Made by a program: the position numbers and the translations under genes | Shown: piece after piece, positions 1 to 64,000 of the stretch | Layout of the letters: each line of letters opens with the position of its first letter | How positions within the stretch are numbered: position 1 is the first letter of the stretch | Notes under the pieces: generated by a model | Told to the model about the DNA's origin: nothing | The model's database searches: none | The model's input: only the letters and a program-made list of their open reading frames with translations | Source of the DNA: an uncultured Dehalococcoidia bacterium | GTDB lineage: Bacteria; Chloroflexota; Dehalococcoidia; DSTF01; RBG-16-68-14 | Assembly: GCA_964418365.1 (NCBI GenBank) | Contig: CAYQLM010000003.1 | Location: 150-64,149, forward strand | Reading direction: 5' to 3' | Length of the DNA stretch: 64,000 nt

Positions 1-462
1 CTGGAAGCGACGTTGATGATGCTGCCGCCGCGCCCCTGCTCCACCATCGCCTTCGCCGCAGCTGACGTGCAGAGGTACACGCTCTTCAGGTTGAGCGCGT
101 ACGAGTCGTCCCAGTCCGCCTCGCTCTGCTCGAGAAACGGCAGCTGGGGCGGCCGGCCCTGGCCGAGATAGATGCCGCCGACGTTGTTTACGAGCACGTC
201 GACGCCGCCGAACGCGCGCACCGCCTCGTCGACCATCGAACGCACCTGCGCGCCGTCGCGCACGTCGCAGCCGATCGCTAGTGCTTCCGCGCCGCCGCCG
301 CGCAGCTCGCGCTCGGCCTCGCGCGCGGCGTCTTCCTTCCGGTCGGCGATGACGACCCGCGCGCCGAACGCGGCCAGCCCCTGCGCGAAGCCCTTCCCGA
401 GCCCACGCGCGCCGCCGGTGACGATCGCGACCTTGCCCGCGAGCGAGACGCGTGAGGCGTCC
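1..462 (-). CDS. Short-chain dehydrogenase/reductase (SDR), 5'-complete, 3' end runs off the window edge
   Basis: Reverse-strand translation from ATG (complement of cat at 460-462) reads MDASRVSLAGKVAIVTGGARGLGKGFAQGLAAFGARVVIADR... with the classical TGxxxGxG Rossmann motif. The forward ORF 172..483 is its antisense shadow. Confidence 0.75.
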
Positions 463-463
463 A

Positions 464-862
464 TTACATCGGCACGTCTTTGATGTGCGTGGCGATCCAC
501 CACGTATTGCCGCAGGGGTCCTTCACGGCGGCCCGCCGGTCGCCGTAGAACTGATCGGCCGGCTCCTCCGTCGATGCGCCGCCCGCCGCGACGGCGCGCT
601 TGTACATCGCGTCGACGTCCTCGAAGTAGAGGTAGAGCGCGGACGTGGTCGCGCCGGGGTTCCCTTCGCCGGGCTGGCCCATCATCACGACCGAGTCGCC
701 GATGCGCACCTCGGCGTGCGCGATGGCCCCGTCGGGGCCGGGCATGCGCCCGATCTCCTCGGCGCCGAGACCGTTCTTCAGGAACTCGATGAGCTTGGCG
801 GCATCGTTCACGAGCAGATACGGCGTGACGGTGTGATAGCCATCGGGGATTGGCTTGACCAT
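464..862 (-). CDS. VOC/glyoxalase-bleomycin resistance family protein (PhnB-like)
   Basis: 132 aa. Typical VOC-fold sequence (YHTVTPYLLVNDAAKLIEFLKNGLGAEE...GNTWWIATH) of the expected size. Confidence 0.75.
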   Translation of the reverse strand: MVKPIPDGYHTVTPYLLVNDAAKLIEFLKNGLGAEEIGRMPGPDGAIAHAEVRIGDSVVMMGQPGEGNPGATTSALYLYFEDVDAMYKRAVAAGGASTEEPADQFYGDRRAAVKDPCGNTWWIATHIKDVPM

Positions 863-918
863 GGTGACCCTCCTTCGCTCGATGCGGTAGCGAGCGCTAT
901 TCTACTACAGCCGCGCCA

Positions 919-3726
919 GTGAACGCGGACAGCTCGAGCCACTGGGATGCCGACGATGGACACCGCCCTTTGAGCCAACCCGCGCGCCCGGCCCTGCGCC
1001 GCTCGATCGCCACGTGGCGCCCGGCCCGAACCCAGGTCCAGGCCGTCGCGCTGCTGGCGGCGGCCGGCTTCGCCTACAACGGCGCGCGCATCCTCAACGA
1101 CAGCCCCCAGCGTACTACGCCGGTCCTGGACAACTTCGATGCCTCGCTGCCCTGGCTGGGCCTCGCGCTGCTGGCGCTCGTCGTGGCGGCGCTCAGCTAC
1201 CGGCCCGTGCGCCTGCATTGGCGCGCAGGCGCGCTGGCCGAGCTCTGGCGCGCCCACTGGGTTGAGATCCTCCTCTTCGCCGGCATCTTCGCCTTCGGCG
1301 TGTTCATGCGCGTCTACCGCTTCCAGAGCTCGCTGCCGCCGTCGGACGGCCTCTGCTGCGAGGAGTCGATCAACGGCGGCGTCGCCTATCGCGCGCTGCA
1401 GGGGATGCGGCCGCTCAACTTCCTGATCACGCGCTGGGGCAGCGCGGCGGGCTTCGCCGTCTTCGGCGAGAACACACTCGGCCTACGCTTCTTCTTCGTC
1501 GTGATGGGCATCGTCACACTCATCGCGTTCTACTTCCTGCTCCGCGAGCTCGTCAGCGTGCCCGTCGCGCTGTTCGGCATGGCGCTCTACGCCGCAGCGT
1601 GGTGGCCTTCGTTGCGCGCGCGTCAGGCTTCCGAAGGCACGATCTACGCCGTGCTGTTCGCGCTCGTCCTCGTACGCGGATTGAAGACGAAGAACCCCCT
1701 CTGGCTGCTCGCCGCCGGCGTGCTGGCAGGGCTGCTGTCATACGAATACGAGCCGTTCAAAGCTGTGCCGATCGTCGGCGCGCTTTTTCTCGGCGCAGCG
1801 GCCGCGCGCGAGGTGCTCCTGCGCGCGCCGATCTCACCCTCTGCCGCCTTGACGCGCGCTCGAGCGCTGACACGCGTCGCATGGCAGCCGCTCATCATCG
1901 CGCTGATGGCGACGGCGGTCGTGCTGGTCCCGATGATCGTCGGCACACACCGCGGCCTCGATCTCTACCTGACCTCCGTGCACCGGCAGGAGGGCGGCCG
2001 CGCGGGCGATACAGTCGCGAGCCAGTGGCGGACGCAGCTCAAGTGGGAGGCGCAGATCTTCCTTCCGATCGGCCCGAACGAGTATCCCACCTCGCCACCG
2101 CGCGACATCCCCGGCAAGGACCTGCTCGATCCGTTGACGGGCTGGCTGGCGCTGGCGGGACTGGTAGGCGGCGTCGTGTTTGCGTTCCGCAGCCTCCGCG
2201 CGCTGTTTGCGGGCTGGGTTATCGTCAGCATCGGCGCGGGGGCGTTGCTGCTGACGGACTTCGGGCCGTGGAAGTTCATCACGCTCGTGCCGGTGCTCAT
2301 CGCGCTCATTGCGTTCCTGCTGGATGACGCGCGCCGCCTCGTTACGGACCGTTTCGCGCAACGCGGCGCGATGGCGTTCGGCGCGCTGCTCGTCGCCGGC
2401 GCAGCGTTCATCTTCTGGTGGAACGCTGACACGCTCTTCCGGCAGGTGGCGCCGTCGAGCGTTGTCGCCCAGAGCTACGGCGGCGAACGGGCGATGATCT
2501 ACTCCGTCTGCCACGATCTGCAGGGACGCCCGAACGACAACTACACTGTCGCGTACAGCGGCGACGGCGGGCTCAATGGCTTCGCGCAGCGCCGTGACAG
2601 CTTCGACGCGGAGCTGCGTGCCTGGGGCGACTTCATCTGGATCTGCCACGACGTGAAGGGTGCCGCGGTGCCGGCTGTGGAAGAGCTGTGGCCACTGCGG
2701 GATCTACCGCCCGGGCCGCTGACGATCGTGGTCGCAGATCCGCTTGGGAAGATCGACGACGCTCTTGCGCAACTGCGTCAGGTATACCCGTCGCTCGGCG
2801 ACCCCAGCCGGCGCGGCGGCGGGACGAAGCAGGGGTACGAGTACGTCGAGTACAACTTCGCCAGCGCGAGGGAGTTGGGCACGCCAGGGCTCTCGGCACA
2901 GTACATCGCGGAGAACGACACCCAGGCGCCGGGCCGCGTTGATCCCGTCAACGATCTGAACTGGGACCAGGTCGGGCTCCCGCTTCCGCCGCCGTTCTTG
3001 GTGCGCTGGCGAGGGCTTATCTACTACTCGGGCAGGTCTAGTTCGGCGAGCCTCCATGCGCTGACGGACGAGGCTGTGGTCATCAGCATCGACAACCAAA
3101 TCTTCTATGACACGCGACCAGGGCAACAACGGGACGTGGTGAACGATCTCGTCGCCGGATGGCATCAGGTCGACATCGCGCTCGAAAAGCAACACGCGGG
3201 CGGCAGCCTTCGCCTGGTGTGGACATCGCCCGATGACCGAGACCGCCCGGTCTTGGCACAAGATCTCTTCCCGATTTCATCGATCGCCGGTTGGGTACAC
3301 CAGCGCTCGCTCGGGCTGCCGAGCGATCCGAAACAGCAGATCACGCAGCGCTTTGATTTCGAGCCGCACTTCGTCTCAACCGCGCCGCTGACGGCAGCTG
3401 CGCGGACGACGTCGTCGGAACCGATCCTCACGGAGGAGCGCTGGCGCGCCGTATGGCACGTCGATCAAGCGGGCGATTACACGCTGCGCGCAGACTTCCC
3501 GGCGGGGACGGTGACGCTGCTGGTCGACGGCGCGCAGGTGGCGTCGGAACAGACACCGCTTTCCGGCCCTGGCCAACTGCAAGCAACGGTCTCACTCACG
3601 GCGGGGCCCCACACGGTCGAGCTGGTGCAGAAGCTCGACACTGACGTACCAGTCGCGGGGCTCACGCTCTCTGCCATCCCGCCCGGTCAGTCACAGCCCA
3701 TGCAGATGAACGTGACGCCGTACTAG
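919..3726 (+). CDS. GT-C-fold polytopic membrane glycosyltransferase candidate with a large C-terminal beta-sandwich (PA14/lectin-like) domain
   Basis: 935 aa. N-terminal ~450 aa have more than 10 predicted TM helices. The first extracytoplasmic loop contains CCEESINGG, matching the DESAIINGA loop of the paralogs at 15788 and 18103. The C-terminal ~350 aa are soluble, with a PA14-like stretch (DYTLRADFPAGTVTLLVDGAQVASEQ...TAGPHTVELVQKL). GTG start; exact start uncertain. Confidence 0.55.
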   Translation: MNADSSSHWDADDGHRPLSQPARPALRRSIATWRPARTQVQAVALLAAAGFAYNGARILNDSPQRTTPVLDNFDASLPWLGLALLALVVAALSYRPVRLHWRAGALAELWRAHWVEILLFAGIFAFGVFMRVYRFQSSLPPSDGLCCEESINGGVAYRALQGMRPLNFLITRWGSAAGFAVFGENTLGLRFFFVVMGIVTLIAFYFLLRELVSVPVALFGMALYAAAWWPSLRARQASEGTIYAVLFALVLVRGLKTKNPLWLLAAGVLAGLLSYEYEPFKAVPIVGALFLGAAAAREVLLRAPISPSAALTRARALTRVAWQPLIIALMATAVVLVPMIVGTHRGLDLYLTSVHRQEGGRAGDTVASQWRTQLKWEAQIFLPIGPNEYPTSPPRDIPGKDLLDPLTGWLALAGLVGGVVFAFRSLRALFAGWVIVSIGAGALLLTDFGPWKFITLVPVLIALIAFLLDDARRLVTDRFAQRGAMAFGALLVAGAAFIFWWNADTLFRQVAPSSVVAQSYGGERAMIYSVCHDLQGRPNDNYTVAYSGDGGLNGFAQRRDSFDAELRAWGDFIWICHDVKGAAVPAVEELWPLRDLPPGPLTIVVADPLGKIDDALAQLRQVYPSLGDPSRRGGGTKQGYEYVEYNFASARELGTPGLSAQYIAENDTQAPGRVDPVNDLNWDQVGLPLPPPFLVRWRGLIYYSGRSSSASLHALTDEAVVISIDNQIFYDTRPGQQRDVVNDLVAGWHQVDIALEKQHAGGSLRLVWTSPDDRDRPVLAQDLFPISSIAGWVHQRSLGLPSDPKQQITQRFDFEPHFVSTAPLTAAARTTSSEPILTEERWRAVWHVDQAGDYTLRADFPAGTVTLLVDGAQVASEQTPLSGPGQLQATVSLTAGPHTVELVQKLDTDVPVAGLTLSAIPPGQSQPMQMNVTPY

Positions 3727-4355
3727 GCAGGCGCAAGCACGTACGCCCGCTCCATGAACAGGCCCCGCAGCAGCGCGTGGCTCCCAACGGCGCGCAGTCC
3801 ACTCTCCGCAAACTCCTGCTCGAGCTCGCTGGCGGAGACGTAGTAGCGCGGCACCGGCTTCCGCAGCAGCAGACCGTAGAAGAGCCACCAGATCGCCATC
3901 CGATGCGGTTGGTAGACGGCCACGACACGTCCGCGCGCGACACGGGCCAGCTCGCGCAGCACGGCGATGCGCGCCTCGCGCGGCAGGTGCGACAGCAGCC
4001 TGAAGCAGACCGCGGCATCGACGCTCTTGTCCGCGAAGGGCAACCGCTCTCCTTCGCCGCGCACGAGCGCCGCTTGGGCCGAGAGCGCGCGCGCCCGGCC
4101 GAGCATCGGCAGCGAGATGTCCGCCCCAACAACGCGGTAACCGGCCTCCGCGAGCCAGCGCGCCATCCGTCCCGTGCCGGTCGGCAGGTCGAGCATAAGC
4201 GCAGCGGCCGGCAGCCCGGCGATCGAACGCATCAGGAGCCGCCGCTCGAGTTGGTTGACGAAGCGGCCGCGAAGACCGCGAAAGCGCGCGTCATCGTACG
4301 TCGCAGCGATCTCCTCGCGCTGGTAGTGCCGCTTCGCACCGTAGGTCTCGGTCAC
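3723..4355 (-). CDS. Class I SAM-dependent methyltransferase (Methyltransf_11-like)
   Basis: 210 aa. Motif I DLPTGTGRMARWLAEAGYRVVGADIS and a post-I acidic residue. Its start overlaps the upstream gene stop (ATGA coupling). Confidence 0.8.
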   Translation of the reverse strand: MTETYGAKRHYQREEIAATYDDARFRGLRGRFVNQLERRLLMRSIAGLPAAALMLDLPTGTGRMARWLAEAGYRVVGADISLPMLGRARALSAQAALVRGEGERLPFADKSVDAAVCFRLLSHLPREARIAVLRELARVARGRVVAVYQPHRMAIWWLFYGLLLRKPVPRYYVSASELEQEFAESGLRAVGSHALLRGLFMERAYVLAPA

Positions 4356-5326
4356 GACAAGGCACCTTGCGTCTCGCCGAGGAGATCGCGCAGCACGTCG
4401 GGCGTCAGTGTTCCCTTGGGGAGCGTCAGCCGCTCGCAGCGCGCACCGGCTAGCCCGCGTGCGAGCACGTCGCGCCAGCGCGAGGCGCCGGACTCATCGC
4501 TTCGCAGCGCGTCAGACACACCGTAGACGTCGTCGTGGCGCGCCGCGGCGCGCGCGAGCGCTTCAATCACGTCCTCTGCCCGCGCCGGTTCGCTGCGCCG
4601 TCCCGATCCGTTGCCGCGTTCGAGCCAGACAATCCGTGACAGCGCACCGCCGTTCGTACCGCCCTCGAGACCGAGCTCATCCGGCGCAACGTGCACCAGC
4701 GGGTCGAGCCGTCTAGCGGTCACTAGCGCCGCGGTCGCCGCTGCCCGCAGCGCGAGGCCCCGCCGTGCAGACAAACGTCGCGCGAGCTGAGGGGCTGCGG
4801 CGAGCGCCGCGCTCCGTAGAGCGATGACGCGAAGCACGGGCGTCACAACGCCCGCCGCCGAGACGCCGATGTACTCGTCGCCCGAGAGACGCGCGCCGGA
4901 TCCGAGCGCCGCCAGCAGCAGCGCCGTCTTGCCCGAGCCGGTCTCGCCGGCCAGCACGGTGGCTTTGCCGCCGGACGCGAACGCCGCGCCCGTGATGAGC
5001 GCGATGTCCCGCTGGAGGAGCAAGCGCCGGAGCGCCGGCAGCAGCGCGATGTGCAGCGCGAGATACTCGCGCAGGAGCGGGCTGCGCCAGGAGAGCGCGA
5101 GCCGGCCATCGGGTCGCGCCGTCACGCCACAGCGCCACGGGACGCCCCTGTAACGTCCTTGCGCAATATCGCCGGTCACATCCTTAGCGCCCAGTTCCAA
5201 GAAAAGCGTCGGCACTGCGTGCGGCGCAACCTCGCTGCCGAGGCAGCGGGCGAGCAGCGCCGGCCGCTTCGAGGCGCGCAGCGTGACGGTGATGTCGGGC
5301 GGAACGTCGAACGACCAGTCGCTCAT
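4352..5326 (-). CDS. HprK-related P-loop kinase-domain protein
   Basis: Walker A VLAGETGSGKTALLLAALGSGARLSGDEYIGV resembles the HPr kinase/phosphorylase C-terminal domain. Start placed at MSDWSF (ATG 5324-5326), overlapping the upstream GT2 stop. The longer ORF-track N-terminus (to 5647) is antisense overlap of the GT2 gene. Confidence 0.5.
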   Translation of the reverse strand: MSDWSFDVPPDITVTLRASKRPALLARCLGSEVAPHAVPTLFLELGAKDVTGDIAQGRYRGVPWRCGVTARPDGRLALSWRSPLLREYLALHIALLPALRRLLLQRDIALITGAAFASGGKATVLAGETGSGKTALLLAALGSGARLSGDEYIGVSAAGVVTPVLRVIALRSAALAAAPQLARRLSARRGLALRAAATAALVTARRLDPLVHVAPDELGLEGGTNGGALSRIVWLERGNGSGRRSEPARAEDVIEALARAAARHDDVYGVSDALRSDESGASRWRDVLARGLAGARCERLTLPKGTLTPDVLRDLLGETQGALS

Positions 5327-6342
5327 TGCGCGCCGGCGCTGCGCGTCCAGAGCGCGCGCAGGCACCACGAACGGTTGCGCGCGGCCTGCTCGCGCACCTG
5401 ACGCCGCTTCGCCGCGTACTTGGGCAGCTGGACGAGCATCGTCGCGAGCGCGAGCAGCGTCGCGGGCGCCAGCGCGAGGCCGTAGAGGAGCTGCCGCTTC
5501 CGTTTCAGGCCGAACTCGAGGGCATTGAACGGCGCACCGATCGTCATCAGCGGTACCATCAGCGCGAACTCCCAGCCGGACATCACCTTGTAGAACGCCA
5601 GGTAGCGATTGCGGATGATACGCACCGTTTTCGTCGCCGTCCCCCACGAAAGGCCGGCCTGCAATCGGTGCTTGTGGTAGACGACGGCGCGCGGCACGGC
5701 CACGGACCGATAGCCCAGCGCGCGAACGCGCAGCCCGAGATCGAGGTCCTCAGCGTAGGCGAAGAAGTCCCTGTCGAACACGTACCCCAGCTCTTCACCT
5801 ACACTGCGTCGGAGCACGATGCAGACGCCGTGCAGGAACAGCGTGTCGTACAGCCGATCCGAGGTCGGCAACCGCTTGTACCCGATATAGCCGAGGCGGT
5901 TCACCTCCGATGTGTACGCGACTGTCGACGCCGCGCGCGTCTCGATGCCGCGGTACTCCGGGTACCAGGGCTGGATGATGTTCGCGTGGCCCGCCGCGAT
6001 CTGCGGTGACGATCGCATTGCATCGATTAGCTCGCGCAGGCACGATCGATGGACGACCGTGTCCTCGTTCAAGAAGACGGCTAAGCTGCCCGTCGTGTTG
6101 CGGAAGCCAATGTTGTTGCCCTCCGCGTAGCCTTCGTTGCGCTCGAGCGTCAGCACGCGTGCGCGAGGATACTGCTCGCGCACCAGGTCACCGCAGCGGT
6201 CGCGCGATCCGTTGTCGATGTAGAGCACTTCGTACTGGTCCGCCGGTAGGTCCTGGTCGAGCACGGACGAGAGGCAGCCATCGACGAACTCGCGGCCCCA
6301 GTAGCCGAGGATGATCACGCTCGCGAGCGGCGCTCCCGGCAT
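5323..6342 (-). CDS. Family 2 glycosyltransferase (GT-A fold)
   Basis: 339 aa. VIILGYW...DQDLPADQYEVLYIDNGSRD, a DxD-like EDLD motif, and a membrane-associated C-terminus. Confidence 0.8.
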   Translation of the reverse strand: MPGAPLASVIILGYWGREFVDGCLSSVLDQDLPADQYEVLYIDNGSRDRCGDLVREQYPRARVLTLERNEGYAEGNNIGFRNTTGSLAVFLNEDTVVHRSCLRELIDAMRSSPQIAAGHANIIQPWYPEYRGIETRAASTVAYTSEVNRLGYIGYKRLPTSDRLYDTLFLHGVCIVLRRSVGEELGYVFDRDFFAYAEDLDLGLRVRALGYRSVAVPRAVVYHKHRLQAGLSWGTATKTVRIIRNRYLAFYKVMSGWEFALMVPLMTIGAPFNALEFGLKRKRQLLYGLALAPATLLALATMLVQLPKYAAKRRQVREQAARNRSWCLRALWTRSAGAQ

Positions 6343-7509
6343 CTATCGCTCGTCCATCAGCAACGCCGTCAGAAAGCCGCCCAACGCCATGTTCGCGCCG
6401 ATAATGATGGTGGTCTGCGCCGTCGCCGCGAGGCCTTCGGTGCGGCCGGAGTGGTGCTTCGCCAGCCACTCGAAGAAGATCACCCCGTCCAGGCCGACGC
6501 CGATCAGGATCAGCAGCGCCGCCAGCGCGAGCATGCGCTCCAGCGTGACGAGGCGGTTGAACAGAATGGTGAGGCCGTCTTCCGGGATGATCTTGCGCTT
6601 CGCCGCATACAGGTGCGTCGAGATGCCGATCATCATCGCGTTCGCGCCGATGATCAGCAGAATTCCGCCCGCGAACACGGGCTGCCACCTCAGCGTGCCG
6701 ATGTGCACGCCGCTCTGCGAAGCGAGCGTGACGCCGAGCGCCAACGCGCCTAGCAGTACGAGCACGAGCCCCGGTACGAGAAAGAGATAGAGGGGCGTAT
6801 TGAGCAGCAGGAAGCGCAGGTGCCGCCAGCCGTCTCGGAAGGTGTTCAGCTTGCTCTCGCCCTGGCGCGCCGAGTACGGCACCGGCACCTCGGCGATGCG
6901 CAGCCCGCGCCTCGAAGCCTTGAGGATCATCTCGGACGCCAGCTCCATCCCGTTCGAGCGCAGCTCCATCTTCTCGTACGCCGCGCGGGTGAATGCGCGC
7001 AGACCGCACTGGCTATCGCCGACGCGCGCGCCCGCGAACAGCCCGAGGAGCATCGTGATCGCCGGCGTGCCGATGACGCGATGGCTCCACGTCATCGAGC
7101 CCGGTGCCAGGTTTTGCAATCGATTGCCCACGGTCATGTCATATCCGTTGCGCAGCGGCTCGATAAGCTGGTCGAGGTGAAGCAGGTCGTACGTGTCGTC
7201 CGCATCCGCCATGACGATGATCTCGCCGCGCGCCTCCGCGAAGCCGCGCCGGTTCGCCGCCCCGTAGCCCTCTACCCGCTCGTCGACGACGGTTGCGCCA
7301 GCGCGCTCCGCTTCTTCGCGCGACCGGTCCGTCGAACCGTTGTCGACGACGATCACCTCGCCCCGCAGGCCGGCATCGCGGAACCAGCGACGCGCCTTCG
7401 AAACGCACGCCGCGACCGTCGCGGCTTCGTTCAGGCACGGCAGCACGACGGAGACGTCGCATTGCGTCTCACGCGCTGTTCGCCGTTCGTCTGCTGCCGC
7501 CGTCGTCAT
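6343..7509 (-). CDS. Polyprenol-phosphate sugar synthase (GT2, Ppm1/DPM1/GtrB-like) with C-terminal TM anchor
   Basis: 388 aa. VVLPCLNEAATV...VVDNGSTDRS...ADADDTYD catalytic core, followed by 4 TM helices, as in GtrB/Ppm1 lipid-monophosphosugar synthases. Confidence 0.8.
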   Translation of the reverse strand: MTTAAADERRTARETQCDVSVVLPCLNEAATVAACVSKARRWFRDAGLRGEVIVVDNGSTDRSREEAERAGATVVDERVEGYGAANRRGFAEARGEIIVMADADDTYDLLHLDQLIEPLRNGYDMTVGNRLQNLAPGSMTWSHRVIGTPAITMLLGLFAGARVGDSQCGLRAFTRAAYEKMELRSNGMELASEMILKASRRGLRIAEVPVPYSARQGESKLNTFRDGWRHLRFLLLNTPLYLFLVPGLVLVLLGALALGVTLASQSGVHIGTLRWQPVFAGGILLIIGANAMMIGISTHLYAAKRKIIPEDGLTILFNRLVTLERMLALAALLILIGVGLDGVIFFEWLAKHHSGRTEGLAATAQTTIIIGANMALGGFLTALLMDER

Positions 7510-7527
7510 CGATCGCTCATGATAGGA

Positions 7528-9645
7528 TCACTGGCCAATGCTGTAGACCTCGTACGGCCCGATCTCCGTGACGAGTTTCGCCGACGGTAGCTGGCTCAGC
7601 GCCGCGTCTGCGTTGCTCGAGTATGTAGCGATGGCGTACCGCACGTGCGATTCGCTCAGCGCGCTCGCGAGCGCATCGCCGCTGAGCTGTCCTTGGTACA
7701 GCGCCATCACGGGCGGGCGCTCCCACTGCCCGATGATAGCCTGTGAAAAGACAGGCTGTACCTGCCACAAGACGCCCGGCAGATGCAGGCTCACGTCGTC
7801 GGGCGCGAGCACGACCGGGCCCTCCGGCGCGTGCGTGCGCAGGTAGTCGATCATCTGCCGCTCGTCCGGCTTGATGCGCCACTCGCGCGAGAGCAGCCGG
7901 TCCTTCCCTCCGAGGAAGATCGAGTGCTCCGTGCCCTTCACGATCGTGTCCGTGCTCGCCCACGTGTAGTACGTGCCGTGATCCGCCGGAAAGTACAGCT
8001 CCTGCACGAGCAGCGCGCCTGAGAGGAGCACGGCAGCCGCGGCTGCGGGCGCCAGAACGCGCAAAACTGACAGACTGCTTCGCCAACGGCGCGATGATCG
8101 CAGCAGGCGGTGGACGGCGTACGCCCAGACGATCGCGGCCGGCGCCATGTACGGCAGACGCGCGGTCAGCTCGGCGGACGCCAGCTTCGCAGCGACGGTG
8201 GAGAGCGGTGGGACGAAGAACCAGGGCAGCCAGCCGAGCATCGCGGCGAGCACGGCCTGATGGGCCGGCAGCCGCCGCGCCCGCCACCAGATCAGCGGCG
8301 CGAGCACGAGCGAGCCGATCATCAGCGGGTGCAAGATGAGGTGGAAGTTGCCCATGATCATCTTGCCGAGAAGGTGGACGATCTTGAACTCCTCGCGCCA
8401 GGTGAGCGTCGTGTCGAACAAGGCCGGCCACGAGGTGTTGAAGGCGTGCCAGACGATGAACTGGCCGAACGTGAACGCGGCGAGCGGCAGCCCGAGCGCT
8501 GCCGACCACAGCAGCGGCCGCCAGGAGCGCTTCGTCGCCGACCGGAACAGCGCGAGGGCAAGCAGCGTAACGCCGAGGAACAGCAGCGGCTGCGGGTGCA
8601 CGACGAAGAGCGCGAGGCAGACGAGAGCGAAGCAGGCCAGCGTGCTCGGCCGCGCGCGCCGGAAGAACTGCGCGACGAGGAGCAGTCCGATCGGGAACAG
8701 GATGTACGTCCCGACCATCTTGTCCTCGCTCATGCGAAACAGGAAGGTTGCGCCGAGCCCTTCGTCGTGCGACATGTCGATCAGCGCGTAGCCGAGCTGG
8801 ATCAGCACCGCCAGCAGCGCCACCGAGCGGCCGCGGAACAGACCCTTCGCGAGCGCATACGTCGCCATCAGCGCGAACACGATCAAGATCGGCGTGAGAT
8901 CGTTCATCACGACGTTCTCAGCGCTGATGCCCGCCGTGCGCGCAATGGCGGCCTGGAAGACGACCCAGGCGTTGATCTCCATCCTGGGGTAGGCCGCCTC
9001 GCCGACGCCGACCGGGTGGAGCGGATTGATGTGGCCGCTGTGCAAGTAGCTGTTGACGTAGGTCATGTAGCGCCAATCGTCGAAGTTGCGCGCGAGGCGA
9101 TCGCCGCCCCAGTACGGCGACGTCAGGACGCCGCCCGCCGCGACGGCGAACAGCAGCAGCAATATCAACGTCGATGCGTTCCAGCCGCGAACGGTGCGCG
9201 TCAACCAGACGCCGGCCGCCGGCGGCGCAACGAACGCCGAGCCCGCGGCGACCACCGCCGCCACCGCGACGTGAATTCGGATGCAGGCTTCGAGACTCGT
9301 GCCGAGCCAGAGCGCGAGCAGCCCCGACGGCGCGGCGATCGCGAGACCGAGCGGGAACGCGATCGCCAGCCGTTCGACGATGTCCGCGCGCGAACGCGGC
9401 AGCAGCGCATCGTGCAGGAGCAGCCCCGGCACGATGATCATGCTCAGGAAGACAAGGATGGCTGCAGGGTAGCCGGGGAGTCCGGAGAAGACGCGCGCCT
9501 CGAGCGCCAGCAGCTCCAGGGCCAGCACCACCGCCCCGCCGAGCGCTCCGCGCGCGAGCCGGAGCATCAGGGCGCTGTCCAGCGCGGCTCCGGCCGTCAG
9601 CTCGCCGGGGCGGGCGCGCGCTTGCTTTCGAAGGCTCTCCAGCAT
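7528..9645 (-). CDS. Polytopic membrane protein (~14 TM) with C-terminal soluble domain; possible GT-C-like glycosyltransferase
   Basis: Start set at MLESLRKQ (ATG complement 9643-9645), which has a GGGGGAG RBS 8 nt upstream. First loop after TM region: YWGGDRLARNFDDWRYMTY (acidic DD). Last gene of the minus operon 3723..9645. Confidence 0.45.
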   Translation of the reverse strand: MLESLRKQARARPGELTAGAALDSALMLRLARGALGGAVVLALELLALEARVFSGLPGYPAAILVFLSMIIVPGLLLHDALLPRSRADIVERLAIAFPLGLAIAAPSGLLALWLGTSLEACIRIHVAVAAVVAAGSAFVAPPAAGVWLTRTVRGWNASTLILLLLFAVAAGGVLTSPYWGGDRLARNFDDWRYMTYVNSYLHSGHINPLHPVGVGEAAYPRMEINAWVVFQAAIARTAGISAENVVMNDLTPILIVFALMATYALAKGLFRGRSVALLAVLIQLGYALIDMSHDEGLGATFLFRMSEDKMVGTYILFPIGLLLVAQFFRRARPSTLACFALVCLALFVVHPQPLLFLGVTLLALALFRSATKRSWRPLLWSAALGLPLAAFTFGQFIVWHAFNTSWPALFDTTLTWREEFKIVHLLGKMIMGNFHLILHPLMIGSLVLAPLIWWRARRLPAHQAVLAAMLGWLPWFFVPPLSTVAAKLASAELTARLPYMAPAAIVWAYAVHRLLRSSRRWRSSLSVLRVLAPAAAAAVLLSGALLVQELYFPADHGTYYTWASTDTIVKGTEHSIFLGGKDRLLSREWRIKPDERQMIDYLRTHAPEGPVVLAPDDVSLHLPGVLWQVQPVFSQAIIGQWERPPVMALYQGQLSGDALASALSESHVRYAIATYSSNADAALSQLPSAKLVTEIGPYEVYSIGQ

Positions 9646-9730
9646 CTCGGTTCGGCTCCCCCAGAGATCTAACGCGAGGGGGCCGCTCAGATGAACGGTA
9701 GCGGCCGGAAGCCCCGCCCGGCAACGGGTG

Positions 9731-10759
9731 CTACTGGTTCGCCGCGGGCGCCACGTCCGCTGACCTGCCTTCAGCGACAGCCAGGACTGCCTGCGCCAGC
9801 CGCTCCGGGTCGTGGCGGAGGTATGTCCCTGCGCTGGCGAGCGGCAGGCTGACGACGTGCGGGACCAGCCGGCGGCACTCCTCCAGGTCCGCCTCGACGA
9901 CGAAGGAACCCTCGGACTCATAGCGCTGCTGCACGCGTGGCGGCACCGGCGCCGAGTTGATCAGTACCGTATCGAGCGCGTCCTCCGCGCCCAGATACTC
10001 CCGCACGACGCGCACGAAGTCCGACGCCGCGAAGCCGTCCGATTCGCCGCGCTTGGTCGCCAAGTTGCACACGAAGACTTTGCGCCCCTTCGACGTGCGC
10101 ACGGCCTCCGGCACGCCATCGACAGCCAGGTTCGCGACGATGCTCGTGTACAGATCGCCCGGGCCGAAGACGACGACGTCCGCCTCGCGGATCGCCTGCG
10201 CGGCAGCGGGGTTCACGTACGCATGCGGATCGAGGTACACGTAATCGATCGGCACATCCACCTTCTCGCGCCGCACATCGAGCCGGTCCTCGCCCACGAT
10301 CACCGTGCCGTCGGTGAGGCGCGCGCAGAGGTCTGTCTTCGAGAGCGTCACCGGCAGCACTCGCCCGCGGATGCCGAGGATGTTGCCCGCCTCCTCGATT
10401 GCGCGGTCGATGCTGCCCGTGATCTCGACAAGTGCGGTGATGAACAAGTTGCCGAAGCTGTGGCCGTTCAGGCCGGAGCCTTTGGCGAAGCGGTAGCCGA
10501 AGAGCTGTCGCAGCAGCAGCGTCGCGTGCTCTTCAGGCGCGAGAGCCGCTAGGCACTGGCGGATGTCGCCCGGAGGCAGATGACCGAACTCGTCGCGCAG
10601 GCGGCCGGAGCTGCCACCGCGATCGGTCATCGCGACCACCGCGGTGATGTCGACCTCGTGCCGCTTGAGGCCGGTGAGGATAATGTGCGAGCCTGTCCCG
10701 CCGCCGATGACGACGATCTTCGGCTTCGTCGTGCGCAGATCGCGAGGGCCGGACGGCAT
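9731..10759 (-). CDS. yvcK: Gluconeogenesis factor / UPF0052 family protein (YvcK/CofD-like)
   Basis: 342 aa. KIVVIGGGTGSHIILTGLK...DITAVVAMTDRGGSSGRLR is the YvcK/CofD signature. Confidence 0.85.
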   Translation of the reverse strand: MPSGPRDLRTTKPKIVVIGGGTGSHIILTGLKRHEVDITAVVAMTDRGGSSGRLRDEFGHLPPGDIRQCLAALAPEEHATLLLRQLFGYRFAKGSGLNGHSFGNLFITALVEITGSIDRAIEEAGNILGIRGRVLPVTLSKTDLCARLTDGTVIVGEDRLDVRREKVDVPIDYVYLDPHAYVNPAAAQAIREADVVVFGPGDLYTSIVANLAVDGVPEAVRTSKGRKVFVCNLATKRGESDGFAASDFVRVVREYLGAEDALDTVLINSAPVPPRVQQRYESEGSFVVEADLEECRRLVPHVVSLPLASAGTYLRHDPERLAQAVLAVAEGRSADVAPAANQ

Positions 10760-10771
10760 GTGAGGCCCTGC

Positions 10772-12058
10772 CTACACGCCGAAGACGCGCTCTGCGTCCG
10801 GGCGGAGGCGGCCTGTAGGATCGAGGATGACGCGCGCGTGGCGAGCGACGAGGTCGAGATCGATCGCCTTGTGGGGACAGAGCAGGATCGCCGCGTCCAC
10901 GCTGCTGAGTAGCCGTGCGTCGAGCGGCTGCGATTGCAGTGTCTCCCCATCGATTGTCAGAGACGGCACGTGCGGGTCGTGGTAGAGCACGCGCGCGCCG
11001 GAACCCAGCAGCTCCGCTGCGACCGCGAACGCGACGGAGCCGCGCGTGTCATCGATGTTGGGCTTGTACGCAACGCCGAGCAGCAGCACGGCGGGCGAGG
11101 TCTTGTCGCCCAAGAGCGACAGCGCGCGCTGCGCTACGCGGCGCGGGAGCGCATCGTTCAGCTCTATCGCCGCGGCCGTGACCGGGAGCTCCGCGCCGGC
11201 GCGCTCCGCGGCCCACGCAAGGTAATGCGGCGCCATCGGGATGCAGCGCCCCCCGACGCCCGGGCCGGGCCGGTGTGCCATGAACGCGAACGGCTTCGTG
11301 CTCGCCGCGTCGATCACCTCTTGCACATCGAGGCCCATCGCGCCGCACATCACGGCCAGCTCGTTCGCCAGGCTGATGTTGACGAACCGGAACGTGTTCT
11401 CGAAGACCTTCGCCAGCTCGGCGATCTCCGGACTGGAAACCGCGTGCACCTGCGGCGCGACGAAGCGGTACAGCTCGGACGCGACGGCGGCGCACTGCGG
11501 CGTGATGCCACCGACGAGCTTCGGGATCGATTCCACCGGGTGGGCTGTGCTGCCCGGGTCGATGCGCTCCGGCGAGAAGGCAAGGAAGAAGTCGCGTCCC
11601 GCACACAAGCCCGACGCCTCGAGCGCCGGCAGAACGACATCGCGTGTGGTGCCGGGCGGGACGGTGCTTTCGAGCACGACGAGCATGCCCGGGTGCAGGT
11701 TCCGGCCGATGTCGCGCGCGGCGTCCGCGACGGCGCTCACGTCGGGAGTGCCGTCCGGCTGGTAGCTCGTCGGAGCGGCGATGATGACGCAGTCGGCCTC
11801 ACTGAGGCTTTCGAAGCGATCACTGAGCTTCCAAAACTGGTCAATGTCCGCCGGCCGCGTGCCGTTCGAGAGCGCTGCCACACACTCAGAGCTGACATCG
11901 ATGCCCAGGACCCGAAAGCCGGCGCGCATGAAGACGGCGGCCTGCGCCAGGCCGACGACGCCAAGTCCCACCACCGCGACCGTCGCCTCGCGGCTTCGGA
12001 TGCGGAACGAAACACTATCCGCTGAGACGGTAAGCGTCCCCACGTGTACCCTCAGCAA
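10772..12058 (-). CDS. Nucleotide-sugar dehydrogenase (UDP-N-acetyl-D-mannosamine/glucosamine dehydrogenase, WecC/WbpA-like)
   Basis: N-terminal Rossmann VAVVGLGVVGL; central FENTFRFVNISLANELAVMC; catalytic Cys region GVGGRCIP; C-terminal UDP-binding domain. Start is uncertain: the ORF begins at TTG 12058, with an alternative GTG 15 nt downstream. Confidence 0.8.
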   Translation of the reverse strand: MLRVHVGTLTVSADSVSFRIRSREATVAVVGLGVVGLAQAAVFMRAGFRVLGIDVSSECVAALSNGTRPADIDQFWKLSDRFESLSEADCVIIAAPTSYQPDGTPDVSAVADAARDIGRNLHPGMLVVLESTVPPGTTRDVVLPALEASGLCAGRDFFLAFSPERIDPGSTAHPVESIPKLVGGITPQCAAVASELYRFVAPQVHAVSSPEIAELAKVFENTFRFVNISLANELAVMCGAMGLDVQEVIDAASTKPFAFMAHRPGPGVGGRCIPMAPHYLAWAAERAGAELPVTAAAIELNDALPRRVAQRALSLLGDKTSPAVLLLGVAYKPNIDDTRGSVAFAVAAELLGSGARVLYHDPHVPSLTIDGETLQSQPLDARLLSSVDAAILLCPHKAIDLDLVARHARVILDPTGRLRPDAERVFGV

Positions 12059-12097
12059 CCTAACGAGTCGGGTCCCCGCCGTCTTACAAAAGACACA

Positions 12098-12117
12098 CCC
12101 CGCCGCGGACGGCGGGG
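12098..12117 (-). terminator. Perfect 8-bp GC hairpin (ccccgccg-cgga-cggcgggg) followed on the minus strand by UGUGUCUUUUGU; candidate intrinsic terminator/attenuator in the 5' leader of the minus operon
   Basis: Stem and U-rich tract read directly from sequence. A second copy of the left arm (ccccgccg, 12074-12081) could form an alternative pairing. Confidence 0.35.
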
Positions 12118-12133
12118 TTCAGTTCGCGATTCG

Positions 12134-12149
12134 GGGTCAACGTTGACCC
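12134..12149. promoter_or_regulatory. Perfect 16-bp palindrome GGGTCAACGTTGACCC in the divergent intergenic region; candidate operator
   Basis: Exact inverted repeat read from sequence. It lies between divergently oriented glycan operons. Confidence 0.4.
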
Positions 12150-12193
12150 GGAGCAGCCCGTTCTAACATAAGTAGCAGGGCCTGTCAAGCTTC

Positions 12194-12202
12194 TGTTATA
12201 AT
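12194..12202 (+). promoter_or_regulatory. Extended -10 promoter element (TGtTATAAT) for the plus-strand glycosyltransferase operon
   Basis: Perfect TATAAT with the upstream TG dinucleotide, in an unusually AT-rich patch ~150 nt upstream of the ATG at 12355. No canonical -35 at 17-bp spacing. Confidence 0.4.
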
Positions 12203-12354
12203 AGCCTCCCCGCCATCGTTATGGAGTCGGTGGGCACTCCATAGCGAATTTCACTATTCGCGAATCTGGGTCAGGAGGGCCTGGCTGTGTTGTATCTTGA
12301 GCGCCCTGGCCTGGACGCGCCAGAGCGGCCCGTTTTCAAGGCGGAGAACGGATC

Positions 12355-13404
12355 ATGAAGCTTGTCGTCATCATCCCGGCGCTCAACGAAGAACGGTCGC
12401 TGTCCGGCGTCCTCGATCGCATCCCCACGCACATCCCGAGCATCGATGAGATCGAGACTGTCGTCGTCGACGACGGCTCGATAGACGGTACGCCGCGCGT
12501 GGCGCTCGACCACGGCGCGGACGTCATCTCCCACAACACGAACCTCGGCCTCGGACGCGCGTTCGCGAACGGCATCGATGCCGCGCTGCGCCGCGGCGCC
12601 GATGTCATCGTCAACCTCGACGCGGACGGCCAGCACCCGCCCGAGGAGATCGCCAAGCTGATCGAGCCGATCCTTTCGGGCCGCGCCGACTTCGTGACGG
12701 CGACCCGCTTCTCTGACCCGGAGCTGCTCCCGGAGATGCCGGGGCTGAAGCGCTGGGGCAACCTGATGATGGCCAGACTGACCGGCTGGGCCTGCGGCCG
12801 CCCCTTCACCGATGTCGCTTGCGGCTTCCGCGCCTACTCGCGGAGCTGCGCGCTCAAGATCAACATCTTCGGTGCGTACACCTACACACAGGAGACCCTC
12901 GTCGACCTGCATCGCAAGTCGCTCACGATGGAAGAGGTGCCGATCGCGATCCGCGGCGTACGCGAGCACGGCCGATCGCGCATCGCCCACAGCGTGCTGC
13001 GCTACGGCCTGCGCACGTTCACCATCCTGGCGCGCGCCGTGCGTGACAGGCTACCGCTGACCTTCTTCGGCTCGATCGGCATCCTGCTCACACTGCTCGG
13101 CGCAGCGACAGAGATGGTCGTCCTGATCAACTTCATCATCTTCGGGCAAACCAGGCCGTATACCTCGTTCACCATCCTGGGCGCAATCTTCCTCATCTTG
13201 GGCGCGTTCTCCTTCCTCACGGCACTCCTCGCCGACATGCTCGGCCGTGTCCGTGAGACGCAGGAGCAGATTCTCTTCATCGAAAAGCGCCGCTACTACG
13301 ACGACCTCACGCGCGAGCACCTCGCGTTCTCGAGCAACGGCACCCAGGCCGCACCCACCATTACCCCGACGGAGAAGGAGCGGGTTCCGGCAGGACGTCA
13401 ATGA
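12355..13404 (+). CDS. Polyprenol-phosphate sugar synthase (GT2, GtrB/Ppm1-like) with C-terminal TM helices
   Basis: 349 aa. VVIIPALNEE...VVVDDGSIDGT...NLDADGQH, then 2-4 TM helices. Paralogous in architecture to 6343..7509. Confidence 0.8.
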   Translation: MKLVVIIPALNEERSLSGVLDRIPTHIPSIDEIETVVVDDGSIDGTPRVALDHGADVISHNTNLGLGRAFANGIDAALRRGADVIVNLDADGQHPPEEIAKLIEPILSGRADFVTATRFSDPELLPEMPGLKRWGNLMMARLTGWACGRPFTDVACGFRAYSRSCALKINIFGAYTYTQETLVDLHRKSLTMEEVPIAIRGVREHGRSRIAHSVLRYGLRTFTILARAVRDRLPLTFFGSIGILLTLLGAATEMVVLINFIIFGQTRPYTSFTILGAIFLILGAFSFLTALLADMLGRVRETQEQILFIEKRRYYDDLTREHLAFSSNGTQAAPTITPTEKERVPAGRQ

Positions 13405-14648
13405 CCGCCGGTTCCCAGCGTCCTGAAGGCGGCGGCAACGGGGCTGTCCGCGTCACCCTCATCAGCACACTGCCACCGCACAAAGGCGTCGCCGATTACA
13501 CGGCGCATCTCGTCGCCGGCCTCGCGAACACGCCCGGCGTCTCGCTCGAGGTGATCGACTTCGCGAGCCTGTACCCGCGCCGCCTGTACCCCGGCGGCGA
13601 GCTACAGGATTCGACAGCGCGGCGACCGCAGTTCCCCAACGTCCGCGTCCGGACCATGCTGCGCTGGTGGAACCCGTTCTCGTGGCTCTGGGCGGGGCTC
13701 ACGCTCAAGGGGCAGGTCGTTCACGCGCAGTGGTGGAGCTTCATCCTCGCGCCGCAGTACATCGCCGTGCTGTCGCTGGCGCGGCTGCGCCGCCGGCGCG
13801 TCGTCATCACCGTCCACAACGTCGAGCCGCACGAGGCCGGCCGCTGGCAGCGCGTCCTCAACCGCCTCGTGCTGCGCCTGGCCGACACGTACGTCGTCCA
13901 CGACGCGCGCAGCCGCGATCGGCTGACCGAGTTCGTCGCGGCGGCCAAACCCATCGAGGTGATCCCGCACGGCATCCTGGCCTCGTCCGGCGATCGACTT
14001 TCGCTCGCCGGCGCCCGGCGCATGTTGCGCATGGCCGCGGACGACAAGATCGTGCTCTGTTTCGGCAATATCCGGCCCTACAAAGGCGTCGACGTCTTGC
14101 TGCGCGCCTTCGCCCGCGTGCGCGAGGGCGTTCCGGAGGCGCGCCTCGTGATCGCCGGTAAGCCATGGGAGGACTGGTCCCCCTACGAGCGCCTGATCGA
14201 TGAGCTCGATCTCGTTGACGCGGTCGACACGCATCTGGGGTTCGTGCCTGCGACGCAGGTCGGGGCGCTCTTTGCTGCAGCAGACGTTGTGGCGCTGCCC
14301 TACCTTCGCTTCGACGCCCAGAGTGGCGTCGGCGCGCGCGCGCTCTACCACGAGAAGGCGCTCATCGTGACCGATGCCGGTGGTCTGCCGGAGCTCGTCG
14401 CCGACGAACGCGCCATCGTCCCGCCCGGCAACGTCGAGCAGCTCGCGGACGCGCTCGTCGCGGTCCTGACGGACGACGCGCTCCGCGCCAAGCTCGAGGC
14501 CGGCTCCGTTGCGCGCGCCCGCGACCTGAGCTGGGATGCCATCGCTGCGCAGACGGCGCGCCTCTACGCGTCGCTGGCCGATAGGAGCGTCCGTGACGCG
14601 CCGTTGCCGCTGGCCGAGGAGCGGCCGCGACAAGAGGAGCACGTGTAG
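13401..14648 (+). CDS. Family 4 glycosyltransferase (GT-B)
   Basis: 415 aa. C-terminal GT4 domain (KIVLCFGNIRPYKGVDVLLRAF...ALIVTDAGGLPELV). ATGA overlap with the upstream gene. Confidence 0.8.
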   Translation: MTAGSQRPEGGGNGAVRVTLISTLPPHKGVADYTAHLVAGLANTPGVSLEVIDFASLYPRRLYPGGELQDSTARRPQFPNVRVRTMLRWWNPFSWLWAGLTLKGQVVHAQWWSFILAPQYIAVLSLARLRRRRVVITVHNVEPHEAGRWQRVLNRLVLRLADTYVVHDARSRDRLTEFVAAAKPIEVIPHGILASSGDRLSLAGARRMLRMAADDKIVLCFGNIRPYKGVDVLLRAFARVREGVPEARLVIAGKPWEDWSPYERLIDELDLVDAVDTHLGFVPATQVGALFAAADVVALPYLRFDAQSGVGARALYHEKALIVTDAGGLPELVADERAIVPPGNVEQLADALVAVLTDDALRAKLEAGSVARARDLSWDAIAAQTARLYASLADRSVRDAPLPLAEERPRQEEHV

Positions 14649-14660
14649 GAGCACGCTACC

Positions 14661-15785
14661 GTGAAGATCCTCATCGTTTCGCCGCTGGATATCTTCCCGC
14701 CGAATACCGGCGGCATGAGCCGCACATACAACATGGCGAAATACCTCGCGCGACGGCATCACGTCGCGCTGGCATGTCCCCGGCTCGCGTCTCCGGAGGC
14801 GAAGGACCTGCCGATCGACGTGCACGAGCTCGGCGCGCCGGGCCGCAGGCAGTTCATCGACCCGCGCTACGCCGCGCGCCTCCGCTCGGTCGTCCGCGAG
14901 ACGTCGCCCGACGCGATCATCAGCAGCTTCATGTGGCCCATGCTGCCGGTCGCGCTCGCGCGCCTGCCGAAGGCGACGCCGCTCTACCTCGACACGCACA
15001 ATGTGGAGAGCGATCGCTTCCGGCGCGCTGGATCGCGTTGGTGGCGCGTGATGGCGCTATACGAGCGGTTCGCGCTGCGCCTGGCCAAGCGGGTCTTCGT
15101 CGTGTCCGAAGACGACCGCGAGAGGCTGCGCGCGCTGGGCATGCCGGCGAGCAAGGCCGTGCTGGTGCCGAACGGCTACGACGACGAGCGCTTCCGGCCC
15201 GATCCGTCAGCAGCAGCAGCGATGCGCCAAGCGCTCGGGGTGCCCGAGGGCGAGCTGCTCTTCCTTTACTTCGGTCACCTCCAGTACGCGCCCAACATCG
15301 AAGGGCTGGAGGTGCTTCATCGCGAGCTGCTGCCGCGCCTCGACGCGCACGGCGCGCGTTATCGCGTCGTCGTCGCGGGCCGGGGCGCGCAGGAGCTGTC
15401 GGCGCGCATCCAGCATCCGCGTCTGCTGTACGCCGGCCTGGTCGATCGCATCGAGGACGTGGTCAACGCCTCCGACGCGGTGGTCGCGCCGTTGCTGCGC
15501 GGCGGCGGCACGCGCATCAAGATCATCGAGAGCATCGCCTGCGGCCGCCCTGTCGTGAGCACGACCGCCGGCGCCGAGGGCATCGACCGCGAGGCCTGCG
15601 GTGACCTGCTGCGCGTCTTCGATGGGTGGGACGCCTTCGCGTGCGCCATGGTCGCGGTGGCGACGGCACCGTCGCCGAGCGCGCCGCCGGCCGCCTTTCG
15701 CGAAGAGTACGCGTGGAGCGCCATCGTGGAGCGGATGGAATTCGGGGTCGGCCCCGCGTTCGCTTCGGCGGACTCGAGGAGATAG
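14661..15785 (+). CDS. Family 4 glycosyltransferase (GT-B)
   Basis: 374 aa. KILIVSPLDIFPPNTGGMSR N-terminus; GT4 C-terminal domain (LLFLYFGHLQYAPNIEGL...IIESIACGRPVV). GTG start. Confidence 0.8.
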   Translation: MKILIVSPLDIFPPNTGGMSRTYNMAKYLARRHHVALACPRLASPEAKDLPIDVHELGAPGRRQFIDPRYAARLRSVVRETSPDAIISSFMWPMLPVALARLPKATPLYLDTHNVESDRFRRAGSRWWRVMALYERFALRLAKRVFVVSEDDRERLRALGMPASKAVLVPNGYDDERFRPDPSAAAAMRQALGVPEGELLFLYFGHLQYAPNIEGLEVLHRELLPRLDAHGARYRVVVAGRGAQELSARIQHPRLLYAGLVDRIEDVVNASDAVVAPLLRGGGTRIKIIESIACGRPVVSTTAGAEGIDREACGDLLRVFDGWDAFACAMVAVATAPSPSAPPAAFREEYAWSAIVERMEFGVGPAFASADSRR

Positions 15786-15787
15786 CG

Positions 15788-18103
15788 ATGCTCTCCGCAC
15801 GCGTTCGAGACCAGATCCGCGTGACCAGCCGCCGCCTCACCGGCGGGCTCAGCGCCGGCGCCCTGGCTCGGGCGCTCGCCGAGAGGCGCCTCCAAGCGGC
15901 GTTCCTGCTTAGCTTCGTGCTGTATCTCTTGATCAAGGTCATCGATCTGGTGCTGGGACTCCCCGGCGGTCCGCTCTGGGAGCTGACGCTGGTCCCTGCG
16001 TTCGGCTGCGGGTTGGCAATCAGCGTACGTGCGAGTCAGCGATCAGACCCGAGAGAGGGCGCGTTGGGAACCCGCCAGGACTCCCTCGAGCTGCCCGGGT
16101 GGGCCGCACGGCTCGCGCTGGTGCTGCTGCTGGTCTTCACCGCGGTCTTCGTCGAGTTGAACACGCGACCAGTCAGTTCCAGCCCGGACGAATCGGCCGC
16201 GCTGGCCGCTGGCGAGCAGCTCATCCACGGCGGCTCGCTGCGTAGCCAGAGTCCGCTGAACGCGAGATATAACACGAACATCATCGGGAACGCGCATGCC
16301 ATCTACAAGAGCCCGAACGAGGCCTACTACAAGGTGCTGCCAGGCACCGCCCTGCTCATCGCCCCGTTCGCGCTCCTATCACACGACACCACCTTCCGCC
16401 TCGCGACCGGCCTCGTCGCAGTCGCGACCATCGGCGCCATCTGCTGGCTCGGAACGGCGCTCTTACGATCGCGCCTGGGCGGCCTTCTGGCCGGCGCGCT
16501 GTTTGTCACATCGCCGGTATTCGCCCACTGGAGCGCGACGCTCCAGAACAATGTCTTCGTGCTGGCGTTCGAGCTCGGCGCGCTGGCGCTCGTGCTTTGG
16601 GCCGGACGGGAGCGGCCATTGCTGCTCAGCGGCGCGGGCGCGCTGATCGGGCTCGCGGCCTTCGTAAGAATCACGGAGCTCGTCTACATCTTGCCGATGG
16701 TCGCCCTCGTGGTTTGGCGGTATCGTTCGGTGAGGCACGCCGTCGCGTTTTCTCTGCCAGCGGCGGCCGCCATCGCCGCGATCTTCATCACGAACGCGGC
16801 CTATTACGGCGATCCGATTTTCACTCCTTACGCAGGCGCGGGCTACATTTTCCCTCATTCGTTTCGCCTGCCCGCTATCGACATTCAGCAGCGATACGTC
16901 AGCTTCGCGAGCGGCTCATCGCAGTCCTCCACATCGTTCGCTGTCTCAAGCACAGCGCGCCATCTCATCTATCATGTTCACTTTCTGGCTTCGTCGATCT
17001 TTGCGTTTCCCTTCCTGGCTGTAGCCCTGGCCGGGATTGTCTGGCGGCTCGTCGAGCGCCGGCGGAATAGCCTGCTTCTTGCCGCCGCGGTTGCCGCCGC
17101 AGCCGCGATTGTGCTGCTCATCTACGGACGGCAAGCGAATAACTACGTCGATTACGGCCAAGCTGTCGTACGCAACTCCTTCATTCGCTACTCGTTGCCG
17201 GTGTACAGTCTGCTTGCGATCGCCGCGGCGGGCTTCCTGCTGGAGGCGGCACAGCAAGTTTGGGAGAGGACTGCCAAGCTGTTCTTCGTCGTTGGCCTGG
17301 CAGCCGCCGCCATGACTGTCGGCGTCGGGCAGTCGTATGACTGGACACACTACGGTTTGAACCGTCTCAACGAGTATCGCGAGCAGGACGGGGCCGCATG
17401 GGCCGGCATCGCTCACTACTTGGACACGCGACCCGCGACGCCACTTCTCATCGGCGGCGCCAGCTCCGAAAAGCTGGTCAACGACAAGTACCACGCCTAC
17501 TTCATCGATTATCACTCGCTGCCGGCCTTCGGCTACGCGCTGATCCCCGCCGTAGCGCAAAAGGCCGCACCGGAACGTGAGGTGTACGTTATCCTCTCGG
17601 ACGGCAGTCCGTCTGACCGGCAGTTCCAGAACGCGATCTACCTCCAATACCGGCCTCAAGCAGTGCTCCACACAGGCGTGTACCGAGTTGAGCGCCTATC
17701 GCTGGCTCCAGCGATGTACACGCTCACATACGTAGACGTCTGGAACACCTACGCAGCGATCGATCGCTGGGCGGTGACCCCGGACGGCATGCTGCAGGCC
17801 GCCTTGCGCAACGCCTACATCCAGCTCCCTCCGGTGGACGCTGATGGCGACGGCCGTGTCGATCAGGACTTGACGGTCCTGCTCGAGGTGCAGGACACCG
17901 GCCCGGCCAAGGGCGCGATCTACGGGATCGATTCGCGCACAAACGAGCCGGTCGCACTCTGGCAAGCGCTGCTGCACCAGACGCCCGACTGGCTCACTGT
18001 GACGGTGACCCTACACCAAGGCGACTACCTGACCGACCAGCTCACTCCCGCCCCGGGCCTCACCTTCAGAGCGATAGGAATCGCCGCGGCGGGCTCGCAG
18101 TAA
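15788..18103 (+). CDS. GT-C-fold polytopic membrane glycosyltransferase candidate (paralog 1 of tandem pair)
   Basis: 771 aa from ATG 15788, with a GAGGAG RBS. ~11 TM helices, then a ~250-aa C-terminal soluble domain. Loop-1 motif SSPDESAALAAGEQLIHGGSLR. Collinear similarity to 18103..20001 (VLPGTALLIAPFALL/VFPGTALSYAPFAQL, FVRITELVYILPMVALVVWRYRS/FMRVTEFIFVPPMLFLVWWRCRS, GVGQSYDWTHYGLNRLNEYREQD/GVAQSYDWHVYGFNRLNYAREHD). Confidence 0.55.
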   Translation: MLSARVRDQIRVTSRRLTGGLSAGALARALAERRLQAAFLLSFVLYLLIKVIDLVLGLPGGPLWELTLVPAFGCGLAISVRASQRSDPREGALGTRQDSLELPGWAARLALVLLLVFTAVFVELNTRPVSSSPDESAALAAGEQLIHGGSLRSQSPLNARYNTNIIGNAHAIYKSPNEAYYKVLPGTALLIAPFALLSHDTTFRLATGLVAVATIGAICWLGTALLRSRLGGLLAGALFVTSPVFAHWSATLQNNVFVLAFELGALALVLWAGRERPLLLSGAGALIGLAAFVRITELVYILPMVALVVWRYRSVRHAVAFSLPAAAAIAAIFITNAAYYGDPIFTPYAGAGYIFPHSFRLPAIDIQQRYVSFASGSSQSSTSFAVSSTARHLIYHVHFLASSIFAFPFLAVALAGIVWRLVERRRNSLLLAAAVAAAAAIVLLIYGRQANNYVDYGQAVVRNSFIRYSLPVYSLLAIAAAGFLLEAAQQVWERTAKLFFVVGLAAAAMTVGVGQSYDWTHYGLNRLNEYREQDGAAWAGIAHYLDTRPATPLLIGGASSEKLVNDKYHAYFIDYHSLPAFGYALIPAVAQKAAPEREVYVILSDGSPSDRQFQNAIYLQYRPQAVLHTGVYRVERLSLAPAMYTLTYVDVWNTYAAIDRWAVTPDGMLQAALRNAYIQLPPVDADGDGRVDQDLTVLLEVQDTGPAKGAIYGIDSRTNEPVALWQALLHQTPDWLTVTVTLHQGDYLTDQLTPAPGLTFRAIGIAAAGSQ

Positions 18104-20001
18104 TGTCGGTCTACGTGCTCGTTGGCGGGTTACGGCGGTGGCTGGCCGGCGCCGTGCCCTTCGCCCCCGCGATTTCATCGCGCACGCTGCGCGCTGGATT
18201 CTTCGCCAGCCTGATCGCGTACGCCGCGCTCAAGATCGCCGGCGTTTTCGTCCACCTGCCGCCCGCCGTCGACCTCGCGATTGCTCCGGCCGGTCTCTGC
18301 GCGCTCGGGCTCACGTTGAACGGCCGCGTGAGCGAAGCCGTCGACGATGCGGCGCAAGCGCTCCGTCCGGCGCTGCTCGCTTGCGCGGTGCTCGTCGCGT
18401 TCACCGCGACGTACATCGCGCTGAACACCGTGCCGATGACCTCCGCCCAGGACGAAAGCGCGATCATCAACGGCGCGCACGAGCTGGCGACGAGCGGCTC
18501 CCTGCGCGTGACTGACTCGCTGAACGACAAGTACCGGACGAACATCGTCGGTGCGCTGGACGTGACCTACCGCACGCCCACCGACATGTACCATCGGGTG
18601 TTTCCGGGCACTGCTCTCTCCTACGCGCCGTTCGCGCAGCTCCCTGGCGACTCGGGGTACTACGCCTACACCGCGCTCTTCGCCACGGCGGCGATCGTCG
18701 CGCTGTATCTGCTCGCCTGGAAGCTGCTCCGGTCGTGGTGGGCCGCAGCGCTCGCCGCGCTCGTGTTCGCCGTCTCGCCGGCGTTCGGCCACTGGGCGAG
18801 CACGGTCTACAACAACGTTCCCGTGCTCAGCCTCGAGCTGGGCGCGCTCGCGCTCGTGCTCTGGTCGACCCCGGCGAGGGGCTGGCAGCTCGCCCTCGCC
18901 GGCATCCTCATGACGCTGGCGGTCTTCATGCGTGTCACGGAGTTCATCTTCGTGCCACCGATGCTTTTCCTCGTCTGGTGGCGTTGCCGCTCCTTGGCAC
19001 GGTGCCTTCCGTTCGCGGCCACGGCGTTCGCCTCTATTCCGCTCGTGCTCGTGACGAACGCGATCTTCTTTCACAGCCCCGTCTTCTTCCCGCACGTCGG
19101 TTCCGGCTACCTGTCGCTCGAACCGAGCACTGGTCCGACCAACAGCCAAGGCCTCGTCGAGCGGTACTTCCTCTACGTCATCGGCGTGAGCGGCTCCTCG
19201 TCCAATTTCCACCCGACGCAGAAGGTGCACAACCTCTTCTTCCATATCCGCTACCTCGGCTCATCGACGTTCGCCTTCCCGTTCCTTGCGCTCGCGTTCG
19301 CCGGCCTCGTGTGGTGGGTGGCATCCCGGCGCCGGAACGCCCGGTTGCTTGCGCTGCTCGTGAGCGCGACCGTGCTGGCGATCCTGTTCCTGTACGGGCA
19401 TCAGCACAACAACTACTATGGCTACGGCCTGCCGATCGCACGTTCATCGTTCGTGCGCTACTCGCTGCCGATCTACGCGCTACTTGCCATCGCCGCCGGA
19501 GCGTTCTTCTGGGAGACGTCCCGCCTCTGGCGACCGAACGCCGCTGCGACGCGCTCTGCCGTTCTGGCGATGGTCGCCGTCGTCGGGATGGTTGGCGTCG
19601 CGCAATCGTACGATTGGCACGTGTACGGCTTCAATCGCCTGAACTACGCGCGCGAGCACGACCGGCAGGCCTGGCAGAAGATGGACAGCTACCTACAAGG
19701 CGACCAGCCGGTGATGCTCATCGTCGGTCCCAACTCAATGAAGCTCATCAACAGCGCCGACTATCCGGACACGATCAACTACGGCATCCTCGAGCAGACC
19801 AGTTGGGACCAGTCGCTGTTTCCCGTAGTAACGCAGTCGCTCGAAGACCGGCACGTCTACCTGATCATCTCCGCCATACAGCCGGAATCGGCTGCCGCCT
19901 TCGCTGCCTTCGACAAGCGTTTCTCCCTGAACGAGGTGATCCACAAGGGCAGTTGGGCCCTCTACAACATCGAGCAGCCGATCTATGAGGCGTCGCCATG
20001 A
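18103..20001 (+). CDS. GT-C-fold polytopic membrane glycosyltransferase candidate (paralog 2 of tandem pair)
   Basis: 632 aa. Loop-1 motif TSAQDESAIINGAHELATSGSLR. TAATG overlap with the upstream paralog. Confidence 0.55.
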   Translation: MSVYVLVGGLRRWLAGAVPFAPAISSRTLRAGFFASLIAYAALKIAGVFVHLPPAVDLAIAPAGLCALGLTLNGRVSEAVDDAAQALRPALLACAVLVAFTATYIALNTVPMTSAQDESAIINGAHELATSGSLRVTDSLNDKYRTNIVGALDVTYRTPTDMYHRVFPGTALSYAPFAQLPGDSGYYAYTALFATAAIVALYLLAWKLLRSWWAAALAALVFAVSPAFGHWASTVYNNVPVLSLELGALALVLWSTPARGWQLALAGILMTLAVFMRVTEFIFVPPMLFLVWWRCRSLARCLPFAATAFASIPLVLVTNAIFFHSPVFFPHVGSGYLSLEPSTGPTNSQGLVERYFLYVIGVSGSSSNFHPTQKVHNLFFHIRYLGSSTFAFPFLALAFAGLVWWVASRRRNARLLALLVSATVLAILFLYGHQHNNYYGYGLPIARSSFVRYSLPIYALLAIAAGAFFWETSRLWRPNAAATRSAVLAMVAVVGMVGVAQSYDWHVYGFNRLNYAREHDRQAWQKMDSYLQGDQPVMLIVGPNSMKLINSADYPDTINYGILEQTSWDQSLFPVVTQSLEDRHVYLIISAIQPESAAAFAAFDKRFSLNEVIHKGSWALYNIEQPIYEASP

Positions 20002-20041
20002 GCGTCCAGCACGTGACGCAGCGCTACGGGGCAACGGGCTG

Positions 20042-20833
20042 ATGTCAATGCTCGATAGTGCTCTCGCCGCGAGACGCACGTTCGTCTCGTCGTATGAGTA
20101 CGCGGTTTATCGCACGGTCGGCATCCTCAACGTCGTTCGCTGGCTGGAATGGCCCGCGATCGAACGATGGACGGCGATCCAGCCCCAGGAACGTCTCCTC
20201 GATGCCGCGTGCGGCCGCGGTTCGCTAACGTTTCGTCTGGCCAAGCGCACCCGGGCGGCATATGGCTTCGACATTTCGGCTCAAGCGATACGCCGGGCGC
20301 GCCGGGTCGCGGAGCGAGCCGGAAGCAGCACGCGGTTCGCCACTGCCAGCGCTGAGCATCTGCCGTTCAAGACGGAGTCGTTCGACAAGATCGTTTCCAG
20401 CTCCTCACTTGAGCACTTCCGTGACGGCGAGCTGGCGATAGCCGAAATGGCGCGAGTCCTGAGGACCGGCGGAACACTGGTCCTCACGACGGACAACCTC
20501 CAATCGCTCGCCGATGAGCTTCGCGAGCAGCACCGCAAGGCCTCGTCGGTGTCGCACTACTACACAGAGGATGAGCTGCTGGCGAGCCTTCGCCAATTCT
20601 TGGATGTCCGCCGGACGCGGTACCTGATCAACTCGCCGGTTTCGAAGTTCTTCTATCGGATTGGCGTTCGCCTCGATTGGGGAGGGACGCTGGCGAAGAT
20701 GCTGGTCTGGCTTCCTTTGTGTTTTATCGCCTATCCTAGCTCTCTGGTGGCGGATGCCCTGTTCGGGTCACCCTGGGACGGGTATACCTTCATGGTCGAG
20801 GCTTTGAAGACGCAGCCGGTAGTTCGCTCATGA
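20042..20833 (+). CDS. Class I SAM-dependent methyltransferase
   Basis: Motif I LLDAACGRGSLTFRLAKR, then FDKIVSSSSLEHF and VLRTGGTLVLTTDN. Start chosen at MSMLDS; the ORF-track start at 19985 overlaps the upstream gene. Confidence 0.7.
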   Translation: MSMLDSALAARRTFVSSYEYAVYRTVGILNVVRWLEWPAIERWTAIQPQERLLDAACGRGSLTFRLAKRTRAAYGFDISAQAIRRARRVAERAGSSTRFATASAEHLPFKTESFDKIVSSSSLEHFRDGELAIAEMARVLRTGGTLVLTTDNLQSLADELREQHRKASSVSHYYTEDELLASLRQFLDVRRTRYLINSPVSKFFYRIGVRLDWGGTLAKMLVWLPLCFIAYPSSLVADALFGSPWDGYTFMVEALKTQPVVRS

Positions 20834-21984
20834 GCACTGCTATGCGCGTCCTGCAGGTCATCGACGGGCTTCCTCCCGAACAGTGGGGCGGCGCCGAGCA
20901 GTTCTGCCTTGCCCTCACTGCGTGGTTGACGGCCCACGAAGCGCATGTGGACATCGCTGCGCCGGCGCGAGCACAGCGCAACGGCACAACTGGAGGTTTG
21001 TCGCTCCACAGGGTGCATTCGAAGTATCTCAGGAAGGCCTACTTCGATCTCTTCTCGCCCGGGAACGCGCGCCGGCTCTCGGCGATCATCGGGCGCGTAG
21101 AACCCGATGTCGTTCACTTCCACAACCTGCTGGGAATCTCATCTCAGCTTGTCGACGTCGCGGCTCAGGTGCGTCCGGCGGTTGTAACCCTGCACGGATA
21201 CGGCTTCGTAGAGCTGTTCAACCCAATCGTCGATCGCGACGGGCTGCGCTTTCCCAGACAGCGCGCCGCGCTCCTGCCCTGGCAGTGGTTCTCGCGAAGC
21301 GTGCATCGCAGGCACCTGGCGAACGCTACGCTCGTCTCGCCCAGCCGGTATCTCGCGCGCTACCACGAATCTCAGGGCTTCGGCACGGTGCGCGTCATAC
21401 CAAACGGTGTCTCGCTTCCGGAAGAAGCCACCGCTGGCGAGGCGCGCATGCTCTTCGTCGGCCGCCTCAGCCCTGAAAAGGGGTTGCAGCGCGTCCTCGG
21501 TCCGATGGAACGTGTAGCGAATGAACACGGCTGGCAGGTCGACGTCGTAGGCGACGGTCCGCTGCTCTCCAGGCTGCAGCCCGCGTTCCCATCTGTTCGC
21601 TTTCACGGCCGGACGGACCCGGCCCCGCACTACCGGCGCGCGGGCATCGTCGTCATGCCATCGCTCTGGCCGGAGAACTTCGGATACGTCGCTCTCGAAG
21701 CGATGAGCTACGGCGCGCCCGTGCTCGCCACGAACGTGGGCGGCATACCTGAGATTGTGGAGGATGGCGTCACCGGCCGGCTCTTCGATCCGAACGATGT
21801 TGGACAGTTCACTGCCCGGCTTCGCGAACTCGTCCTAGACCCGGGCGCCCGCGCGCGCCTCGGCCGGACCGCGCGAGAACGGATCGCGCGAGAGTTCTCG
21901 TGGGACACGATAGGCCCGCGTTATCTTGCGCTCTACGAAGAGCTGACGGCTAGACGCGCGTCACCGAGCGTAGCCAGCCAATGA
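20830..21984 (+). CDS. Family 4 glycosyltransferase (GT-B)
   Basis: 384 aa. MRVLQVIDGLPPEQWGGAEQ N-terminus; C-terminal RMLFVGRLSPEKGLQ...PSLWPENFGYVALEAMSYGAPVLATNVGGIPEIV contains the EX7E motif. Confidence 0.8.
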   Translation: MSTAMRVLQVIDGLPPEQWGGAEQFCLALTAWLTAHEAHVDIAAPARAQRNGTTGGLSLHRVHSKYLRKAYFDLFSPGNARRLSAIIGRVEPDVVHFHNLLGISSQLVDVAAQVRPAVVTLHGYGFVELFNPIVDRDGLRFPRQRAALLPWQWFSRSVHRRHLANATLVSPSRYLARYHESQGFGTVRVIPNGVSLPEEATAGEARMLFVGRLSPEKGLQRVLGPMERVANEHGWQVDVVGDGPLLSRLQPAFPSVRFHGRTDPAPHYRRAGIVVMPSLWPENFGYVALEAMSYGAPVLATNVGGIPEIVEDGVTGRLFDPNDVGQFTARLRELVLDPGARARLGRTARERIAREFSWDTIGPRYLALYEELTARRASPSVASQ

Positions 21985-23252
21985 GCGAGCACTCGATCCT
22001 CATCGTCAGGAACCGCATCCCCTACCCCGTGGAGATCGGCAGCGATGCGGTAGGTCTTGCGTTGCTGCGCGTCCTCCAGAGCGCCTTCGCCGTGACGCTT
22101 GTCGCCGTCGACGACGAGGAGCGCACCGCTAAAGGCGTGGAGCACCTCCGCGCGCTGGGCATCGAGGTCATGCTGGCGCCGCGCGATCGCGGTGTGGCGA
22201 CGCACGCGAGCGTCGCGGGCGCGGTCGTGCGCAATACTCGGCTCCTCTTCGGAGGAACGGCGCGCAACCTTCAATCACAAACGTCGCGATCGCTCGAGCC
22301 GCTGCTCGATGAGCTGACCAGACTGCGCCGGTTCGCGCTCGCTCAGCTTGACTACTGGACGACGGCACGCTATCGACGCTTCGTGCACAGCCCGGCGGCG
22401 CTGCTCAATTACGACGCCTGGTTCCGGACCGTGGACGCGTTCGCCCGCTACGAGCGTTCGCCGCTCGCCAGGCTCCTCTGGCAGCTAGAGGCGCGCGCTG
22501 TCCGCCGGTACGAGAGGGCCGCGCAGGGCCTGTTCGAATGGCGCCTCTTCTTAAGCGAGGAGGACCGCCGCGAGCTCATTCCCGCGAACGATGCGCCTCG
22601 CAGCGCGGTGCTGCCCGTGCCGTTTCCGTTCGAGCCGGCAGATGCGCTGTCCCTCGACGCGCATCGAACAGCACCGGTCGTCCTCTTTGTGGGCGCGATG
22701 AACGTCGAGTTCAACGTCGACGCCGTCTGCTACTTCGTCGAGCGGATCTGGCCGGACGTGCGGGGGGCCGTCCCGGAGGCCGCGTTTGTCATCGCAGGGC
22801 GCCTCCCGTCCAAGCGCGTCCAGCGCCTGGCGCGCGAGCCGGGCGTCCGCGTCGATGGCGAACCCGACCTCGACCGCCTCCTGCGCGAGAGCCAAGTGGC
22901 CGTTTCGCCCGCGCGCATGGGGACGGGCATCAAGGTGAAGGTGGCCCAGATGATGGCGGCCGGGCTGCCGGTGGTCGGGACACCGCAAGGGTTGTCCGGC
23001 CTGAGCCACGCGGACTGCCTCCTGCGCGCGACCGACGCCCTCGCGTTCGCGGAGCATGTCGTGCGGTTGCTGCGGGACCAGCCGCATCGCGAGCAGATCG
23101 GCCGCGCGTGCCACGCCTTCTACCGGGAGCAGCTCTGGATGGAGGCTGCCCGGCCGAAGGTGATCGCGCTATACCGCCACATGATCGAGCAGCTCGAGCA
23201 AGCAATGCCCGCGCGTACGGCGGCGCCTCCCGCGGTTCGGGGCGCGGTGTAA
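21981..23252 (+). CDS. Glycosyltransferase, GT-B fold (GT4-like)
   Basis: 423 aa. C-terminal VVLFVGAMNVEFNVDAV...VIAGRLPS...SPARMGTGIKVKVAQMMAAGLPVVGT is a glycosyl transferase group 1 domain. Confidence 0.7.
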   Translation: MSEHSILIVRNRIPYPVEIGSDAVGLALLRVLQSAFAVTLVAVDDEERTAKGVEHLRALGIEVMLAPRDRGVATHASVAGAVVRNTRLLFGGTARNLQSQTSRSLEPLLDELTRLRRFALAQLDYWTTARYRRFVHSPAALLNYDAWFRTVDAFARYERSPLARLLWQLEARAVRRYERAAQGLFEWRLFLSEEDRRELIPANDAPRSAVLPVPFPFEPADALSLDAHRTAPVVLFVGAMNVEFNVDAVCYFVERIWPDVRGAVPEAAFVIAGRLPSKRVQRLAREPGVRVDGEPDLDRLLRESQVAVSPARMGTGIKVKVAQMMAAGLPVVGTPQGLSGLSHADCLLRATDALAFAEHVVRLLRDQPHREQIGRACHAFYREQLWMEAARPKVIALYRHMIEQLEQAMPARTAAPPAVRGAV

Positions 23253-23265
23253 CCTGAGACACAGC

Positions 23266-24738
23266 ATGCTACGCATAAGGACGCTCACCAGGCACGCGAA
23301 GGAACACCGGCTGCTCGCCGGCATTGGCGCGAACCTGATTGCGGAGCTCGCGCGCGCCGCGATGTTGCCGCTGATCGCCATCGCCGCTGCGCGCTACCTC
23401 GGGTCGGAGGGGTACGGCATCTTCGCGACGGGACAAGCGCTCCAAGCCTTCGCGGCGATATTCGGCGGCTTTGGGCTCTTGTACGCCATTCTGCAGCTCG
23501 GCGCGCGGGGAGAAGAGGAGCTGCCGGTGCTGTTGAGCAACAGCATCGTCGGCGCATTAGGTACAACGCTCGTCGCGTACGCCGCGCTCGCGGGTTGGGT
23601 CTATCTGTTCGACTACAGCCACACGGTGCGCGTCGTCGTCCTGGTGATGGGGACGGCGCTCTTCCCCATGGCGCTCAACGTGCAGTTCGGGGCGGCGCTT
23701 CAGGTGCGCGGCCGCTACACCGCGATCGCGATCGGCGGCGTTGTCGCCGCCGTCGCGAACGTGGCCTACGCGCTCACCGTCGTGCTGGCCGATCTGGGGA
23801 TCACGATGCTGGCGCTGTCGCCGTTCATCGCCAGCACGGCGATGTCGGTCTTCACCGCCTGGCTACTCCGGAACGACTTCTCTCTCCGCATCAGCCCCGC
23901 CCGGATCCAGTCGTTGTTCCGCACCGGCTTTCTCTTCGGCGTCAGTGACTTCCTCTATTTCATCTACCTCAGCATCGATCTCGTGATGCTATCGCTGCTG
24001 GTGGGAGCCCGTCAGGTGGGTTTGTACAACATTCCGGTGCGCATGCTGGTCGTTGCATACCTCTTACCGATCGTGGTCTTCAACCGCGTGCTCTACCCAC
24101 GCTATTTCGAGTGGAGCCAGGTCGATCGAGAGCGGCTGCGGCGCACCTACGTCCTGACGTCGAAGGGCGTTTTGTTCATCGGCATGCTGGCGGCGACGGC
24201 CCTCGTGCTCCTGGCCGATCCGTTCGTGCCCAAGGTCTTCGGCGGTTCGTTCCAGGAGTCCGCGCTGCTGCTGCGCATCCTGGCGCTGGCGTTGCCGCTG
24301 CGCTATCTCTCCGGCTCGGCGTCCGCCGTGCTTGCCACGAACGATAAGATCGGCACGCGGGTGCGCGTTCAGGCGGCGACGGCGGCGCTCAACCTGGCGC
24401 TCTGCTTCATTCTGATCCCAACGCTGAAGGCGCGCGGCGCGTCGATTGAGACCGTGATCACCGAGGCGTTCCTGCTCGTCGCGCAGGTCGCCATCGTGCG
24501 CTGGCAGGTGCTCGACACGGATCTTGTGAAAGAGGCGCGGCTGTGGCTCTTCGCGCTTCCGTATGCCGCACTCAGCGTTGCCACGTTGGGCCCGGAACAC
24601 CCGCTGGTCTTCACTGCAGCCGCCATCGTTGCCGTCGGCAGCCTCGCGATCATCGCGTGGCCGCTTAAGTATTTCGATGGACTGAGCTTGCCGCAGATCA
24701 CGCGGCCAGCGGAAGCTGAGCACGCGCGTCTCGCCTAG
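23266..24738 (+). CDS. Oligosaccharide/polysaccharide flippase (Wzx-like, MOP superfamily)
   Basis: 490 aa, ~12-14 TM helices, typical polysaccharide-biosynthesis-protein organisation. Last gene of the plus operon. Confidence 0.7.
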   Translation: MLRIRTLTRHAKEHRLLAGIGANLIAELARAAMLPLIAIAAARYLGSEGYGIFATGQALQAFAAIFGGFGLLYAILQLGARGEEELPVLLSNSIVGALGTTLVAYAALAGWVYLFDYSHTVRVVVLVMGTALFPMALNVQFGAALQVRGRYTAIAIGGVVAAVANVAYALTVVLADLGITMLALSPFIASTAMSVFTAWLLRNDFSLRISPARIQSLFRTGFLFGVSDFLYFIYLSIDLVMLSLLVGARQVGLYNIPVRMLVVAYLLPIVVFNRVLYPRYFEWSQVDRERLRRTYVLTSKGVLFIGMLAATALVLLADPFVPKVFGGSFQESALLLRILALALPLRYLSGSASAVLATNDKIGTRVRVQAATAALNLALCFILIPTLKARGASIETVITEAFLLVAQVAIVRWQVLDTDLVKEARLWLFALPYAALSVATLGPEHPLVFTAAAIVAVGSLAIIAWPLKYFDGLSLPQITRPAEAEHARLA

Positions 24739-24842
24739 CCGAGCCGTAGTTTCTCAAGGACGCCGCGCGCCGTCCGGCGCATCAGCCTCACGTCCGTCAG
24801 TCCGGCTACGCTCTCGACGAACTTCGGGCTGCCCCGCGTGAG

Positions 24843-25784
24843 CTAACCGCTCGGCGCTTCGCGCAGCCAGCGGGGCAGATCTCGCTGTCCGTAGCGCCCG
24901 CGCAGCGCGTCGGCGGCGCCCGTCAGGCTGGCGACCGAGATGCGCCACTTCCCGCGCAGCAGCCAGCGCCGGCCGAGGACCAGCCCCAGTGTCATTCTCG
25001 GAGCGCGCCGCAACATCGTGAGCAGCCCGCCACGGCCTGACCAGCGCGCAAACAAGAGCCAGTTGCGCACGAAGTAGTACTGCCCTTGCGCGCTCGTCGT
25101 CAGCACTGACGCGCCGACGACATGCCAGATGTGTGGCCGGCACGCGTGGCCTACCTGCCAGCCGGCCCTCCGCGCGCGCGCGCAGAACTCGACGTCTTCC
25201 CAGTAGTGGAAGAAGCGTTCGTTTAGCAATCCGATCTCACGTACCATCGCAGCGTCGAGCAGCATGCTGCTGCCGGCAAGATCGTCCACCAAGTGGAACG
25301 GCTCCTGGCCGGACTCCTCTGGACAAGCGGTCACGCCTCGATACTCGCCGTGCCAGACGAACGCCGCCGGCTCCATGGACGCCTCGCCGTCCGCCGGCGG
25401 CCGCCAGACGGAGGGACCGACGATACCCAACCGTTCATGCGCGCGGGCGGCATCGACAAGCTGTGTCAGCGTGTCGGGCTCCACTTCCACGTCGTTGTTC
25501 AGCAGCCAGACGTAGGCCGGGTCATGCTCCAGCGCGGCCCTAATGCCGGCGTTGGCTCCGCCTGCGAAGCCGAGGTTCGCTCCCGTCTCGATGATGTTCA
25601 TCGCCGGTAACGCGGCGCGGATGCGTTCGACTGAGTCGTCGTGCGAACCGTTATCGACGGTGACCACCTGGTTGTCGGGATAGTCGAGCGCCTGCAACGA
25701 CTTCAGGCAGCGCACGGTGTGCTGCCACCCGTTCCAGTTCACAACAACGATATAGACGCGCGGCCGATCGCCCATTCGACGCAA
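24843..25784 (-). CDS. Family 2 glycosyltransferase (rhamnosyltransferase-like, WbbL-type)
   Basis: 313 aa. VYIVVVNWNGWQHTVRCLKSL...VVTVDNGSHDDS...ANLGFAGGANAGI...LLNNDVEV. Confidence 0.8.
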   Translation of the reverse strand: MRRMGDRPRVYIVVVNWNGWQHTVRCLKSLQALDYPDNQVVTVDNGSHDDSVERIRAALPAMNIIETGANLGFAGGANAGIRAALEHDPAYVWLLNNDVEVEPDTLTQLVDAARAHERLGIVGPSVWRPPADGEASMEPAAFVWHGEYRGVTACPEESGQEPFHLVDDLAGSSMLLDAAMVREIGLLNERFFHYWEDVEFCARARRAGWQVGHACRPHIWHVVGASVLTTSAQGQYYFVRNWLLFARWSGRGGLLTMLRRAPRMTLGLVLGRRWLLRGKWRISVASLTGAADALRGRYGQRDLPRWLREAPSG

Positions 25785-25801
25785 TCCTACAGCACGGCGA
25801 A

Positions 25802-27295
25802 TCAGTGGCGTCGCTCGAAGGTGAAGAGGCGGTCCCGTGGGTCGAGCATTGCCTCGACCTGCGCCGCGTTCCAGAATGGAGGCTCCTTCAGCGGCACGGA
25901 TCTGACCTCGACCTTGCCGTAGTACAGCTCGACGAGCCGGTCCAGTGGGGCATCGCTGAAGATGACGAGATTGTACGGTGTGTTGACGACGTAGAGCGTT
26001 CCGCCGGAGGGAAGCGTGGCGAATTGGTCGCGGAGGTCGGTGATGAACTGGTGGTTGGCGTCAGAGGCTTTGGAGATCGTGTTGTCTGGTGGAGGCGCAG
26101 TCTTGGAAGCGATGTCTTGGAGTTTCCACACCAGCAGCGCGCCCAGCACCACGGCAGCCAGGCCCACGTACGGAGGCATTGCGCGGGCCGGCGCGAAGAG
26201 CCGCCTCATGGAGGCTGTAGACGCAAGATCGACCAGGCGCATGGCCACCGCCGTCACGATCAACGCCAGCGGCAACCCGGGTAGGTATAGGAGTCGCCCA
26301 AACACCCCTAAGATCAGCGTCGAATCGGGGGCGAGTGCGCTGATGTACCAGACGACGGCAAAGGCGGCCAACGGCGACCAGCGCCACTGTGTGAGGAGAA
26401 ACGCGCAGAAGGTGAACATGACGGCCGAGACATAGGGCGCCGTACTATCGAGCGGGCTCACTGGATAAGCAGAAAGGCTGAAGTATGCGACATACTTGTC
26501 GTACATGTGCCAGCCGATCTGGAAGCCGAGGGAGAGGTGTGCATAGTGCCTGTGCACCCACTCCTGGATCGCAACATACGGAAGGAACACGAGCGCGACC
26601 GGGAGGAATGGGAGCCAGGACGTTGGCTGCAGCGCTTGGCGTGGCCCGCGATGCATGAGGAAATACCAGGCAACGAGTGCCACGACGAGCGGCACCGTTA
26701 CCGCGTGATATAACAAGGCGGCCGCAAATGCGGCGAGAAACGCACCGTAGTACCAGAAGCGGCGAGGTCCGCCGTCGGTGTACTTGATGAAGAGAAGGAA
26801 GGCGGCGAGATAGCAGAACACCGCCAGCGGTGTGTTGCCGTTGACCACCCAGCGCACCGCATCGCCATAGGCGAAATGAACGCCGAAGATGAGCGCGGCC
26901 AAGTGCGCGGCCCAGACACGTTGCGTCAGCCGCTGCGCCAGCATCCAAAACAGAGCAACGCAGCCGAGGTGCACGGCCAGATTGAACGCGTGATACGGCG
27001 CAGCGTGGAGCCCGAACAGCGAATACTCCGCGCGAAAAGTGATCACGTAGAGAGGCCGGTACTCGTTGAACTCAGGGGTGGGACGCGGATCGCGGTAATC
27101 GAAGACGTGGGCGAGCCAGGTATGCCAGGGGACGGTCTGCGCGCGGCGGAGGAATAGGAAGTCGTCCCCGAAGAACCAATCGTTCAAGGAGGGCGCATAG
27201 AGGACGAAGGTAAACAGCAGGATCGCGGCGAGACCTGCCGCGGGCGAAAGCAGCAGCTCCCAAGTGGTGGCGGGGAGCCGCGTTAATCGATTCAA
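25802..27295 (-). CDS. GT-C-fold polytopic membrane glycosyltransferase candidate
   Basis: ~498 aa from a TTG start near 27295 (start uncertain). The ORF-track 5' extension to 28063 overlaps the acyltransferase gene and is not coding. Loop-1 YAPSLNDWFFGDDFLFLRRAQ has a DD motif; ~12 TM helices. A TATTATACT -10-like element and GAAAGGAG lie just upstream. Confidence 0.5.
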   Translation of the reverse strand: MNRLTRLPATTWELLLSPAAGLAAILLFTFVLYAPSLNDWFFGDDFLFLRRAQTVPWHTWLAHVFDYRDPRPTPEFNEYRPLYVITFRAEYSLFGLHAAPYHAFNLAVHLGCVALFWMLAQRLTQRVWAAHLAALIFGVHFAYGDAVRWVVNGNTPLAVFCYLAAFLLFIKYTDGGPRRFWYYGAFLAAFAAALLYHAVTVPLVVALVAWYFLMHRGPRQALQPTSWLPFLPVALVFLPYVAIQEWVHRHYAHLSLGFQIGWHMYDKYVAYFSLSAYPVSPLDSTAPYVSAVMFTFCAFLLTQWRWSPLAAFAVVWYISALAPDSTLILGVFGRLLYLPGLPLALIVTAVAMRLVDLASTASMRRLFAPARAMPPYVGLAAVVLGALLVWKLQDIASKTAPPPDNTISKASDANHQFITDLRDQFATLPSGGTLYVVNTPYNLVIFSDAPLDRLVELYYGKVEVRSVPLKEPPFWNAAQVEAMLDPRDRLFTFERRH

Positions 27296-27378
27296 GGCAA
27301 GGGCTCGCGCCAGGGTGCTCGGTCTCCTTTCACTGGTAGCAAGTATAATAGGCGCGCGTCGTTGAGGGCGCTGGCGTC

Positions 27379-28653
27379 TCAAGCCGGCGTTACGGCAGCG
27401 CTGACCTCGCCTGGCAGCGGATGAGGCTCGGTGATGGGCTCGCGTCCGTACGGCACGTAGCGCTTCAGCTTGAGGACCTGCCTTTCGAAGAGATGCCAGC
27501 TCAACCATGCCGCCGCAATAGAAATGGCGCTGCAGATGACGCTGAAGGCAATGTTTTGAGGGATCTGCGAGCCGAATACGGTACGCGCACCATAGCTGCG
27601 CAGCACCTGGGAAGCGACTTCGAACGCGACCAGCAGGTGGAATACATAGATCGCGTATGAATAGCGGCCCATGAAGCTGAGCGTTGGGTGCGTGAAGATG
27701 CGATACAGCGTTGAGCCGGGCCGCGATGTTAGGGCGAGCAGAAGCACGGCGGCAAAGAGCAGCGCCAGCGCAGACAATCCGATCGTCTGGACGCGTCGAT
27801 CGATCGCCGAGAGGCCGTCTTGCGTGTAGAACAGTATCGCCAGCACCAGGAGCGAGCCTGCCGCGACGAGTTGGGCGTGCGGTCTGAAGCGGGCGATTTG
27901 GCCACCGCCGCGCAGCGCGAGTGCAAGCAGCGCGCCGAGCGCCAGCGTATCCACGCGCGCCGGCAGCAAATTGTACGGCCCGGCGATAGTGGCAAACGAT
28001 GCACCGATAGGCTGGAGGAGCATGATGCGAAAAGCGAGCGCCCCGGCGACGAGCGCGGCGCACAAGATCATCACGGCTCGCCGGTTGAAGAGGCGCAAGA
28101 GAAGCGGCCAGAGCAGGTAGAACTGCTCTTCGATGGCAAGCGACCAGAACTGGCTGTATACCAGAGGAATGTGCGAATGAAGCTGCTTCACCGCCGAGGC
28201 GATGTTCACCGTGTACGTCCAGTACCAGAACTGCGTGTGATGCAGCGCCGTGGTCTGCCCAGGCCCCGCCAGCCGGTGGAAGTTCGGCAACGCAAACAGC
28301 GCGAACGCGAGGAAGGCATAATAGAGCGGGAAGATGCGGAGGAAGCGGCGCGCGTAGAAGTTTCTGAAGTAGAAGTTCGAACGCTTCGCGTCGTAGAGGA
28401 TGCCCGTGATCAGGAAGCCGGAGAGCACGAAAAAGAGGTCGACGCCAGACCAGCCAACACCAAAGAGCTTCCGCGCGAAGCGATCGATGCCGAGCGTCGG
28501 GTCGCGGTCTACGAGGCCGAACCCGAGCCCCCAGAAGTGGTACTGCATCACGAGCAGAATCGCCAGGCCTCGCAGGCCATCAAGGGGGGCCAGCCGCTTG
28601 CCTTCGCGCTCGTCTGGTGGCGGCGATGCGGCTTGGGCCGTCACGTCGTTCAT
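27379..28653 (-). CDS. Acyltransferase family 3 membrane O-acyltransferase (OafA/YrhL-like)
   Basis: 424 aa. LDGLRGLAILLVMQYHF...VDLFFVLSGFLITGIL...RRFLRIFPLYYAF, 10 TM helices. Confidence 0.8.
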   Translation of the reverse strand: MNDVTAQAASPPPDEREGKRLAPLDGLRGLAILLVMQYHFWGLGFGLVDRDPTLGIDRFARKLFGVGWSGVDLFFVLSGFLITGILYDAKRSNFYFRNFYARRFLRIFPLYYAFLAFALFALPNFHRLAGPGQTTALHHTQFWYWTYTVNIASAVKQLHSHIPLVYSQFWSLAIEEQFYLLWPLLLRLFNRRAVMILCAALVAGALAFRIMLLQPIGASFATIAGPYNLLPARVDTLALGALLALALRGGGQIARFRPHAQLVAAGSLLVLAILFYTQDGLSAIDRRVQTIGLSALALLFAAVLLLALTSRPGSTLYRIFTHPTLSFMGRYSYAIYVFHLLVAFEVASQVLRSYGARTVFGSQIPQNIAFSVICSAISIAAAWLSWHLFERQVLKLKRYVPYGREPITEPHPLPGEVSAAVTPA

Positions 28654-28854
28654 GTCGTCAGCGTCTCAGCCGGTATCGACCAAAGCCTGTGGCCAAGCAC
28701 CACCTGCTCCCTTCGCGTTGGATAACGCAGGCACCGCGGCTTTGTAACAGCCTCCAAGGGGCCTGGTTTGAGTTCGCCGGCCGGGCGCACGGCAGTATAT
28801 GGACCGCTCCGCTGAGCCGTCAAGGCGAGGGCCTTGTCGGCACGACCGCTGCCG

Positions 28855-30219
28855 CTACAGGTATGTCGGGCCCTTCTGTCGAGTGGTCAACAGCTGCCAG
28901 AGCCGTCCCGCGCGGTAGCTGGCCAGGCGGTAGGCGATTGCCCAGCGCCGCTCTTGCCTTCCGGAGCGCGCGGGTGCCGGCGTGCGGCAGAACTCTACCA
29001 GCGGCTCCAGCACCTTTTCCCAGCGAAACTCCTCGCGCACTTCGCGCAAGTTTTGCTTGCAGGCCTGCACCAGCGCCTCGTCGTCCACGAGCCGCCGGAT
29101 CGCCTGTGCCAGCGCCTGCGTGTCCCGTGGCGGCACAGTGATGCCCAACCGCCGGCTCGACACGAGGCCAGCGAGGACATCGCCCTCGGTGCAGACGATA
29201 GGACACTCTGCCCAGAACAGATCGAGGAAGCGCGTCCGAAATGAGTAGTTGGTTTCCAGCCCTTCGAAGTAGGTGCAGACGCCGATGTCGGCCTCCAGCA
29301 GATAGCTTGCTGTGTCGTCGTAGCTGACCCAGTCGACGTTGAAGAAGACAAACCGGTCGAGGAGGTCGAGTTCCTCACACAGGCGCAGCGCATTCCTCAC
29401 GCCCACAGCGCCAGTGCCTTTGAGCTTGCCCGGCTGCGGATAGCTGGGCAACTCCGTCCCCATGAAGAACAGCTTGATGTCGTCGCGTTCCCAGCTGAGC
29501 TGGTGTACGGCGCGGATCAGCGTCTCCAGGTCATACCAGTCTGTGGGTGCGCCGTTCCAGATCAGTACCTTATCGTCCTGCTTGATGCCGGGATGGACGC
29601 CCTTCAGCACCCGCCGGGCCGCCTGCGGTTCGCCTGGGCGCACGCCCAACGGCACGAGCCCCAGTAGCTGGGTGAGCCGCTTGTCCCGCGCGTAGGCTTC
29701 CGGCGTCACCCGTCCGACGGCGGTGAGCATGCCCAGGTACAGGTGCCGCTGGCGTTCGTTTGCGTACAGGATGAAGTCCGCCCACGTCAGTAACAGGTTC
29801 AGCTTGCGTCGCTGGCAGTCCACCCACGCCTGCCGATGCGAAGCCTCCAGCTCTGTGTTCGCGATCTCCAGCCATTCAGGCACGTAGACACCATACAGAT
29901 CGAGGACCACGCGCGTGTTGCGGGTGTGCGGCAGCAGGCTGACCGGAAAGGTATAGGAGATCATGATGTCGTGCTGCTGGGCAAGCGTCTTCAGGGAGGA
30001 AGGCGTGTAGCGGACCACGCGAAATGGCAGGTCCTGCGTGAGGAGGTCGCTGTCATTGGGGAGGGCGAGCGTGACCGTGCCCTGGGGCAGGCGATCCGCC
30101 AGCACGCGGGCGATGTGATAGCTGCGAATGCCCAGGCTCGACATGCGCTGCCCGACAACGCCCAAGCTCAACACCAGGACATTTGCCGCTTGCTGCTCGC
30201 TCGAGGGTGGCGTGGCCAT
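28855..30219 (-). CDS. GT-B glycosyltransferase, paralog A of a three-member family
   Basis: Conserved with 34267..35658 and 35655..36977: RMSSLGIRSYHIARVLAD..VTLA, LIWNG..TDWYDLETLIRA, DIKLFFMGTE, YDDTASYLLEADIGVCTYFEGLETNYSFRTRFLDLFWAECPIVCTEGDV, AIRRLVDD. Start at MATPPS (ATG complement 30217-30219). Confidence 0.6.
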   Translation of the reverse strand: MATPPSSEQQAANVLVLSLGVVGQRMSSLGIRSYHIARVLADRLPQGTVTLALPNDSDLLTQDLPFRVVRYTPSSLKTLAQQHDIMISYTFPVSLLPHTRNTRVVLDLYGVYVPEWLEIANTELEASHRQAWVDCQRRKLNLLLTWADFILYANERQRHLYLGMLTAVGRVTPEAYARDKRLTQLLGLVPLGVRPGEPQAARRVLKGVHPGIKQDDKVLIWNGAPTDWYDLETLIRAVHQLSWERDDIKLFFMGTELPSYPQPGKLKGTGAVGVRNALRLCEELDLLDRFVFFNVDWVSYDDTASYLLEADIGVCTYFEGLETNYSFRTRFLDLFWAECPIVCTEGDVLAGLVSSRRLGITVPPRDTQALAQAIRRLVDDEALVQACKQNLREVREEFRWEKVLEPLVEFCRTPAPARSGRQERRWAIAYRLASYRAGRLWQLLTTRQKGPTYL

Positions 30220-30356
30220 GGAAGAACGCCGGATCCTAGCGATGGTGTCCGAGCGCGGCGGTGGGAGCGCCACCAACCATGGAAGCTGCGAGGCTCCAGC
30301 AGCGGCGCTGCATCACGAACAGAATCGCGGGGCGGCGCAGGCCATCATGGTGCTCC

Positions 30357-31133
30357 CTATCGGCGGTCATGTATCAACTCCGACGACGCCGTCTTCGATA
30401 GGGCCACAAGGAATCGATCATACGAGACGGGTGCGGGAAACCGCACCGCTTCGTACAGCGTCGCGGGATCATCCAGGAAGTCGGGGAATCGTACGACCGA
30501 ATGGGGAAGCCGGTGATCATGGATTGCCATCATGCAGAGACCCAGCCCGTAGATGAATGAGTTCTTCGCGGTGGATCTAGACCTGAATAAGAGATTGCCG
30601 GCCGCGAAATGGCTTTCCAGCATCGCGTCGAAATTTCTTACGCAGACGAGAACGTGATCGATCTGCGCTCCGGAAGCAGCCCAAACGCCGAGTGTCCAGC
30701 AGAAGGCCGGGTCTTTAACAACCTGGAAACGACGAGACATCTCCACCAATACCGCTCGGTGGGCCTCGACGACACCCTCGAAGCGTTCCCACGGCACAAG
30801 TTCTAATGGCTCCGCTCGTCGGCCCAAACAACGCAGAGCGACCCGTTCGATCGTATTGCTCAGCCACCAACTGAGCTTGCCGCGCGGCGGGTCGTCCGGA
30901 TCACTAAGCAGACGGCGCACCGCTTCATTCACCGTCCTGCTTGCAAGAATGCTCAGGCCCAGGTCGCGGATGACACGATGATTTTGCCGAAAGATGTCCG
31001 GAGCTTCATACCCAGCGTTTTTTTCGGAGACCAATGGCCTCCCGGATCGAACCCCAACTCGCGATAGAGTTGCGCCAGGAGCGACGTGCCGCTTCTTCCG
31101 GTTCCCGTGATTATTATCAAGCGTTCACCTCGG
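30357..31133 (-). pseudogene. Sulfotransferase (Stf0/PAPS-dependent type) interrupted by a single-base frameshift in a T7/A7 homopolymer
   Basis: Upstream frame from TTG ~31133 (GAGGTG RBS) encodes MIIITGTGRSGTSLLAQLYRELGFDPGGHW, the 5'-PSB P-loop of sulfotransferases. The frame breaks at ttttttt 31018-31024. The downstream frame (ORF 30357..31034) carries the 3'-PB-like VVKDPAFCWTLGVW. Combined length ~259 aa, the expected size. Confidence 0.55.
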
Positions 31134-31159
31134 ATATGGGCGTTGGACAGCTCCGACGC

Positions 31160-31789
31160 TCAGCCTTCCCGCCCGGCGATGGCCGGTTGCTCCTTGATCG
31201 CGCGCAGGATGAGCGCCGCTTCCTGGATACCGAGCAAGTGTCCCCAGAAGCGCTCGCAAAGGTATTGGGAGTTGCGGCCGTGGTTCGCCAGGACATGAAC
31301 AACTTGGTTCACAACACGCCGCAGGAAGGCAAACTCCGCAGCATTCTGAATGGAGAAGTTGAGCCGGGAATGCTCGATCCGGAACCTTGCTTTCGCATAG
31401 TAGGCGAAGGCTCTGCCATCGAAATACGTGTCATCGAAGTAAGCGAAAGTGGCGATGAACAGGCCACGTCGATGTGTGGGATCCTTCCATATATCATAGG
31501 ATGACGAGCCGTGAGGAACTTTGATGTACACAAGGGCGTTCGGGCGGCAGACGCGCCAGATCTCATCCATGAACGCCAGGAAATCATCCAGGTGCTCCAG
31601 CAGGTGGTACGCGTAAACCGCGTCGACCGAGTTATCCCGAAACGGCAGTCCGTAGTTGAAGTGAGCCAGCACATCGACGGCTGAAGCACATGCCATGTCA
31701 ACGCCAATCGACCCGGGGATCTTCTTCTGGCCGCAGCCCAAGTCAACCTTTACCGCTGCACGGGCACAAAGACCCGGCCGCGTCTTCAT
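31160..31789 (-). CDS. Class I SAM-dependent methyltransferase
   Basis: 209 aa. VDLGCGQKKIPGSIGVDM, LPFRDNSVDAVYAYHLLEHL, ALVYIKVPH. GAGGAGG RBS. Noticeably lower GC than its surroundings. Confidence 0.75.
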   Translation of the reverse strand: MKTRPGLCARAAVKVDLGCGQKKIPGSIGVDMACASAVDVLAHFNYGLPFRDNSVDAVYAYHLLEHLDDFLAFMDEIWRVCRPNALVYIKVPHGSSSYDIWKDPTHRRGLFIATFAYFDDTYFDGRAFAYYAKARFRIEHSRLNFSIQNAAEFAFLRRVVNQVVHVLANHGRNSQYLCERFWGHLLGIQEAALILRAIKEQPAIAGREG

Positions 31790-32671
31790 CTACCCTATGC
31801 CTCCTCGACCGCTGCCGGTCGACACTTCTTCAGGCGGTGGTGCCCCGCCAGCCTGCCGCCAGGCGGCGATCGCTCGCTGGAGCGCGTGCCGGGCTGCCGG
31901 CGAACGCTCTGCCAACCTCGTGAGGTATTCGTTCACCACCGCTCTGGGTTCGCCGACCGTGACAATTCGGCCCTGGTCCAGTAGCGCGACCCGGTCCGAA
32001 AAGCGTTCGATATTTGCTACGTCGTGCGACACGAGCACGATCGTTATGCCCTGTTGCTTGAGCGACTCGAAATGTTCATAGCACTTCTCCTGGAAGTCCG
32101 CGTCGCCCACCGCGAGCACCTCATCGACGATGAAGATGTCCGGCCGGACATGAACGGCCACCGAGAAGGAGAGCCGAAGGGTCATCCCCCAGGAGTAGGT
32201 GCGCATCGGCCGATCGGCGAACGCTTCCAGCTCGGCGAAGCGGATGATCTCCGGGATCTTATCCCGGATGTCTTGCTTGGAGAGGCCCATGAGCAGACCG
32301 TTGATATAGGCGTTCTCGCGCCCCGTCGCGCGCGGGTGGAAGCCGGCACCAAGATCCAAAAGCGACGCAATGCGGCCGTTCGCGGTCACGGTACCATTCG
32401 TCGGCTCCGACAGTCCAGCCATGATGCGCAGCAGCGTGCTTTTTCCCGACCCGTTCTGGCCGATGAGGCCGAGAAACTCGCCCCGCCGCACCGATAAGCT
32501 GACGTCGTGCAGCGCCCAGAACGGCTCGCCGAACAGCACTTCCTTCACGAATGAAAACGGGTGCAAGAATGCCTCGCTCGCGCGCCAGGGATGCAGCTGC
32601 GTTACAAAGAACCGCTTTGAGACGTTCTCGACGGACAGCGCCAAGTCTTGGTCAGAGCGCATCTGCGACAT
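31790..32671 (-). CDS. wzt: ABC transporter ATP-binding protein, polysaccharide export type (Wzt/TagH/KpsT-like)
   Basis: 293 aa. Walker A GQNGSGKSTLL; signature YSWGMTLRLSFS; Walker B IFIVDEVLAVGD. No C-terminal carbohydrate-binding extension. Confidence 0.85.
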   Translation of the reverse strand: MSQMRSDQDLALSVENVSKRFFVTQLHPWRASEAFLHPFSFVKEVLFGEPFWALHDVSLSVRRGEFLGLIGQNGSGKSTLLRIMAGLSEPTNGTVTANGRIASLLDLGAGFHPRATGRENAYINGLLMGLSKQDIRDKIPEIIRFAELEAFADRPMRTYSWGMTLRLSFSVAVHVRPDIFIVDEVLAVGDADFQEKCYEHFESLKQQGITIVLVSHDVANIERFSDRVALLDQGRIVTVGEPRAVVNEYLTRLAERSPAARHALQRAIAAWRQAGGAPPPEEVSTGSGRGGIG

Positions 32672-33446
32672 GTTTTTCCAGGGTCCTGAAGATCGCCGTG
32701 CCGATGATGAGAAAAAGGATCATCGCGCCGAACGTCGACCAGATTTCGTGACCGGGAAACGCTCCATCCAGCAGCACGCTACGCCAGCCAACCATCAGTC
32801 CCGTGAGCGGGTTAATCAGCAGGATGGGCCTGATGCTTGGAGGTACGCGCCCGAGCGGGAAGATCACGGCCGAGGCATAGAACAGGATGTTGAGGCTCAC
32901 GTCCACTAGCGGAGAAATGTCACGGAAGAAGACGTTCAGCGGCGAGAGCATCAGGCCGATGCCGACGGTCAGTCCGAACTGCAGCAGAATGAGGAATGGA
33001 ATGCCGAGAAGCCACATCGGCTTCGGCCCTTCGCCTCCGACGAAGAGGAAGATGAGCAGTACGGGCAAGATGAGTGTGAATTGCGCGGCATTCCCGAACG
33101 CCGCGGAGAGCGGCAAGATGGCGCGCGGGAAGATCACCTTCTTCACGAGCGATCCGTACGTCACCAGGACGTTTGACGACTCAGTGACGGCAGATGTGAA
33201 CCAGAACCAGGGAAAGAGCCCCGTCATGATGAACAGAGGATAATGTGGAACATCGATCGTCAGCACTTTGCGAAACGCGAACCAGAGCAGTAGCCCCAAG
33301 GCCAGGGGGCGCGCGACCCACCAAACATAGCCCAGTACCGTCCCCCGATAGCGTAGGATGAGCTCACGCGTGGTGAGAGCGAACAGCAGATCCCACGCAC
33401 GTCCCCAGTTGGCGGTACGAGAAGCTGATCCGGCGTCGAGACCCAT
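32652..33446 (-). CDS. wzm: ABC-2 type polysaccharide exporter permease (Wzm-like)
   Basis: Start at MGLDAGS (ATG complement 33444-33446) with an AAGGAG RBS. 6 TM helices; LFALTTRELILRYRGTVLGYVWW is the ABC-2 signature region. Overlaps wzt by 20 nt. Confidence 0.8.
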   Translation of the reverse strand: MGLDAGSASRTANWGRAWDLLFALTTRELILRYRGTVLGYVWWVARPLALGLLLWFAFRKVLTIDVPHYPLFIMTGLFPWFWFTSAVTESSNVLVTYGSLVKKVIFPRAILPLSAAFGNAAQFTLILPVLLIFLFVGGEGPKPMWLLGIPFLILLQFGLTVGIGLMLSPLNVFFRDISPLVDVSLNILFYASAVIFPLGRVPPSIRPILLINPLTGLMVGWRSVLLDGAFPGHEIWSTFGAMILFLIIGTAIFRTLEKHVADAL

Positions 33447-33457
33447 CCCACCGCTCC

Positions 33458-34270
33458 TTACGCGCGCGCCCGCCAGGTGGTGATCAGGAAATCGCTGGCG
33501 CCGGGCATTCGGCGAGCAAGGGCATCGAAACGGCGCAAGATCAGCCGTGCGACACGTCCCGGCATCAGGCTGAGCAGCGTGCCCCAGCCGGGGAACGCCC
33601 ATAACAACGAAACGCCGTAGACGGCTTCCAGGTCGAGACAAGGCTGGCCCATCTTCTTCAGCCTCCCCAGTGTCGTTTCAAAGGTGTGCTCATGCGGGAC
33701 GGGCGTATCCCAAAACTTGTTCTTGCCGGGCTGGATTATTCCCACGCGACGTCCGATGCGATATAGCACCCTACTGCCGCGGCACGAGATGCCGCCGTAG
33801 TTCACCAGGCCGATGATGGCCAGACCGCCTGGCTTCAAGATGCGCGCGATCTCCTGCATGCCCTTCTCCGGGTTCGCGAAATGGTCGAGCGAAGACTGAC
33901 AGAGCACGCGGTCAAAACTGTGATCGCGGAAGGGTACCACTTCGCCGATCGCCTTGAAGAGCTCAAGGCGCATGCCCACCCCCATCGCCCTCGTCTGCGC
34001 CTTCGAGATCATTGCGGGCGATGGCTCCAGCGCGAGCACGTCCCAGCCATGGTCGTGCAACGCGGGGGCGTGCAGGGCGGAGCCACAGGCGAGATCCAGC
34101 ACACGTCCTGGTGTGCCAGCCACCGCCTTCTCTTGGAACGCGTCTTCCATACGCACCAGGATGAAACTGTTGTCCGGCCCGCGCGGCCAGTTCTCCCAGA
34201 GGGGCTCCGGCGCCCAGTCGAGATCGACGTTGCCGAGGGTTGCCGAGGGTGCGTGTGGCTCGTTTGTCAC
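33458..34270 (-). CDS. Class I SAM-dependent methyltransferase (Methyltransf_11-like)
   Basis: 270 aa. VLDLACGSALHAPALHDHGWDVLALEPS, FDRVLCQSSLDHF, LKPGGLAIIG. Confidence 0.75.
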   Translation of the reverse strand: MTNEPHAPSATLGNVDLDWAPEPLWENWPRGPDNSFILVRMEDAFQEKAVAGTPGRVLDLACGSALHAPALHDHGWDVLALEPSPAMISKAQTRAMGVGMRLELFKAIGEVVPFRDHSFDRVLCQSSLDHFANPEKGMQEIARILKPGGLAIIGLVNYGGISCRGSRVLYRIGRRVGIIQPGKNKFWDTPVPHEHTFETTLGRLKKMGQPCLDLEAVYGVSLLWAFPGWGTLLSLMPGRVARLILRRFDALARRMPGASDFLITTWRARA

Positions 34271-35658
34271 GGCTGAGTTGCTCCTTCTGGCGCGGCAGGC
34301 CGCGCCCTGGGGTAACGCATGTTATCCCAACGCCGGTAGAAGGCAAGACGTAACTTGGACTCGAGGCTCGAGGCCAACGTCGTCGTCAGGGGCAGGAGGC
34401 GGCTCCACTTCTGAGCCGGCTCGGCAGACTCGCGACAGTACTCCACCAGTCCTTCCAGGACGCGCTCCCAGCGATATGCTTCCTTCTCCTTCCGCAGGTT
34501 CTCCTTGCACTGCACCACGAGGGCGCTGTCATCGGCCAGCCGAAGGATGGCTTCCGCCAGCGCGCCTTCGTTACGCTCTGGCACAGCGATTCCCAGCGGC
34601 CGGCGGGCGACCAGCTCGGCCCACACGTCGCCCTGGGTACAGACGATGGGGAGCTCCGTCCACAGCAAATCGAGGAGGCGAGAACGGAAGGAGAAATGCG
34701 TCTCAAGATTGTCGAAGTACGTGCAGATGCCAATGTCCGCCTCGCATAAGTAATTCACGGTGTCCTCGTATTCGATCCAGTCGAAGTTGAAAAAGACGAA
34801 CTTGTCCAGCAGGTCCAGCTCGCGGCAGAGCTGGTACGCGCTTCGCTGAGTACCGCCACCAAGGCCATGCAGCTTGGGAGCGTCGGTGTCTGGGTTATCC
34901 GGGTGTTCCGTGCCGAGGAAGAAGAGTTTAATGTCATGTCGCTGTTCGCTGATGCGATGGATGGCGTGGATCAGCGTCTCCACGTCGTACCATTCAATGA
35001 TGCCGCCGTTCCAAATGAGCAGCGTGTCCGTGGGCAGGATGCCGGGCCATACGCCTTTCAGCACACGACGCGTTGGCCTGGGCTCGTTGGGCCGGACGCC
35101 GAACGGCGCGAGTACGAGCAGCTTGGCGAGCCAGTGGTCGTCGTCGTACGTCTCAGGAGTCACCCGGCCGAGGGCGCTCAGCATGCCGAAATAGAGATCG
35201 CGCTGCCGCAGCGTGGCGCAAAGGATGCTGTCTGCCAGGAGCAGTTGCACCATCAGGTCGCGCGACAAGGAGTTGAAGAATGTGGTTTTGCGGGAGTCGT
35301 CGATACCGAAGAACTTCGCAACTTCAATCCATTCCGTAACGTACGGCGTGAACATGTCCAGCACCAGCCGCTTGCTCTGAAGCAGTGGAAGCAGGAAGAG
35401 CGGGAAGCGACTGCCGATCACAATGTCGCTCTTGCGCGTGGCCGCGGTCAACGCGCCGCGAGTGTACGGGACCGCGCGGAAGGGAACATCGGCCGCGATC
35501 TCGTCAGGCGAAGGCGTCGCCAGCGTCACTTGGGCGCCGGGCACGTTCTCGGCCAGCACGCGGGCGATGTGATAGGCGCGGATGCCCGGGCTGGCCATCC
35601 GGCGGCCGGTGCGGTTCTTGGTCGTGACGAGGATGCGTGGCCCTCCGTTCACGATCAT
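34267..35658 (-). CDS. GT-B glycosyltransferase, paralog B
   Basis: 463 aa. RMASPGIRAYHIARVLAENVPGAQVTLA ... YEDTVNYLCEADIGICTYFDNLETHFSFRSRLLDLLWTELPIVCTQGDV ... AILRLADD. ATGA overlap with the neighbouring genes. Confidence 0.6.
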   Translation of the reverse strand: MIVNGGPRILVTTKNRTGRRMASPGIRAYHIARVLAENVPGAQVTLATPSPDEIAADVPFRAVPYTRGALTAATRKSDIVIGSRFPLFLLPLLQSKRLVLDMFTPYVTEWIEVAKFFGIDDSRKTTFFNSLSRDLMVQLLLADSILCATLRQRDLYFGMLSALGRVTPETYDDDHWLAKLLVLAPFGVRPNEPRPTRRVLKGVWPGILPTDTLLIWNGGIIEWYDVETLIHAIHRISEQRHDIKLFFLGTEHPDNPDTDAPKLHGLGGGTQRSAYQLCRELDLLDKFVFFNFDWIEYEDTVNYLCEADIGICTYFDNLETHFSFRSRLLDLLWTELPIVCTQGDVWAELVARRPLGIAVPERNEGALAEAILRLADDSALVVQCKENLRKEKEAYRWERVLEGLVEYCRESAEPAQKWSRLLPLTTTLASSLESKLRLAFYRRWDNMRYPRARPAAPEGATQP

Positions 35659-36977
35659 ATCCTCAGCAGGAGTGACCTGAGCGTACGGATCCGCCGGGTG
35701 ATCTCATGGCCCGCGATGCGCGAGATGAGCGGCCCAACCCGTTCGCCCTTGGGCTTTGCGATCGACTCGCCGTCGTTGCAGAACTTGATCAGCGGCTCGA
35801 GCGCGACCTCCCAGGTCATGCAATGCTTGATGGCGTGGATATTGCGCTTGCACTCCTCGTAGAACTCGCGGTCGTCCAGGAGCCTCCGGATAGCGCCAGC
35901 CAGGCCAGGAACGTCGCGTTCCTTGACCGTCAGGCCGAGGCGGTGCTCTTCTACCGATTCGGCTAGCACGTCGCCCTTCGTGCAGATGAGGGGTACCTCT
36001 GCCCAGAAGACGTCCAGAAAGCGCGTTCGCAGGGAGAAGTTCGTCTCAAGCCCCTCGAAGTAGGTACAGACGCTGAGGTCCGCTTCCAGCGTGTAGTTCT
36101 TCATCTCTTCGTATGGGACCCAGCCGACATCGAAGAAGACACTGCGATTGTATAGCCCGAGTTCCCGTGATAGCGCTACCGCCTCCTGAAAGCGGCCGCC
36201 CAGCCCCAGGTTGTGCAGCCCGGGGTAGGACGCCCCCAGGAACAGGAGCTTCAGGTCGTCACGCTCGCGCGACAGCTTGGCGAGCGCGCTGATGAGCGTG
36301 GCTGGGTCATACCAACCAAGGATGCCGCCGTTCCACAGGATCAACTTGTCCGTCTCCTTGATCCCGGCGTACTGTCCCTTCACTACATGTTTCGTATGCT
36401 CCAGTGGATCGGGACGCACGCCGTGCGGCGCGACGCCGATGAGCTTGCGCAGCGATGGGTCCTTCGTGTGGCTGCGCGGGGTCACCAACCCGAGGCTTAC
36501 CATCGAGCCTAGGTGTGCATCGCGCTGCCGTTCGCTGGCCGCGAGCACGAAGTCGGCGAAGGTCAGCTGAATGTTGAGCAACTTTCGCGACTGCGAGAGC
36601 CAGGCGCCGCGGCGCAGCCGCGTGAAGCCCGGATCGTCCTTGGACGCCTCCGTCCATTCCAGGAGGTACTGCGTAAAAAAGTCCAGTACGAAGGTCTTCC
36701 AGGGAAAGAAGAAGAGCGCGTACGAGGGGAAGCCGGTGGCGATGATGATGTCGTGGGTAGCGATCTCGCGGATCACGGTCAGCTTGGTGTAGTAAACGAG
36801 ACGGCAGGGCGCGTTCTCGATCTTTCCTTGCGCGCTATCCGAGGCAACGGCGAGGGTGACGGACGCGCCGGGCACCTGTTCGGCGAGGACGCGCGCCATG
36901 TGATGAGCGCGGATGCCCGGGCTGGACATCCGCTCACCGTAGGCTGCTCCCGCGAGGATGAGGATTCGCTTCCCCAT
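35655..36977 (-). CDS. GT-B glycosyltransferase, paralog C
   Basis: 440 aa. RMSSPGIRAHHMARVLAEQVPGASVTLA ... YEEMKNYTLEADLSVCTYFEGLETNFSLRTRFLDVFWAEVPLICTKGDV ... AIRRLLDD. Confidence 0.6.
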   Translation of the reverse strand: MGKRILILAGAAYGERMSSPGIRAHHMARVLAEQVPGASVTLAVASDSAQGKIENAPCRLVYYTKLTVIREIATHDIIIATGFPSYALFFFPWKTFVLDFFTQYLLEWTEASKDDPGFTRLRRGAWLSQSRKLLNIQLTFADFVLAASERQRDAHLGSMVSLGLVTPRSHTKDPSLRKLIGVAPHGVRPDPLEHTKHVVKGQYAGIKETDKLILWNGGILGWYDPATLISALAKLSRERDDLKLLFLGASYPGLHNLGLGGRFQEAVALSRELGLYNRSVFFDVGWVPYEEMKNYTLEADLSVCTYFEGLETNFSLRTRFLDVFWAEVPLICTKGDVLAESVEEHRLGLTVKERDVPGLAGAIRRLLDDREFYEECKRNIHAIKHCMTWEVALEPLIKFCNDGESIAKPKGERVGPLISRIAGHEITRRIRTLRSLLLRI

Positions 36978-36991
36978 AACAGACTATTAGG

Positions 36992-37456
36992 CTACTTGAC
37001 GGCCACGGACCAGTCGACCCCGGACTCCGCCGGCGTCATGCGCTCTTCATCAGGGTTCTTCTCGTCGTACTTAGACGTGATGTAGTACATCAGCACGGCT
37101 TCCTCGTCACCCAGGACCATGTAGCCGTGCCAGACGCCCGGCGGGATACTGAGCACGCGGCGATCGTTCTCCCCAAGATAGACCCATTTCACCTGCTTGT
37201 GCTCGTCCATCAGGCCCACTTTGAGATAGCCCTTAATCACGAACCAGTGGTCGGTCTGCTTCTGGTGCCGGTGCCACGCGACGACGCGTCCCGGATAGGC
37301 CCAGGTGATGTTGACGTCGCCGCCCATGTCCACGCTACCGTCCCCGGTGAAGCCGAAGACGTCGCAGGCGCGACGGGCGCGGTCATCATCGAAGAGCCGC
37401 GGCACGGAGACGCGGGCGTCAGCGACAGAGTTCCTGGCCTTCGCATCAGTGGTCAT
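36992..37456 (-). CDS. RmlC-like cupin (dTDP-4-dehydrorhamnose 3,5-epimerase-related, short form)
   Basis: 154 aa. WHRHQKQTDHWFVIKGYLKVGLMDEH...LSIPPGVWHGYMVLGDEEAVLMYYITSKYDEKNPDEER parallels the RmlC core (LRGLHyQ..KLVRv.G...DV..D........IP.G.aHGF..L). Confidence 0.6.
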   Translation of the reverse strand: MTTDAKARNSVADARVSVPRLFDDDRARRACDVFGFTGDGSVDMGGDVNITWAYPGRVVAWHRHQKQTDHWFVIKGYLKVGLMDEHKQVKWVYLGENDRRVLSIPPGVWHGYMVLGDEEAVLMYYITSKYDEKNPDEERMTPAESGVDWSVAVK

Positions 37457-37469
37457 GATCTACCTCCCC

Positions 37470-38363
37470 TTACTGTTCGTTCGGTTGCAGCTCGCCCCTT
37501 CTATGCAAGTAATCGGCCAATGCCTCCGGCCAGTCGCGCAGCAGCGGCACGCCGGCTTCCCGCAGCGCCGCGTTCTCAAGCACCGAGTATAGGGGCCTGC
37601 GCGCTTTCGCGCCGAACTCCGCTGTCGTCGTCGGTCTGAGCGAGGCGTTTGTGCCGGTAAGCGAGAAGATCTTGGCGCTGAACTCATACCACGAACAGGA
37701 GCCACCGTTCGTCACGTGGTACGTGCCGTATCGACGCGTGTCCGCGACCGCGAGGAGCTGCTGGGCAAGGTCGTACGTGAACGTCGGCGAGAGCACCTGG
37801 TCGTCCACGACGCGCAGGTCTTTGCCGCTGCGGCCCAGCTCGAGCATGCGCTGGACGAAGTTGCCGCCCTTCCCGCCCGATCCGGCCTCGCCGTATAGGC
37901 CCGACGTGCGCACGATGTAGTGCTTCTCGATTCTGGAGCGCACGAGCTGCTCCCCGGCGACTTTGCTTGCACCGTAGACATTGACGGGTGACGGCGCGTC
38001 CCGCTCGCTGTACGCGCGGCCAAGGTCGCCGGCGAAAACGTAGTCGGTGCTGATGAACATGAGCGCCGCCCCGATCTCGCTGCAGGCATCGGCAAGATTC
38101 ATCGCGCCGACGGCGTTCACCTGGAACGCGCGCTCCGGCTCGCTCTCGCAGAGATCGACATTGTGAAACGCCGCTGTGCTCACGACAAGCTCCGGGCTCT
38201 GGTCGCGAAGCGTGGCCAAGAGGCCATCGCGGTCGGTGATCTCAATCGCGTCGCGCGCGAGTCCGATCGTGTCGCCGTGCGGCCAGCGGCGCATGATGTC
38301 GCTGCCGAGCTGTCCTGCCGCGCCAATCACGACGGTACGCCTGCTCACGATTCGTTCGTCCAA
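37470..38363 (-). CDS. rmlD: dTDP-4-dehydrorhamnose reductase (RmlD-like)
   Basis: 297 aa. VVIGAAGQLGSDI, STDYVFAG, VNVYGASKVAGEQ (YxxxK), HVTNGGSCSWYEF. Typical RmlD length. Confidence 0.8.
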   Translation of the reverse strand: MDERIVSRRTVVIGAAGQLGSDIMRRWPHGDTIGLARDAIEITDRDGLLATLRDQSPELVVSTAAFHNVDLCESEPERAFQVNAVGAMNLADACSEIGAALMFISTDYVFAGDLGRAYSERDAPSPVNVYGASKVAGEQLVRSRIEKHYIVRTSGLYGEAGSGGKGGNFVQRMLELGRSGKDLRVVDDQVLSPTFTYDLAQQLLAVADTRRYGTYHVTNGGSCSWYEFSAKIFSLTGTNASLRPTTTAEFGAKARRPLYSVLENAALREAGVPLLRDWPEALADYLHRRGELQPNEQ

Positions 38364-39028
38364 ACGCGGCGTTCCGGCGCCGGCTCATCCGCCTTCTCGA
38401 TGACGCGCGCCGGCACGCCGACCGCGGTCGTCCATGCCGGAACTTCAGAGAGTACAACAGCGTTCGCGCCGATCTTAGCCCCACAGCCAACGCGTACTGG
38501 ACCGAGGATGCGCGCGCCGGTGCCAACGAACACGCCCTCTTCAAGGTGCGGGCCGATATACTCGCCTTGCACGAGACCAATGGAAATCGACGGGCACAGG
38601 ACACAGCCCTTACTGATGAACGTAATGCCATCGATCACCATCTCGCCGTGCGGAATGTACACGCCTTCCTTGATCACAACAGGGTTCCCGATCCGGATCC
38701 CCCAACCGATGGCGCAAACATAGTTCAGCAGCGACGGGATCACAGGGACGCGCCATGTGCGCAGGAGCACTCGCAGCCGGTATAACGCTAGCGCGAAATA
38801 CTCCGACGCGAAGAGCGGCAACCGCAGCGCGTAGAGCGCACGTCCCAGCTTCGTTCGGCACTTGTCCATCTCGCCGCGATGGTACGCGAACACGATCGCG
38901 TCGCGGGCGAGGGCGTGGAAGAGTGATGGGCGTTGGGACTCCAGGTTCTTCGCAAATTGCCGAAGCTGCTCCTCAGGCCGTGGTCGCGTCCCGCTCCAGA
39001 CTGTCCCGGGTCGCTCGAGGTCCGTCAT
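38345..39028 (-). CDS. Left-handed beta-helix (hexapeptide) acetyltransferase, serine-acetyltransferase-like; probable sugar O/N-acetyltransferase
   Basis: 227 aa. SATase-like N-terminal helices (YALRLPLFASEYFALALYRL), then hexapeptide repeats (IGWGIRIGNPVVIKEG..., IGANAVVLSEVPAWTTAVGVPARVI). Confidence 0.65.
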   Translation of the reverse strand: MTDLERPGTVWSGTRPRPEEQLRQFAKNLESQRPSLFHALARDAIVFAYHRGEMDKCRTKLGRALYALRLPLFASEYFALALYRLRVLLRTWRVPVIPSLLNYVCAIGWGIRIGNPVVIKEGVYIPHGEMVIDGITFISKGCVLCPSISIGLVQGEYIGPHLEEGVFVGTGARILGPVRVGCGAKIGANAVVLSEVPAWTTAVGVPARVIEKADEPAPERRVWTNES

Positions 39029-39036
39029 GCCCCGGG

Positions 39037-40065
39037 CTAGAAGACGCTGGGAAACTTGGCAAGGTAGGGATGGAGCTCATCGAGGAGTGTCATCCACGCG
39101 ATGTTGTAGTAGCGCGGGTGGTTAAAATCGATGCAGCCATTCTTCTCGATGCCGAGCAGCATCTCTTCGACTGACTCCAGAATGGTCACGCCCGGCGTAA
39201 ATCCGATCGCTTGGCGCAGCTTCGAGTTGTCGCACTTATAGTCACGCACGAGCTTCGGCAGCGGTGCGTCCTTCAGCTTCGGACGGTACTTGCGCATCTG
39301 CGCAGAGCCTGCTACCAGCATCGCCAGACCGCGGATCTGGAAGTTGTCGTGCACGACGTTAAAGGTCTGCGCGTGCACCTTCTCGCGCGGCGCCTCCAGC
39401 ACCGCAATGTGCGCGCGGGCGACGTCCTTCACGTCAACGAGCGGACGCCACATCCAGCCGCCGCCGTGGAGCTGCAGCTCGCCGTTTTGCACCGCCGCCC
39501 GGACGAACGTGTTCACGACGAGGTCGAAGCGCATGCGCGGGCTGGCGCCGTACACCGTGCCCTGACGCAGCAGGATCGGGCTGAAGTCGTCACTGGCGTG
39601 CTCCAGCAGCGCGATCTCACCCTCGTACTTCGATGTCGCGTATGCGCCGCGCGGCTGGACGTCGGCGGTCTCGTCGTAGACCGGGCCAGGCGGCAGGCCG
39701 TCGTAAATCGAGCAGCTGGAGCCGTAGGACAATCGCTCAACGCCCACCCGTTTGCAGGCCTCCGCCAGCGCTCGGGTCGCCACGGCGTTCATCTGGTGGT
39801 TCGCTTCCGGGTTCATCTCCGCCGTCGGGTCGTTGGAGAGGCCGGCGAGATGGATCACCGCGTCGGCGCCTTCCAGCACGTCATCGCACAGGCTGCGCAC
39901 GTCCTGCTGGACGAGTTCGATCTGGTCGAGCACAGGCGCGAGCGGTTTCTCGCCCCAGTAGAGCCGGTCGACGACGCGCACGTGCCAGTCCTGGTCGACC
40001 AGCATGCGCACCAGCACGGAGCCGATGTAGCCCGCGCCGCCCGTCACGACGACTGTCCTGCTCAC
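39037..40065 (-). CDS. NAD-dependent sugar-nucleotide epimerase/dehydratase (extended SDR)
   Basis: 343 aa from GTG (complement 40063-40065). VVVTGGAGYIGSVLV, catalytic YATSKYEGE. The ORF-track 5' extension (to 40569) has no protein-like content. First gene of the minus glycan operon. Confidence 0.8.
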   Translation of the reverse strand: MSRTVVVTGGAGYIGSVLVRMLVDQDWHVRVVDRLYWGEKPLAPVLDQIELVQQDVRSLCDDVLEGADAVIHLAGLSNDPTAEMNPEANHQMNAVATRALAEACKRVGVERLSYGSSCSIYDGLPPGPVYDETADVQPRGAYATSKYEGEIALLEHASDDFSPILLRQGTVYGASPRMRFDLVVNTFVRAAVQNGELQLHGGGWMWRPLVDVKDVARAHIAVLEAPREKVHAQTFNVVHDNFQIRGLAMLVAGSAQMRKYRPKLKDAPLPKLVRDYKCDNSKLRQAIGFTPGVTILESVEEMLLGIEKNGCIDFNHPRYYNIAWMTLLDELHPYLAKFPSVF

Positions 40066-40297
40066 AACCTGTCCGTCTCCCTGAGCCTGCAGGGCCCTGA
40101 TACGAAATAAGCCTCTGGCGGCAGCGACCGGCCTGCTCGCTTTACCCAGAGGTGGCGGGGTGGAGCAAGTATAACGTACATACTCTGTCAAGTAAACGCG
40201 CAGCCGATCGCCCCTATTACTGCGCCGCTTTGGCGAACGCCGAACGCCTCGGATAGACTGGAGCACCCCTAAGCGAGCAAAGGTCCGGGAGGCTCCC

Positions 40298-41068
40298 ATG
40301 GCATACGAAACGCTGCTTGTCGAACGCGATGGTGCGGTGATGACCGCGCTGCTCAACCGTCCGGACAAACGCAACGCCATGAACCGACAACTGCACCTCG
40401 ACCTCCAGCAGCTATGCCACGAGCTGTCCACGGACTTCGATACGCGCGTCGTCATCTTTGCCGGCGAAGGGCCCGGCTTCTCCTCCGGCGCCGACACGAG
40501 CGAATGGGGGCAGCCCGGACCCGACAACGAGCTCGAGCTGCGCCACATGTCCGCGATCGGCGGACGCACCTCGGACGCGATCGATGGGCTCGATCAGATC
40601 AGCATCGCCGCGGTGCACGGCTTCGCCGTCGGAGGAGGCGCCGTCATCGCCGCATGTTGCGACTTCCGCGTTGCGGGCGAGAGCGCCTGGTTCTTGATAC
40701 CGGAGGTCGAGCTGGGCATCCCGCTGAGTTGGAACGCGCTGCCCCGTTTGGCGCGTGAGCTCGGCCACGCGAAGGCGCTGGAGTTGACGATCGTTTGCGA
40801 GCGCTTCAGCGCGCAGCAGGCGTTCGATTGGGGTCTCGTCACGCACCTCGTGCCGGACAGCCAGGAGCGAACATTCGCGCACGAGCTCGCCGGCAAGATC
40901 GTCGCGAAGCCGCCGCTGCCCGTCGCGCTGACCAAGGCGTCGATGAAGGCGATCAAGCGCGGCACTGAGTCGGGCAATGTCTCCTATAGCGACGGCGATC
41001 TGCTGCTCTACAGCCGGTTGCTGCAGCAGCGCGCGCGCCGGCGCCTGGCAAGCGAACACCCGGGCTAA
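40298..41068 (+). CDS. Enoyl-CoA hydratase/isomerase (crotonase family)
   Basis: 256 aa. VVIFAGEGPGFSSGAD oxyanion-hole region; AAVHGFAVGGGAVIAACCDFRVAGESAWF. Confidence 0.85.
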   Translation: MAYETLLVERDGAVMTALLNRPDKRNAMNRQLHLDLQQLCHELSTDFDTRVVIFAGEGPGFSSGADTSEWGQPGPDNELELRHMSAIGGRTSDAIDGLDQISIAAVHGFAVGGGAVIAACCDFRVAGESAWFLIPEVELGIPLSWNALPRLARELGHAKALELTIVCERFSAQQAFDWGLVTHLVPDSQERTFAHELAGKIVAKPPLPVALTKASMKAIKRGTESGNVSYSDGDLLLYSRLLQQRARRRLASEHPG

Positions 41069-41153
41069 CGTTGATCTGCTACCATCCCGAGAAATAGCCC
41101 GGCTGCGGCCGCGTTGGTATACTTGAGCACCTTTCGCCCGGGGGAGTGCGCAA

Positions 41154-43604
41154 TTGCAGCGAAGTGACACCGTGAGGGCAACGCCGGCCGTGTATGGCGG
41201 GCTGTTCTTCACGACACTCAGCACGCTGATGTACGAAGTTCTGCTCACGCGGATCTTCAGCGTGACGATGTGGTACCACTTCGCGTTCGTAGCAGTTTCG
41301 GTCGCGTTGTTCGGCATGACCGTCGGCGCGCTGATTATCCACCTCGTGCCGAGTCGTTTCACACAAGACGACACGCGCGACCGCCTCGCTCAAGCATCGT
41401 TGCTGTTCAGCGTCTCGATAGTGCTGAGCTTTCTCACGCAGTTGGTCATCCCGTTCGACGCCCACTGGTCGCTCACGGCGATCTACTCCACGTCGCTCAT
41501 CTACCTGGTCATCTCGGTGCCGTTCATCTTCAGCGGCGTTATCGTCGCACTGACGCTGACTCGTTTTCCAAACCAGGTGAGCCGGCTCTATGCGGCCGAT
41601 CTGATGGGTGCGGGCCTGGGGACGGTGACGCTAGTGTGGCTGATCAACGTCCTCGGCGATGGGCCGTCCACCGTCGTGGTCGTCGCGGCGCTGGCGGGCA
41701 TAGGTGCGTGCCTGTTCGCAACCGCAGCGGGCCGTTCACGCCTGCTCAGGTTCGCGGCCGCCGTCGCTGTACTCTGGGCGATCGGCGGCATCGGGAATGC
41801 CTTCTCCGCCCAGCATTACCATCCGATCCTACGCATTCGCTGGGCGAAGGGCGCGGAAGAAACAACAGCCCGCTACGAGCGGTGGAACGCGTTCTCGCGC
41901 ATTCGAGTAGTAGGCGACCCGAATACGGTCTCGCCACCCTTCGGATGGGGTTTCAGCCCGGCTCTGCCGGCCAACGCCCAGGCGCACCAGATGGGCCTGA
42001 ACATTGACGCAACGGCTGCGACGTTCTTGACTAAGTTCAGTGGCAACACGGCCGACGTCGACTACCTTCGCTATGACGTGGTCAACATTGCTCACTACCT
42101 GCGATCGAATGCGCGCGTGTTCGTGATTGGGGCCGGCGGGGGTCGCGATGTGCTCACTGCCCTCCTCTTTCAGCAGCAGTCGGTCACAGCGGTAGAGATT
42201 AACAACGCGATCTTGAAGGCCGTAAACAACAAGTATGGCGACTTCACCGGTCACCTTGATGAGCTGCCCAACGTCCACTTCGTGAACGACGAGGCGCGCA
42301 GCTATCTGGCCCGCTCCGACGACAAGTATGACATTATTCAGCTCTCGCTCATCGATACCTGGGCAGCGACAGCGGCGGGCGCTTTCTCCCTCTCAGAGAA
42401 CTCGCTCTACACCGTGGAGGCTTGGGACACGTTCCTCAATCGCTTGGCTCCAAACGGTGTGCTAAGCGTGTCGCGCTGGTACCACGTCGACAGGCCGTTG
42501 GAGTCGTACCGGGTCACGGCGCTGGCCGCCGCAGCACTGCGGCGCCGCGGCATCACGAATCCGCGGGACCATATCATCCTGATTCGAAATCCGGCGACGT
42601 CTTACTTGGGGCCGGGCATTGCCGTGAGTACGATCCTGGTGAGCCCGGAGCCATTCTCACAGGCCGACATCGATCGGGTCGAGCAGGTGGCTCAGGACCT
42701 GCGAGACGAGGTGGTCCTTGTACCGGCGCCGGCACCAAGCGATCCGGTGTTTGCTGCGATCGCGGACGCGAAAGACCCGAACTCCGTCCCCCTCGGCATT
42801 CCCGCCAATATCTCGGCGCCCACGGATGACCGGCCGTTCTTCTTCCAGATGATCCGCTTCCAGGACATCTTCAGCCGGTCGCTCTACGGCGTCGGGACCC
42901 AGTATCTGACGCAACCGGTGCTCGTGCTCTTCAGCCTCGCCATCGCCATGCTCGTTCTAACCAGTCTCTGCATTCTGCTGCCACTCGCCATCACGACCAG
43001 CCGGCAGGCATTGCACGGCATGGCGCCGTTCGTGGTCTTTTTCGGCGGGATCGGTCTGGGGTTCTTGCTGTTGGAGATCGCGCAATTGCAGCGGCTCATC
43101 ATCTTTCTCGGCCATCCTACGTATGCCCTCTCGGTCGTGCTGTTCTCGTTGTTGGTTTTCAGCGGTATTGGCAGCTTTGTAACGGAGCAGATCATCAGTC
43201 CGGGCCGACGGGCGTTCCTGTTACTGCCGTTTGTCGCACTCCTCGCGGTGCTGGTAGCGGCCGGGGTTGCGACGCCCCATATCACGCACAGCTTCGACGA
43301 CGCGACCACGCCAGTGCGCATCATTACCGCGGTAGCGCTTCTCGCGCCGATGGGTCTCCTCATGGGCATGCCGTTCCCCATCGGCATGACGCTGGCGTCC
43401 CGGCAGAAGGACGCGCCCACCGCGTTCTTCTGGGGGATCAACGGAGCAACCTCCGTGCTCGCCTCCGTGCTCGGCGTTGCCATCGCGCTGCAATGGGGCA
43501 TCTCGATTGCATTTTGGGTGGGCGTCGGCTGGTATGCCGTCGCAGCGCTAGCCCTGGGAAGCATCGTCAGCAGAGGACGTTCAACGGCGGGTACCTATGT
43601 ATGA
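41154..43604 (+). CDS. Fused polytopic membrane protein with central spermidine-synthase-like (PABS, class I MTase fold) domain
   Basis: 816 aa. N-terminal ~7 TM helices. Central VFVIGAGGGRDVLTALLF...VTAVEINNAILKA...YDIIQLSLIDTW (GxGxG and acidic residues of aminopropyltransferases). C-terminal ~6 TM helices. Confidence 0.6.
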   Translation: MQRSDTVRATPAVYGGLFFTTLSTLMYEVLLTRIFSVTMWYHFAFVAVSVALFGMTVGALIIHLVPSRFTQDDTRDRLAQASLLFSVSIVLSFLTQLVIPFDAHWSLTAIYSTSLIYLVISVPFIFSGVIVALTLTRFPNQVSRLYAADLMGAGLGTVTLVWLINVLGDGPSTVVVVAALAGIGACLFATAAGRSRLLRFAAAVAVLWAIGGIGNAFSAQHYHPILRIRWAKGAEETTARYERWNAFSRIRVVGDPNTVSPPFGWGFSPALPANAQAHQMGLNIDATAATFLTKFSGNTADVDYLRYDVVNIAHYLRSNARVFVIGAGGGRDVLTALLFQQQSVTAVEINNAILKAVNNKYGDFTGHLDELPNVHFVNDEARSYLARSDDKYDIIQLSLIDTWAATAAGAFSLSENSLYTVEAWDTFLNRLAPNGVLSVSRWYHVDRPLESYRVTALAAAALRRRGITNPRDHIILIRNPATSYLGPGIAVSTILVSPEPFSQADIDRVEQVAQDLRDEVVLVPAPAPSDPVFAAIADAKDPNSVPLGIPANISAPTDDRPFFFQMIRFQDIFSRSLYGVGTQYLTQPVLVLFSLAIAMLVLTSLCILLPLAITTSRQALHGMAPFVVFFGGIGLGFLLLEIAQLQRLIIFLGHPTYALSVVLFSLLVFSGIGSFVTEQIISPGRRAFLLLPFVALLAVLVAAGVATPHITHSFDDATTPVRIITAVALLAPMGLLMGMPFPIGMTLASRQKDAPTAFFWGINGATSVLASVLGVAIALQWGISIAFWVGVGWYAVAALALGSIVSRGRSTAGTYV

Positions 43605-43663
43605 TCCATGGACACGACGCGCATCCCGTGCTCATATGTGTCAGCCATCCATTATGATCGGGC

Positions 43664-43830
43664 ATGGCTGTGAAGCCGCCGCTGCCGGTCGCGCTCACCA
43701 AGGCGTCGATGAAGGCGATCAAGCGCGGCGCTGAGTCGGCCAACGTCGCCTACAGTGACGGCGATCTGCTGCTCTACAGCCGCCTGCCGCAGCAATTCGC
43801 GCGCCGGCGCGCGAAACAACGCAACGAATA
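43664..43830 (+). pseudogene. Remnant duplicate of the crotonase 3' end (55-codon in-frame fragment)
   Basis: 43673..43830 aligns base-for-base, in frame and ~88% identical, with 40907..41068. It encodes KPPLPVALTKASMKAIKRGAESANVAYSDGDLLLYSRL... Confidence 0.5.
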
Positions 43831-43914
43831 GCTGCCGAACGACGCGCTCATGGAGGCAAGCGCCCCTGCGCGAAGATGCACAGGGGCGCTCGCTTTGGTT
43901 ACGAATCGTTTGGA

Positions 43915-45093
43915 CTACTGAGTGACCTTCACCGTTCCTCCCATGCCTGGGTGAACGATGCACACATAGTTGTACGTCCCGGCCTTCGTGAACGTCACCT
44001 TGTACTGGTAGATCGGATCTCCGAACGACACGATGACGCCAGAACTCAGGAACCCAGTGCCATCCCAGTTGCCCGCATCGATGAGCGGGGGTGCGCTCGG
44101 ATCGGTCGGCTGGCCCGGGCTCTTGGATGGTGCACCCGCCTTCTCGTTGGCGTGATACGCACCGTCAGCACCCTTCACGAGCAGGCTCTTGGCATCATCC
44201 GGGGCGTTGAAGCTGATCGTGTGCACACCATCGACACTCCACGTCACCGACTCGCCCTCTTTGATGTCGATCTCCTTCGGACCGAACTCGTTCACTCCCG
44301 CTTCCTGCACGTCCGGCGACGAGGCTCCAGCCTGCGCCTTGTCCGCAGTGAGCGAGGTGAGCTGATCGGCCGTCGGCTTGAGCTTCGTCACCATCTGGCT
44401 GAACTCGTCATCGCCCTTTGCCTTCTGCTCGGAAGGCTTCGGCACGCTCGTGCCCTTGGCGACAACGGTGATGGTGCCGCTCATGCCTGGTCGGTGAAGC
44501 AGACAGTAGTAATGGTACGTGCCGGGCTTGATATTCGACGCCAGCTTCACGGAGAAGACGGCAGCTTCGGGCAAGAATCCGCTGTTGTAGTAAGTCTGCG
44601 TGCCGTCGAAGTCCATCTGCGTTTGCTGGGGCTTCGCGCACGCCGATCCGTCACTGGGCGCGTCGCCGCTCGCGAGGTAGCAGGGCTGTCCCGCCGCCTG
44701 GATGACATCGCCAGGGCCTTCTGGGAATAACGACGGCAGCTTTGCGGTCGCCGTGTTGTACTGGTCGGCGTACTGTTCCGGCGGCCCCTGCTGGCAGTCC
44801 GGGTCGGCGAGGCCGCCGTTGGGGCATGCCTGCGAGATGACGTTGAACACGTCATCAACATCCCGGCCCAGCGTGACCGTATGCGGCTCCCCGCTGAAGA
44901 TGCTGGTGAAGTCAACGGTATCCCCTGGATGGACTTGCACGTCGTTTGGGAAATATGCCAAGAACGCGCCGATGAACTCGCCCGATCTGCCGTCGACCTG
45001 AACAGAGAACGTCTTCGCGCCGCCTCCGCTGCTTTTGCAACCGGCGCCCAGTAGCGCCGCTGCGGCTAGCAAAATGAGTACACCCTTCCACAT
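43915..45093 (-). CDS. Lipoprotein with two cupredoxin (plastocyanin/azurin-like) blue-copper domains
   Basis: 392 aa. Signal peptide plus lipobox LLGAGC. Two copies of the type-1 copper motif C-x2-H-x2-M (YHYYCLLHRPGMSGTITV; YNYVCIVHPGMGGTVKV) with upstream His candidates. Confidence 0.7.
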   Translation of the reverse strand: MWKGVLILLAAAALLGAGCKSSGGGAKTFSVQVDGRSGEFIGAFLAYFPNDVQVHPGDTVDFTSIFSGEPHTVTLGRDVDDVFNVISQACPNGGLADPDCQQGPPEQYADQYNTATAKLPSLFPEGPGDVIQAAGQPCYLASGDAPSDGSACAKPQQTQMDFDGTQTYYNSGFLPEAAVFSVKLASNIKPGTYHYYCLLHRPGMSGTITVVAKGTSVPKPSEQKAKGDDEFSQMVTKLKPTADQLTSLTADKAQAGASSPDVQEAGVNEFGPKEIDIKEGESVTWSVDGVHTISFNAPDDAKSLLVKGADGAYHANEKAGAPSKSPGQPTDPSAPPLIDAGNWDGTGFLSSGVIVSFGDPIYQYKVTFTKAGTYNYVCIVHPGMGGTVKVTQ

Positions 45094-45278
45094 AGGTATC
45101 CGGTCCCTCCCTGTGAATCCCCCTGGGTTGCTTGAACGCGACGACTGCCAGCGAGCCCCGGCGGGTCGGCGCTGAGGCTACAATACTTACCTCTTCCCTC
45201 ACGATCAAGCCACCAGGCGGCGGGAAGCCTGATAGAAAAGGACTCGTAGATTCGCTACGATTGCTCTGCGGAAGCCGG

Positions 45279-45356
45279 GCCCCGGTAGCTCAGATTGGAC
45301 AGAGCAACGGTTTCCTAAACCGTGGGTCGCAGGTTCGAATCCTGCCCGGGGTACCA
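45279..45356 (+). tRNA. tRNA-Arg (anticodon CCT)
   Basis: Cloverleaf folded by hand: acceptor gccccgg/ccggggt (G1-U wobble), D-arm gctc-agattggac-agagc, anticodon arm acggt-ttCCTaa-accgt, T-arm gcagg-ttcgaat-cctgc, discriminator A, encoded CCA. Confidence 0.85.
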
Positions 45357-45522
45357 CGTTTCGTATACAGAATCCACCGATGGCCGCGTGACAACGCGCG
45401 CCTTCAGACGAATTGACAGCAACGCGAACGTAGACGCTACCAAGTCGCGGGCTAGTTGTAGATCAGCGGACGACGCGACCGAATGCTGTTGAGCGCTAAC
45501 CGCTGAGCAGCGCGTCTAACGC

Positions 45523-45960
45523 TTGCTCGGCGTGCCGTTGCCGGGTTGGTGTCTCAGTCAGTGGATCGTGCGAAGCACGATCCCGCCTGTTACCCGAAAT
45601 ACGCTGTACTTCGTCTACCTACCGCCCGACATCAGCGCCGTCGCCGCCGATGGGACGCGTTCTTGTAGAAAGTTCTGCGGCTATCACGGCAACGTCAAAG
45701 GGACTCGCGTTCTCCACGCCGTCGAACCCCACGTGAGCTGCCAAGGATGTAGCTTCGGCAACGGTGTCGTGGACTCCCTGACCAAGGTGAGCAGCCACGA
45801 GCCGTGTGCGGCGATCACAGACCCAGAGGGTGACGGCTGGTACGACGATGTCTCCTGGGACAAGATCGGCGATATCTGCAACAACGAGGTTACTCGGTTG
45901 GGACCCTACACGATCCAGGAGGAGTGGTCGGACTCCCGTCAGCGCTGCGTAATCTCATAG
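45523..45960 (+). CDS. Hypothetical protein, probably a 5'-truncated gene fragment adjacent to the tRNA
   Basis: 145 aa. Cys-rich region FCGYHGN...VSCQGC...EPCAAITDPEGDGWYDD. No signal peptide or convincing N-terminus. The family call (possibly PHI-1-like) is weak. Confidence 0.3.
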   Translation: MLGVPLPGWCLSQWIVRSTIPPVTRNTLYFVYLPPDISAVAADGTRSCRKFCGYHGNVKGTRVLHAVEPHVSCQGCSFGNGVVDSLTKVSSHEPCAAITDPEGDGWYDDVSWDKIGDICNNEVTRLGPYTIQEEWSDSRQRCVIS

Positions 45961-46019
45961 ATCACGGCGGGCCTTCTCAGCATACCCTGCGACGTTGCAC
46001 CATGACCCGCTAGTGTGGC

Positions 46020-49000
46020 CTACGCCTTCGGGTTGACAGGCAACTGCGGCGGCCAGGGGTTTTGGCACATGCTGGTCAGCCGTCCGAACACGAACTGCAG
46101 GTCGTTGATGTTGATTTCGCCGTCACCCGCCATCTGCCCGGACGGCATCAGGTCGTAGCGCGTGCCGTAGAACAGGCTCCCTATCGTCGACGCCCAGCGG
46201 AACGCCACCTGCTGCGCGTCCATCACGTCCACGATGCAGTCCCCGGTCACATCGCCCTCCAGGTAGCGGATCGTCACGTCGCCGTCGTCGCAGGAGAAGA
46301 TCGGGATCGGGTGCCCCTGCAGGTCCGATAGCTGGCACCCCTGGTTCAGGATCTGCACGGCGATGCCGTTGTCCTGGTTGGGCAGGATCTGTGAGTACAA
46401 CTCCGGCTGCGGTCGCACGACGATGTCCGCCAGATGGCGCCCCTCAGGTGTGTGCGTATCCGGGAAGACGTTCTTACCCGGCGAGACGCAGCCGATCCGC
46501 GCGATCCCCTTCAGTGTGGAGTTCGTCGCGTCCTGGATCGTGCAGACCATCGAGCTAGCCGCAGGCCCCGGCACCAGCTGCACGCAGACGAGCTTCTCGT
46601 CGTACCGCACCTCGAACTCGAACGCGCCCAGGCGCTCCAGCTGCGCCGGGTCCTTGGGGTCCTGCGATGTGATGGGCGCGCTGAGCTGGTGCGTGAAGAG
46701 CGCCACGTTCGTGCCGTCTTGGCAACGGACCGGCGCCAGCTTCTCGCCTTGTCTCGTGAGGAAGAGGTTCTGCAGCGCCGGCAGCTTGGTAAGCTCGCGC
46801 ACGGGCGTAAACGTCACCGCCCCCAGCGTCCCACGCGCACTCTTAGCCTGATCCACCAGCGCGACGTTGTTCTTGGACAGGTAGTGGTCGCCGGGTTCAG
46901 CCTGGCCCGCACCGCTGGTCGTGAAGATCGTCAGAGCGTTCATGTTCTTTACTATCAGATCGGGAACGCCGTCGGACGGCACGCTGGTATCGACGTACAC
47001 GTACAAGAACACGTCGAAAAAGCTGGTGCATGGTGTTGCCGGGGCGCACTCGAGAATGCCCGGCTGGGCATTCGGCGGTTGCTCCTCGATGTAGCCGATG
47101 GAGCGTTCAAAGAGGCTCTCGGTGACCCACATGGGGAAGCTGTCAGCGCCGAACTGCGCGGTGCCGGAGAGGAACATCTGCACGATCTCCGTTTCCACAT
47201 CGTCCTGGCCCTTGTGGAGCGTCAACGAAGATGGTCCGATGCCGTCGCGGTCGCCGGCGGCGGCGTCGCGCAAGATGCACGTGTGGCCGAACAGCTCGGC
47301 GCTGCCCGCGCCGAGCGCTGGGTCGGTCAAGCTGAGGTCGATGGTCGCGATGGAGCTGCCCAGATCGTCGAGGAGCTTCCCCGCCGCCGGAGCCGGGCAG
47401 GGGGTGCCCGGCGGTGGCAGAGGCGTGTCAGCTGGTTTCGATATGGTGGTCACCCATGCGCTGCGACCATGCGTCGCCGCAACCAGGGTGTTGTCCTGCG
47501 TGTTGAGCAGCAAGTCCTGCACGACCACGTTGGGCAGCGACCCCTTGTTGAAGTTGTCCCACGTTGCGCCGCCGTCGGTCGAACGGAAGACGCCGCCATC
47601 CGTGCCGGCGTAGAGCGTAGGAGGGCTGGTCCTGGGATCGATGGCGAGCGCGTTGACCGGGATGTTCGGCAGATCCCCGCTGATGTCCGCCCAGGCGCCG
47701 CCGGCGTTGGCGGTGTGAAAGACGTGCCCGCTGCCGCCGTATGGGTCGAACCCGCTCAGCGTCACGTAGGCGCTGGTAGCATCGTTGGGGTCGACGGCGA
47801 TGTCGCTAACGTATCGATAGGGCAGCCCGTTGGGCTGCGTCTCGGTCCAGGTGTTGCCGCCGTCAGTCGTGACGTCGAGGCCGCCGTAGGAACCCACGTA
47901 AATCACGTTGCTGCTGCTCGGCGCCGGGCCAATGGCGGAGATCGCGTCGTAGCCGAGGGGCGGGCTGATCGGCTCCCAAGATAGCGCTCCGTCCGTTGTC
48001 CGGTAGAGGCGGCTCGCGCCCGCATAGAGCGTGTCCGGGTTCGAAGGGCTCATCACCAGGGGCGCGATGAAGAGACGCAGCTCGTTGAAGGGGATGCCGT
48101 TCATGGCCGGGTACCAGTTGGCGCCGCCGTCGTAGGACTTCTCGATTTGGAGGTATTGGAATGTGTGATAGATAAGCTGTGGGTTGTCCGGGTTCACGGC
48201 CGCGTAGCCGCCATCGCCACCGGCCACCTGCTTCCACACGGGAGAGCCGGTGTAGCGCAGGGTGCCGTTGTCTTGCGTGCCGCCAAGGAACATGGCGGGA
48301 GATGTTACGCTGCCCGCCGTGCCCGGATAGAACTGCGTGATGGCCAGGTTTCCGTTCAGGTTTGCGAACGTGGTTCCGCTCCTGCGCCAGATGCCGCCGT
48401 CGTTGCCTATGTACAGGCGCCCCTGGCTGTCGAACGCCAGGGCGTGCTGGTCCACATGGATCGCGCCGGGGAAAAAGCCGATGAGGTCCGCGAAGTGCGC
48501 GCCGCCGTCGGTGGACTTGAACAGGTCGATCCCCCCTGCGTACACCGTGTTGGCGTCGGCCGGGTCTACGATCAGGGCGTTGTTGTACCAACACTGGCTG
48601 ACAGTGATGAATAACGGAAAGGGATAGCGGTCGCAGTAGTGCGAGTCGTTTCCCAGGTTCGTCCAGTTCGCGCCGCCGTCCGTGGTCCGGTAGACGCCGT
48701 TCAGTCCACCGCCCTCCGCCAGCGCGGCATACACGGTTTGCGGCTGGCTGGGCGCGATGGCCAAGATGACCACGTCTGAATACCCTGGCGGTTGGAGCAC
48801 CAGGTTCCAGGTATCGCCGCCGTCGATGCTCTTGTATACGCCGCCTGAAGAGTAGCCCGCGTCGACGCCGGCGTACAACGTCGCCGGTGCGGAGGGGTCG
48901 AGCTCGATGTCCCAGGCAGGCCCAGCGAGCTTGTTCGTCCAGGTGACGCCGCCATCGATGGACTTGTAGATTCCAGCTCCGCATGATCCAGGGCCACCGA

Positions 49001-49712
49001 AGGCGCCGCCGCTGGCCAGATAGAGGGTTGAGGGCGCGGTCGGATCGATAGCGATCCTGCCCACGCGGCACCCCGCGAAGGTATTCGAGGCCAGGAGCGT
49101 CCAGTTGTCGCCGCCGTCGGTGCTCTTGAGGATGCCTGCCCCGCCGTAGGAGGTAAGGCTGGCGTAGTCATTTTCGCCGGTGCCGGCGTAGACGATATCG
49201 GCGTTGGTCGGGTCGATGGCGAGCGCGCCCATCGAGAGTGACGGCTGCCGGTCGGTGAGGGGTGTCCAGCTCCCACCGCCATCCGTGGTCTTCCAGACCC
49301 CGCCTCCGGCCGCACCGATGTAGATGACGTTATCGTCGACCGGCGATACCGCGATGTCTTGGATGCGACCGGAGGCGGCACCCGTTGGGGTGAGGAGCCG
49401 GACGGCATCGATGGGGGCGGGCCCCAGCGGCGTCCAGGGCGGGCCGTCGACCGGCGAACCTGCCAGCGCGCCCTGCTGCTGGGCTTGGAGCAGGCCCTGC
49501 GCCTGGATGCCGGCGGGGATCTGCGTGCCAGGAAAGGCGCGCTGACGGTAAAACCAGTCGTCCTGGGCCCGGTGGTCGTGAATGAACGCGTCCGGCGGAG
49601 GCGATCCGGCGGACTGAGCCGTGCCCGGCTCCTGCGCCTGCCCTGTATCGTTCGATAGTGGAGCGCCCAAAAGTAGCGCTGCGCCGATCGCCGCAGCGAA
49701 GACAAGGAGCAC
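46020..49712 (-). CDS. Very large secreted BNR/Asp-box repeat protein (sortilin/GH74-like beta-propellers) with C-terminal dockerin-like module
   Basis: 1230 aa. N-terminal signal peptide MLLVFAAAIGAALLLGAPLS. At least 10 S-x-D-G-G-x-(T/N)-W Asp-box motifs (TDGGGSWTPL, STDGGDNWTL, SIDGGVTWTN, TTDGGANWTN, STDGGATWDN...). C-terminal paired Ca-binding-loop-like segments GDVTGDCIVDVMDAQQV and AGDGEININDLQFVFGRL. Confidence 0.7.
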   Translation of the reverse strand: MLLVFAAAIGAALLLGAPLSNDTGQAQEPGTAQSAGSPPPDAFIHDHRAQDDWFYRQRAFPGTQIPAGIQAQGLLQAQQQGALAGSPVDGPPWTPLGPAPIDAVRLLTPTGAASGRIQDIAVSPVDDNVIYIGAAGGGVWKTTDGGGSWTPLTDRQPSLSMGALAIDPTNADIVYAGTGENDYASLTSYGGAGILKSTDGGDNWTLLASNTFAGCRVGRIAIDPTAPSTLYLASGGAFGGPGSCGAGIYKSIDGGVTWTNKLAGPAWDIELDPSAPATLYAGVDAGYSSGGVYKSIDGGDTWNLVLQPPGYSDVVILAIAPSQPQTVYAALAEGGGLNGVYRTTDGGANWTNLGNDSHYCDRYPFPLFITVSQCWYNNALIVDPADANTVYAGGIDLFKSTDGGAHFADLIGFFPGAIHVDQHALAFDSQGRLYIGNDGGIWRRSGTTFANLNGNLAITQFYPGTAGSVTSPAMFLGGTQDNGTLRYTGSPVWKQVAGGDGGYAAVNPDNPQLIYHTFQYLQIEKSYDGGANWYPAMNGIPFNELRLFIAPLVMSPSNPDTLYAGASRLYRTTDGALSWEPISPPLGYDAISAIGPAPSSSNVIYVGSYGGLDVTTDGGNTWTETQPNGLPYRYVSDIAVDPNDATSAYVTLSGFDPYGGSGHVFHTANAGGAWADISGDLPNIPVNALAIDPRTSPPTLYAGTDGGVFRSTDGGATWDNFNKGSLPNVVVQDLLLNTQDNTLVAATHGRSAWVTTISKPADTPLPPPGTPCPAPAAGKLLDDLGSSIATIDLSLTDPALGAGSAELFGHTCILRDAAAGDRDGIGPSSLTLHKGQDDVETEIVQMFLSGTAQFGADSFPMWVTESLFERSIGYIEEQPPNAQPGILECAPATPCTSFFDVFLYVYVDTSVPSDGVPDLIVKNMNALTIFTTSGAGQAEPGDHYLSKNNVALVDQAKSARGTLGAVTFTPVRELTKLPALQNLFLTRQGEKLAPVRCQDGTNVALFTHQLSAPITSQDPKDPAQLERLGAFEFEVRYDEKLVCVQLVPGPAASSMVCTIQDATNSTLKGIARIGCVSPGKNVFPDTHTPEGRHLADIVVRPQPELYSQILPNQDNGIAVQILNQGCQLSDLQGHPIPIFSCDDGDVTIRYLEGDVTGDCIVDVMDAQQVAFRWASTIGSLFYGTRYDLMPSGQMAGDGEININDLQFVFGRLTSMCQNPWPPQLPVNPKA

Positions 49713-50001
49713 CCGCCAGGATAAGGCTGAGAACGTAGCTTCCTCTGGGTGTCAGCGCGCGGACGGGGTCGCCGCTTGAGGCACCACCAGTCGGGGGCAA
49801 GTATACAGCGTTGGCGAACGTTGTCAACGTGGCCGGCAGGGCACCAACCGCGCAAAAGAGCTTCGACACAAACGGCGCCGTGTTCTCGTAGTGCGCCCCC
49901 GCCGCACGCGCTCTGACCCTCGGGGGAGCCATGCCCTCAGCACCGGCCCCGGCTGCGCTTGACGCGGGCGCTCGAACGTGTCCGGCTCTGGAACGAAACG
50001 G

Positions 50002-50029
50002 TTGACGGACCCGGGCGCGGTGCTATACT
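50002..50029 (+). promoter_or_regulatory. Sigma70-like promoter TTGACG-N16-TATACT upstream of the lipoprotein hydrolase gene
   Basis: Hexamers and 16-bp spacing read directly. It lies ~135 nt upstream of the ATG at 50165. Confidence 0.4.
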
Positions 50030-50164
50030 GGCCAGCACCCAGCAGTAGGCGAGCCCGCCAAGCCATGTCCTGTAACGTTGGCGCCCCTGCGGGAGGGGAA
50101 CAGAGGTGGCATGGCCTCGAGAAGCGCTCGGCAAGACCTCCCTTCAAACGGCAATCGACAGCGC

Positions 50165-52099
50165 ATGAAGACCGGACTGTGCACAGTGCTCTTTGGAGTC
50201 ACGATGCTGGCTACCGCGTGCGGCGGTGGCTCCACGGGTCCGAAGGCCACATCGACGCCGGTGGCCACGCCCACGCCACGCCCGATACCGACGCCCGTGG
50301 CGTACGCGCCGGAGCCCGCGGGCAACGTCACGCGCGGCGACCCAGCGTTCGAGGCGCTATCCGGCGCCAAGGCGTACTACGGTCAACTCGGCGGGAGCAT
50401 CTATCAGATCGAAATGCCCGACCACTGGAACGGCCGCCTGGTGCTCTACGTGCATGGTTCTCGCTTGTTGGAGCCGACTCTCTGGGTGGACACGCCCGGC
50501 ATCCGTAACTATCTCATCCGCAACGGCTTCGCCTGGGGCGCGTCCAGCTTCAGCAACAACATACCGAACCTATCGGGTCTGACCGCGGACGAGACGGCGG
50601 CGCTTTGGGACCGCTTCGTGCAGCAATTCGGGCGGCCGCAGCGCACCTATGTTACCGGCCAGTCGATGGGCGGAGGCGGCGCCGCCATCTCCGCCGAACG
50701 CTATCCCGACCGCTACGACGGCGCCCTGGGACTCTGCGGCATCGCGGGCTTCAGCTCTCACGCCGGCAGGTGGGGCGACTTCTTCGTCGCCGGAGCGTTC
50801 GCGGCGGGTGTCACGCAAGCCGACTTCGATTCACCCGAATCCGGCCAGCTCATCGATACTCGCATCCTCCCGGCACTGCGGGATGCAACGGTGCGCGAAC
50901 GGTTCGAGGACATCGTGATCGACCTGACGGGTGGCCCGCGCCCGTTCGATCGCGAGGGATTTCTCGCGGACAACAACCTGTGGAGCAGCACTCAGGGGAT
51001 CATGGGAGCCGGTCTGTTCGACAACGGGGAAGCCGTCTACCGTCTAGGTCCACTCAGTAGCATATCCAGCCAAGAATTCAATGCCGCCGCCGTCCGAGTG
51101 AGCCCTGGGCCGTTGCTCGCCGTCCTCGGCCAGGGTAACGACACCACCGGCGACATCCAGATACCCTTGCTCACGCTGCATACTACAGGCGACATGCGGG
51201 TTCCGATGACTGAGCCACAGCTCCTGCAACGCAGAGTGGTAGCGGCGGGCAAGGGCGATCGTCTGGTGCAGCGCGCCGTGCAGGACGCACGACATTGTGG
51301 CGTCACCAACGCCGAGTGGGAGCGCGGCCTGGAGGACCTCATCTCTTGGGTGGAGGAAGGAAGGAAGCCTGACGGCGAAGATCTCTTGGGCGACCTGAGC
51401 GACGCCGGCCGCGAGTTCACGCTCGCGGCGCGGTTCGGCTCGCCCGAGGCCGATGAAGCGCCCGGAGCGGACGAGCGCGTCACCGTGCGCGGCACGATCA
51501 CACTCGACGGCGACCCGATGGCCGGCGAGGTCTACATCGTCGCGGTCAAGGACGGGCTGCGACGCTACTGCAGCATGAGCCGCGTGGGCGCGCGTGCTGA
51601 CGGTCGCTATGAAGTGACCGCCGCGAGCGACGGCGAAGCGCGCGGTTGCGGGCAGCCGGGAGCGCAGCTCTACGTCGACGCGTACGTGCCCAGTCGCGGC
51701 AGATCGTACTGGTCGCGGGAGCTACTCGACTGGCCGGAAAACGGGGAGGAGTTGACGTTCGACGCAACGCTCACCGAACCTGGCGCGTATCGTCCGAACA
51801 CGCTGTTCCGAGGCGAGGTCATCGATGCCTCCGGCGAATCGTTCCCCGTTGGCACAGTGATCGAGGCGTACATCGGCGACACGCTCTGCGGCGTCACCTC
51901 GCTATCGCCGACGGTGATGGCACTAGGCGACCCGCAGACCTACTACCTGGCGGTCGTCGGGCCGGAGTCGAAGTCCGGCTGCGCGGGAGGTCAGCCCGTG
52001 ACGTTCCGCGTGAACGGACAGCGCGTCGCGCAGACGGGCGTCAACGACTTCGACGGGCGCTTCCAAGGCAGGCACCTCCTGGACCTCGTAGCACAATAA
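50165..52099 (+). CDS. Secreted lipoprotein alpha/beta-hydrolase (serine hydrolase, GxSxG) with C-terminal beta-rich domain
   Basis: Start at MKTGLCTVLFGVTMLATACGG (lipobox LATAC). Pro/Thr-rich linker, nucleophile elbow YVTGQSMGGGGAA, Asp/His candidates downstream. Confidence 0.65.
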   Translation: MKTGLCTVLFGVTMLATACGGGSTGPKATSTPVATPTPRPIPTPVAYAPEPAGNVTRGDPAFEALSGAKAYYGQLGGSIYQIEMPDHWNGRLVLYVHGSRLLEPTLWVDTPGIRNYLIRNGFAWGASSFSNNIPNLSGLTADETAALWDRFVQQFGRPQRTYVTGQSMGGGGAAISAERYPDRYDGALGLCGIAGFSSHAGRWGDFFVAGAFAAGVTQADFDSPESGQLIDTRILPALRDATVRERFEDIVIDLTGGPRPFDREGFLADNNLWSSTQGIMGAGLFDNGEAVYRLGPLSSISSQEFNAAAVRVSPGPLLAVLGQGNDTTGDIQIPLLTLHTTGDMRVPMTEPQLLQRRVVAAGKGDRLVQRAVQDARHCGVTNAEWERGLEDLISWVEEGRKPDGEDLLGDLSDAGREFTLAARFGSPEADEAPGADERVTVRGTITLDGDPMAGEVYIVAVKDGLRRYCSMSRVGARADGRYEVTAASDGEARGCGQPGAQLYVDAYVPSRGRSYWSRELLDWPENGEELTFDATLTEPGAYRPNTLFRGEVIDASGESFPVGTVIEAYIGDTLCGVTSLSPTVMALGDPQTYYLAVVGPESKSGCAGGQPVTFRVNGQRVAQTGVNDFDGRFQGRHLLDLVAQ

Positions 52100-52501
52100 G
52101 CACCGCGAGAACACCATACGTTGCCACGTCACACCGCTAATGTGACACGGTCGATAGAACCTCCTCCGGGATCGCGTGATGAACCCGTCGGAACCAAGCA
52201 GCAGCGCGCGCGCCGACGAAGCGTATGACCGGAGACCCCTTCAGCGTGTTGGCTGGAGGGCGTTCTCCTGCCGCGATCATCGAGCTGGTGTTCGGCCTCT
52301 TCCTCATCTCCGGTATGGGGTTCCTCTACCTGCGCCGGCGAGTCCTCGGTTGGGCCATCCTCCCGCTTCGACTCGAACGCAGGTGGGTTCAGCATCTGTT
52401 TCAGCATGGGGCTGGCCGTGGCAGACGCCGATGGTGGCAACTCGAAAGCGCTCGACCTTGCCACCCTGGACGACCTCTGCCAGCAGGAGCCCCTTCCCGA
52501 G

Positions 52502-52544
52502 ACTTTCGGTGGCGTCGCACGTTCGAATCCTGACGGGGGTACCA
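52502..52544 (+). repeat. Degenerate direct repeat of the 3' end of tRNA-Arg (T-arm, acceptor and CCA)
   Basis: ggcgtcgcacgttcgaatcctgacgggggtacca versus the tRNA's gggtcgcaggttcgaatcctgcccggggtacca, 29/33 identical. It cannot fold into a full tRNA (T-stem mispaired, no anticodon arm). Confidence 0.45.
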
Positions 52545-52579
52545 TCTCCCTTCCCGCTCTCCTGCTACAATCGCCTGCG

Positions 52580-53755
<1,176 letters not shown>

Positions 53756-53809
53756 GGCCGGCGGTCTGCCGGCCCTATGCAGCGGAATCGCGATCTGCTG
53801 AATGCGCCG

Positions 53810-54448
53810 CTAGGCGCTCGATGGTCTGCGCGGCCGCCCCTCCGCCTCCGCACGGATCCGCTGTGTGACGGGCTGCACGACAGGGCCCGGTTCCCACGGC
53901 GTACCGAGCGCGGGCAACAGCCAGCGATCGATACCGATCCAGCCGGCCACTTTCCAGCCGAACACGATCAGGATGGCTAGGATGAAGAGCACCGGGTTTG
54001 TGGACGCGCTGCCCGCGAGCATGAAGTTGAAGTTCATTGTGGCGCCGACGAGCGCGGCGAGGCCCGTAAACGCCCCGACGATGAGCGCAACGCCTGCCAG
54101 CACCTCGCCAAACGCGATCACCCACGAGAACCAGTGGTACCACTCATGGACGAGCATGTAGTGCAAGAAATGGCGGTACCAGTCGTACTTGATCGGAGGG
54201 CTGCCCTGCTCCGGGATGGCGGTCGCGCGCTCCCAGAAGCTCTTGAGCCCCAGGCCGTCCTCGCCGGGAAGGTTGATCCAGCGAGCGTCTCCCCACATCT
54301 TGTGCCACCCGGCAAGCAGCCACTGATAGCCGAGATACATTCGCGCGACAGCCCACAGCGGCGCCATGCGCGTATCGGCAAAGGTCCGCCGCACCCAGCT
54401 CGGGTCGTGCAGTTCTCGTTTCGCAAACGTCCGTTCAAAGAGCGCCAT
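53810..54448 (-). CDS. DoxX-family membrane protein
   Basis: 212 aa, 4 TM helices. RMYLGYQWLLAGWHKM and a C-terminal helical membrane core. Confidence 0.55.
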   Translation of the reverse strand: MALFERTFAKRELHDPSWVRRTFADTRMAPLWAVARMYLGYQWLLAGWHKMWGDARWINLPGEDGLGLKSFWERATAIPEQGSPPIKYDWYRHFLHYMLVHEWYHWFSWVIAFGEVLAGVALIVGAFTGLAALVGATMNFNFMLAGSASTNPVLFILAILIVFGWKVAGWIGIDRWLLPALGTPWEPGPVVQPVTQRIRAEAEGRPRRPSSA

Positions 54449-54648
54449 TACTTCGCCTCCTTCTGCCTAACAAAGACGCGGGCCGTGACCCACTCGCCCA
54501 CGAGCCAGGCCACAACTACCGCCGCGGTGATGGGCAGAAATGCCAGCACCTGGTTGTCATCCTGCCAGGCATTCACCACCAGCACGGCGACGATAGCTAC
54601 CCCGAGCCAGGCTGCCACTCCTAATGCCATTGCACCGATTCGTTGCAT
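54448..54648 (-). CDS. Small membrane protein (2 TM), translationally coupled to the DoxX gene
   Basis: ~66 aa from MQRIGAMALGVAAWLGVAIVAVLV. Its stop overlaps the DoxX start (ATGA). Confidence 0.35.
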   Translation of the reverse strand: MQRIGAMALGVAAWLGVAIVAVLVVNAWQDDNQVLAFLPITAAVVVAWLVGEWVTARVFVRQKEAK

Positions 54649-54733
54649 TTCGACTCTCCCTTCTTTGTATTTCACCGGTAGCATCGCACGGCGCATACGA
54701 GGCAGGCAAGGCCATGCGGCCCCCATTCGCGGG

Positions 54734-56098
54734 CTAGGTGGCCGTCGCCACTGCGCCATTTGTCTCGAGTGGCTTCCAGAACGAGAGCAGCTCCATCGCC
54801 AGGAGGCCAGAGACGAAGAGTCCGGCCCCGATCAGCAGCGCCCCGTGGTCGAGATTCGCCATCAGGAACGCCGTTCCGGCGAGCCCGGCGACGGGCAACA
54901 GCGGCAACCGCCCGATGCTCAACGGCACTCGAAACGGCCTCGGCATCGCCGGCCGCGTGAAACGTAGCACGATGAGCGAGAGGTTTACGGCACCGAAGCC
55001 GATGAAGACCGCGAAGTTGGTCGCGCTGGCGACGAGGTCCAGGTCGCCCGAAAGCGTAAACCCCAACGAGACGATCAGGGCCAGCACGATCGCGCGCGCA
55101 GGCGTATGCACGCCGGGGTGCACCCACGCCAGAAAGCGGGGCAGGCTGCCAGCCCGCGCCATACCGTAGATCAACCGCGATGCTGCCACCAGCAGCAGCA
55201 GGACCGTGTTCCCCGTCGAGAACAGCGCCACCAGGGCGAGGATGTCTCCGGCCCGGCTACCGAGAACCACGTGCGCCACATCGGCCAGGGGCGCGTTGGA
55301 AGCCGCCAGCGCCTGCCAGCCGAGCACGCTGATCGCCGCGATGGCGACCGCGACGTAGAGCGCCGTCGTCGCGGCGATCGAGGCCATGATGGCTTTCGGG
55401 ATGACGCTCTGCGCATCGATCGTTTCCTCCGCCAGCGTCGCGATCTGCTCGAAGCCGATGTAGGCGAACATGATCAACGCCGCAGCCGAGAACAGCCCGC
55501 CGGCGCCGGCCTTCGTCTCGATCAAGTTGGCATCGCCCACGTGCGGCACGCCAATGACGATGATGAACACGAGCCCGCCAGCTTCCACGGCCGTCATCAA
55601 GATCGCGAGCCAGGCCGTCTCGCGTATGCCGTAGAAGGCGATCAGCGTCGCCACGATGATCAGCGCGATTGCCGGCCGTGTCTCGCCGATGCCCCAGAAC
55701 TGATCGAGATAGCTGCCGAAACCGAGCGCGACGGCGCCCGCCGCCAGCAGGTTGCCGATGACGATCAGCCAGCCGACGACAAAGGCCGGCCTCAGCCCGA
55801 GCGCTTGGCGTGCGTACTCGTAATCAGCACCGGCGCGAGGGAAGATCGACGCGAGCTCTGCATAGCTGAGGCCGATGATCGCCGCCATCGCGGCTGCCAT
55901 GAGGAACGAGGCCCAGACGCCGTTCCCCGCTCGTCCCGCCGCTTCGCCGACGAGGACGTATATGCCCGCGCCGAGAATGATGCCGATGCCGCTGACGGTC
56001 GTCTCGAAGATGCCGAGCCGCTTTCGGAGAGCGACAGGCTCAGCGGATTGCGAGCCGGCTCCAGGCGCGGCGTCAGGGTTTGCCACAGGACGGAGCAT
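54734..56098 (-). CDS. Amino acid permease (APC superfamily)
   Basis: Start at MLRPV (ATG complement 56096-56098). 12 TM helices. FETTVSGIGIILGAGIYVLVGEAAG is the APC signature region. Confidence 0.8.
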   Translation of the reverse strand: MLRPVANPDAAPGAGSQSAEPVALRKRLGIFETTVSGIGIILGAGIYVLVGEAAGRAGNGVWASFLMAAAMAAIIGLSYAELASIFPRAGADYEYARQALGLRPAFVVGWLIVIGNLLAAGAVALGFGSYLDQFWGIGETRPAIALIIVATLIAFYGIRETAWLAILMTAVEAGGLVFIIVIGVPHVGDANLIETKAGAGGLFSAAALIMFAYIGFEQIATLAEETIDAQSVIPKAIMASIAATTALYVAVAIAAISVLGWQALAASNAPLADVAHVVLGSRAGDILALVALFSTGNTVLLLLVAASRLIYGMARAGSLPRFLAWVHPGVHTPARAIVLALIVSLGFTLSGDLDLVASATNFAVFIGFGAVNLSLIVLRFTRPAMPRPFRVPLSIGRLPLLPVAGLAGTAFLMANLDHGALLIGAGLFVSGLLAMELLSFWKPLETNGAVATAT

Positions 56099-56118
56099 AT
56101 GATCCGAAACACGGCCCG

Positions 56119-57054
56119 TCAACGCTCCGACGTTACTCGCGCCGAGGCCGGCGCGCCGGCGCCGCCCGTCTGCTCCTCCACCTCGGGGCGCACGAGCAAC
56201 ACCGGCGCGCTGCTCTGCAGCATGCGGTCGGCCACGCTGCCCAGCGCCGCGCGCCCCACGCCAGCCCGGCAATGCGATGACATAACGACAAGATCGATGG
56301 CTTCATCCGCCACGAAGTCGATGAGCGTTTGGGCGGGCGGGCCTCGCAAGACGCGCGTCTTGGCCGGGCGCTCCAGGGACAGCCGCGACGCCGCACACGC
56401 GAGGGTTGCCTTGGCCGACTCCATGAGCTGCTCGTGGATCTGGTCGATTGAGCTCGCCGGCATATCCAGCATGAACGCTTGATTCGCCCACCAGATCACC
56501 TGCGCGAGCACGACCTCGGCGCCCGAGGATCTCGCGATCTCACCTGCAACCGGCAGCGCCGCTTCGGCCAGTGCTGAGCCGTCGAGAGGGACGAGAATAT
56601 GCCTGATAGCGCCAGCACGAGCGCTTGGCCCGGCCTTCGGGCCAATCAGCAGCGTGGACACTGTCGCGTCGTGCGCCATCCGGCTGGCCACGCTGCCGTA
56701 ATACCAGCGGGTCAGGCCGGACCGGCCATGTGTCGACATCACCAACAGCCGCGGCTGTACCTGCTCGATCGCCTCCAGGATCTCCTCCGCCGGCCGCCCG
56801 GCGCGCAGGTTTACCTCAGCCTTCACACTCTGCGATTCGATGCGTTTGGCAACCATGTCCAGATAGTTTCGAAAGCGCTCCTGCGCTTCGGCGCTCGCAT
56901 GAGTCGGGAAGAGATCGCTCGGCGGCTGCGGCTCAAGCACTCCCAGAACGACCACCTCCGTGTTCAGCGCCTTCGCCATCGCGCTCGCGTACGGGACGGC
57001 GGCCTCGGAGAGCTGCGAGCCGTCAAGCGCCACCAGAATTGGCGCTTCGTTCAT
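56119..57054 (-). CDS. Tandem universal stress protein (two UspA domains)
   Basis: Start at MNEAPILVALDGS with a GGAGGG RBS. Two USP domains, each with the ATP-binding G-x2-G-x9-G(S/T) region (MSTHGRSGLTRWYYGSVASRM; MSSHCRAGVGRAALGSVADRM). Confidence 0.8.
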   Translation of the reverse strand: MNEAPILVALDGSQLSEAAVPYASAMAKALNTEVVVLGVLEPQPPSDLFPTHASAEAQERFRNYLDMVAKRIESQSVKAEVNLRAGRPAEEILEAIEQVQPRLLVMSTHGRSGLTRWYYGSVASRMAHDATVSTLLIGPKAGPSARAGAIRHILVPLDGSALAEAALPVAGEIARSSGAEVVLAQVIWWANQAFMLDMPASSIDQIHEQLMESAKATLACAASRLSLERPAKTRVLRGPPAQTLIDFVADEAIDLVVMSSHCRAGVGRAALGSVADRMLQSSAPVLLVRPEVEEQTGGAGAPASARVTSER

Positions 57055-57481
57055 CGTCGCCCTCCCTTCCACCTCGGCTTTTCGGCTGCTCGCGGTCGGC
57101 CAGAAGATTCGTGCCGCTGTCTGGCGCCGCGAGACGAGACAGCTCCTCCGCGAGCCGCCGCGTGTCCACATGGCGGAGCAAATAGTTCGAGACGCCAGCC
57201 GCTTGCAGATCGCTCCAGTGCTCGCGCGTCATGAACGACGTGAGGACGACAAGCGGTGAGGGAAACATGCTCCTCAGCTCCCGGCAGAGCTCGCGCTCAC
57301 TGCCGTCGTCTTCGTGCAAATCGAGCAGGATCAAGTCCGGGCGCCGGTCCGTGAAGCTCCGCGCCTCACTCGCTCCCTGCACCGCCCCGACGAGATCGAC
57401 CTCGCTGCTCCGGCTCAGGCGTTGGGCGAGGCTCGCGCGCGCGTCATCGTGGGCCGCCACAAGCAGCACCCGGACGCTCAT
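57023..57481 (-). CDS. Single-domain response regulator receiver (CheY-like)
   Basis: 152 aa. VLLVAAHDDA, phospho-acceptor region DLILLDLHEDDGS, LVVLTS. ATGA overlap with the upstream USP gene. Confidence 0.6.
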   Translation of the reverse strand: MSVRVLLVAAHDDARASLAQRLSRSSEVDLVGAVQGASEARSFTDRRPDLILLDLHEDDGSERELCRELRSMFPSPLVVLTSFMTREHWSDLQAAGVSNYLLRHVDTRRLAEELSRLAAPDSGTNLLADREQPKSRGGREGDDERSANSGGA

Positions 57482-58017
57482 GCAGCGCCGCCTTCCGCAC
57501 GATGCCCCTTCGGCCGGACGACCAGCACAGGCGCAACGCCACTCCTGATCACCGCCGCGGTGACGCTGCCCTGGATCACATCCCGCAGGCCCGAGCGCCC
57601 ATGCGTGGCCATGACAATCGCATCGAACGCTCCTTGCCGGGCGAACTCGATGATTGCCTCCGCCGGCGCGCCGAAGTGGACGCTGTGCGCCACCCGAGCG
57701 CCGGAGTCCTTGAGCGGGCGGCCCAGGTCTGCCAGATATTCGAGCAGCTCGTGCTCCCGCCGCTCGATCGCCTGACCGGGGTCCTCGGCATACGCCGGCG
57801 GCGCGGCTTCCAGCACGCCCCGGGCCTGTCCGGTCACGCCAGAAATCGCTACAGGCCGGCTCGGTCCCTTGCGCGGCCGGTCAGTTCCCTTCGGCCGTTG
57901 CCCGACGCTGAACAGCGTCACCTCCGCCTCCGTACCTTCGATCAGCTGCCTCACGACTGGCAGGGCAGCCTCTGAGAGCTTTGATCCGTCTAGCGGCACT
58001 AACAAACTTTTGAACAT
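57478..58017 (-). CDS. Universal stress protein (UspA family)
   Basis: 179 aa. LLVPLDGSKLSEAALP...IVMATHGRSGLRDVIQGSVTAAVIRSGVAPVLVV. Confidence 0.8.
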   Translation of the reverse strand: MFKSLLVPLDGSKLSEAALPVVRQLIEGTEAEVTLFSVGQRPKGTDRPRKGPSRPVAISGVTGQARGVLEAAPPAYAEDPGQAIERREHELLEYLADLGRPLKDSGARVAHSVHFGAPAEAIIEFARQGAFDAIVMATHGRSGLRDVIQGSVTAAVIRSGVAPVLVVRPKGHRAEGGAA

Positions 58018-58270
58018 GGCGCCGATAAACCTCCTCTATGAGCCTACGGCCCGCGACACAGCGGCTCCCAGGCCCGAAGCGCCCAAGGATTGGGGGCCGT
58101 TAGGCCCCTCTTCGGCGTGCCGCATCGACCGGCCGCGCCCTGGGCGGAGACGCAGCGACGAATTGGGGCTGTCCGGCCCAGGATGAGAGTCCGATGGGCT
58201 CTTACCTGGCTGCCCGGCGGCGGCGTAGAGTGGTGATATAGACAAGCGAAACGCACGAAAGAGGACGACA

Positions 58271-59025
58271 ATGAACGAGCTCCACGGCAAGGTCGCCATC
58301 ATCACTGGAGCGTCGTCGGGCATCGGACGGTCGGCGGCCGAGTTGTTCGCGGCCGAAGGCGCCGTGGTCATCGCGGCGGACGTTCACGACGCGGAGGGGC
58401 AGCAGCTCGCCGACGAGCTGGCGAAGAAGGATTGCACGTGCACCTTCGTCCACGCCGATGTCTCGAACGAGTCGGATGTCGAGGCGATGGTCCATCTGGC
58501 GCTCAGCCAGTACGGCCGCCTCGATGTGTTGTTCAACAATGCCGGCATCGAAGGCGAACAGGCCCCCACGGCTGACGCGACCATCGACAACTGGGAGCGC
58601 GTCATCGCCGTCAACCTCAAGAGCGTGTTCCTGGGGATGAAGTACGCCATTCCGGCGATGCTGCAGCACGGCGGCGGAGCGATTGTCAACAACGCGTCGG
58701 TCGCTGGTCTCGTCGGATTTCCGGGCATCCCCGCGTATTGCGCATCCAAGGGTGGCGTGGTGCAGCTCACGCGCACCGCGGCGCTCGAGTACGCGACGCA
58801 GGGCATTCGTGTGAACTGTCTCTGCCCGGGCGTGATCGACACACCGATGGTCGAACGCTTCACGCACGATAACCCGGAAGCTGTCGCCCAGCTCACACAG
58901 ACCGAGCCGGTCGGAAGGTTCGGCCGGCCGCAGGAAGTGGCTCAGCTCGCGCTCTTCCTGGCGACCGAGCGTCATTCATCACCGGAGCAGTCATCCCAGT
59001 CGATGGAGGGTTTGTTGCGCGTTAG
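58271..59025 (+). pseudogene. Short-chain dehydrogenase/reductase with a single-nucleotide frameshift near codon 233
   Basis: TGASSGIGRSAAE, NNAG, catalytic S...YCASK, then LFLATER. The frame breaks at ~58970. The -1 frame continues SFITGAVIPVDGGFVAR to a stop at 59023-59025, the canonical SDR C-terminus. The ORF-track extension to 59452 is out of frame. Confidence 0.6.
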
Positions 59026-59045
59026 CGCGGAAAGGAGGCGGGGAA

Positions 59046-59273
59046 ATGAAAACGCTGGTCCTCCCGCCCAAAAGGCCGGAACGCAAAGCCGCGCTGTTGT
59101 TCGCGGCCTGTCCGAAGTGCCACGTAGGCGATCTGTCGATCCTTCTGGTCGGCGGCGAATATTTGGCAGCCTGCGTTCAGTGCAAGCATGTCGGCGTGCT
59201 GTGCAGCGTCTATCCGCCGCCGGATCGACAGACGAGCGCGTTAGGCAGCACCGCGAACACGCTCCGCCGCTAG
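59046..59273 (+). CDS. Small zinc-ribbon-like protein (CxxC...CxxC)
   Basis: 75 aa. Strong AGGAGG RBS at 59034-59040. CPKCHVG...CVQCKHVG. Confidence 0.4.
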   Translation: MKTLVLPPKRPERKAALLFAACPKCHVGDLSILLVGGEYLAACVQCKHVGVLCSVYPPPDRQTSALGSTANTLRR

Positions 59274-59338
59274 GCGATATCGTGTCGACAGGCGCCATAC
59301 CAAGTCAGCGCTGCCAGCGCTCGGACGGCGCGTTCCGG

Positions 59339-59745
59339 TTAGGGGTACACCGGCACGCGCGCCTCATCGAGCATGTCCCGCGCGCGGCTAACGGCGCCAC
59401 CGCCCATAAACACACCCAGCAGCGGTTTCTGTTGCTCGCGCGCCATGTATGAGATCACGCGGGCGGTGCGCTCGGGCTCCGTCACACGTTGCGGGGTCAG
59501 CATCGCGATGACCGCGTCCACGGAGGGATCGCTGCACACGACCTCAGGCAGCTCTGACACGTTCGGAAAGCACTCGAGGCCAAGAATGCGCTCGGCGTTC
59601 GGGCTGACTGGGTAGAGCCTTCCTTGATAGCGCGCGCGTTGCAGGTTATCGAGAAGCACGTAGCCCAGCTTCTCCGGACTGCGCCGACAACGGCGATGCC
59701 GGCGGGGGCGAAGAAGCGATCCAGGTCAACCGTCATTTCATTCAC
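59339..59745 (-). pseudogene. CoA-binding domain protein (YccU/ACD N-terminal-like) with a single-nucleotide frameshift
   Basis: N-terminal frame (ORF 59497..59745) MNEMTVDLDRFFAPAGIAVVGA; frame breaks at ~59680 (ggcgcagtccgg). The -1 frame (ORF 59339..59659) continues SPEKLGYVLLDNLQRARYQGRLYPVSPNAERILGL...VDAVIAML. Confidence 0.5.
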
Positions 59746-59880
59746 TCTGAGCCCACTCTAGCCACAGAGATAGCTGCAGCCAACCGAGCGTCAGGACGGA
59801 CCTACAGCAAGTAGCTAACGCTACCGATAGTTGCCAGGGAACGCGATCCCGCCTTAGACTGGAACTACGCTGGTGAGAAG

Positions 59881-61074
59881 ATGGAAGACGTCCAGAGCAG
59901 ACGGGAGCGCGAGTTCAGCAATCTCCGCGACGAGAACCAGCGTCTGCGGCAGCGGCTCATTCTCCTCAGCGATCTCGGACGCCGGATCGCGTCTTCGCTC
60001 GAGTCAGATAAAGTACTCCAGGACGTGATCGACAGCGCATGCGAGCTTACGGATGCGCGCTACGGCGCGCTCGGCGTGTTCGATCGTCGCGGACAAATCG
60101 AGAAGTTCGCGACGCACGGCCTGTCGGACGAAGAGCGCGAACGCATCGGCAGCTTGCCGGAAGGCCTGGGCATCCTGGGCTGGCTGCACGACCTTCAGGA
60201 GCCACTGCGCCTGGGCGACCTGACGAAGCATCCGCGCTCAGTCGGCTTCCCGCCAAATCACCCGCCCATGCGGACCTTCCTTGGCGCGCCGGTCCGTCAC
60301 AGCGACGAGGCCTTGGGCAATATCTATCTCACCGAGAAGGCCAACGGCGCAGACTTTACCCCGGAAGACGAGAGCTTGCTCGTTCTGTTCGCTGCCCAGG
60401 CGGCCATGGCGATCCGCAACTCACAACTGTACCGGCAAGTGCAGGACTTCGTCGCGTTGGAAGAGCGCGAGCGGATCGGGATGGACCTGCACGACGGCGT
60501 CATCCAGTCCCTCTACGCAACCGGCCTCAAGCTGGAGAGCTGCCTGGAGGATGTCAAAGTCAACCCGGATGTCGTCGCGCCAGAGCTCGAGAAGGCGGTC
60601 GATCAGCTCAACCAGGTGATCTCGGACATCCGGAGCTACATCTTCCAGCTCCGGCCCGGCATGCTCGCCGATGCGGACCTCGCCGGCGCCATCGGCGGGC
60701 TGCTTCGCCACCTGCAGGTGAACGCGCTCCTGAATGTGAAGCTCGTCGAGGACCCGGGCGCCTGTCAAACCCTGACCGAAGAGCAGACCAACACGCTCTT
60801 TCTCATCGCGCAGGAGGCGTTGACCAACGTTCGCAAGCACGCGCAGGCGTCGCAGGTGAGCGCTCACCTCGCGCAGCGGAACGGCTCGTTCAAGATGACG
60901 ATCACGGATGACGGCATCGGCTTCGATCCCGCGACGCCGCCGTCGGGACAAGGGCTCCGCAACATGCGTGAACGCGTCGAGAAGCTGGGCGGCACACTGA
61001 GCGTCTATTCGGCGGACGGGCATGGCTCGAACGTTGTTGTTACCATTCCGGTTGCCGTCCACAGGAGCGCGTGA
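59881..61074 (+). CDS. GAF-domain sensor histidine kinase (HisKA_3/NarL-type; DevS/DosT-like)
   Basis: 397 aa. N-terminal GAF (ARYGALGVFDR...LGNIYLTEK). HisKA_3 with phospho-His ERERIGMDLHDGVIQSL. HATPase N-box LIAQEALTNVRKHA and G-box DDGIGFD...GQGLRNMRERVE. Confidence 0.85.
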   Translation: MEDVQSRREREFSNLRDENQRLRQRLILLSDLGRRIASSLESDKVLQDVIDSACELTDARYGALGVFDRRGQIEKFATHGLSDEERERIGSLPEGLGILGWLHDLQEPLRLGDLTKHPRSVGFPPNHPPMRTFLGAPVRHSDEALGNIYLTEKANGADFTPEDESLLVLFAAQAAMAIRNSQLYRQVQDFVALEERERIGMDLHDGVIQSLYATGLKLESCLEDVKVNPDVVAPELEKAVDQLNQVISDIRSYIFQLRPGMLADADLAGAIGGLLRHLQVNALLNVKLVEDPGACQTLTEEQTNTLFLIAQEALTNVRKHAQASQVSAHLAQRNGSFKMTITDDGIGFDPATPPSGQGLRNMRERVEKLGGTLSVYSADGHGSNVVVTIPVAVHRSA

Positions 61075-61733
61075 TGCCCGATCCAGTCAGGGTGATGATC
61101 GTCGACGACCACGACGTGGTGCGCGAGGGGCTGCGCGCGCTCGTGCAAAGGCGTTCTCAGTTCGCCCTCGTCGGCGAGGCCGATTCGGTTGCATCGGCGA
61201 TCAAGGAGGCCCAGCGCGCGGTCCCGGACATCATCATTATGGACGTCAGGCTGCCCGACGGAAGCGGTATCGAGGCCTGCCGCGAGATCCGCGCCCTGTT
61301 GCCTGAGACACGCGTGCTCATGCTCACTTCGTACGCGGACGATGAGGCTGTACTCGCCTCGATCATGGCCGGAGCGAGCGGGTACTTGCTCAAGCAAACC
61401 AAAGGCCAGGAGCTTGTGCGGGCCATCGAGCGGGTTGCGGGCGGCGAGTCGCTTCTCGATCCGACGGTGACGAGCCACGTGCTGGAGCGCCTGCGCAGCG
61501 GCGCCACGGCGAAGGACGACGAGCTTTCGCTCTTGTCCGAGCAAGAGCAGCGCATCCTCGACCTCATCGCGGACGGCAAGACGAACAAGGAGATCGCGCA
61601 AGAAGTCTTCCTGAGCGACAAGACGGTGAAGAACTATGTCAGCAGTATCCTCAGCAAGCTCAACCTCCGGCGCCGCTCCGAGGCGGCGGCCTTCATCGCG
61701 CGCAAGCGTTCGCCCGGCAACACCCCGGGGTAG
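61071..61733 (+). CDS. NarL/LuxR-family response regulator (DevR/DosR-like)
   Basis: 220 aa. Receiver VMIVDDHDVVREGL...IIIMDVRLPDGSG. C-terminal LuxR HTH LSEQEQRILDLIADGKTNKEIAQEVFLSDKTVKNYVSSILSKL. ATGA overlap with the kinase gene. Confidence 0.85.
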   Translation: MMPDPVRVMIVDDHDVVREGLRALVQRRSQFALVGEADSVASAIKEAQRAVPDIIIMDVRLPDGSGIEACREIRALLPETRVLMLTSYADDEAVLASIMAGASGYLLKQTKGQELVRAIERVAGGESLLDPTVTSHVLERLRSGATAKDDELSLLSEQEQRILDLIADGKTNKEIAQEVFLSDKTVKNYVSSILSKLNLRRRSEAAAFIARKRSPGNTPG

Positions 61734-61869
61734 TCCGGCAGCTCTTTCCCAATCCCTGCCGAGCGTTGATGCCGTACTCTCTATCGACACGCCCTTGATC
61801 TCGCAGGCCAAAGCTCTGCTAGGCTTAACATGCGAGGTCGATCGTCAAGCCGTGCAGGAGGTGTGCCCC

Positions 61870-62445
61870 GTGACCAAGCTCGTTCGCCCCATGTTCGTGA
61901 TCGCCGGACTCGTGATGCTGGCCTTGGGCCTGTTCGCCTCGGCCGGCCCGGCCGCCGCGACAACAACCACGATCCCCGTCGGCGATTTCTACTTCTGCAG
62001 CTCGTCGTTCGACGGCGGCAACTGCCAGACCACAATCCACGCCGGCGACACCGTCGTCTGGGACTTCAGCAGCGGGAAATCGACGCACACCACGACGTCC
62101 GACACGGCGCTCTGGAACTCGGGCAATCTGAACGGCGGCACGTTCCAGTTCACGTTCACGCAGGCCGGCACATTCGCATATCACTGCAACGTCCACGCCG
62201 ACGAGATGAAGGGGACGATCATCGTGGAGGCCGCCGCCGCTCCGACGGCGACGCTCATTACGAGTGGCACGTTCCCTATCGCAACGTTACCTGCTACCTC
62301 GACTCCGAGTGGCGGCGCACTGCCAGGCTCAGGCTCCGGTCCGCAGCCACCCGGCTCGACCAACTGGTGGCTGCTCGGCGCGTTGAGCATCGCAGGTGCC
62401 GCGCTCACGGGCGCCGGCCTCGCGTACGCCAGGCGCCAGCTATAG
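61870..62445 (+). CDS. Membrane-anchored cupredoxin (plastocyanin/amicyanin-like blue copper protein)
   Basis: GTG start with an AGGAGG RBS 8 nt upstream. Signal peptide. YHCNVHADEMKGTIIV (C-x2-H-x3-M type-1 Cu site) with an upstream His in STHTT. Pro/Thr/Gly-rich linker and a C-terminal TM helix WWLLGALSIAGAALTGAGLAYARR. Confidence 0.7.
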   Translation: MTKLVRPMFVIAGLVMLALGLFASAGPAAATTTTIPVGDFYFCSSSFDGGNCQTTIHAGDTVVWDFSSGKSTHTTTSDTALWNSGNLNGGTFQFTFTQAGTFAYHCNVHADEMKGTIIVEAAAAPTATLITSGTFPIATLPATSTPSGGALPGSGSGPQPPGSTNWWLLGALSIAGAALTGAGLAYARRQL

Positions 62446-62521
62446 GCCCGACCTTCCCGCCGACAATCGTAAGGGGCGTTCGACTGAACATCCCTACTCG
62501 TCGAATCTAGCGAATTGCTCG

Positions 62522-63217
62522 CTACGCGGGAGAGCCTGCCCTTTCGAGGCTACGCTCACGCACGCGGACGCACTCGGCCGAAGGGAGCCCCAGCACAACG
62601 CGCTCGCCGTTCACGTCGATCGTCATCGTCGAGTTGAACGAAGCGAACTCCAGCACACGGATGCGGGTGCCCGGCGTCATGCCGTTCCGCTGGAGGAAGC
62701 GCATCAGGTCCGCGTCTTCCTCCGCCTCCTCTTGCACGCCATCGATGTCCGCCTCGTCGCCTTCGCGCAGCGTTGACATCAGGACCGTCGCCGGGCGCGG
62801 GAGGCCGGGGAAGGGGTTGCCGTGCGGGCAGGTCGTCGGGTTGCCGAGCAGCGCCATGATGCGTTCCTCCACCGCGGGCGAGACCGCGTGCTCGATGCGA
62901 TGCGCTTCCACATGGGCATCGGCCCAGTCCATGCCGAGGATGTCGACGAGCAGGCGTTCGGCGAGGTAGTGGCGGCGTTTGATCGATTCCGCCGCCGCCG
63001 TTCCGCGTTCGGTTAGGTGGATGTCATGCCGGTCGCGTAGCTCGACCAGCTCATCGCGCTGCATGCGCTGGAGCGTCGCCCATGCCGTCGGCGCAGAGAC
63101 GCCGCTGCGCTCCGCCAGGCGCGCAGCGATGACCGTCTTGCCGTTCTGGCGCTGGTCGTAGATCTCCTGGAGATAGTCCTCGACGGTCGGCGTGGGGCGA
63201 TCGAGTTCGTGCTTCAT
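62522..63217 (-). CDS. DtxR/IdeR/MntR-family metal-dependent transcriptional regulator with C-terminal FeoA/SH3-like domain
   Basis: 231 aa. N-terminal wHTH TVEDYLQEIYDQRQNG...IAARLAERSGVSAPTAWATLQRM. Metal-site His/Glu/Cys region HRIEHAV...CPHGNPFP. C-terminal GTRIRVLEF. Confidence 0.85.
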   Translation of the reverse strand: MKHELDRPTPTVEDYLQEIYDQRQNGKTVIAARLAERSGVSAPTAWATLQRMQRDELVELRDRHDIHLTERGTAAAESIKRRHYLAERLLVDILGMDWADAHVEAHRIEHAVSPAVEERIMALLGNPTTCPHGNPFPGLPRPATVLMSTLREGDEADIDGVQEEAEEDADLMRFLQRNGMTPGTRIRVLEFASFNSTMTIDVNGERVVLGLPSAECVRVRERSLERAGSPA

Positions 63218-63374
63218 GGCGGGTGTCGGGGCGATTCGCAGCCTATTGTATCAGAAGTTCGAAGCTCGAGGCTCGAGGCTGGACATACGCCGCGTCTGTC
63301 GTTCTGAGCCCTTCGGCTTCGCTCAGGATAAACTCCGCGAAGAATCCGGCCCCGCAGCATGACCCATCGATTCC

Positions 63375-64000
63375 TCATAGTTCGACCGGCCTTCTTGTGG
63401 AGAATCTGTACAGCAGCGCCGGCCTCCCGGCGCCCTCCGCCTGTCGCTCTGACGTCGGCTCGATGATCTCGCGCGAGAGCATGCGCTTGCGGAAGTTGCG
63501 CTTGTCAAGCTTCTTGCCGGCGATGGTCTCGTACACGCGTTGGAGCTGGCTCAGCGTGAAGCGGCCCGGCAGCAGGCTGTAGGCGACGTTGGTGTACTCG
63601 AGCTTGTTGCGCAGGCGCTCCAACGCGTACTCCAGCACGGTCTTGTTTCTGAAGGCCAGCGCCGGCAGCGATCTCATGCTGAACCAGTCGGGTTGCCACA
63701 CGGCGCGCTCGGCGAGCCGGACGCGCGTATGGTCGACGAGCGCGAAGTAGGTCACGGCGACCGCGCCGCCCGGCGTCGCATCGTCCAAGTCGTTGAACGT
63801 GTAGAGCTGCTCGAGGTAGACGTCCTGCACGCCCGTCTCGTCGACGAGCTTGCGCACCGCGGCGTCGACGAGCGCTTCGCCGGCGCGCAGCAGCCCGCCC
63901 GGGATCGCCCACAGCCCCTCCTGCGGCGGCGCACTGCGGTGGATCAGCAGCACCCGCAGCTCGCCGTCGACCACCGTGAAGATGACGACAACCACGGCGA
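63375..64000 (-). CDS. Nudix hydrolase domain protein with C-terminal winged-helix domain (NrtR-like); 5' end may extend beyond the window
   Basis: Nudix box GLWAIPGGLLRAGEALVDAAVRKLVDETGV (GX5EX7REUXEEXGU-like). C-terminal ~90 aa resemble the NrtR DNA-binding domain. The ORF touches the window edge. Confidence 0.65.
   Translation of the reverse strand, partial: AVVVVIFTVVDGELRVLLIHRSAPPQEGLWAIPGGLLRAGEALVDAAVRKLVDETGVQDVYLEQLYTFNDLDDATPGGAVAVTYFALVDHTRVRLAERAVWQPDWFSMRSLPALAFRNKTVLEYALERLRNKLEYTNVAYSLLPGRFTLSQLQRVYETIAGKKLDKRNFRKRMLSREIIEPTSERQAEGAGRPALLYRFSTRRPVEL

Follow-up and report, generated by a model that had tools for sequence, protein, structure and literature searches.

The 39-kb stretch between positions 919 and 40065 of this DNA, from an uncultured Dehalococcoidia (Chloroflexota) bacterium, is a genuine cell-surface sugar-polymer gene cluster. 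It is built of modules, with a conserved four-gene core and a variable remainder. Judged by analogy, its pair of export routes and its five membrane glycosyltransferases follow an assembly logic already known from Gram-positive rhamnose wall polysaccharides (Rha-CWPS) and mycobacterial arabinogalactan. Our main reading, to which we give a probability of roughly 0.55, is a modular cell-envelope glycopolymer locus that would share the multi-component logic of Rha-CWPS. The cluster lies in a window, the whole stretch analysed, of 64 kb. Its limits are two gene starts: that of the 935-aa GT-C gene at position 919 and, on the minus strand, that of the SDR epimerase gene in its 342-aa form at position 40065 (Table 1). 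The SDR reading frame is readable out to 40569, and the Epimerase match begins at residue 173 of this long form; the orthologue in a related locus, L017, has 342 aa.

Table 1. Features of modules A (0.9–12.1 kb), B (12.4–24.7 kb, plus strand) and C (24.8–40.1 kb, minus strand)
Module	Feature	Positions	Strand	Evidence
A	PMT_2-type GT-C membrane glycosyltransferase (GTC935, core), C-terminal tandem PA14/Ig-like carbohydrate-binding region	919–3726	+	PMT_2 28.2 bits (cutoff 26.1)
A	SAM methyltransferase	3723–4355	-	Methyltransf_25/11, E ~1e-18
A	P-loop protein, weakly HprK-related, kinase-like	4352–5329	-	GETGSGKT P-loop; TIGR04352 24.9 bits, well under cutoff
A	GT2, 339 aa (core)	5323–6342	-	Glycos_transf_2 79 bits
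A	Predicted polyprenol-phosphate sugar synthase, GT2 with 4 C-terminal TM helices (core)	6343–7509	-	PDB/NCBIfam matches
A	DUF6541-like GT-C membrane glycosyltransferase, 705 aa (core)	7528–9645	-	
A	YvcK/CofD-related UDP-GlcNAc-binding protein	9731–10759	-	TIGR01826 307 bits (cutoff 196)
A	Nucleotide-sugar 6-dehydrogenase	10772–12058	-	TIGR03026 346 bits (cutoff 190)
B	Second predicted polyprenol-phosphate sugar synthase, GT2 with C-terminal TM	12355–13404	+	ArnC full-length match
B	Two cytoplasmic GT4	13401–15785	+	Glycos_transf_1/Glyco_transf_4
B	GT-C, GT87/PMT_2-type, 771 aa	15788–18103	+	GT87 34.4 bits (cutoff 25)
B	GT-C paralogue, 632 aa	18103–20001	+	PMT_2 26.1 bits (at cutoff); GT87
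B	SAM methyltransferase	19985–20833	+	Methyltransf_11 81 bits
B	Two GT4	20830–23252	+	stp1/stp2-like, under cutoff
B	Wzx/MOP-family flippase, 12 TM	23266–24738	+	Polysacc_synt_3 75 bits, Polysacc_synt 56 bits
C	GT2, weakly rhamnosyltransferase-like	24843–25784	-	Glycos_transf_2; TIGR01556 66.6 bits (cutoff 200)
C	GT-C membrane glycosyltransferase, 497 aa	25802–27295	-	Predicted structure, Foldseek
C	Membrane O-acyltransferase	27379–28653	-	Acyl_transf_3 96.7 bits
C	GT4	28855–30276	-	
C	Sulfotransferase-like gene, frameshifted	30357–31120	-	1-nt deletion between 31031 and 31030
C	Small SAM methyltransferase	31160–31789	-	Methyltransf_11 42 bits; DLGCG motif
C	Wzt ABC ATPase, no C-terminal carbohydrate-binding domain	31790–32671	-	ABC_tran
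C	Wzm ABC-2 permease	32652–33641	-	ABC2_membrane 39.7 bits; weak KpsM and galactan Wzm matches
C	SAM methyltransferase	33458–34270	-	Methyltransf_11 79 bits
C	Two GT4-like, 463 and 440 aa	34267–36977	-	
C	Cupin, WbuC- or RmlC-like	36992–37456	-	dTDP_sugar_isom 29.5 bits; WbuC 32.6 bits (cutoff 42)
C	RmlD, dTDP-4-dehydrorhamnose reductase	37470–38363	-	TIGR01214 301 bits (cutoff 224)
C	Hexapeptide-repeat acetyltransferase	38345–39028	-	Hexapep; EpsC/CysE-like under cutoff
C	SDR nucleotide-sugar epimerase/dehydratase	39037–40065	-	Epimerase 146 bits

The first-pass annotation had listed five GT-C enzymes, two lipid-phosphate sugar synthases, an ABC exporter and a flippase, and this inventory was borne out by matches in Pfam, NCBIfam and PDB/Foldseek. 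Pfam matches and fold comparison place each of the five large membrane proteins in the GT-C class. The 497-aa protein gave no match in the Pfam search. Its model (pTM 0.87) matches ArnT in Foldseek (E 5e-5), followed by STT3, AglB, PglB and AftA. Residues D44/D45, placed after TM1, are almost invariant, and distant homologues carry PMT_2. Only RmlD, YvcK and the nucleotide-sugar dehydrogenase among the cluster proteins pass NCBIfam equivalog cutoffs. The RmlD score agrees with the earlier assignment of a rhamnose-type polymer; rmlA and rmlB were not found in the window, and the sole RmlC candidate is a weak cupin match. The polymer had also been called methylated and sulfated. Four SAM methyltransferases are present, but sulfation is doubtful because the sulfotransferase-like gene is broken. 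Its PAPS-loop-like LIIITGTGRSGTS stretch sits in a different frame, and unbroken homologues have 254 aa. Alignment with a Sulfotransfer_3 protein gave an hhalign probability of 96% (E 2.9e-9); Pfam alone gave E 0.2.

Both TM-anchored GT2 enzymes match lipid-monophosphate sugar synthases end to end. The module A enzyme matches Dol-P-Man synthase (PDB ID: 5mlz; E 1.4e-16) and ArnC (E 3e-13), and scores 171 bits with AglJ and 110 bits with Dol-P-hexose transferase, each under the equivalog cutoff. Its orthologues contain PF26629 (GT2_TM_C). The module B enzyme matches ArnC over residues 2–300 (E 1.7e-16), as well as DPMS and GtrB, and scores 130 bits with AglJ and 86 bits with PpgS; we propose it as the primer of the Wzx-flipped chain. 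These assignments support the earlier suggestion that GT-C enzymes elaborate much of the glycan outside the membrane from polyprenol-phosphate-linked donors.

GTC935 has around 10 TM segments, and E148/E149 are invariant. Its orthologues match PMT_2 in 9 of 9 cases and PA14 in 5 of 9. The profile matches the PA14 dyad of the polysaccharide-sensing RsgI3 (PDB ID: 6qe7; E 2e-18), and this likeness points to a glycan acceptor. The P-loop protein has a 327-aa orthologue in L003, and in L015 a Sulfotransfer_3 protein occupies its slot. The P-loop protein and the neighboring methyltransferase may act as a pair in modification or capping. The 771-aa GT-C of module B has around 13 TM segments, the early ones followed by a PDES motif, and is 39% identical to its 632-aa paralogue (E 1e-122). 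GT87-type enzymes usually add single sugars, so a role of this pair as polymerase and/or ligase is suggested by analogy only. Wzt scores 171 bits with TagH and 172 bits with galactan Wzt, both under cutoff. The real start of Wzm is probably near 33446; its counterpart in L017 has 264 aa.

The core consists of the DUF6541-like GT-C, the GT2 with TM helices, the 339-aa GT2 and GTC935. It is present in seven other Chloroflexota/Dehalococcoidia MAG or metagenome loci, where its GT2s (the 339-aa enzyme included) are 64–87% identical and B or C genes are not detectable within 10 kb. Modules B and C are conserved less than the core. L004 is a 93% relative, yet its module B GT-C is only 48% identical. 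In L017 module C is syntenic, adjoining Wzx included, with other genes in place of the 497-aa GT-C. The GC content is unequal between modules and drops to 0.60–0.64 at 26–46 kb. The locus thus splits in part into separate cassettes, an outcome that the first-pass annotation had set against its own reading: there is a conserved core, and the cassettes around it vary. Such separate histories would suit three independent glycoconjugate pathways (A housekeeping, B Wzx-type, C ABC-type) that are chance neighbors, with separate products and no joint polymer. We regard this as possible but rather unlikely, since A–B adjacency is retained in L003, L004 and L015 across 56–93% identity, and C–Wzx adjacency in L017. 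Neither a Wzy nor a PGT of its own was found in module B, and module C holds a GT-C that requires a lipid-linked donor, which fits cross-talk between the modules.

It is improbable that the locus glycosylates surface (S-layer) proteins instead of a wall polysaccharide. PMT_2-type/OST-like GT-C would then modify protein with mannose-type sugars or with a lipid-linked glycan, on the models of actinobacterial Ppm1/Pmt, archaeal AglJ/AglB and Geobacillus S-layer glycan loci. The PMT_2 matches are in line with this, as is archaeal AglJ, the top NCBIfam match of both synthases. A further point in its favor is that relatives of Dehalococcoides carry S-layers and no peptidoglycan. An ABC-exported, methyl-capped rhamnan on an S-layer protein is already known (PMC2943079), and the Geobacillus/Paenibacillus slg loci share with this cluster a rhamnose pathway gene, Wzm/Wzt and methyltransferases that possibly cap the chain (PMC2943079). 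However, the WsaP-type initiator and WsaB-type oligosaccharyltransferase of these loci (PMC2943079) are absent here, and an slg locus with several GT-C, as in this cluster, is not known to have been described. No WsaB/Wzy_C-type O-oligosaccharyltransferase or S-layer gene was found in the window, and no WWDYG-type motif is among the conserved positions of the DUF6541-like family. In the fold comparison ArnT and AftA, with lipid and glycan acceptors, score nearly as high as AglB, and the PA14 dyad suggests glycan binding. A lipomannan/LAM-like lipoglycan pathway, in which GT87 and PMT_2-type GT-C lengthen a membrane-anchored glycolipid from polyprenol-P-mannose, is very improbable. The locus does have a Dol-P-Man-synthase-like GT2, but every match is at family level only, no PimA/PimB-type or phosphatidylinositol-related genes were recognized, and Wzm/Wzt, RmlD and Wzx better match a polyprenol-linked polymer.

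Dual export, several GT-C and a missing initiator had been taken as anomalous and the pathway as undescribed. Neither view is supported: each feature has a precedent, and Rha-CWPS (PMC9574508) and mycobacterial arabinogalactan (PMC13649706) follow a comparable logic. The Rha-CWPS loci of lactococci and streptococci (cwps, rgp, gac) combine an ABC exporter (RgpC/D, GacD/E) with a Wzx-family flippase (GacK, WpsG) in a single locus, as here (PMC9574508). In them a membrane GT2 (GacI/WpsA) primes on C55-P monophosphate, which makes a phosphoglycosyl transferase unnecessary for the Wzx branch; cytoplasmic enzymes lengthen the side chain, and GT-C (polymerase and ligase WpsI, WpsJ) polymerize or attach it outside the membrane (PMC9574508). 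A rhamnose pathway and a division into conserved and variable parts are likewise shared. As had been noted earlier for the locus, an initiating phosphoglycosyl transferase is missing: a search of every ORF in the 64-kb window found none of the PF00953/PF02397 type. This is normal for Rha-CWPS-type loci, where most species encode the backbone initiator TagO/WecA away from the locus (PMC9574508). By analogy, the gene grammar of module B is that of lactococcal WpsA-WpsC..F-WpsG-WpsI/WpsJ: a priming GT2, four cytoplasmic GTs, Wzx and two GT-C (PMC9574508). Unlike in Rha-CWPS, the host belongs to the Chloroflexota and not the Lactobacillales, five GT-C and two lipid-sugar synthases share one locus, one GT-C is fused to PA14, and a sulfotransferase-like gene is present (PMC9574508). 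The window lacks a GacJ-like activator, a GtrA-type flippase, an LCP ligase, rmlA and rmlB, its RmlC-like cupin is weak, and the proteins are too diverged for orthology, with NCBIfam equivalogs not matched. These gaps and the scarcity of matches above equivalog cutoffs weigh against our main reading.

In mycobacteria Wzm/Wzt export galactan, to which EmbA/B and AftA/B/C later add arabinose; a lipid-linked backbone is thereby elaborated by several GT-C with polyprenol-monophosphate donors, as would apply here (PMC13649706). AftA is among our top structural matches. The initiator of mycobacterial arabinogalactan, WecA, is encoded elsewhere. In contrast to that system, Glf/GlfT, DprE1/E2 and UbiA-type decaprenyl-P-arabinose genes are absent, Emb/Aft family sequences are unmatched, Wzt is far from the galactan-exporter cutoff (172 versus 400 bits), and the cluster has in addition a Wzx flippase and numerous GT4 enzymes. 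The module A core pairs a GT2 lipid-P-sugar synthase with GT-C, as in the three-/four-component extracytoplasmic glycosylation systems (GtrA/B/V, CsbB/GtcA/YfhO, GacI/J/K/L, GT136), and one of its GT-C resembles the GT136 prototype in having a carbohydrate-binding region at the C terminus (PMC8035078, PMC11127046). It differs from them in that no dedicated small or MATE flippase adjoins the pair, and one synthase is common to two GT-C and an extra soluble-type GT2 (PMC8035078, PMC11127046).

From the observed folds, family assignments, gene order and synteny, we infer donors, acceptors and step order for the modular glycopolymer locus. A WecA/TagO-type enzyme encoded elsewhere would provide a lipid diphosphate primer, on which the GT2 and GT4 enzymes of module C would assemble, in the cytoplasm, a backbone that contains 6-deoxyhexose (rhamnose). 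The backbone would be methylated and acetylated, with sulfation probably lost in this strain, and exported by Wzm/Wzt. In module B, the ArnC/AglJ-like GT2 would start a second chain on a polyprenol monophosphate carrier. Four GT4 enzymes would lengthen it, one methyltransferase would modify it, and Wzx would flip it. The paralogous GT-C pair may then polymerize this chain and/or hand it to the exported acceptor. The Dol-P-Man-synthase-like GT2 of the module A core would supply a polyprenol-P-monosaccharide, with which two more GT-C, one with PA14 glycan-binding domains, would glycosylate outside the membrane. The three modules may feed one polymer in a member of the Chloroflexota, a phylum that, to our knowledge, is without a characterized envelope-glycan pathway.

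The window has a GC content of about 65%, and a codon-position GC of about 0.65/0.47/0.85 sets the real genes apart. The gene map drawn from this pattern, together with Pfam and NCBIfam scans, falls into three blocks, modules A to C. The first and last genes match exactly the cluster limits proposed by the first-pass annotation, and an enoyl-CoA hydratase gene forms the boundary. Two ORFs were rejected as drawn. The N-terminal third of ORF 25802-28063 (753 aa) overlaps the acyltransferase gene, and the real gene encodes 497 aa; ORF 4352-5647 (431 aa) has a real length of about 325 aa. The 816-aa membrane protein encoded directly beyond the cluster was considered as a sixth GT-C transferase and rejected as spermidine-synthase-like. 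Over 26-46 kb the GC content is 0.60-0.64, lower than the window average, and the sole tRNA gene of the window lies at the far edge of this stretch. Downstream of the cluster lie genes for a set of large proteins that are probably secreted.

Features of the cluster (modules A to C) and its surroundings, with positions in the window
Feature	Position	Strand	Content
Module A	919-12058	+ and -	On +, 935-aa PMT_2 protein; remaining genes on -: methyltransferase, weakly HprK-like P-loop protein, GT2, GT2 with four C-terminal TM helices, 705-aa DUF6541-like membrane protein, YvcK/CofD-related protein, nucleotide-sugar dehydrogenase
Module B	12355-24738	+	Divergent from module A; GT2 with C-terminal TM helices, two GT4, two paralogous GT87/PMT_2 membrane proteins, methyltransferase, two more GT4, Wzx/MOP flippase
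Module C	24843-40065	-	Convergent with module B; GT2, 497-aa membrane protein without Pfam match, Acyl_transf_3, GT4, sulfotransferase-like gene, methyltransferase, Wzt, Wzm, another methyltransferase, two GT4, cupin, RmlD, hexapeptide acetyltransferase, SDR epimerase
935-aa PMT_2-type protein	919-3726	+	
P-loop/methyltransferase slot	3723-5329	-	
339-aa GT2	5323-6342	-	
388-aa lipid-sugar synthase	6343-7509	-	
DUF6541-like protein	7528-9645	-	
YvcK/CofD-related protein	9731-10759	-	UDP-GlcNAc-binding
349-aa lipid-sugar synthase	12355-13404	+	
771-aa GT87 protein	15788-18103	+	
632-aa paralogue	18103-20001	+	
GT4 gene	21981-23252	+	
497-aa membrane protein	25802-27295	-	
Sulfotransferase-like ORF	30357-31034	-	225 aa
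Sulfotransferase-like gene	30357-31120	-	TTG start at 31120
Enoyl-CoA hydratase gene	40298-41068		
816-aa membrane protein	41154-43604	+	About 15 TM segments flanking weak spermidine-synthase-like domain
tRNA-Arg(CCT)	45279-45356	+	
Group of probably secreted proteins	46020-53755		Includes 1243-aa BNR/Sortilin-Vps10 repeat protein, tannase-like hydrolase, BT_1020-like beta-propeller protein

The proposal that the five large membrane proteins are GT-C transferases is borne out by Pfam families, paralogy, modelled folds and conserved acidic residues. Each has 7-13 TM segments by hydropathy, the predicted models are helical bundles, and structures or profiles link the proteins to GT-C enzymes of solved structure (ArnT, OST, PMT, Aft). 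The 935-aa protein matches PMT_2 just over the gathering score, as do its orthologues (nine of nine, best E 1e-8), and the 771-aa protein matches GT87 over threshold; the 632-aa protein is its paralogue (39% identical). NCBIfam gave no match for any of the five. Searches of PDB sequences with GTC825 and with profiles of the 497-aa and DUF6541-like proteins returned noise only, so the fold was tested via predicted structures. The last two proteins, which lack family support, were modelled from homologue alignments. The 497-aa model (pTM 0.87) is matched in Foldseek by ArnT, STT3, AglB, PglB, AftA and PMT. Local hhalign comparisons among the four GT-C families gave weak links (alignment A1, the DUF6541-like family, with A2, E 2e-5; A2 with the GT87 pair, E 2e-5). 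Those of the 935-aa protein with the other families were not significant, and its assignment thus rests on the PMT_2 matches of its orthologues. No relatives turned up when genomes were scanned with the 632-aa sequence alone.

Acidic residues with a putative catalytic role are kept in each family at the predicted position of the first extracytoplasmic loop. These are D44/D45 in the 497-aa protein, the invariant E148/E149 in the 935-aa protein, the invariant D189 in the DUF6541-like protein, and PDES/QDES following the early TM helices in the GT87 pair. The predicted donor of all five enzymes is a lipid-phosphate-linked sugar. The DUF6541-like protein resembles AglB, C-terminal domain included; by fold similarity alone, this protein is not distinguished from ArnT or AftA. 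The WWDYG-type motif of the oligosaccharyltransferases AglB, PglB and STT3 is absent among the conserved positions of its alignment, and a role in protein glycosylation therefore stays a minority possibility. The PA14 dyad of the 935-aa protein is similar to that of RsgI3, a polysaccharide sensor, as would suit an enzyme with a glycan as its acceptor.

The two predicted polyprenol-phosphate sugar synthases each combine a GT-A domain with C-terminal TM helices and resemble solved members of the class. The 388-aa protein (4 TM) matches the Pyrococcus Dol-P-Man synthase 5mlz (E 1.4e-16), and the 349-aa protein matches ArnC over residues 2-300, that is, full length with the membrane helices included (E 1.7e-16). 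In NCBIfam the two score highest against AglJ, Dol-P-hexose transferase, PpgS and ArnC, in each case under the equivalog cutoff (388/349 aa, in bits: AglJ 171/130 against 325; PpgS 81/86 against 370; ArnC 52/68 against 529). Judged by sequence, both clearly fall in the polyprenol-phosphate glycosyl synthase class, with no equivalog naming the sugar.

Both export routes, Wzm/Wzt and Wzx, are confirmed in the cluster; Wzt has no C-terminal carbohydrate-binding domain. In line with the first-pass annotation of the locus, scans with Pfam and NCBIfam show no WecA- or WbaP-type initiating phosphoglycosyl transferase in the 64 kb. From the rhamnose set (rmlABCD plus RgpA/B/F-type enzymes), RmlD alone passes its equivalog cutoff. 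The sole RmlC candidate is the cupin, a weak RmlC/WbuC match; rmlA and rmlB were not found in the window. The module C GT2 scores 66.6 bits against the rhamnosyltransferase model (cutoff 200).

The polymer had also been described as sulfated. The 225-aa ORF has no family match, and a PAPS-loop-like stretch, LIIITGTGRSGTS, is encoded a short way upstream of it in another frame. The homologues are all 254 aa long with the N-terminus MIVITGPGRSGTS. The two frames are separated by the loss of 1 nt between 31031 and 31030, immediately past a TGG codon; a nearby A7 run is not involved. The TTG start of the full gene is preceded by AGGTGA. The identical truncated ORF (P0049) is present on a second, independent contig from this population; across 14.7 kb, 16 SNPs and one indel separate that contig from the window. 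The lesion is therefore probably real and the gene a true pseudogene. The 254-aa family has an invariant TGxGRxGT...KDPxFCWT together with R171 and S179, and so carries the motifs of PAPS-dependent sulfotransferases (5'-phosphosulfate-binding loop and R-x7-S 3'-phosphate motif). It aligns with a Sulfotransfer_3 protein in hhalign (probability 96%, E 2.9e-9), and in one Wzm/Wzt locus a distant member has three Sulfotransfer_3 genes as neighbours. No Pfam model exists for the family (E 0.2 only), and a PDB sequence search gave no match. By these motifs and profiles the family is remotely sulfotransferase-like. Sulfation is thus plausible for the relatives, whose copies are intact, and doubtful for this strain. 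In a 56% relative (L015, 14244-15083), a Sulfotransfer_3 gene occupies the slot of the P-loop protein and methyltransferase of module A, which suggests an interchangeable site for non-sugar modification. The HprK-like P-loop/methyltransferase pair may form a WbdD-like kinase/methyltransferase cap.

The window is 99.9-100% identical to metagenome contigs. Among genomes, a Dehalococcoidia MAG is the closest (93% identity), and more distant relatives are Chloroflexota/Dehalococcoidia MAGs. We mapped the window proteins onto the fetched loci. Seven other loci (six in the main mapping, and L015) have the complete four-gene core of the DUF6541-like GT-C, the 388-aa and 339-aa GT2s and the 935-aa protein, with identities of 64-87% for the GT2s and 35-74% for the GT-C enzymes. 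The closer relatives L003, L004 and L015 also retain the dehydrogenase, the divergent GT2-TM/GT4/GT4/GT-C/GT-C operon and the YvcK/CofD-related gene. The last adjoins the DUF6541-like gene, which may point to a connection with the control of cell-wall precursors. In locus L017, module C is syntenic, the adjacent Wzx included, and the 497-aa GT-C is replaced. One C (window 23229, L001 7963) is missing in contig L001, where the GT4 gene and Wzx become one 918-aa ORF; the difference reflects variation between strains or else a mistake in assembly. Taken with the GC drop, the synteny shows that the proposed supercluster consists of a conserved core with cassettes of greater variability attached.

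The first-pass annotation had regarded the gene combination as undescribed and the missing initiator as an anomaly. Neither view held against the literature. The rhamnose-rich wall polysaccharide (Rha-CWPS) loci rgp, cwps and gac of lactococci and streptococci likewise unite an ABC exporter, a Wzx-family flippase, a lipid-P priming GT2 and GT-C transferases, and in most species the locus does not include the initiators TagO, GacO and RgpG (PMC9574508). Wzm/Wzt export coupled to GT-C elaboration is known from mycobacterial galactan, which is elaborated by EmbA/B and AftA/B/C (PMC13649706), and a methyl-capped rhamnan is ABC-exported in S-layer glycans (PMC2943079). The arabinogalactan and S-layer (slg) systems differ from the cluster in their hallmark genes. 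Cluster scans found no Glf/GlfT1/GlfT2, DPA pathway (UbiA, DprE1/2) or Emb/Aft genes (best GlfT1 score 44 bits, cutoff 330), and the window has no match to a WsaP-type initiator or the WsaB (Wzy_C) oligosaccharyltransferase. With these hallmarks missing and its proteins diverging too far to reach equivalog models, the cluster is not orthologous to the Rha-CWPS, arabinogalactan or slg loci. The GacJ-like activator and the peptidoglycan-attaching LCP ligase of Rha-CWPS systems have no Pfam matches in the 64 kb and could be encoded outside it.

The most economical reading of the locus, by analogy, would be the Rha-CWPS model. There, an ABC transporter exports a backbone that has been assembled on C55-PP-GlcNAc, and a GacI/WpsA-type GT2 starts a second chain on C55-P. 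Cytoplasmic GTs lengthen this second chain and a Wzx-family protein flips it; WpsI and WpsJ, both GT-C enzymes, polymerise and attach it, respectively. Single sugars come from separate GT2/GT-C pairs (PMC9574508). Module C would then build the backbone and export it via its ABC transporter. Module B would supply the second chain, primed on a lipid monophosphate, extended, flipped by Wzx and polymerised or attached by GT-C enzymes, and module A would add single sugars through its GT2/GT-C enzymes. We infer these assignments from protein families, folds and the arrangement of the genes; the linkage between modules, like the donors and acceptors, is predicted at most.

No new assembly principle emerges from the cluster; lactococci, streptococci and mycobacteria are already known to use this logic. 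The cluster is best filed with the multi-component envelope-glycan systems, in a phylum without a studied pathway of that kind. A farther-reaching reading, which we regard as improbable, takes the conserved core (the DUF6541-like GT-C with its AglB-like C-terminal domain, the AglJ/Dol-P-Man-synthase-like GT2s and the PA14-bearing PMT_2 enzyme) as a lineage-wide, essential Dehalococcoidia envelope system. The surface layer would then be assembled almost wholly outside the membrane from lipid-monophosphate donors, as archaeal-style (AglJ/AglB-like) protein glycosylation or as an arabinogalactan-like wall polymer of independent Chloroflexota origin.

The architecture of the Chloroflexota cell envelope is still under debate, and we know of no characterised envelope-glycan pathway in the phylum. 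The cluster provides a concrete envelope-glycan gene set that is partly conserved across the lineage. Two formerly unassigned membrane protein families, the DUF6541-like family and one without a Pfam match, can now be called GT-C, which is of use for annotation and for planning work on enrichment cultures or heterologous hosts.

Follow-up and report, generated by a model that had tools for sequence, protein, structure and literature searches.

A coupled P-loop protein and SAM methyltransferase form a conserved pair in glycan loci and may tailor lipid-linked sugars

What does a P-loop protein bearing an HprK-type motif do when its gene overlaps that of a methyltransferase at the stop codon, inside a glycosyltransferase operon? 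The question arises from a 64,000-nucleotide stretch of DNA (the window), in which a preliminary description had read the two genes as a chain-terminating module equivalent to WbdD split over two polypeptides and tied to a Wzm/Wzt exporter. The pair and its surroundings comprise the following features:

919..3726, plus strand: PMT_2-type GT-C transferase, 935 aa, with a large C-terminal extracytoplasmic domain (Pfam PMT_2, Big_3_5)
3723..4355, minus strand: class I SAM methyltransferase, 210 aa, GTG start at 4355
4167..4193, minus strand: SAM-binding motif I, LDLPTGTGR (residues 55-63 of the methyltransferase)
4352..4355, minus strand: GTGA start/stop overlap of 4 bp, P-loop gene/methyltransferase gene
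4352..5326, minus strand: P-loop gene, encoding a soluble protein of 324 aa (two-domain fold, PEPCK-like; P-loop region of the HprK type)
4874..4882, minus strand: GDE motif (G149 D150 E151), 17 residues past the Walker lysine of the P-loop protein
4925..4948, minus strand: Walker A motif GETGSGKT (residues 127-134 of the P-loop protein)
5323..5326, minus strand: ATGA stop/start overlap, GT2 gene/P-loop gene, at the junction upstream of the P-loop gene
5323..6342, minus strand: GT2 glycosyltransferase, 339 aa, with one C-terminal hydrophobic segment (Pfam PF00535/PF13632)
6343..7509, minus strand: GT2 with a four-helix C-terminal membrane domain (AglJ/GtrB/ArnC-like), presumed polyprenyl-phosphate-sugar synthase
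7528..9921, minus strand: GT-C-like protein with ~12 TM segments and a weak DUF6541 match
9731..10759, minus strand: YvcK-family (CofD-related) gene, TIGR01826 307 bits (cutoff 196)
10772..12058, minus strand: nucleotide-sugar dehydrogenase, TIGR03026 346 bits

The YvcK-family and nucleotide-sugar dehydrogenase genes are the two promoter-proximal genes of the tightly packed operon that holds the pair, and no terminator-like site was found inside 3723-12058. The true start of the GT-C-like gene probably lies downstream of 9921, because its homologs span ~706-710 aa and, at full length, the ORF would run into the YvcK gene. The GT2 encoded at 6343-7509 matches TIGR04182 (AglJ) at E 3.6e-50 and a dolichyl-P-hexose transferase at E 1e-31, and its homologs contain a GT2_TM_C domain. 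As described earlier, the pair lies directly downstream of the two GT2 genes (5323-6342, 6343-7509). At its other end, the methyltransferase gene converges with the PMT_2 gene, their stop codons overlapping, and orthologs of the latter adjoin the pair in related loci L002-L007, L009, and L015. PA14 is faintly matched in the L003 homolog of the PMT_2 protein.

The P-loop ORF runs on the minus strand from an ATG at 5326 to a stop at 4352, with a GC3 of 0.82 in-frame versus 0.50 in a mechanical upstream extension of the ORF. Residues 124-155 of its product are exactly VLAGETGSGKTALLLAALGSGARLSGDEYIGV, the stretch in which an HprK-type Walker A had been recognized. Within this motif no family member departs from G130, G132, K133, or T134, and K133 is invariant throughout a superfamily alignment (n=76 sequences). 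The Walker A, of the form GxxGxGK[ST], is followed at HprK spacing by the acidic pair of the GDE motif, the counterpart of ADD in HprK and GDD in PEPCK; D150 shows no variation across the superfamily sample, in which K60 and W64 of the N-domain are nearly invariant as well. The P-loop region aligns without gaps to Lactobacillus casei HprK (1jb1) through GDSGVGKSE...RGHRLIADD and matches the HprK C-terminal domain structurally, and the full-length protein takes the two-domain PEPCK fold, in which the active site sits between both domains. Neither this protein nor the methyltransferase has TM segments, and the globular 324-aa model of the P-loop protein contains no coiled coil or extended helix. 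The P-loop protein is a member of the HprK/PEPCK-like superfamily, and the strict conservation of its Walker lysine and threonine and of the two acidic residues favors a catalytic role in phosphoryl chemistry.

Its earlier label, HprK-like, holds at the level of the superfamily but not of the family. The profile search that had been suggested for 4352..5326 does return TIGR04352 (HprK-related kinase A), but at 24.9 bits (E 9.3e-6) over residues 110-176 only, against an NCBIfam curated cutoff of 200 bits for the whole-protein score, which excludes membership. Neither Pfam Hpr_kinase_C (PF07475) nor TIGR00679 matches the window protein, and its N-domain aligns with PEPCK instead of being MurE-like, ruling out a bona fide HprK/P. 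More generally, the protein falls far below every curated cutoff for HprK/P and the HprK-related families (TIGR04352, TIGR04355, ScmC, and lasso-peptide kinases), with GDE in place of ADD; its distant relatives give weak matches to HprK-related kinases (HprK_rel_A/B, hpr-ser, ScmC). The PEPCK side of the superfamily is distant too: PckA, the ATP-dependent phosphoenolpyruvate carboxykinase, is ~540 aa long and only 11-14% identical, Pfam PEPCK_ATP (PF01293) does not match, and the PEPCK profile alignment covers only the P-loop region (residues 99-161) at a probability of 45% and requires a 3-residue gap. Of the Mn2+ ligands in the PEPCK catalytic set (H232, D269), H232 aligns to the variable T112, so that neither the HprK nor the PEPCK model fits the catalytic metal site and carboxykinase chemistry is unlikely. 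A further resemblance is to FomB, the fosfomycin-monophosphate kinase, which acts on a small, anionic phosphonate monophosphate: the FomB model NF000361, at 325 positions similar in length, is weakly matched by 22/76 superfamily members and by the window protein (E 0.008), but all scores are far below its 400-bit cutoff and the pair lacks a phosphonate biosynthesis context. The protein is no enzyme of a known nucleotide or sugar pathway, and is here the founding member of an uncurated, undescribed family.

The neighboring gene does encode the Methyltransf_11 enzyme previously described (Methyltransf_11/25 by Pfam, E 6-8e-18), with the Rossmann-like seven-strand fold of class I SAM methyltransferases and a motif I of the (D/E)xGxGxG type, in which D56, P58, G60, T61, G62, and R63 are invariant. 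Residues 151-170 form a conserved aromatic/basic segment, and the 210-aa protein has no extension. Its structural matches are generic and do not point to an acceptor atom; weak sequence matches include MftM, which is a sugar O-methyltransferase, and a D-glucose O-methyltransferase.

The coupling that had been claimed is there, as a 4-bp overlap, but the junction reads GTGA, the reported ATGA being that of the upstream GT2/P-loop junction. The same 4-bp overlap recurs in L001, L002, L005/6, L013, L015, L017, L027, and L028, and is present in 9/13 loci overall. The genes adjoin in every related locus with sufficient downstream sequence, even among relatives that are ~20-25% identical, one of them in a MAG that NCBI assigns to Omnitrophota. 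In the same loci the methyltransferase is the slower-evolving partner (57-65% identity versus 42-45% for the P-loop protein). Adjacency and overlap exceed chance, and the two proteins constitute a real, translationally coupled, evolutionarily conserved functional pair that crosses phyla.

The company kept by this pair is also consistent. A GT2 with a TM_C domain lies near it in 12 loci, a GT2 plus DUF2304 in L016 and L027, and a GT2 of the 5323-6342 type in L002-L007, L009, L015, and L028. PF03706 is encoded directly upstream of the pair in nine loci (L001, L003, L004, L009-L011, L014, L015, L028), and a Wzx-like protein of 394-398 aa within the module of L016 and L027. A GT-C enzyme (PMT_2 or STT3) accompanies the pair in the window and in L002-L007, L009, L015, L017, L027, and L028. 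The constant companions are therefore a membrane-anchored GT2 of the polyprenyl-phosphate-sugar-synthase type, a flippase-like protein (PF03706 or Wzx-like), and a GT-C enzyme, that is, the carrier-loading, flipping, and transferring proteins that lipid-linked sugar tailoring would call for; the window clade lacks PF03706.

Because the pair keeps the company of lipid-linked-sugar enzymes rather than of an ABC exporter, it probably tailors a lipid-linked sugar and is probably not a split WbdD. Our tentative proposal, which we hold at somewhat less than even confidence, is a conserved two-enzyme cytoplasmic module acting on a membrane-anchored, lipid-linked sugar, where the action on a lipid-linked intermediate is suggested by gene context. 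On the inner side of the membrane, the anchored GT2 (6343-7509) would attach a sugar to polyprenyl phosphate. Next, the soluble P-loop protein would transfer a phosphoryl group, by means of its Walker A lysine and threonine and the GDE acidic pair, from ATP or possibly from PPi as in HprK, to a small head group, anionic in nature, that occupies the cleft separating the PEPCK-like N-domain from the P-loop domain. The coupled methyltransferase, docking at the membrane via its aromatic/basic segment, may methylate the same substrate, whether at the new phosphate, a hydroxyl, or a carboxyl group. Flipping of the tailored lipid-linked sugar would fall to a flippase-like membrane protein, which in relatives is PF03706 or Wzx-like, and outside the membrane the flipped product would serve as donor for the GT-C enzyme, a PMT_2 protein in the window and STT3 in one relative.

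The logic of this route would be that of ArnC-ArnD-ArnEF-ArnT or GpgS-GpgD-GpgF, with kinase and methyltransferase as the tailoring step. Operons that combine a glycosyltransferase, a cytosolic tailoring enzyme, and a UPF0104 flippase are an established arrangement, and the ArnC/ArnD/ArnEF/ArnT, GtrA/B/C, GpgSDF, and HexSDF systems likewise co-encode a carrier-loading membrane GT2, cytoplasmic tailoring, a flippase-like protein, and a GT-C enzyme (PMC12713373). Tailoring in those systems is, however, deformylation or deacetylation; a P-loop phosphotransferase, as predicted here, acting with a methyltransferase at this step is a role not previously described. Against the proposal stand the lack of a PF03706 homolog in the window, the metal site unlike those of HprK and PEPCK, and the fact that characterized HprK relatives act mostly on proteins or peptides (PMC8498205).

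In a more specific form, which we think quite unlikely, the pair would build a methyl-phosphate sugar on polyprenyl phosphate in the cytoplasm; once the sugar was flipped, the GT-C enzyme would place this non-extendable, "pre-capped" residue on a glycan or glycoprotein outside the cytoplasm. If true, this would mean chain termination or decoration through a dead-end donor, a non-homologous and ABC-independent counterpart of WbdD that relies on a new HprK/PEPCK-superfamily branch present in several phyla.

The same flippase-like neighbor could also point to membrane lipids. PF03706 has been described as a lipid translocator domain and proposed to be a phospholipid translocator (bioRxiv 10.1101/2022.03.11.483950), and its position directly before the pair would suit a module in which the P-loop enzyme phosphorylates and the methyltransferase methylates a phospholipid or glycolipid that PF03706 moves to the outer leaflet, in the manner of MprF. 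In L014 the PF03706/P-loop/methyltransferase trio has genes for ketoacyl synthases, a B12 radical-SAM enzyme, and an SDR as its neighbors, and the 7-kb contig holds no glycosyltransferase gene; next to such fatty-acid-type genes the substrate could be a membrane lipid and not a polyprenyl-linked sugar. We nevertheless consider this reading unlikely, as GT2 and GT-C genes enclose the pair in the majority of loci, the window among them, the window clade is entirely without PF03706, and the resemblance of the methyltransferase to PE N-methyltransferase is inside the generic class I range.

HprK runs a phosphorolysis reaction producing PPi, and the P-loop protein might accordingly be no kinase in this pathway. 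It could work as a phosphorylase or pyrophosphatase dependent on PPi, resemble a carboxykinase, or be a nucleotide-dependent scaffold that does no more than recruit the methyltransferase, which would then simply O-methylate a sugar, like AglP or MftM. The MftM and D-glucose O-methyltransferase matches would fit, and the AglJ-like GT2 and the nucleotide-sugar dehydrogenase recall the archaeal Agl pathway, in which AglP methylates a hexuronic acid. The conserved Walker residues and acidic pair, which favor phosphoryl catalysis, and the missing Mn2+-binding histidine, which speaks against a carboxykinase, make this quite doubtful.

More doubtful still is a serine kinase or kinase/phosphorylase for proteins or peptides, of the HprK or lasso type, that regulates the glycosylation enzymes or marks the protein substrate of PMT_2, with the methyltransferase acting on the same polypeptide. 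The identically spaced HprK-type motif and the weak HprK-related matches of its relatives are in keeping with this, as is the assignment of PMT_2 to the protein O-mannosyltransferase family; characterized homologs phosphorylate HPr or the C-terminal serine of lasso precursors (PMC8498205). Yet over its full length the protein folds like PEPCK, its N-domain differing from the one in HprK; the tightly packed operon has no conserved small ORF, and none of the loci inspected has a conserved gene for a precursor peptide, PqqD/RRE, a cyclase, or an HPr-like protein beside the pair. Unlike HprK-related systems, the pair thus occurs without HPr, a RiPP precursor, or a PqqD partner, in a glycan/lipid context instead.

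This leaves the split WbdD, in which the kinase would phosphorylate and the methyltransferase methylate the non-reducing end of a polymer assembled on the cytoplasmic face, stopping elongation and licensing export by Wzm/Wzt. WbdD of Escherichia coli O9a establishes that a phosphate-methyl cap made with a class I methyltransferase exists in nature; it is a single 708-aa polypeptide, with a kinase of the eukaryotic protein-kinase fold and a coiled-coil ruler, that recruits WbdA, and its cap is read by a carbohydrate-binding module of Wzt (PMC3482155). Like WbdD, the pair brings together, at a glycan locus, a phosphotransferase-type enzyme and a SAM methyltransferase of class I, which makes a methyl-phosphate product conceivable; the two genes of the pair are coupled and follow GT2 genes. 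Such a phosphate-plus-methyl modification is possible, and if it exists, the context favors a polyprenyl-phosphate-sugar/flippase/GT-C route over an ABC-transporter route, GT-C and flippase-like partners being marks of ABC independence. The likeness ends there: the fold is PEPCK/HprK, a coiled-coil ruler or polymerase-recruiting domain is found in neither the globular P-loop protein nor the extension-free methyltransferase, the latter shows no specific similarity to WbdD, and "O-antigen" is the wrong frame for a Chloroflexota MAG.

An exporter is indeed present in the window, but to place it in one supercluster with the pair is too strong:

32652-33641 and 31790-32671, minus strand: Wzm/Wzt pair, 26 kb from the P-loop/methyltransferase pair and in a different operon

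Between the two operons lies a plus-strand block (12355-24738), with a Wzx-type flippase among its genes. The window Wzt (293 aa) matches nucleotide-binding-domain positions only and carries no carbohydrate-binding, cap-reading module. The suggested co-occurrence with wzm/wzt did not materialize, as Wzm/Wzt is absent from the flanks of ~13/14 pair-containing loci; among ~14 distinct loci with usable flanks, it falls within 10 kb of the pair only in L001. We therefore regard a split WbdD tied to Wzm/Wzt as highly improbable. Even in L001 the exporter genes are ~7 kb away, on the opposite strand and behind unrelated genes, together with two methyltransferases of their own. Two methyltransferases (33458-34270 and 31160-31789) likewise flank Wzm/Wzt in the window, and in L001 the whole Wzm-Wzt-MTase-MTase block recurs as one conserved unit.

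The genes for the 324-aa P-loop protein and the 210-aa SAM methyltransferase belong to a run of seven minus-strand genes with nil or minimal spacers (window positions 3723-12058), within which no terminator-like sites were found, and a membrane transferase of the PMT_2 type (GT-C) converges on this run.

10772-12058, minus strand: nucleotide-sugar dehydrogenase
9731-10759, minus strand: YvcK-family CofD-related protein (TIGR01826, 307 bits; cutoff 196)
7528 to ~9700, minus strand: GT-C-like protein with ~12 transmembrane segments
6343-7509, minus strand: GT2 glycosyltransferase with a four-helix C-terminal membrane domain (TIGR04182, E 3.6e-50)
5323-6342, minus strand: second GT2
4352-5326, minus strand: P-loop protein
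3723-4355, minus strand: class I SAM methyltransferase
919-3726, convergent with the methyltransferase gene: PMT_2-type GT-C, 935 aa

The P-loop ORF starts with the ATG at 5326. Third-position GC in its frame is 0.82 within the ORF and 0.50 upstream of this codon, because that stretch is part of the GT2 gene, read in a different frame. An ATGA (5326-5323) contains both the stop codon of the GT2 gene and the start codon of the P-loop gene, and a GTGA (4355-4352) likewise joins the P-loop stop to the methyltransferase start. The preliminary description, which had the kinase and the methyltransferase coupled by ATGA, was thus right in spirit about the coupling but placed the motif of the GT2/P-loop junction at the kinase/methyltransferase junction. 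At the far end, the TAG stops of the methyltransferase and PMT_2 genes overlap in a CTAG palindrome (3723-3726), which leaves no space for an intergenic terminator.

A mechanically called 797-aa ORF for the GT-C-like protein (7528-9921, minus strand) runs into the YvcK gene. Since its homologues measure only 706-710 aa and span only ~89% of that ORF, the true start probably lies near 9650-9700. The YvcK-family gene itself (9731-10759, minus strand; CofD-related, UDP-GlcNAc-binding), lying within a glycosyltransferase operon, is also a weak match to the "GAK system CofD-like" model and is kept with the operon in the closest clade only (L002, L006, and L007). A CofD/F420-type phospholactate link was rejected, as this neighbor is of the YvcK family rather than CofD and is not conserved with the pair beyond that clade.

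The pairing of the P-loop protein with the methyltransferase is meaningful. Among related loci with P-loop homologues elsewhere in databases (L001-L028), an orthologous methyltransferase follows the P-loop gene in every locus with downstream sequence (the window, L001-L011, L013-L015, L017, L019, L020, L022, L023, L025, L027, and L028). In L016 a single gene intervenes between the two, and another methyltransferase gene overlaps the P-loop gene at its start. Most often the P-loop and methyltransferase genes share the same 4-bp overlap, and the pairing is kept down to ~20-25%-identical relatives, one of them assigned by NCBI to an Omnitrophota MAG. A narrower-alignment search of metagenome contigs yielded nine short contigs, in which the adjacency was confirmed. 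Of the two proteins, the methyltransferase evolves more slowly. Adjacency across loci thus bears out a functionally coupled kinase-like/methyltransferase pair inside a glycan operon, as had been suggested; as a pair of families, the module has not been described before and is conserved in different phyla.

No Pfam or NCBIfam model matches the P-loop protein at its curated cutoff. Its best NCBIfam match is to TIGR04352, "HprK-related kinase A" (residues 110-176), and the FomB model matches it at E 0.008. Only 24 close homologues, none named, were found among 5.8 billion protein clusters, and those that could be placed are Chloroflexota/Dehalococcoidia MAGs. Invariant in the family are G130, G132, K133, and T134 of the Walker A motif, G149-D150-E151, R166, R171, P209-L210, and W234; almost invariant residues of the N-terminal part include Y59, K60, W64, E87, Y88, and H92. 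The P-loop segment of the consensus can be aligned gaplessly with L. casei HprK, which confirms a motif and spacing of the HprK type, even if the match is weak as sequence evidence on its own (E 0.06). The label "HprK-like" applies at the superfamily level only, with 24.9 bits against the TIGR04352 cutoff of 200.

Searched against PDB chains, the family sequence profile found nothing significant (best, the generic P-loops PriA and RuvBL at E 0.12; HprK at E 1.4-2). Foldseek matched the P-loop protein to PEPCK at E 8e-9, with a query-normalised TM of 0.61-0.64, and to HprK at ~6e-5. This makes the protein a "mini-PEPCK," in which the N-domain is PEPCK-like and the P-loop domain HprK-like. A carboxykinase or PEPCK-type catalytic site was rejected, as the Mn2+-binding H232 of PckA lies opposite a variable position; in profile comparison with E. 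coli PckA only residues 99-161, the P-loop region, align, and a 3-residue gap is needed.

Known members of the HprK/PEPCK-like superfamily are the carboxykinase of central metabolism, the protein kinase that serves in carbon catabolite control, and kinases of peptides and phosphonates. Among 1.84 billion representatives, 2198 relatives had a profile match at E<=1e-3; those with the best scores are mostly ~310-350 aa long and match most of the profile. Across a 76-sequence superfamily sample only K133 and D150 are invariant, with K60, W64, P97, G127, G132, and L193 nearly so. Weak matches in this sample are to FomB (22), HprK_rel_A (21), HprK_rel_B (13), hpr-ser (6), and ScmC (4), none of them at cutoff. 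No kinase-methyltransferase fusions were found among the longer superfamily members, one of which (P0115, 729 aa) seems to carry the kinase-like domain twice in tandem. The P-loop family is a further branch of this superfamily, without a covering Pfam or NCBIfam model. Throughout the 20 or so loci sampled, it is tied to a single small methyltransferase, and its setting is one of lipid-linked glycosylation genes.

The methyltransferase is a Methyltransf_25/11 protein (E ~6e-18) with an invariant motif I, and its 85 orthologues are all 203-232 aa long except for a few truncated fragments, with none fused. Sequence and fold searches returned generic small-molecule class I methyltransferases only, among them ChlM, UbiG, PE N-methyltransferase, phosphoethanolamine methyltransferases, sugar O- and N-methyltransferases, and DhpI. 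WbdD is absent from these matches, which, being generic, give no pointer to the acceptor atom for the methyl group. Residues 151-170 (HRMAIWWLFYGLLLRKPVPR; window 3846-3905), conserved in the family and rich in aromatic and basic residues, are the sole internal low-pLDDT segment of the predicted model and may form a membrane-interface element or a substrate lid.

The pair had been proposed to act as a split chain terminator of the WbdD type, working with the Wzm/Wzt exporter. WbdD is a single 708-aa protein that joins a class I methyltransferase domain to a kinase domain of eukaryotic type and has a coiled coil at its C-terminus, and its methyl-phosphate cap is recognised by a carbohydrate-binding module on Wzt (PMC3482155). 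In the window, Wzm/Wzt lie 26 kb from the pair in another minus-strand operon, which also contains GT4s and genes of the rhamnose pathway, and a plus-strand block lies between the two operons.

33458-34270, minus strand: methyltransferase upstream of the exporter, 270 aa, Methyltransf_11
32652-33641, minus strand: Wzm
31790-32671, minus strand: Wzt, 293 aa
31160-31789, minus strand: divergent methyltransferase-like ORF, 209 aa, abutting the Wzt stop
12355-24738, plus strand: glycan block with a GT2, several GT4s, two GT87/PMT_2-type GT-Cs, and a Wzx-type (Polysacc_synt_3) flippase

With this third glycan block, no fewer than three separate routes of glycan assembly are encoded in the window. 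Wzt, at 293 aa, matches only nucleotide-binding-domain positions of the TagH/Wzt models and hence has no cap-reading C-terminal carbohydrate-binding module. The Wzm-Wzt-methyltransferase-methyltransferase block (31160-34270, minus strand) recurs at L001 1-2881. Scored from the pair-containing loci, which is the converse of starting from clusters that retain wzm/wzt, the expected conserved co-occurrence fails: out of ~14 different loci whose flanks could be used, Wzm/Wzt occur within 10 kb of the pair in L001 alone, and there they lie on the opposite strand, behind genes for TetR, an acyl-CoA ligase, a sigma factor, and a thioredoxin. If a methyl cap ends the ABC-exported polymer, the exporter-flanking methyltransferases are better candidates than the pair. 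The pair thus differs from WbdD in kinase fold, coiled coil, and exporter coupling and shares with it only a generic class I methyltransferase, so a split WbdD working with Wzm/Wzt is unsupported.

Three kinds of companion accompany the pair: an AglJ/GtrB/ArnC-like GT2 of the polyprenyl-phosphate-sugar synthase type, whose C-terminal domain lies in the membrane, or a GT2+DUF2304 pair; a flippase-like membrane protein; and a GT-C transferase, PMT_2-type or STT3. The flippase-like protein is a PF03706 member directly upstream in nine loci, and L016 and L027 have a Wzx-like protein of 394-398 aa within the module; the window clade lacks PF03706, and a GT2 occupies that position. Both the P-loop protein and the methyltransferase are soluble.

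In the Arn and Gtr systems a GT2 loads the carrier, tailoring takes place in the cytoplasm, and a flippase and a GT-C enzyme complete the set. The neighborhood of the pair resembles these systems as well as gpgSDF, which follows the same logic of lipid-linked sugar modification (PMC12713373), and a lipid-translocator function has been ascribed to the PF03706 domain (bioRxiv 10.1101/2022.03.11.483950). From this neighborhood logic and translocator role, we propose that the P-loop protein and methyltransferase would tailor a lipid-linked sugar on the cytoplasmic membrane face, and that the GT-C enzyme would use this sugar once it has been flipped. We put the proposal as a whole forward tentatively, as a possibility that falls somewhat short of an even chance; within it, we infer the phosphotransfer, the methyl acceptor atom, and the reaction order. 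A head group that is small and anionic seems to us a likelier substrate than a protein on three grounds: there is a PEPCK-like cleft between the domains, with K60 and W64 conserved; this superfamily branch has affinity to FomB; and there is no peptide partner. A RiPP-type role was rejected, as no locus has a precursor, RRE, or cyclase gene. A pure membrane-lipid substrate stays in play through the lipid-type neighbors in the distant locus L014 (351-7269), where the PF03706/P-loop/methyltransferase trio is followed by a ketoacyl synthase, a B12-binding radical-SAM protein, an SDR, and a second ketoacyl synthase, on a contig with no glycosyltransferase.

At present, the pair is a well-defined, testable gene pair and the mechanism a proposal. 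The pair adds something new both to the HprK/PEPCK superfamily and to the tailoring of lipid-linked glycans. The preliminary description had called HprK-related kinases known accessory genes of exopolysaccharide loci, but a literature search found nothing on HprK-like kinases in polysaccharide loci. Phosphorylation of a lipid-linked sugar by the P-loop protein, if true, would be new tailoring chemistry for GT2/flippase/GT-C envelope-decorating systems and would offer a handle on the nearly unstudied envelope glycans of Chloroflexota and Omnitrophota. The pair might install a phosphate-plus-methyl modification; were this a methyl-phosphate, the WbdD cap would have been invented independently.

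In two loci, L015 (11613-13877) and L028 (11052-13289), the methyltransferase is followed by a multi-TM protein of ~750 aa without a Pfam match. These proteins have no detectable similarity to the 797-aa GT-C-like protein of the window and are 53% identical to each other.

Follow-up and report, generated by a model that had tools for sequence, protein, structure and literature searches.

The window, i.e., the whole 64,000-nucleotide stretch of DNA that was analyzed (GC content of 65%), contains a 311-bp intergenic gap (positions 12044 to 12354) between two oppositely oriented cell envelope sugar operons. The minus-strand operon begins with an NDP-sugar dehydrogenase gene followed by a YvcK/CofD-like gene, and the plus-strand operon (∼12 kb) runs from a GT2 gene (ATG at 12355) through GT4, GT4, GT-C, and further genes to a flippase gene. 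The initial label of yvcK was borne out, as the protein passed the YvcK model; the label of wecC was not, the dehydrogenase scoring 186 bits with the WecC model, whose cut-off is 459, and passing the NDP-sugar dehydrogenase subfamily model only. The dehydrogenase has 423 amino acids, with the same call on identical contigs, and the GTG at 12043, located behind the Shine-Dalgarno sequence GAGGG, is most likely its start. The nearest named relative of the GT2 protein (66% identity) was found in a metagenome-assembled Dehalococcoidia genome. Pfam searches of the predicted ORFs, covering the genes at 7528-18103 and the remainder of the 64-kb window, detected no ECF sigma or anti-sigma gene, no NusG paralog, and no adjacent regulator. 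The features of the gap are listed in Table 1.

Table 1. Positions and characteristics of genes and sequence elements in and around the gap
Feature	Position	Strand	Comment
YvcK/CofD-like gene, after dehydrogenase gene	9731-10759	−	
NDP-sugar dehydrogenase gene	10772-12043	−	GTG start codon at 12041-12043; start aligned across all orthologs
Shine-Dalgarno sequence GAGGG, dehydrogenase gene	12049-12053	−	Ends 5 nt upstream of GTG; read from sequence
Small anti-Shine-Dalgarno hairpin, UCGUUAG (part of box 2) with CUGAGG (Shine-Dalgarno region)	12050-12066	−	RNAalifold and pair counts
Box 2, CTCGTTA	12061-12067	−	AACGA invariant on plus strand; always 14 nt from box 1
10-mer CCCCGCCGTC (initially a second left arm)	12074-12083	+	Minus-sense RNA is GACGGCGGGG
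Box 1, TGTAAGA (clade B, TGAAAGA)	12082-12088	−	Ortholog alignment
U-rich tail UGUGUCUUUU after GC hairpin	12088-12097	−	5 to 6 U per 10 nt in 10/11 relatives
GC hairpin A-CCCCGCCG-UCCG-CGGCGGGG-U	12097-12118	−	−18.6 kcal/mol; terminator-like
Direct repeat TTCGCGATTCGGGGTCA	12123-12139	+	Second copy at 12257-12273; 88% identity; offset, 134 nt
Perfect 16-bp palindrome GGGTCAACGTTGACCC	12134-12149	.	Kept in L164 (97%) only
Extended −10 TGT-TAGAAC, P1(−)	12160-12168	−	TTATGTTA invariant; predicted start near 12153
−35 TTGACA, P1(−)	12183-12188	−	17 nt upstream of TAGAAC; GTCAAG invariant
Extended −10 TGTTATAAT, P(+)	12194-12202	+	TGnTATAnT invariant in all relatives; predicted start near 12209
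10-mer CCCCGCCATC at predicted plus-transcript start	12208-12217	+	CCCCGC invariant
5′-proximal hairpin UCGUUAUGGAGU-CGGUGGGC-ACUCCAUAGCGA	12216-12247	+	Compensatory changes
Second plus-leader hairpin CUGGGUCAGGAGGGCCUGG, tail CUGUGUUGUA	12266-12284	+	Terminator scan; segment absent in clade B
Hairpin CCGUUUUC/GAGAACGG over GT2 Shine-Dalgarno sequence GGAG (12343-12346)	12330-12351	+	Predicted in window and L164

The gap was compared with 11 distinct orthologous intergenic regions, whose GT2 proteins were 73 to 97% identical; these comprised clade A, which includes L164 (97%), L165, and L166, and a more distant clade B. Scans of genome and metagenome collections by GT2 alignment yielded mostly distant GT2 homologs among the matches listed, and the only close ones among those matches (L084 and L085, 65 to 67%) had the dehydrogenase gene upstream on the same strand, so that the gap was not orthologous. 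The divergent gene order was identical in the 11 relatives. Invariant blocks were TG.TATA.T, GTCAAG (minus strand, TTGAC), TAACATAA (minus strand, TTATGTTA), CCCCGC..GCGGGG, CTT.CA and AACGA (14 nt apart throughout), and CCCCGC at the plus-strand start. The original description of the gap as a divergent control region separating two glycan operons was supported. The four elements first described (a GC stem at 12098-12117, a second arm at 12074-12081, the palindrome at 12134-12149, and the extended −10 element at 12194-12202) were all present, each alone being close to chance expectation for a window of 65% GC. Absent from the initial annotation were a mirror-image minus-strand promoter, the 5′-proximal hairpin of the plus leader, a fixed-spacing box pair, and the clustering of a repeated 10-mer.

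Two promoters of the housekeeping-sigma type, P(+) and P1(−), are predicted to lie back to back within 45 bp. The extended −10 element of P(+), as originally proposed, was unchanged in all relatives; no −35 match was found for it, and a general promoter scan detected no canonical −35/−10 pair in the region. Its surroundings had been described as the most AT-rich patch of the window, which held at a scale of 40 nt, where 12164-12203 tied for the lowest GC content (37.5%), but not at 100 nt, where it ranked third, or at 60, 200, and 300 nt, where it fell outside the six lowest. The sequence TGNTATANT was detected three times in the window (0.63 in shuffles), always in a gap directly upstream of a long ORF, and one of the other sites carries TTGACG-N14-TGC-TATACT. 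The −10 region of P1(−), TTATGTTA, mirrors the plus-strand CTTcTGTTAtA, and its hexamer, TAGAAC, is without the usual final T in clade A. A single occurrence of TTGACA-N13-15-TGNTA, that of P1(−), was detected in the window, with 0.08 expected. The pattern TTGAC-N14-TGnTA is recurrent in the window and may aid promoter annotation in this poorly studied group. From predicted starts ∼56 bp apart, P(+) would drive the ∼12-kb glycosyltransferase-to-flippase operon, and P1(−), as TTGACA-N14-TGT-TAGAAC, would direct transcription toward the dehydrogenase-YvcK operon, promoter activity and start sites being predicted here from sequence.

Minus-strand transcripts would meet a stable GC hairpin and U-rich tail 36 to 65 nt past the predicted start. 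The perfect stem (CCCCGCCG-CGGA-CGGCGGGG at 12098-12117 in plus-strand reading) contains a CCCCGC/GCGGGG core that was invariant in 11/11 relatives, with predicted energies of −14.4 to −19.3 kcal/mol; three relatives had an A-U closing pair, and the rest had G-C. The tail of the window, GUGUCUUUUG, has 6 U in 10 and is interrupted, and in L170/L171 the tail had been lost through a 7-nt deletion, leaving 2 U. With the stem invariant and the tail present in 10 of the 11 relatives, the proposal of a hairpin with a minus-strand U-rich tail in the dehydrogenase-YvcK leader was supported. The hairpin was also picked by a terminator scan, which returned seven terminator-like sites in 11000-13500 compared with 1.4 in shuffles; hairpins with an 8-bp stem and 4-nt loop numbered 5 in the window (2.35 in shuffles), and CCCCGCCG occurred 15 times (8.6 in shuffles). 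It may act as a leader terminator or attenuator, with a fraction of transcripts reading through.

An attenuator-like geometry had also been proposed, in which pairings of the two copies of CCCCGCCG would exclude each other and so toggle a terminator, together with a role for the palindrome as the operator of a dimeric regulator. Minus-sense CCCCGCCGUC (12117-12108) does have two potential partners in the window, CGGCGGGG over 8 bp and, over a perfect 10 bp, GACGGCGGGG at 12083-12074, and the palindrome is perfect and present as a single copy in the window. The alternative partner, however, is located 3′ of the U tract and, being made after the termination decision, cannot act as an antiterminator; its GCGGGG was fully kept in only 7/11 relatives and degenerate in 4/11, and the predicted minimum-energy fold retains the local hairpin. 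As for the operator half of the model, neither the 86% relative, the 83% relative, nor clade B has the palindrome, and seven perfect 16-bp palindromes were detected in the window (∼2.9 in shuffles). Comparison with relatives largely refutes this model, which we consider extremely improbable. No antiterminator formed from upstream sequence and competing for a terminator arm was found, the lone strong alternative partner being the downstream segment at 12083-12074; the minus-sense region upstream of the terminator folds into a separate hairpin in clade A and shows no structure in clade B. As no competing upstream structure was present, control of read-through would need a trans-acting factor rather than alternative pairing.

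The palindrome was unique in the window even when up to three mismatches were allowed, so that no second copy accompanies it, and no regulator gene is adjacent. Other hairpins occupy its position in L165 and L166, and none does so in clade B. A hairpin formed by the palindrome would fall ∼5 nt from where the minus transcript is predicted to begin, and as judged from these comparisons the palindrome is a species-specific form of a 5′-terminal hairpin at that predicted end and not an operator. The most eye-catching feature of the gap is the least conserved one.

In read-through RNA, a small hairpin is predicted in which CUCGUUA would mask part of the Shine-Dalgarno sequence. For this hairpin, 96% of the alignment cells were paired, the loop-closing pair being seen as G-C, C-G, U-G, and G-U. 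Together with the GC hairpin, 98.3% of cells were paired, with double changes at two pairs, a joint score matched by just 1 of 500 shuffles (slid controls, 40 to 59%). The covariation reflects two or three events between the two clades, and the inverted-repeat symmetry is equally consistent with a palindromic DNA site or an RNA stem. A covariance model of the minus leader recovered L174 (102 bits) and L176 (95 bits), both outside the training set, and no second copy, either elsewhere in the window or among 97 loci that are not orthologous. Folding was no better than that of shuffles for either the minus leader (z = −0.65) or the plus leader (z = −1.24), and only single hairpins were conserved. 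An outer helix around the terminator was rejected, being 85% paired but irregular, derived from the same alignment, and in conflict with the palindrome hairpin.

Between the terminator and the dehydrogenase gene, a conserved box pair, TGWAAGR-N14-YTCGTTW (12088-12061), was detected as a single occurrence in the window. Its spacing was fixed, unlike the rest of the gap, in which indels were frequent. The boxes show no symmetry as an inverted or direct repeat, and their spacing of 20 to 21 nt is too long for a housekeeping-type promoter; both of these readings were rejected. They may constitute an additional promoter closer to the gene, used by an alternative sigma factor, which would bypass the terminator. 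ECF promoters such as those of Bacillus subtilis SigW/X/M have tgaAAC at −35, a 14- to 17-bp spacer, and CGT at −10 (PMC5758882). The boxes resemble these in their strictly fixed spacing, free spacer, downstream CGT(T), and upstream G-W-A-A, with TGWAAG-N17-CGTT fitting the ECF type in its −10 element and invariant spacing, and the adjoining genes likewise concern the cell envelope. They differ in having AAG instead of the hallmark AAC in all 11 relatives, in the absence of a cognate ECF sigma gene carrying the same upstream motif among the window ORFs (Pfam; the motif is unique in 64 kb), and in a downstream box with a pairing partner in the Shine-Dalgarno region. Were transcription to start 7 nt after CGTTA, the leader would span just 6 to 10 nt.

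These boxes raise the alternative that P1(−) yields an independent RNA of ∼60 to 65 nt, consisting of the 5′ hairpin and terminator, and that dehydrogenase-YvcK is transcribed from the ECF-like promoter. A terminator just upstream of a −35 box is a common insulating arrangement, and within clade B almost no variation was seen from the P1(−) −10 element to the hairpin. Between the clades, however, the segment transcribed from P1(−) was conserved only at the hairpin. Box 2 is partly explained by its pairing with the Shine-Dalgarno region, the leader implied for clade B would be ∼6 nt, no ECF sigma or anti-sigma gene was found by Pfam among the predicted ORFs of the 64 kb, and AAC is replaced in every relative. 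Despite the constancy of the boxes and their likeness to the ECF pattern (PMC5758882), this alternative appears unlikely.

The plus leader, ∼146 nt from the predicted start to the GT2 gene, would start with CCCCGCCAUC followed by a conserved hairpin. This 5′-proximal hairpin was predicted at one position in most relatives with differing stem sequences: L166 has compensatory GGGG/CCCC changes, and in clade B the stem at this place is instead GGAACGG/CCGUUCC, with UCGU/ACGA as its base. Approximately 35 nt of the leader was a clade-A-only insertion. The hairpin over the GT2 Shine-Dalgarno sequence was not predicted in L165 or L166, and masking of that sequence was rejected, as the pairings varied between relatives and z-scores were not significant. 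A leader peptide was also rejected, a 7-codon ORF at 12221 being restricted to clade A and a 10- to 22-codon ORF across the hairpin to clade B. At the gathering score, Rfam gave no leader match in the window or 10 orthologous loci, the sole window hit being a tRNA at 45279, and the best E-value hits of a permissive search of 11700-12700 were all far below the gathering score; the suggestion that this leader holds a cis-regulatory RNA was, for known classes, not supported.

Long polysaccharide operons often use processive antitermination, and the ∼12-kb operon makes a polysaccharide. The plus leader could accordingly be viewed as a dedicated cis signal, either an undescribed riboswitch or, as with RfaH/ops, LoaP, or EAR, a site for loading a processive antiterminator, centered on the 5′ hairpin and a CGGU[AG]G loop. 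The position of the hairpin was conserved while its stems were swapped between clades, and in most relatives CGGT[AG]G lay about equally far from the start, L165 reading GTCGGTAG compared with the ops sequence GGCGGTAG. However, a 6-mer match within a 146-nt leader is weak evidence, Rfam gave no match with the JUMPstart and EAR families included, and the window encodes no NusG paralog. The folding z-score given above and the conserved parts, which are simple hairpins alongside the ∼35 nt found in clade A only, also speak against a dedicated signal, which we judge highly unlikely.

Within the 64 kb, three copies of CCCCGCCnTC were detected, all inside the gap. The copy at the plus-transcript start (12208-12217) and the segment 12073-12083 form a direct repeat offset by 134 nt, the same offset as that of the longer repeat in Table 1, and the two-block score of this diagonal (19) was reached by 0 of 300 shuffles. 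The clustered copies are most likely putative recognition sites of one locus-specific factor, which would couple both operons. In one version, the GC inverted repeat and the extra copies would act as DNA operators for a single regulator, located at the P(+) start, in the palindromic segment 12098-12117, and inside the box 1-box 2 spacer. The restriction of the three 10-mers to the gap is consistent with this, as are the lack of a complementary partner for the plus-start copy in its own leader, the constant 20-bp length of the inverted repeat (CCCCGC-N8-GCGGGG invariant, center variable), the matching substitutions in two direct copies in L166, and the absence of CCCCGCC from the two remaining extended −10 promoters of the window. 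A DNA site would not explain, however, why only one strand retains the U-rich tail; moreover, the 12074 copy is degenerate in 4/11 relatives, no regulator gene is adjacent, and the site is GC rich and asymmetric, with irregularly spaced copies (24, 91, and 134 bp). Operator function of this kind is a possibility that we rate as rather doubtful.

A further arrangement would act through RNA. At its 5′ end the plus leader reads UCCCCGCCAUC, which matches the 5′ arm of the minus-strand terminator and is therefore complementary both to CGGCGGGG, the 3′ arm of that terminator, and to GACGGCGGGG, the downstream copy. The three 10-mers and the leader terminator might form a device coupling both operons, in which the nascent plus transcript, arising 56 bp away, or a dedicated factor reading the 10-mer, could compete for a terminator arm. 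If true, read-through toward dehydrogenase-YvcK would depend on how active the glycosyltransferase operon is, although we hold this device to be quite improbable.

The reading toward which we lean is that of a compact, conserved divergent control region with two promoters and a terminator or attenuator in the minus leader. Sequence, conservation, pairing potential, and clustering were observed directly; we infer promoter activity, start sites, and termination, along with the identity and role of any factor. The region is real and conserved, yet largely conventional as a divergent control region, and opens no long-standing question. Its value is as a testable map of the possible control of a very large cell envelope glycan locus in an uncultured high-GC lineage, the parts being a predicted pair of back-to-back promoters, a putative leader terminator kept among relatives, a motif of fixed spacing, and a 10-mer specific to the locus.

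Several known systems resemble parts of this map. In symmetric bidirectional promoters, the −10 elements of opposite strands coincide (Warman et al., bioRxiv 10.1101/2020.01.31.928960; PMC12825309). The promoters described here similarly share a short AT-rich core with near mirror-image −10 elements (CTTaTGTTAgA and CTTcTGTTAtA), but assignment to that class was rejected since the −10 elements do not coincide: the hexamers, at 12160-12165 (−) and 12197-12202 (+), are 32 bp apart, and the −35 element of one promoter adjoins the extended −10 element of the other. As in trp, pyr, and T-box leaders, a GC-rich stem-loop and U-rich tract are situated between a predicted promoter and the first biosynthetic gene and are conserved across relatives. 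Unlike those leaders, this one has no upstream antiterminator overlapping the 5′ arm and lacks both a conserved leader peptide and a known ligand- or tRNA-binding fold; its U tract is interrupted, and the alternative partner lies only 3′ of that tract. Stem-loops at the 5′ terminus stabilize mRNA, examples being the leaders of Escherichia coli ompA and B. subtilis aprE. In contrast to those leaders, the 5′ ends at this locus are predicted only, clade B lacks the minus-side hairpin, and the plus-side hairpin stands behind ∼8 unpaired nucleotides. The likeness lies in hairpins placed a few nucleotides from both predicted 5′ ends and kept while their sequence varies, in clade A for the palindrome region and in both clades for the plus-leader hairpin.

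The gap, extending from 12044 to 12354, separates two oppositely oriented gene runs. To its left, on the minus strand, an NDP-sugar dehydrogenase gene is followed by a YvcK/CofD-like gene and a gene for a large membrane protein. To its right, a plus-strand run comprising a GT2 polyprenyl-phosphate-sugar-synthase-like gene, two GT4 genes, a GT-C enzyme, a methyltransferase, two further GT4 genes and a flippase ends near 24738. The most probable start codon of the dehydrogenase is GTG 12043, 3′ of the Shine-Dalgarno sequence GAGGG, and the resulting 423-aa product has the length called on identical contigs. In the operon name given by the initial annotation, YvcK was supported at the equivalog level but 'wecC' was not. 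Nearly all of the window from about 900 to 40600 forms a single, very large cell-envelope glycan locus containing many GT2, GT4 and GT-C (PMT_2/GT87/DUF6541) genes and methyltransferases, together with an acyltransferase, a flippase, an ABC ATPase, RmlD and epimerases. A simple GC3-based gene finder called no genes in three gaps of 1 to 1.6 kb (4356-5322, 25785-27378 and 30277-31789), which may hold genes of atypical composition or long non-coding stretches.

Reading of 11900-12500 located all four previously described elements, namely, a GC hairpin, a second copy of its left arm, a palindrome and an extended −10 element (see table). Taken one by one, these elements are unremarkable given the 65% GC of the window. 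There were 7 perfect 16-bp palindromes versus about 2.9 in shuffles (the other six are at 4538, 17754, 32136, 43798, 56347 and 60854), 5 hairpins of 8 bp with 4-nt loops versus 2.35 in shuffles, and 15 copies of CCCCGCCG versus 8.6 expected. TGNTATANT occurred 3 times versus 0.63 expected, each time with a long ORF directly downstream. The description 'most AT-rich patch' applies at a 40-nt scale, at which the core (12164-12203) ties for lowest GC, but not at larger scales.

Features of the gap and their positions
Feature	Position	Strand	Source
GC hairpin CCCCGCCG-CGGA-CGGCGGGG	12098-12117		direct reading
Second copy of CCCCGCCG	12074-12081		direct reading
Palindrome GGGTCAACGTTGACCC	12134-12149		direct reading
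TGTTATAAT	12194-12202		direct reading
Invariant block TG.TATA.T	12194-12202		alignments + anchored extraction
Invariant block GTCAAG	12184-12189		alignments + anchored extraction
Invariant block TAACATAA	12164-12171		alignments + anchored extraction
Invariant block CCCCGC..GCGGGG	12098-12117		alignments + anchored extraction
Invariant block CTT.CA	12083-12088		alignments + anchored extraction
Invariant block AACGA	12062-12066		alignments + anchored extraction
Invariant block CCCCGC	12208-12213		alignments + anchored extraction
CCCCGCCnTC copy 1	12074	+	window search
CCCCGCCnTC copy 2	12117-12108	−	window search
CCCCGCCnTC copy 3	12208	+	window search
Direct repeat, 134-nt offset	12073-12083 and 12207-12217		
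Direct repeat, 134-nt offset	12123-12139 and 12257-12273		

Look-ups of GT2 homologs yielded 11 distinct relatives sharing the divergent gene order; the window's own protein sequence was present on three identical contigs. Clade A comprised the window sequence and the loci L164 (97% GT2 identity), L165 (86%) and L166/L167 (83%), while the more distant clade B comprised L168-L174 and L176 (73-80%). The nearest named GT2 (66% identity) came from a metagenome-assembled Dehalococcoidia genome. Scans of broad collections gave mostly distant homologs among the matches listed, which included two closer homologs, L084 and L085, with a different gene order. The gap was mostly diverged (mean column identity, 64%) with short invariant blocks. 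The earlier observation is confirmed and its interpretation upheld in part. The gap is a genuine divergent control region, conserved but conventional; neither the palindrome nor the proposed cis attenuator is upheld. The palindrome was kept only in L164, its site reading GGGTC-CAGC-GACCC in L165, forming another inverted repeat in L166 and having no inverted repeat in the clade B alignments, and as a putative regulatory element it does not hold up. For this region, we infer promoters, start sites and termination from sequence and conservation.

On the minus strand, the blocks GTCAAG and TAACATAA correspond to TTGACA, 17 nt and TGT-TAGAAC, a predicted −35 box and extended −10 element of a second promoter, P1(−). 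As this invariantly spaced pair lies beside the plus-strand element, P(+), the gap would contain two back-to-back promoters, with predicted start sites near 12209 (+) and 12153 (−). TTGACA-N13-15-TGNTA occurred once in the window (0.08 expected), and the −10 regions of the two promoters are near mirror images (CTTaTGTTAgA and CTTcTGTTAtA). A similarly arranged predicted promoter, TTGACG-N14-TGC-TATACT, is present at 50002-50029 upstream of an ORF at 50078, and another extended −10 candidate, TGGTATACT, lies at 41115-41123 upstream of an ORF at 41154; these two candidates suggest a lineage pattern of TTGAC-N14-TGnTAnnnT. In L084 (GT2 65% identical), two minus-strand copies of TTGACG-N15-AATGTTACA (241-269 and 1482-1510) resemble the minus-strand promoter of the window. 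AACGTT occurred nine times in the window, five of them intergenic (12139, 41067, 49817, 50074 and 62283), intergenic DNA being 16% of the window. Of five sites with the longer AACGTTG, four were intergenic; these include GAACGTTGTCAACGTG at 49817 and TAACGTTGAT, which precedes the promoter at 41115 by 48 nt. AACGTT may be a binding motif or only a reflection of AT-richer gaps.

The predicted minus leader RNA, starting at about 12153, would contain a 5′ hairpin formed by the palindrome, the GC hairpin, a U-rich tail, box 1 (TGTAAGA), 14 nt including the second arm copy, box 2 (CUCGUUA), the Shine-Dalgarno sequence and GTG. Each of the three distinct clade A sequences folded into a 5′ hairpin, differing in sequence from the others (−11.5 to −15.9 kcal/mol; z = −1.3 to −2.1), and folding of clade B at this position indicated no structure. 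The GC hairpin (−14.4 to −19.3 kcal/mol) is closed by an A-U pair in three relatives and by G-C in the rest. It is followed in 10 of the 11 relatives by 5-6 U in 10 nt, the tail having been lost through a 7-nt deletion in L170/L171. In a small anti-SD hairpin, UCGUUAG base-pairs with the Shine-Dalgarno region of the dehydrogenase; the loop-closing pair varies among G-C, C-G, U-G and G-U. Jointly, 98.3% of cells in the two helices were paired, a score reached by 1/500 shuffles and compared with 40-59% in slid controls, although few independent events contribute. A covariance model trained on nine minus leaders, excluding L174 and L176, recovered these two (102 and 95 bits) and had no further matches in the window or 97 other loci. 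The GC hairpin and U-rich tail are likely to be a leader terminator. Clade B leaders (L168 2783-2830, minus strand, with the corresponding positions in L169-L176) have a short ORF (MAAPPHAAG...) that starts at an AUG immediately before the GC hairpin and spans it. In some relatives this ORF stops after 10-22 codons, and in L169 and L173 it stays in frame and continues into the dehydrogenase; clade A has no such ORF.

In the attenuator geometry, the complementarity of the sequences is real, but it does not amount to a functional switch in cis. Minus-sense CCCCGCCGUC (12117-12108), which pairs with CGGCGGGG in the putative terminator, is also perfectly complementary over 10 bp to GACGGCGGGG (12083-12074), at whose position GCGGGG is fully kept in 7/11 relatives. 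Because the U-tract precedes this alternative partner in the RNA, the latter cannot influence termination, and no upstream antiterminator was visible on folding of the 5′ region of the minus leader.

The plus leader, about 146 nt from the predicted start, begins with an invariant CCCCGCC and a 12-bp hairpin (12216-12247; −18 kcal/mol; z = −3.1 for the first 52 nt). Its stem carries a compensatory GGGG/CCCC in L166; the equivalent position in clade B is occupied by another stem, GGAACGG/CCGUUCC built on a UCGU/ACGA base. Further along, about 35 nt form an insertion found only in clade A, and a hairpin over the Shine-Dalgarno sequence was inconsistently kept among relatives. The whole leader folded no better than shuffles (z = −1.24), and the suggested cis-regulatory RNA matched no Rfam family in the window or orthologous loci; a tRNA gene (45279-45353, +) was the window's only Rfam match.

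All three copies of CCCCGCCnTC in the window, on both strands, lie inside the gap, as do 4 of 25 copies of CCCCGCC. CCCCGCC is absent from the window's other extended −10 promoters, indicating that it is not general to start sites. The 10-mer copies are read as candidate recognition sites for one locus-specific factor, which would act on them as DNA or RNA. Two repeat blocks offset by 134 nt had a joint diagonal score of 19, reached by 0/300 shuffles, and a 14-nt repeat pair in L166 has the same offset. Short direct repeats also link the gap halves: CCGGAGCAGCCCGTT/CCAGAGCGGCCCGTT (12148-12162/12320-12334), collinear with the 134-nt-offset repeats, and AGCAGGGCCTG/AGGAGGGCCTG (12174-12184/12273-12283). 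The collinear repeats hint that a leader module was tandemly duplicated long ago.

TGWAAGR and YTCGTTW are separated by exactly 14 nt of free sequence in every relative, while the distances from hairpin to box 1 (3-10 nt) and from box 2 to GTG (12-17 nt) vary. The pair occurs once in the window and otherwise, in 1.1 Mb of loci examined, in the orthologous gaps and two isolated matches. These boxes are possibly a second promoter for the dehydrogenase side, and box 2 is partly explained by pairing with the Shine-Dalgarno region. Their layout resembles that of ECF sigma-factor promoters, in which tgaAAC at −35 and CGT at −10 are spaced by 14-17 bp (PMC5758882); however, the boxes have AAG instead of AAC in every relative, the implied leader would be very short, and Pfam scans of the window's predicted ORFs detected no ECF sigma genes. 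The back-to-back promoters, in turn, differ from symmetric bidirectional promoters, whose −10 elements coincide (bioRxiv 10.1101/2020.01.31.928960).
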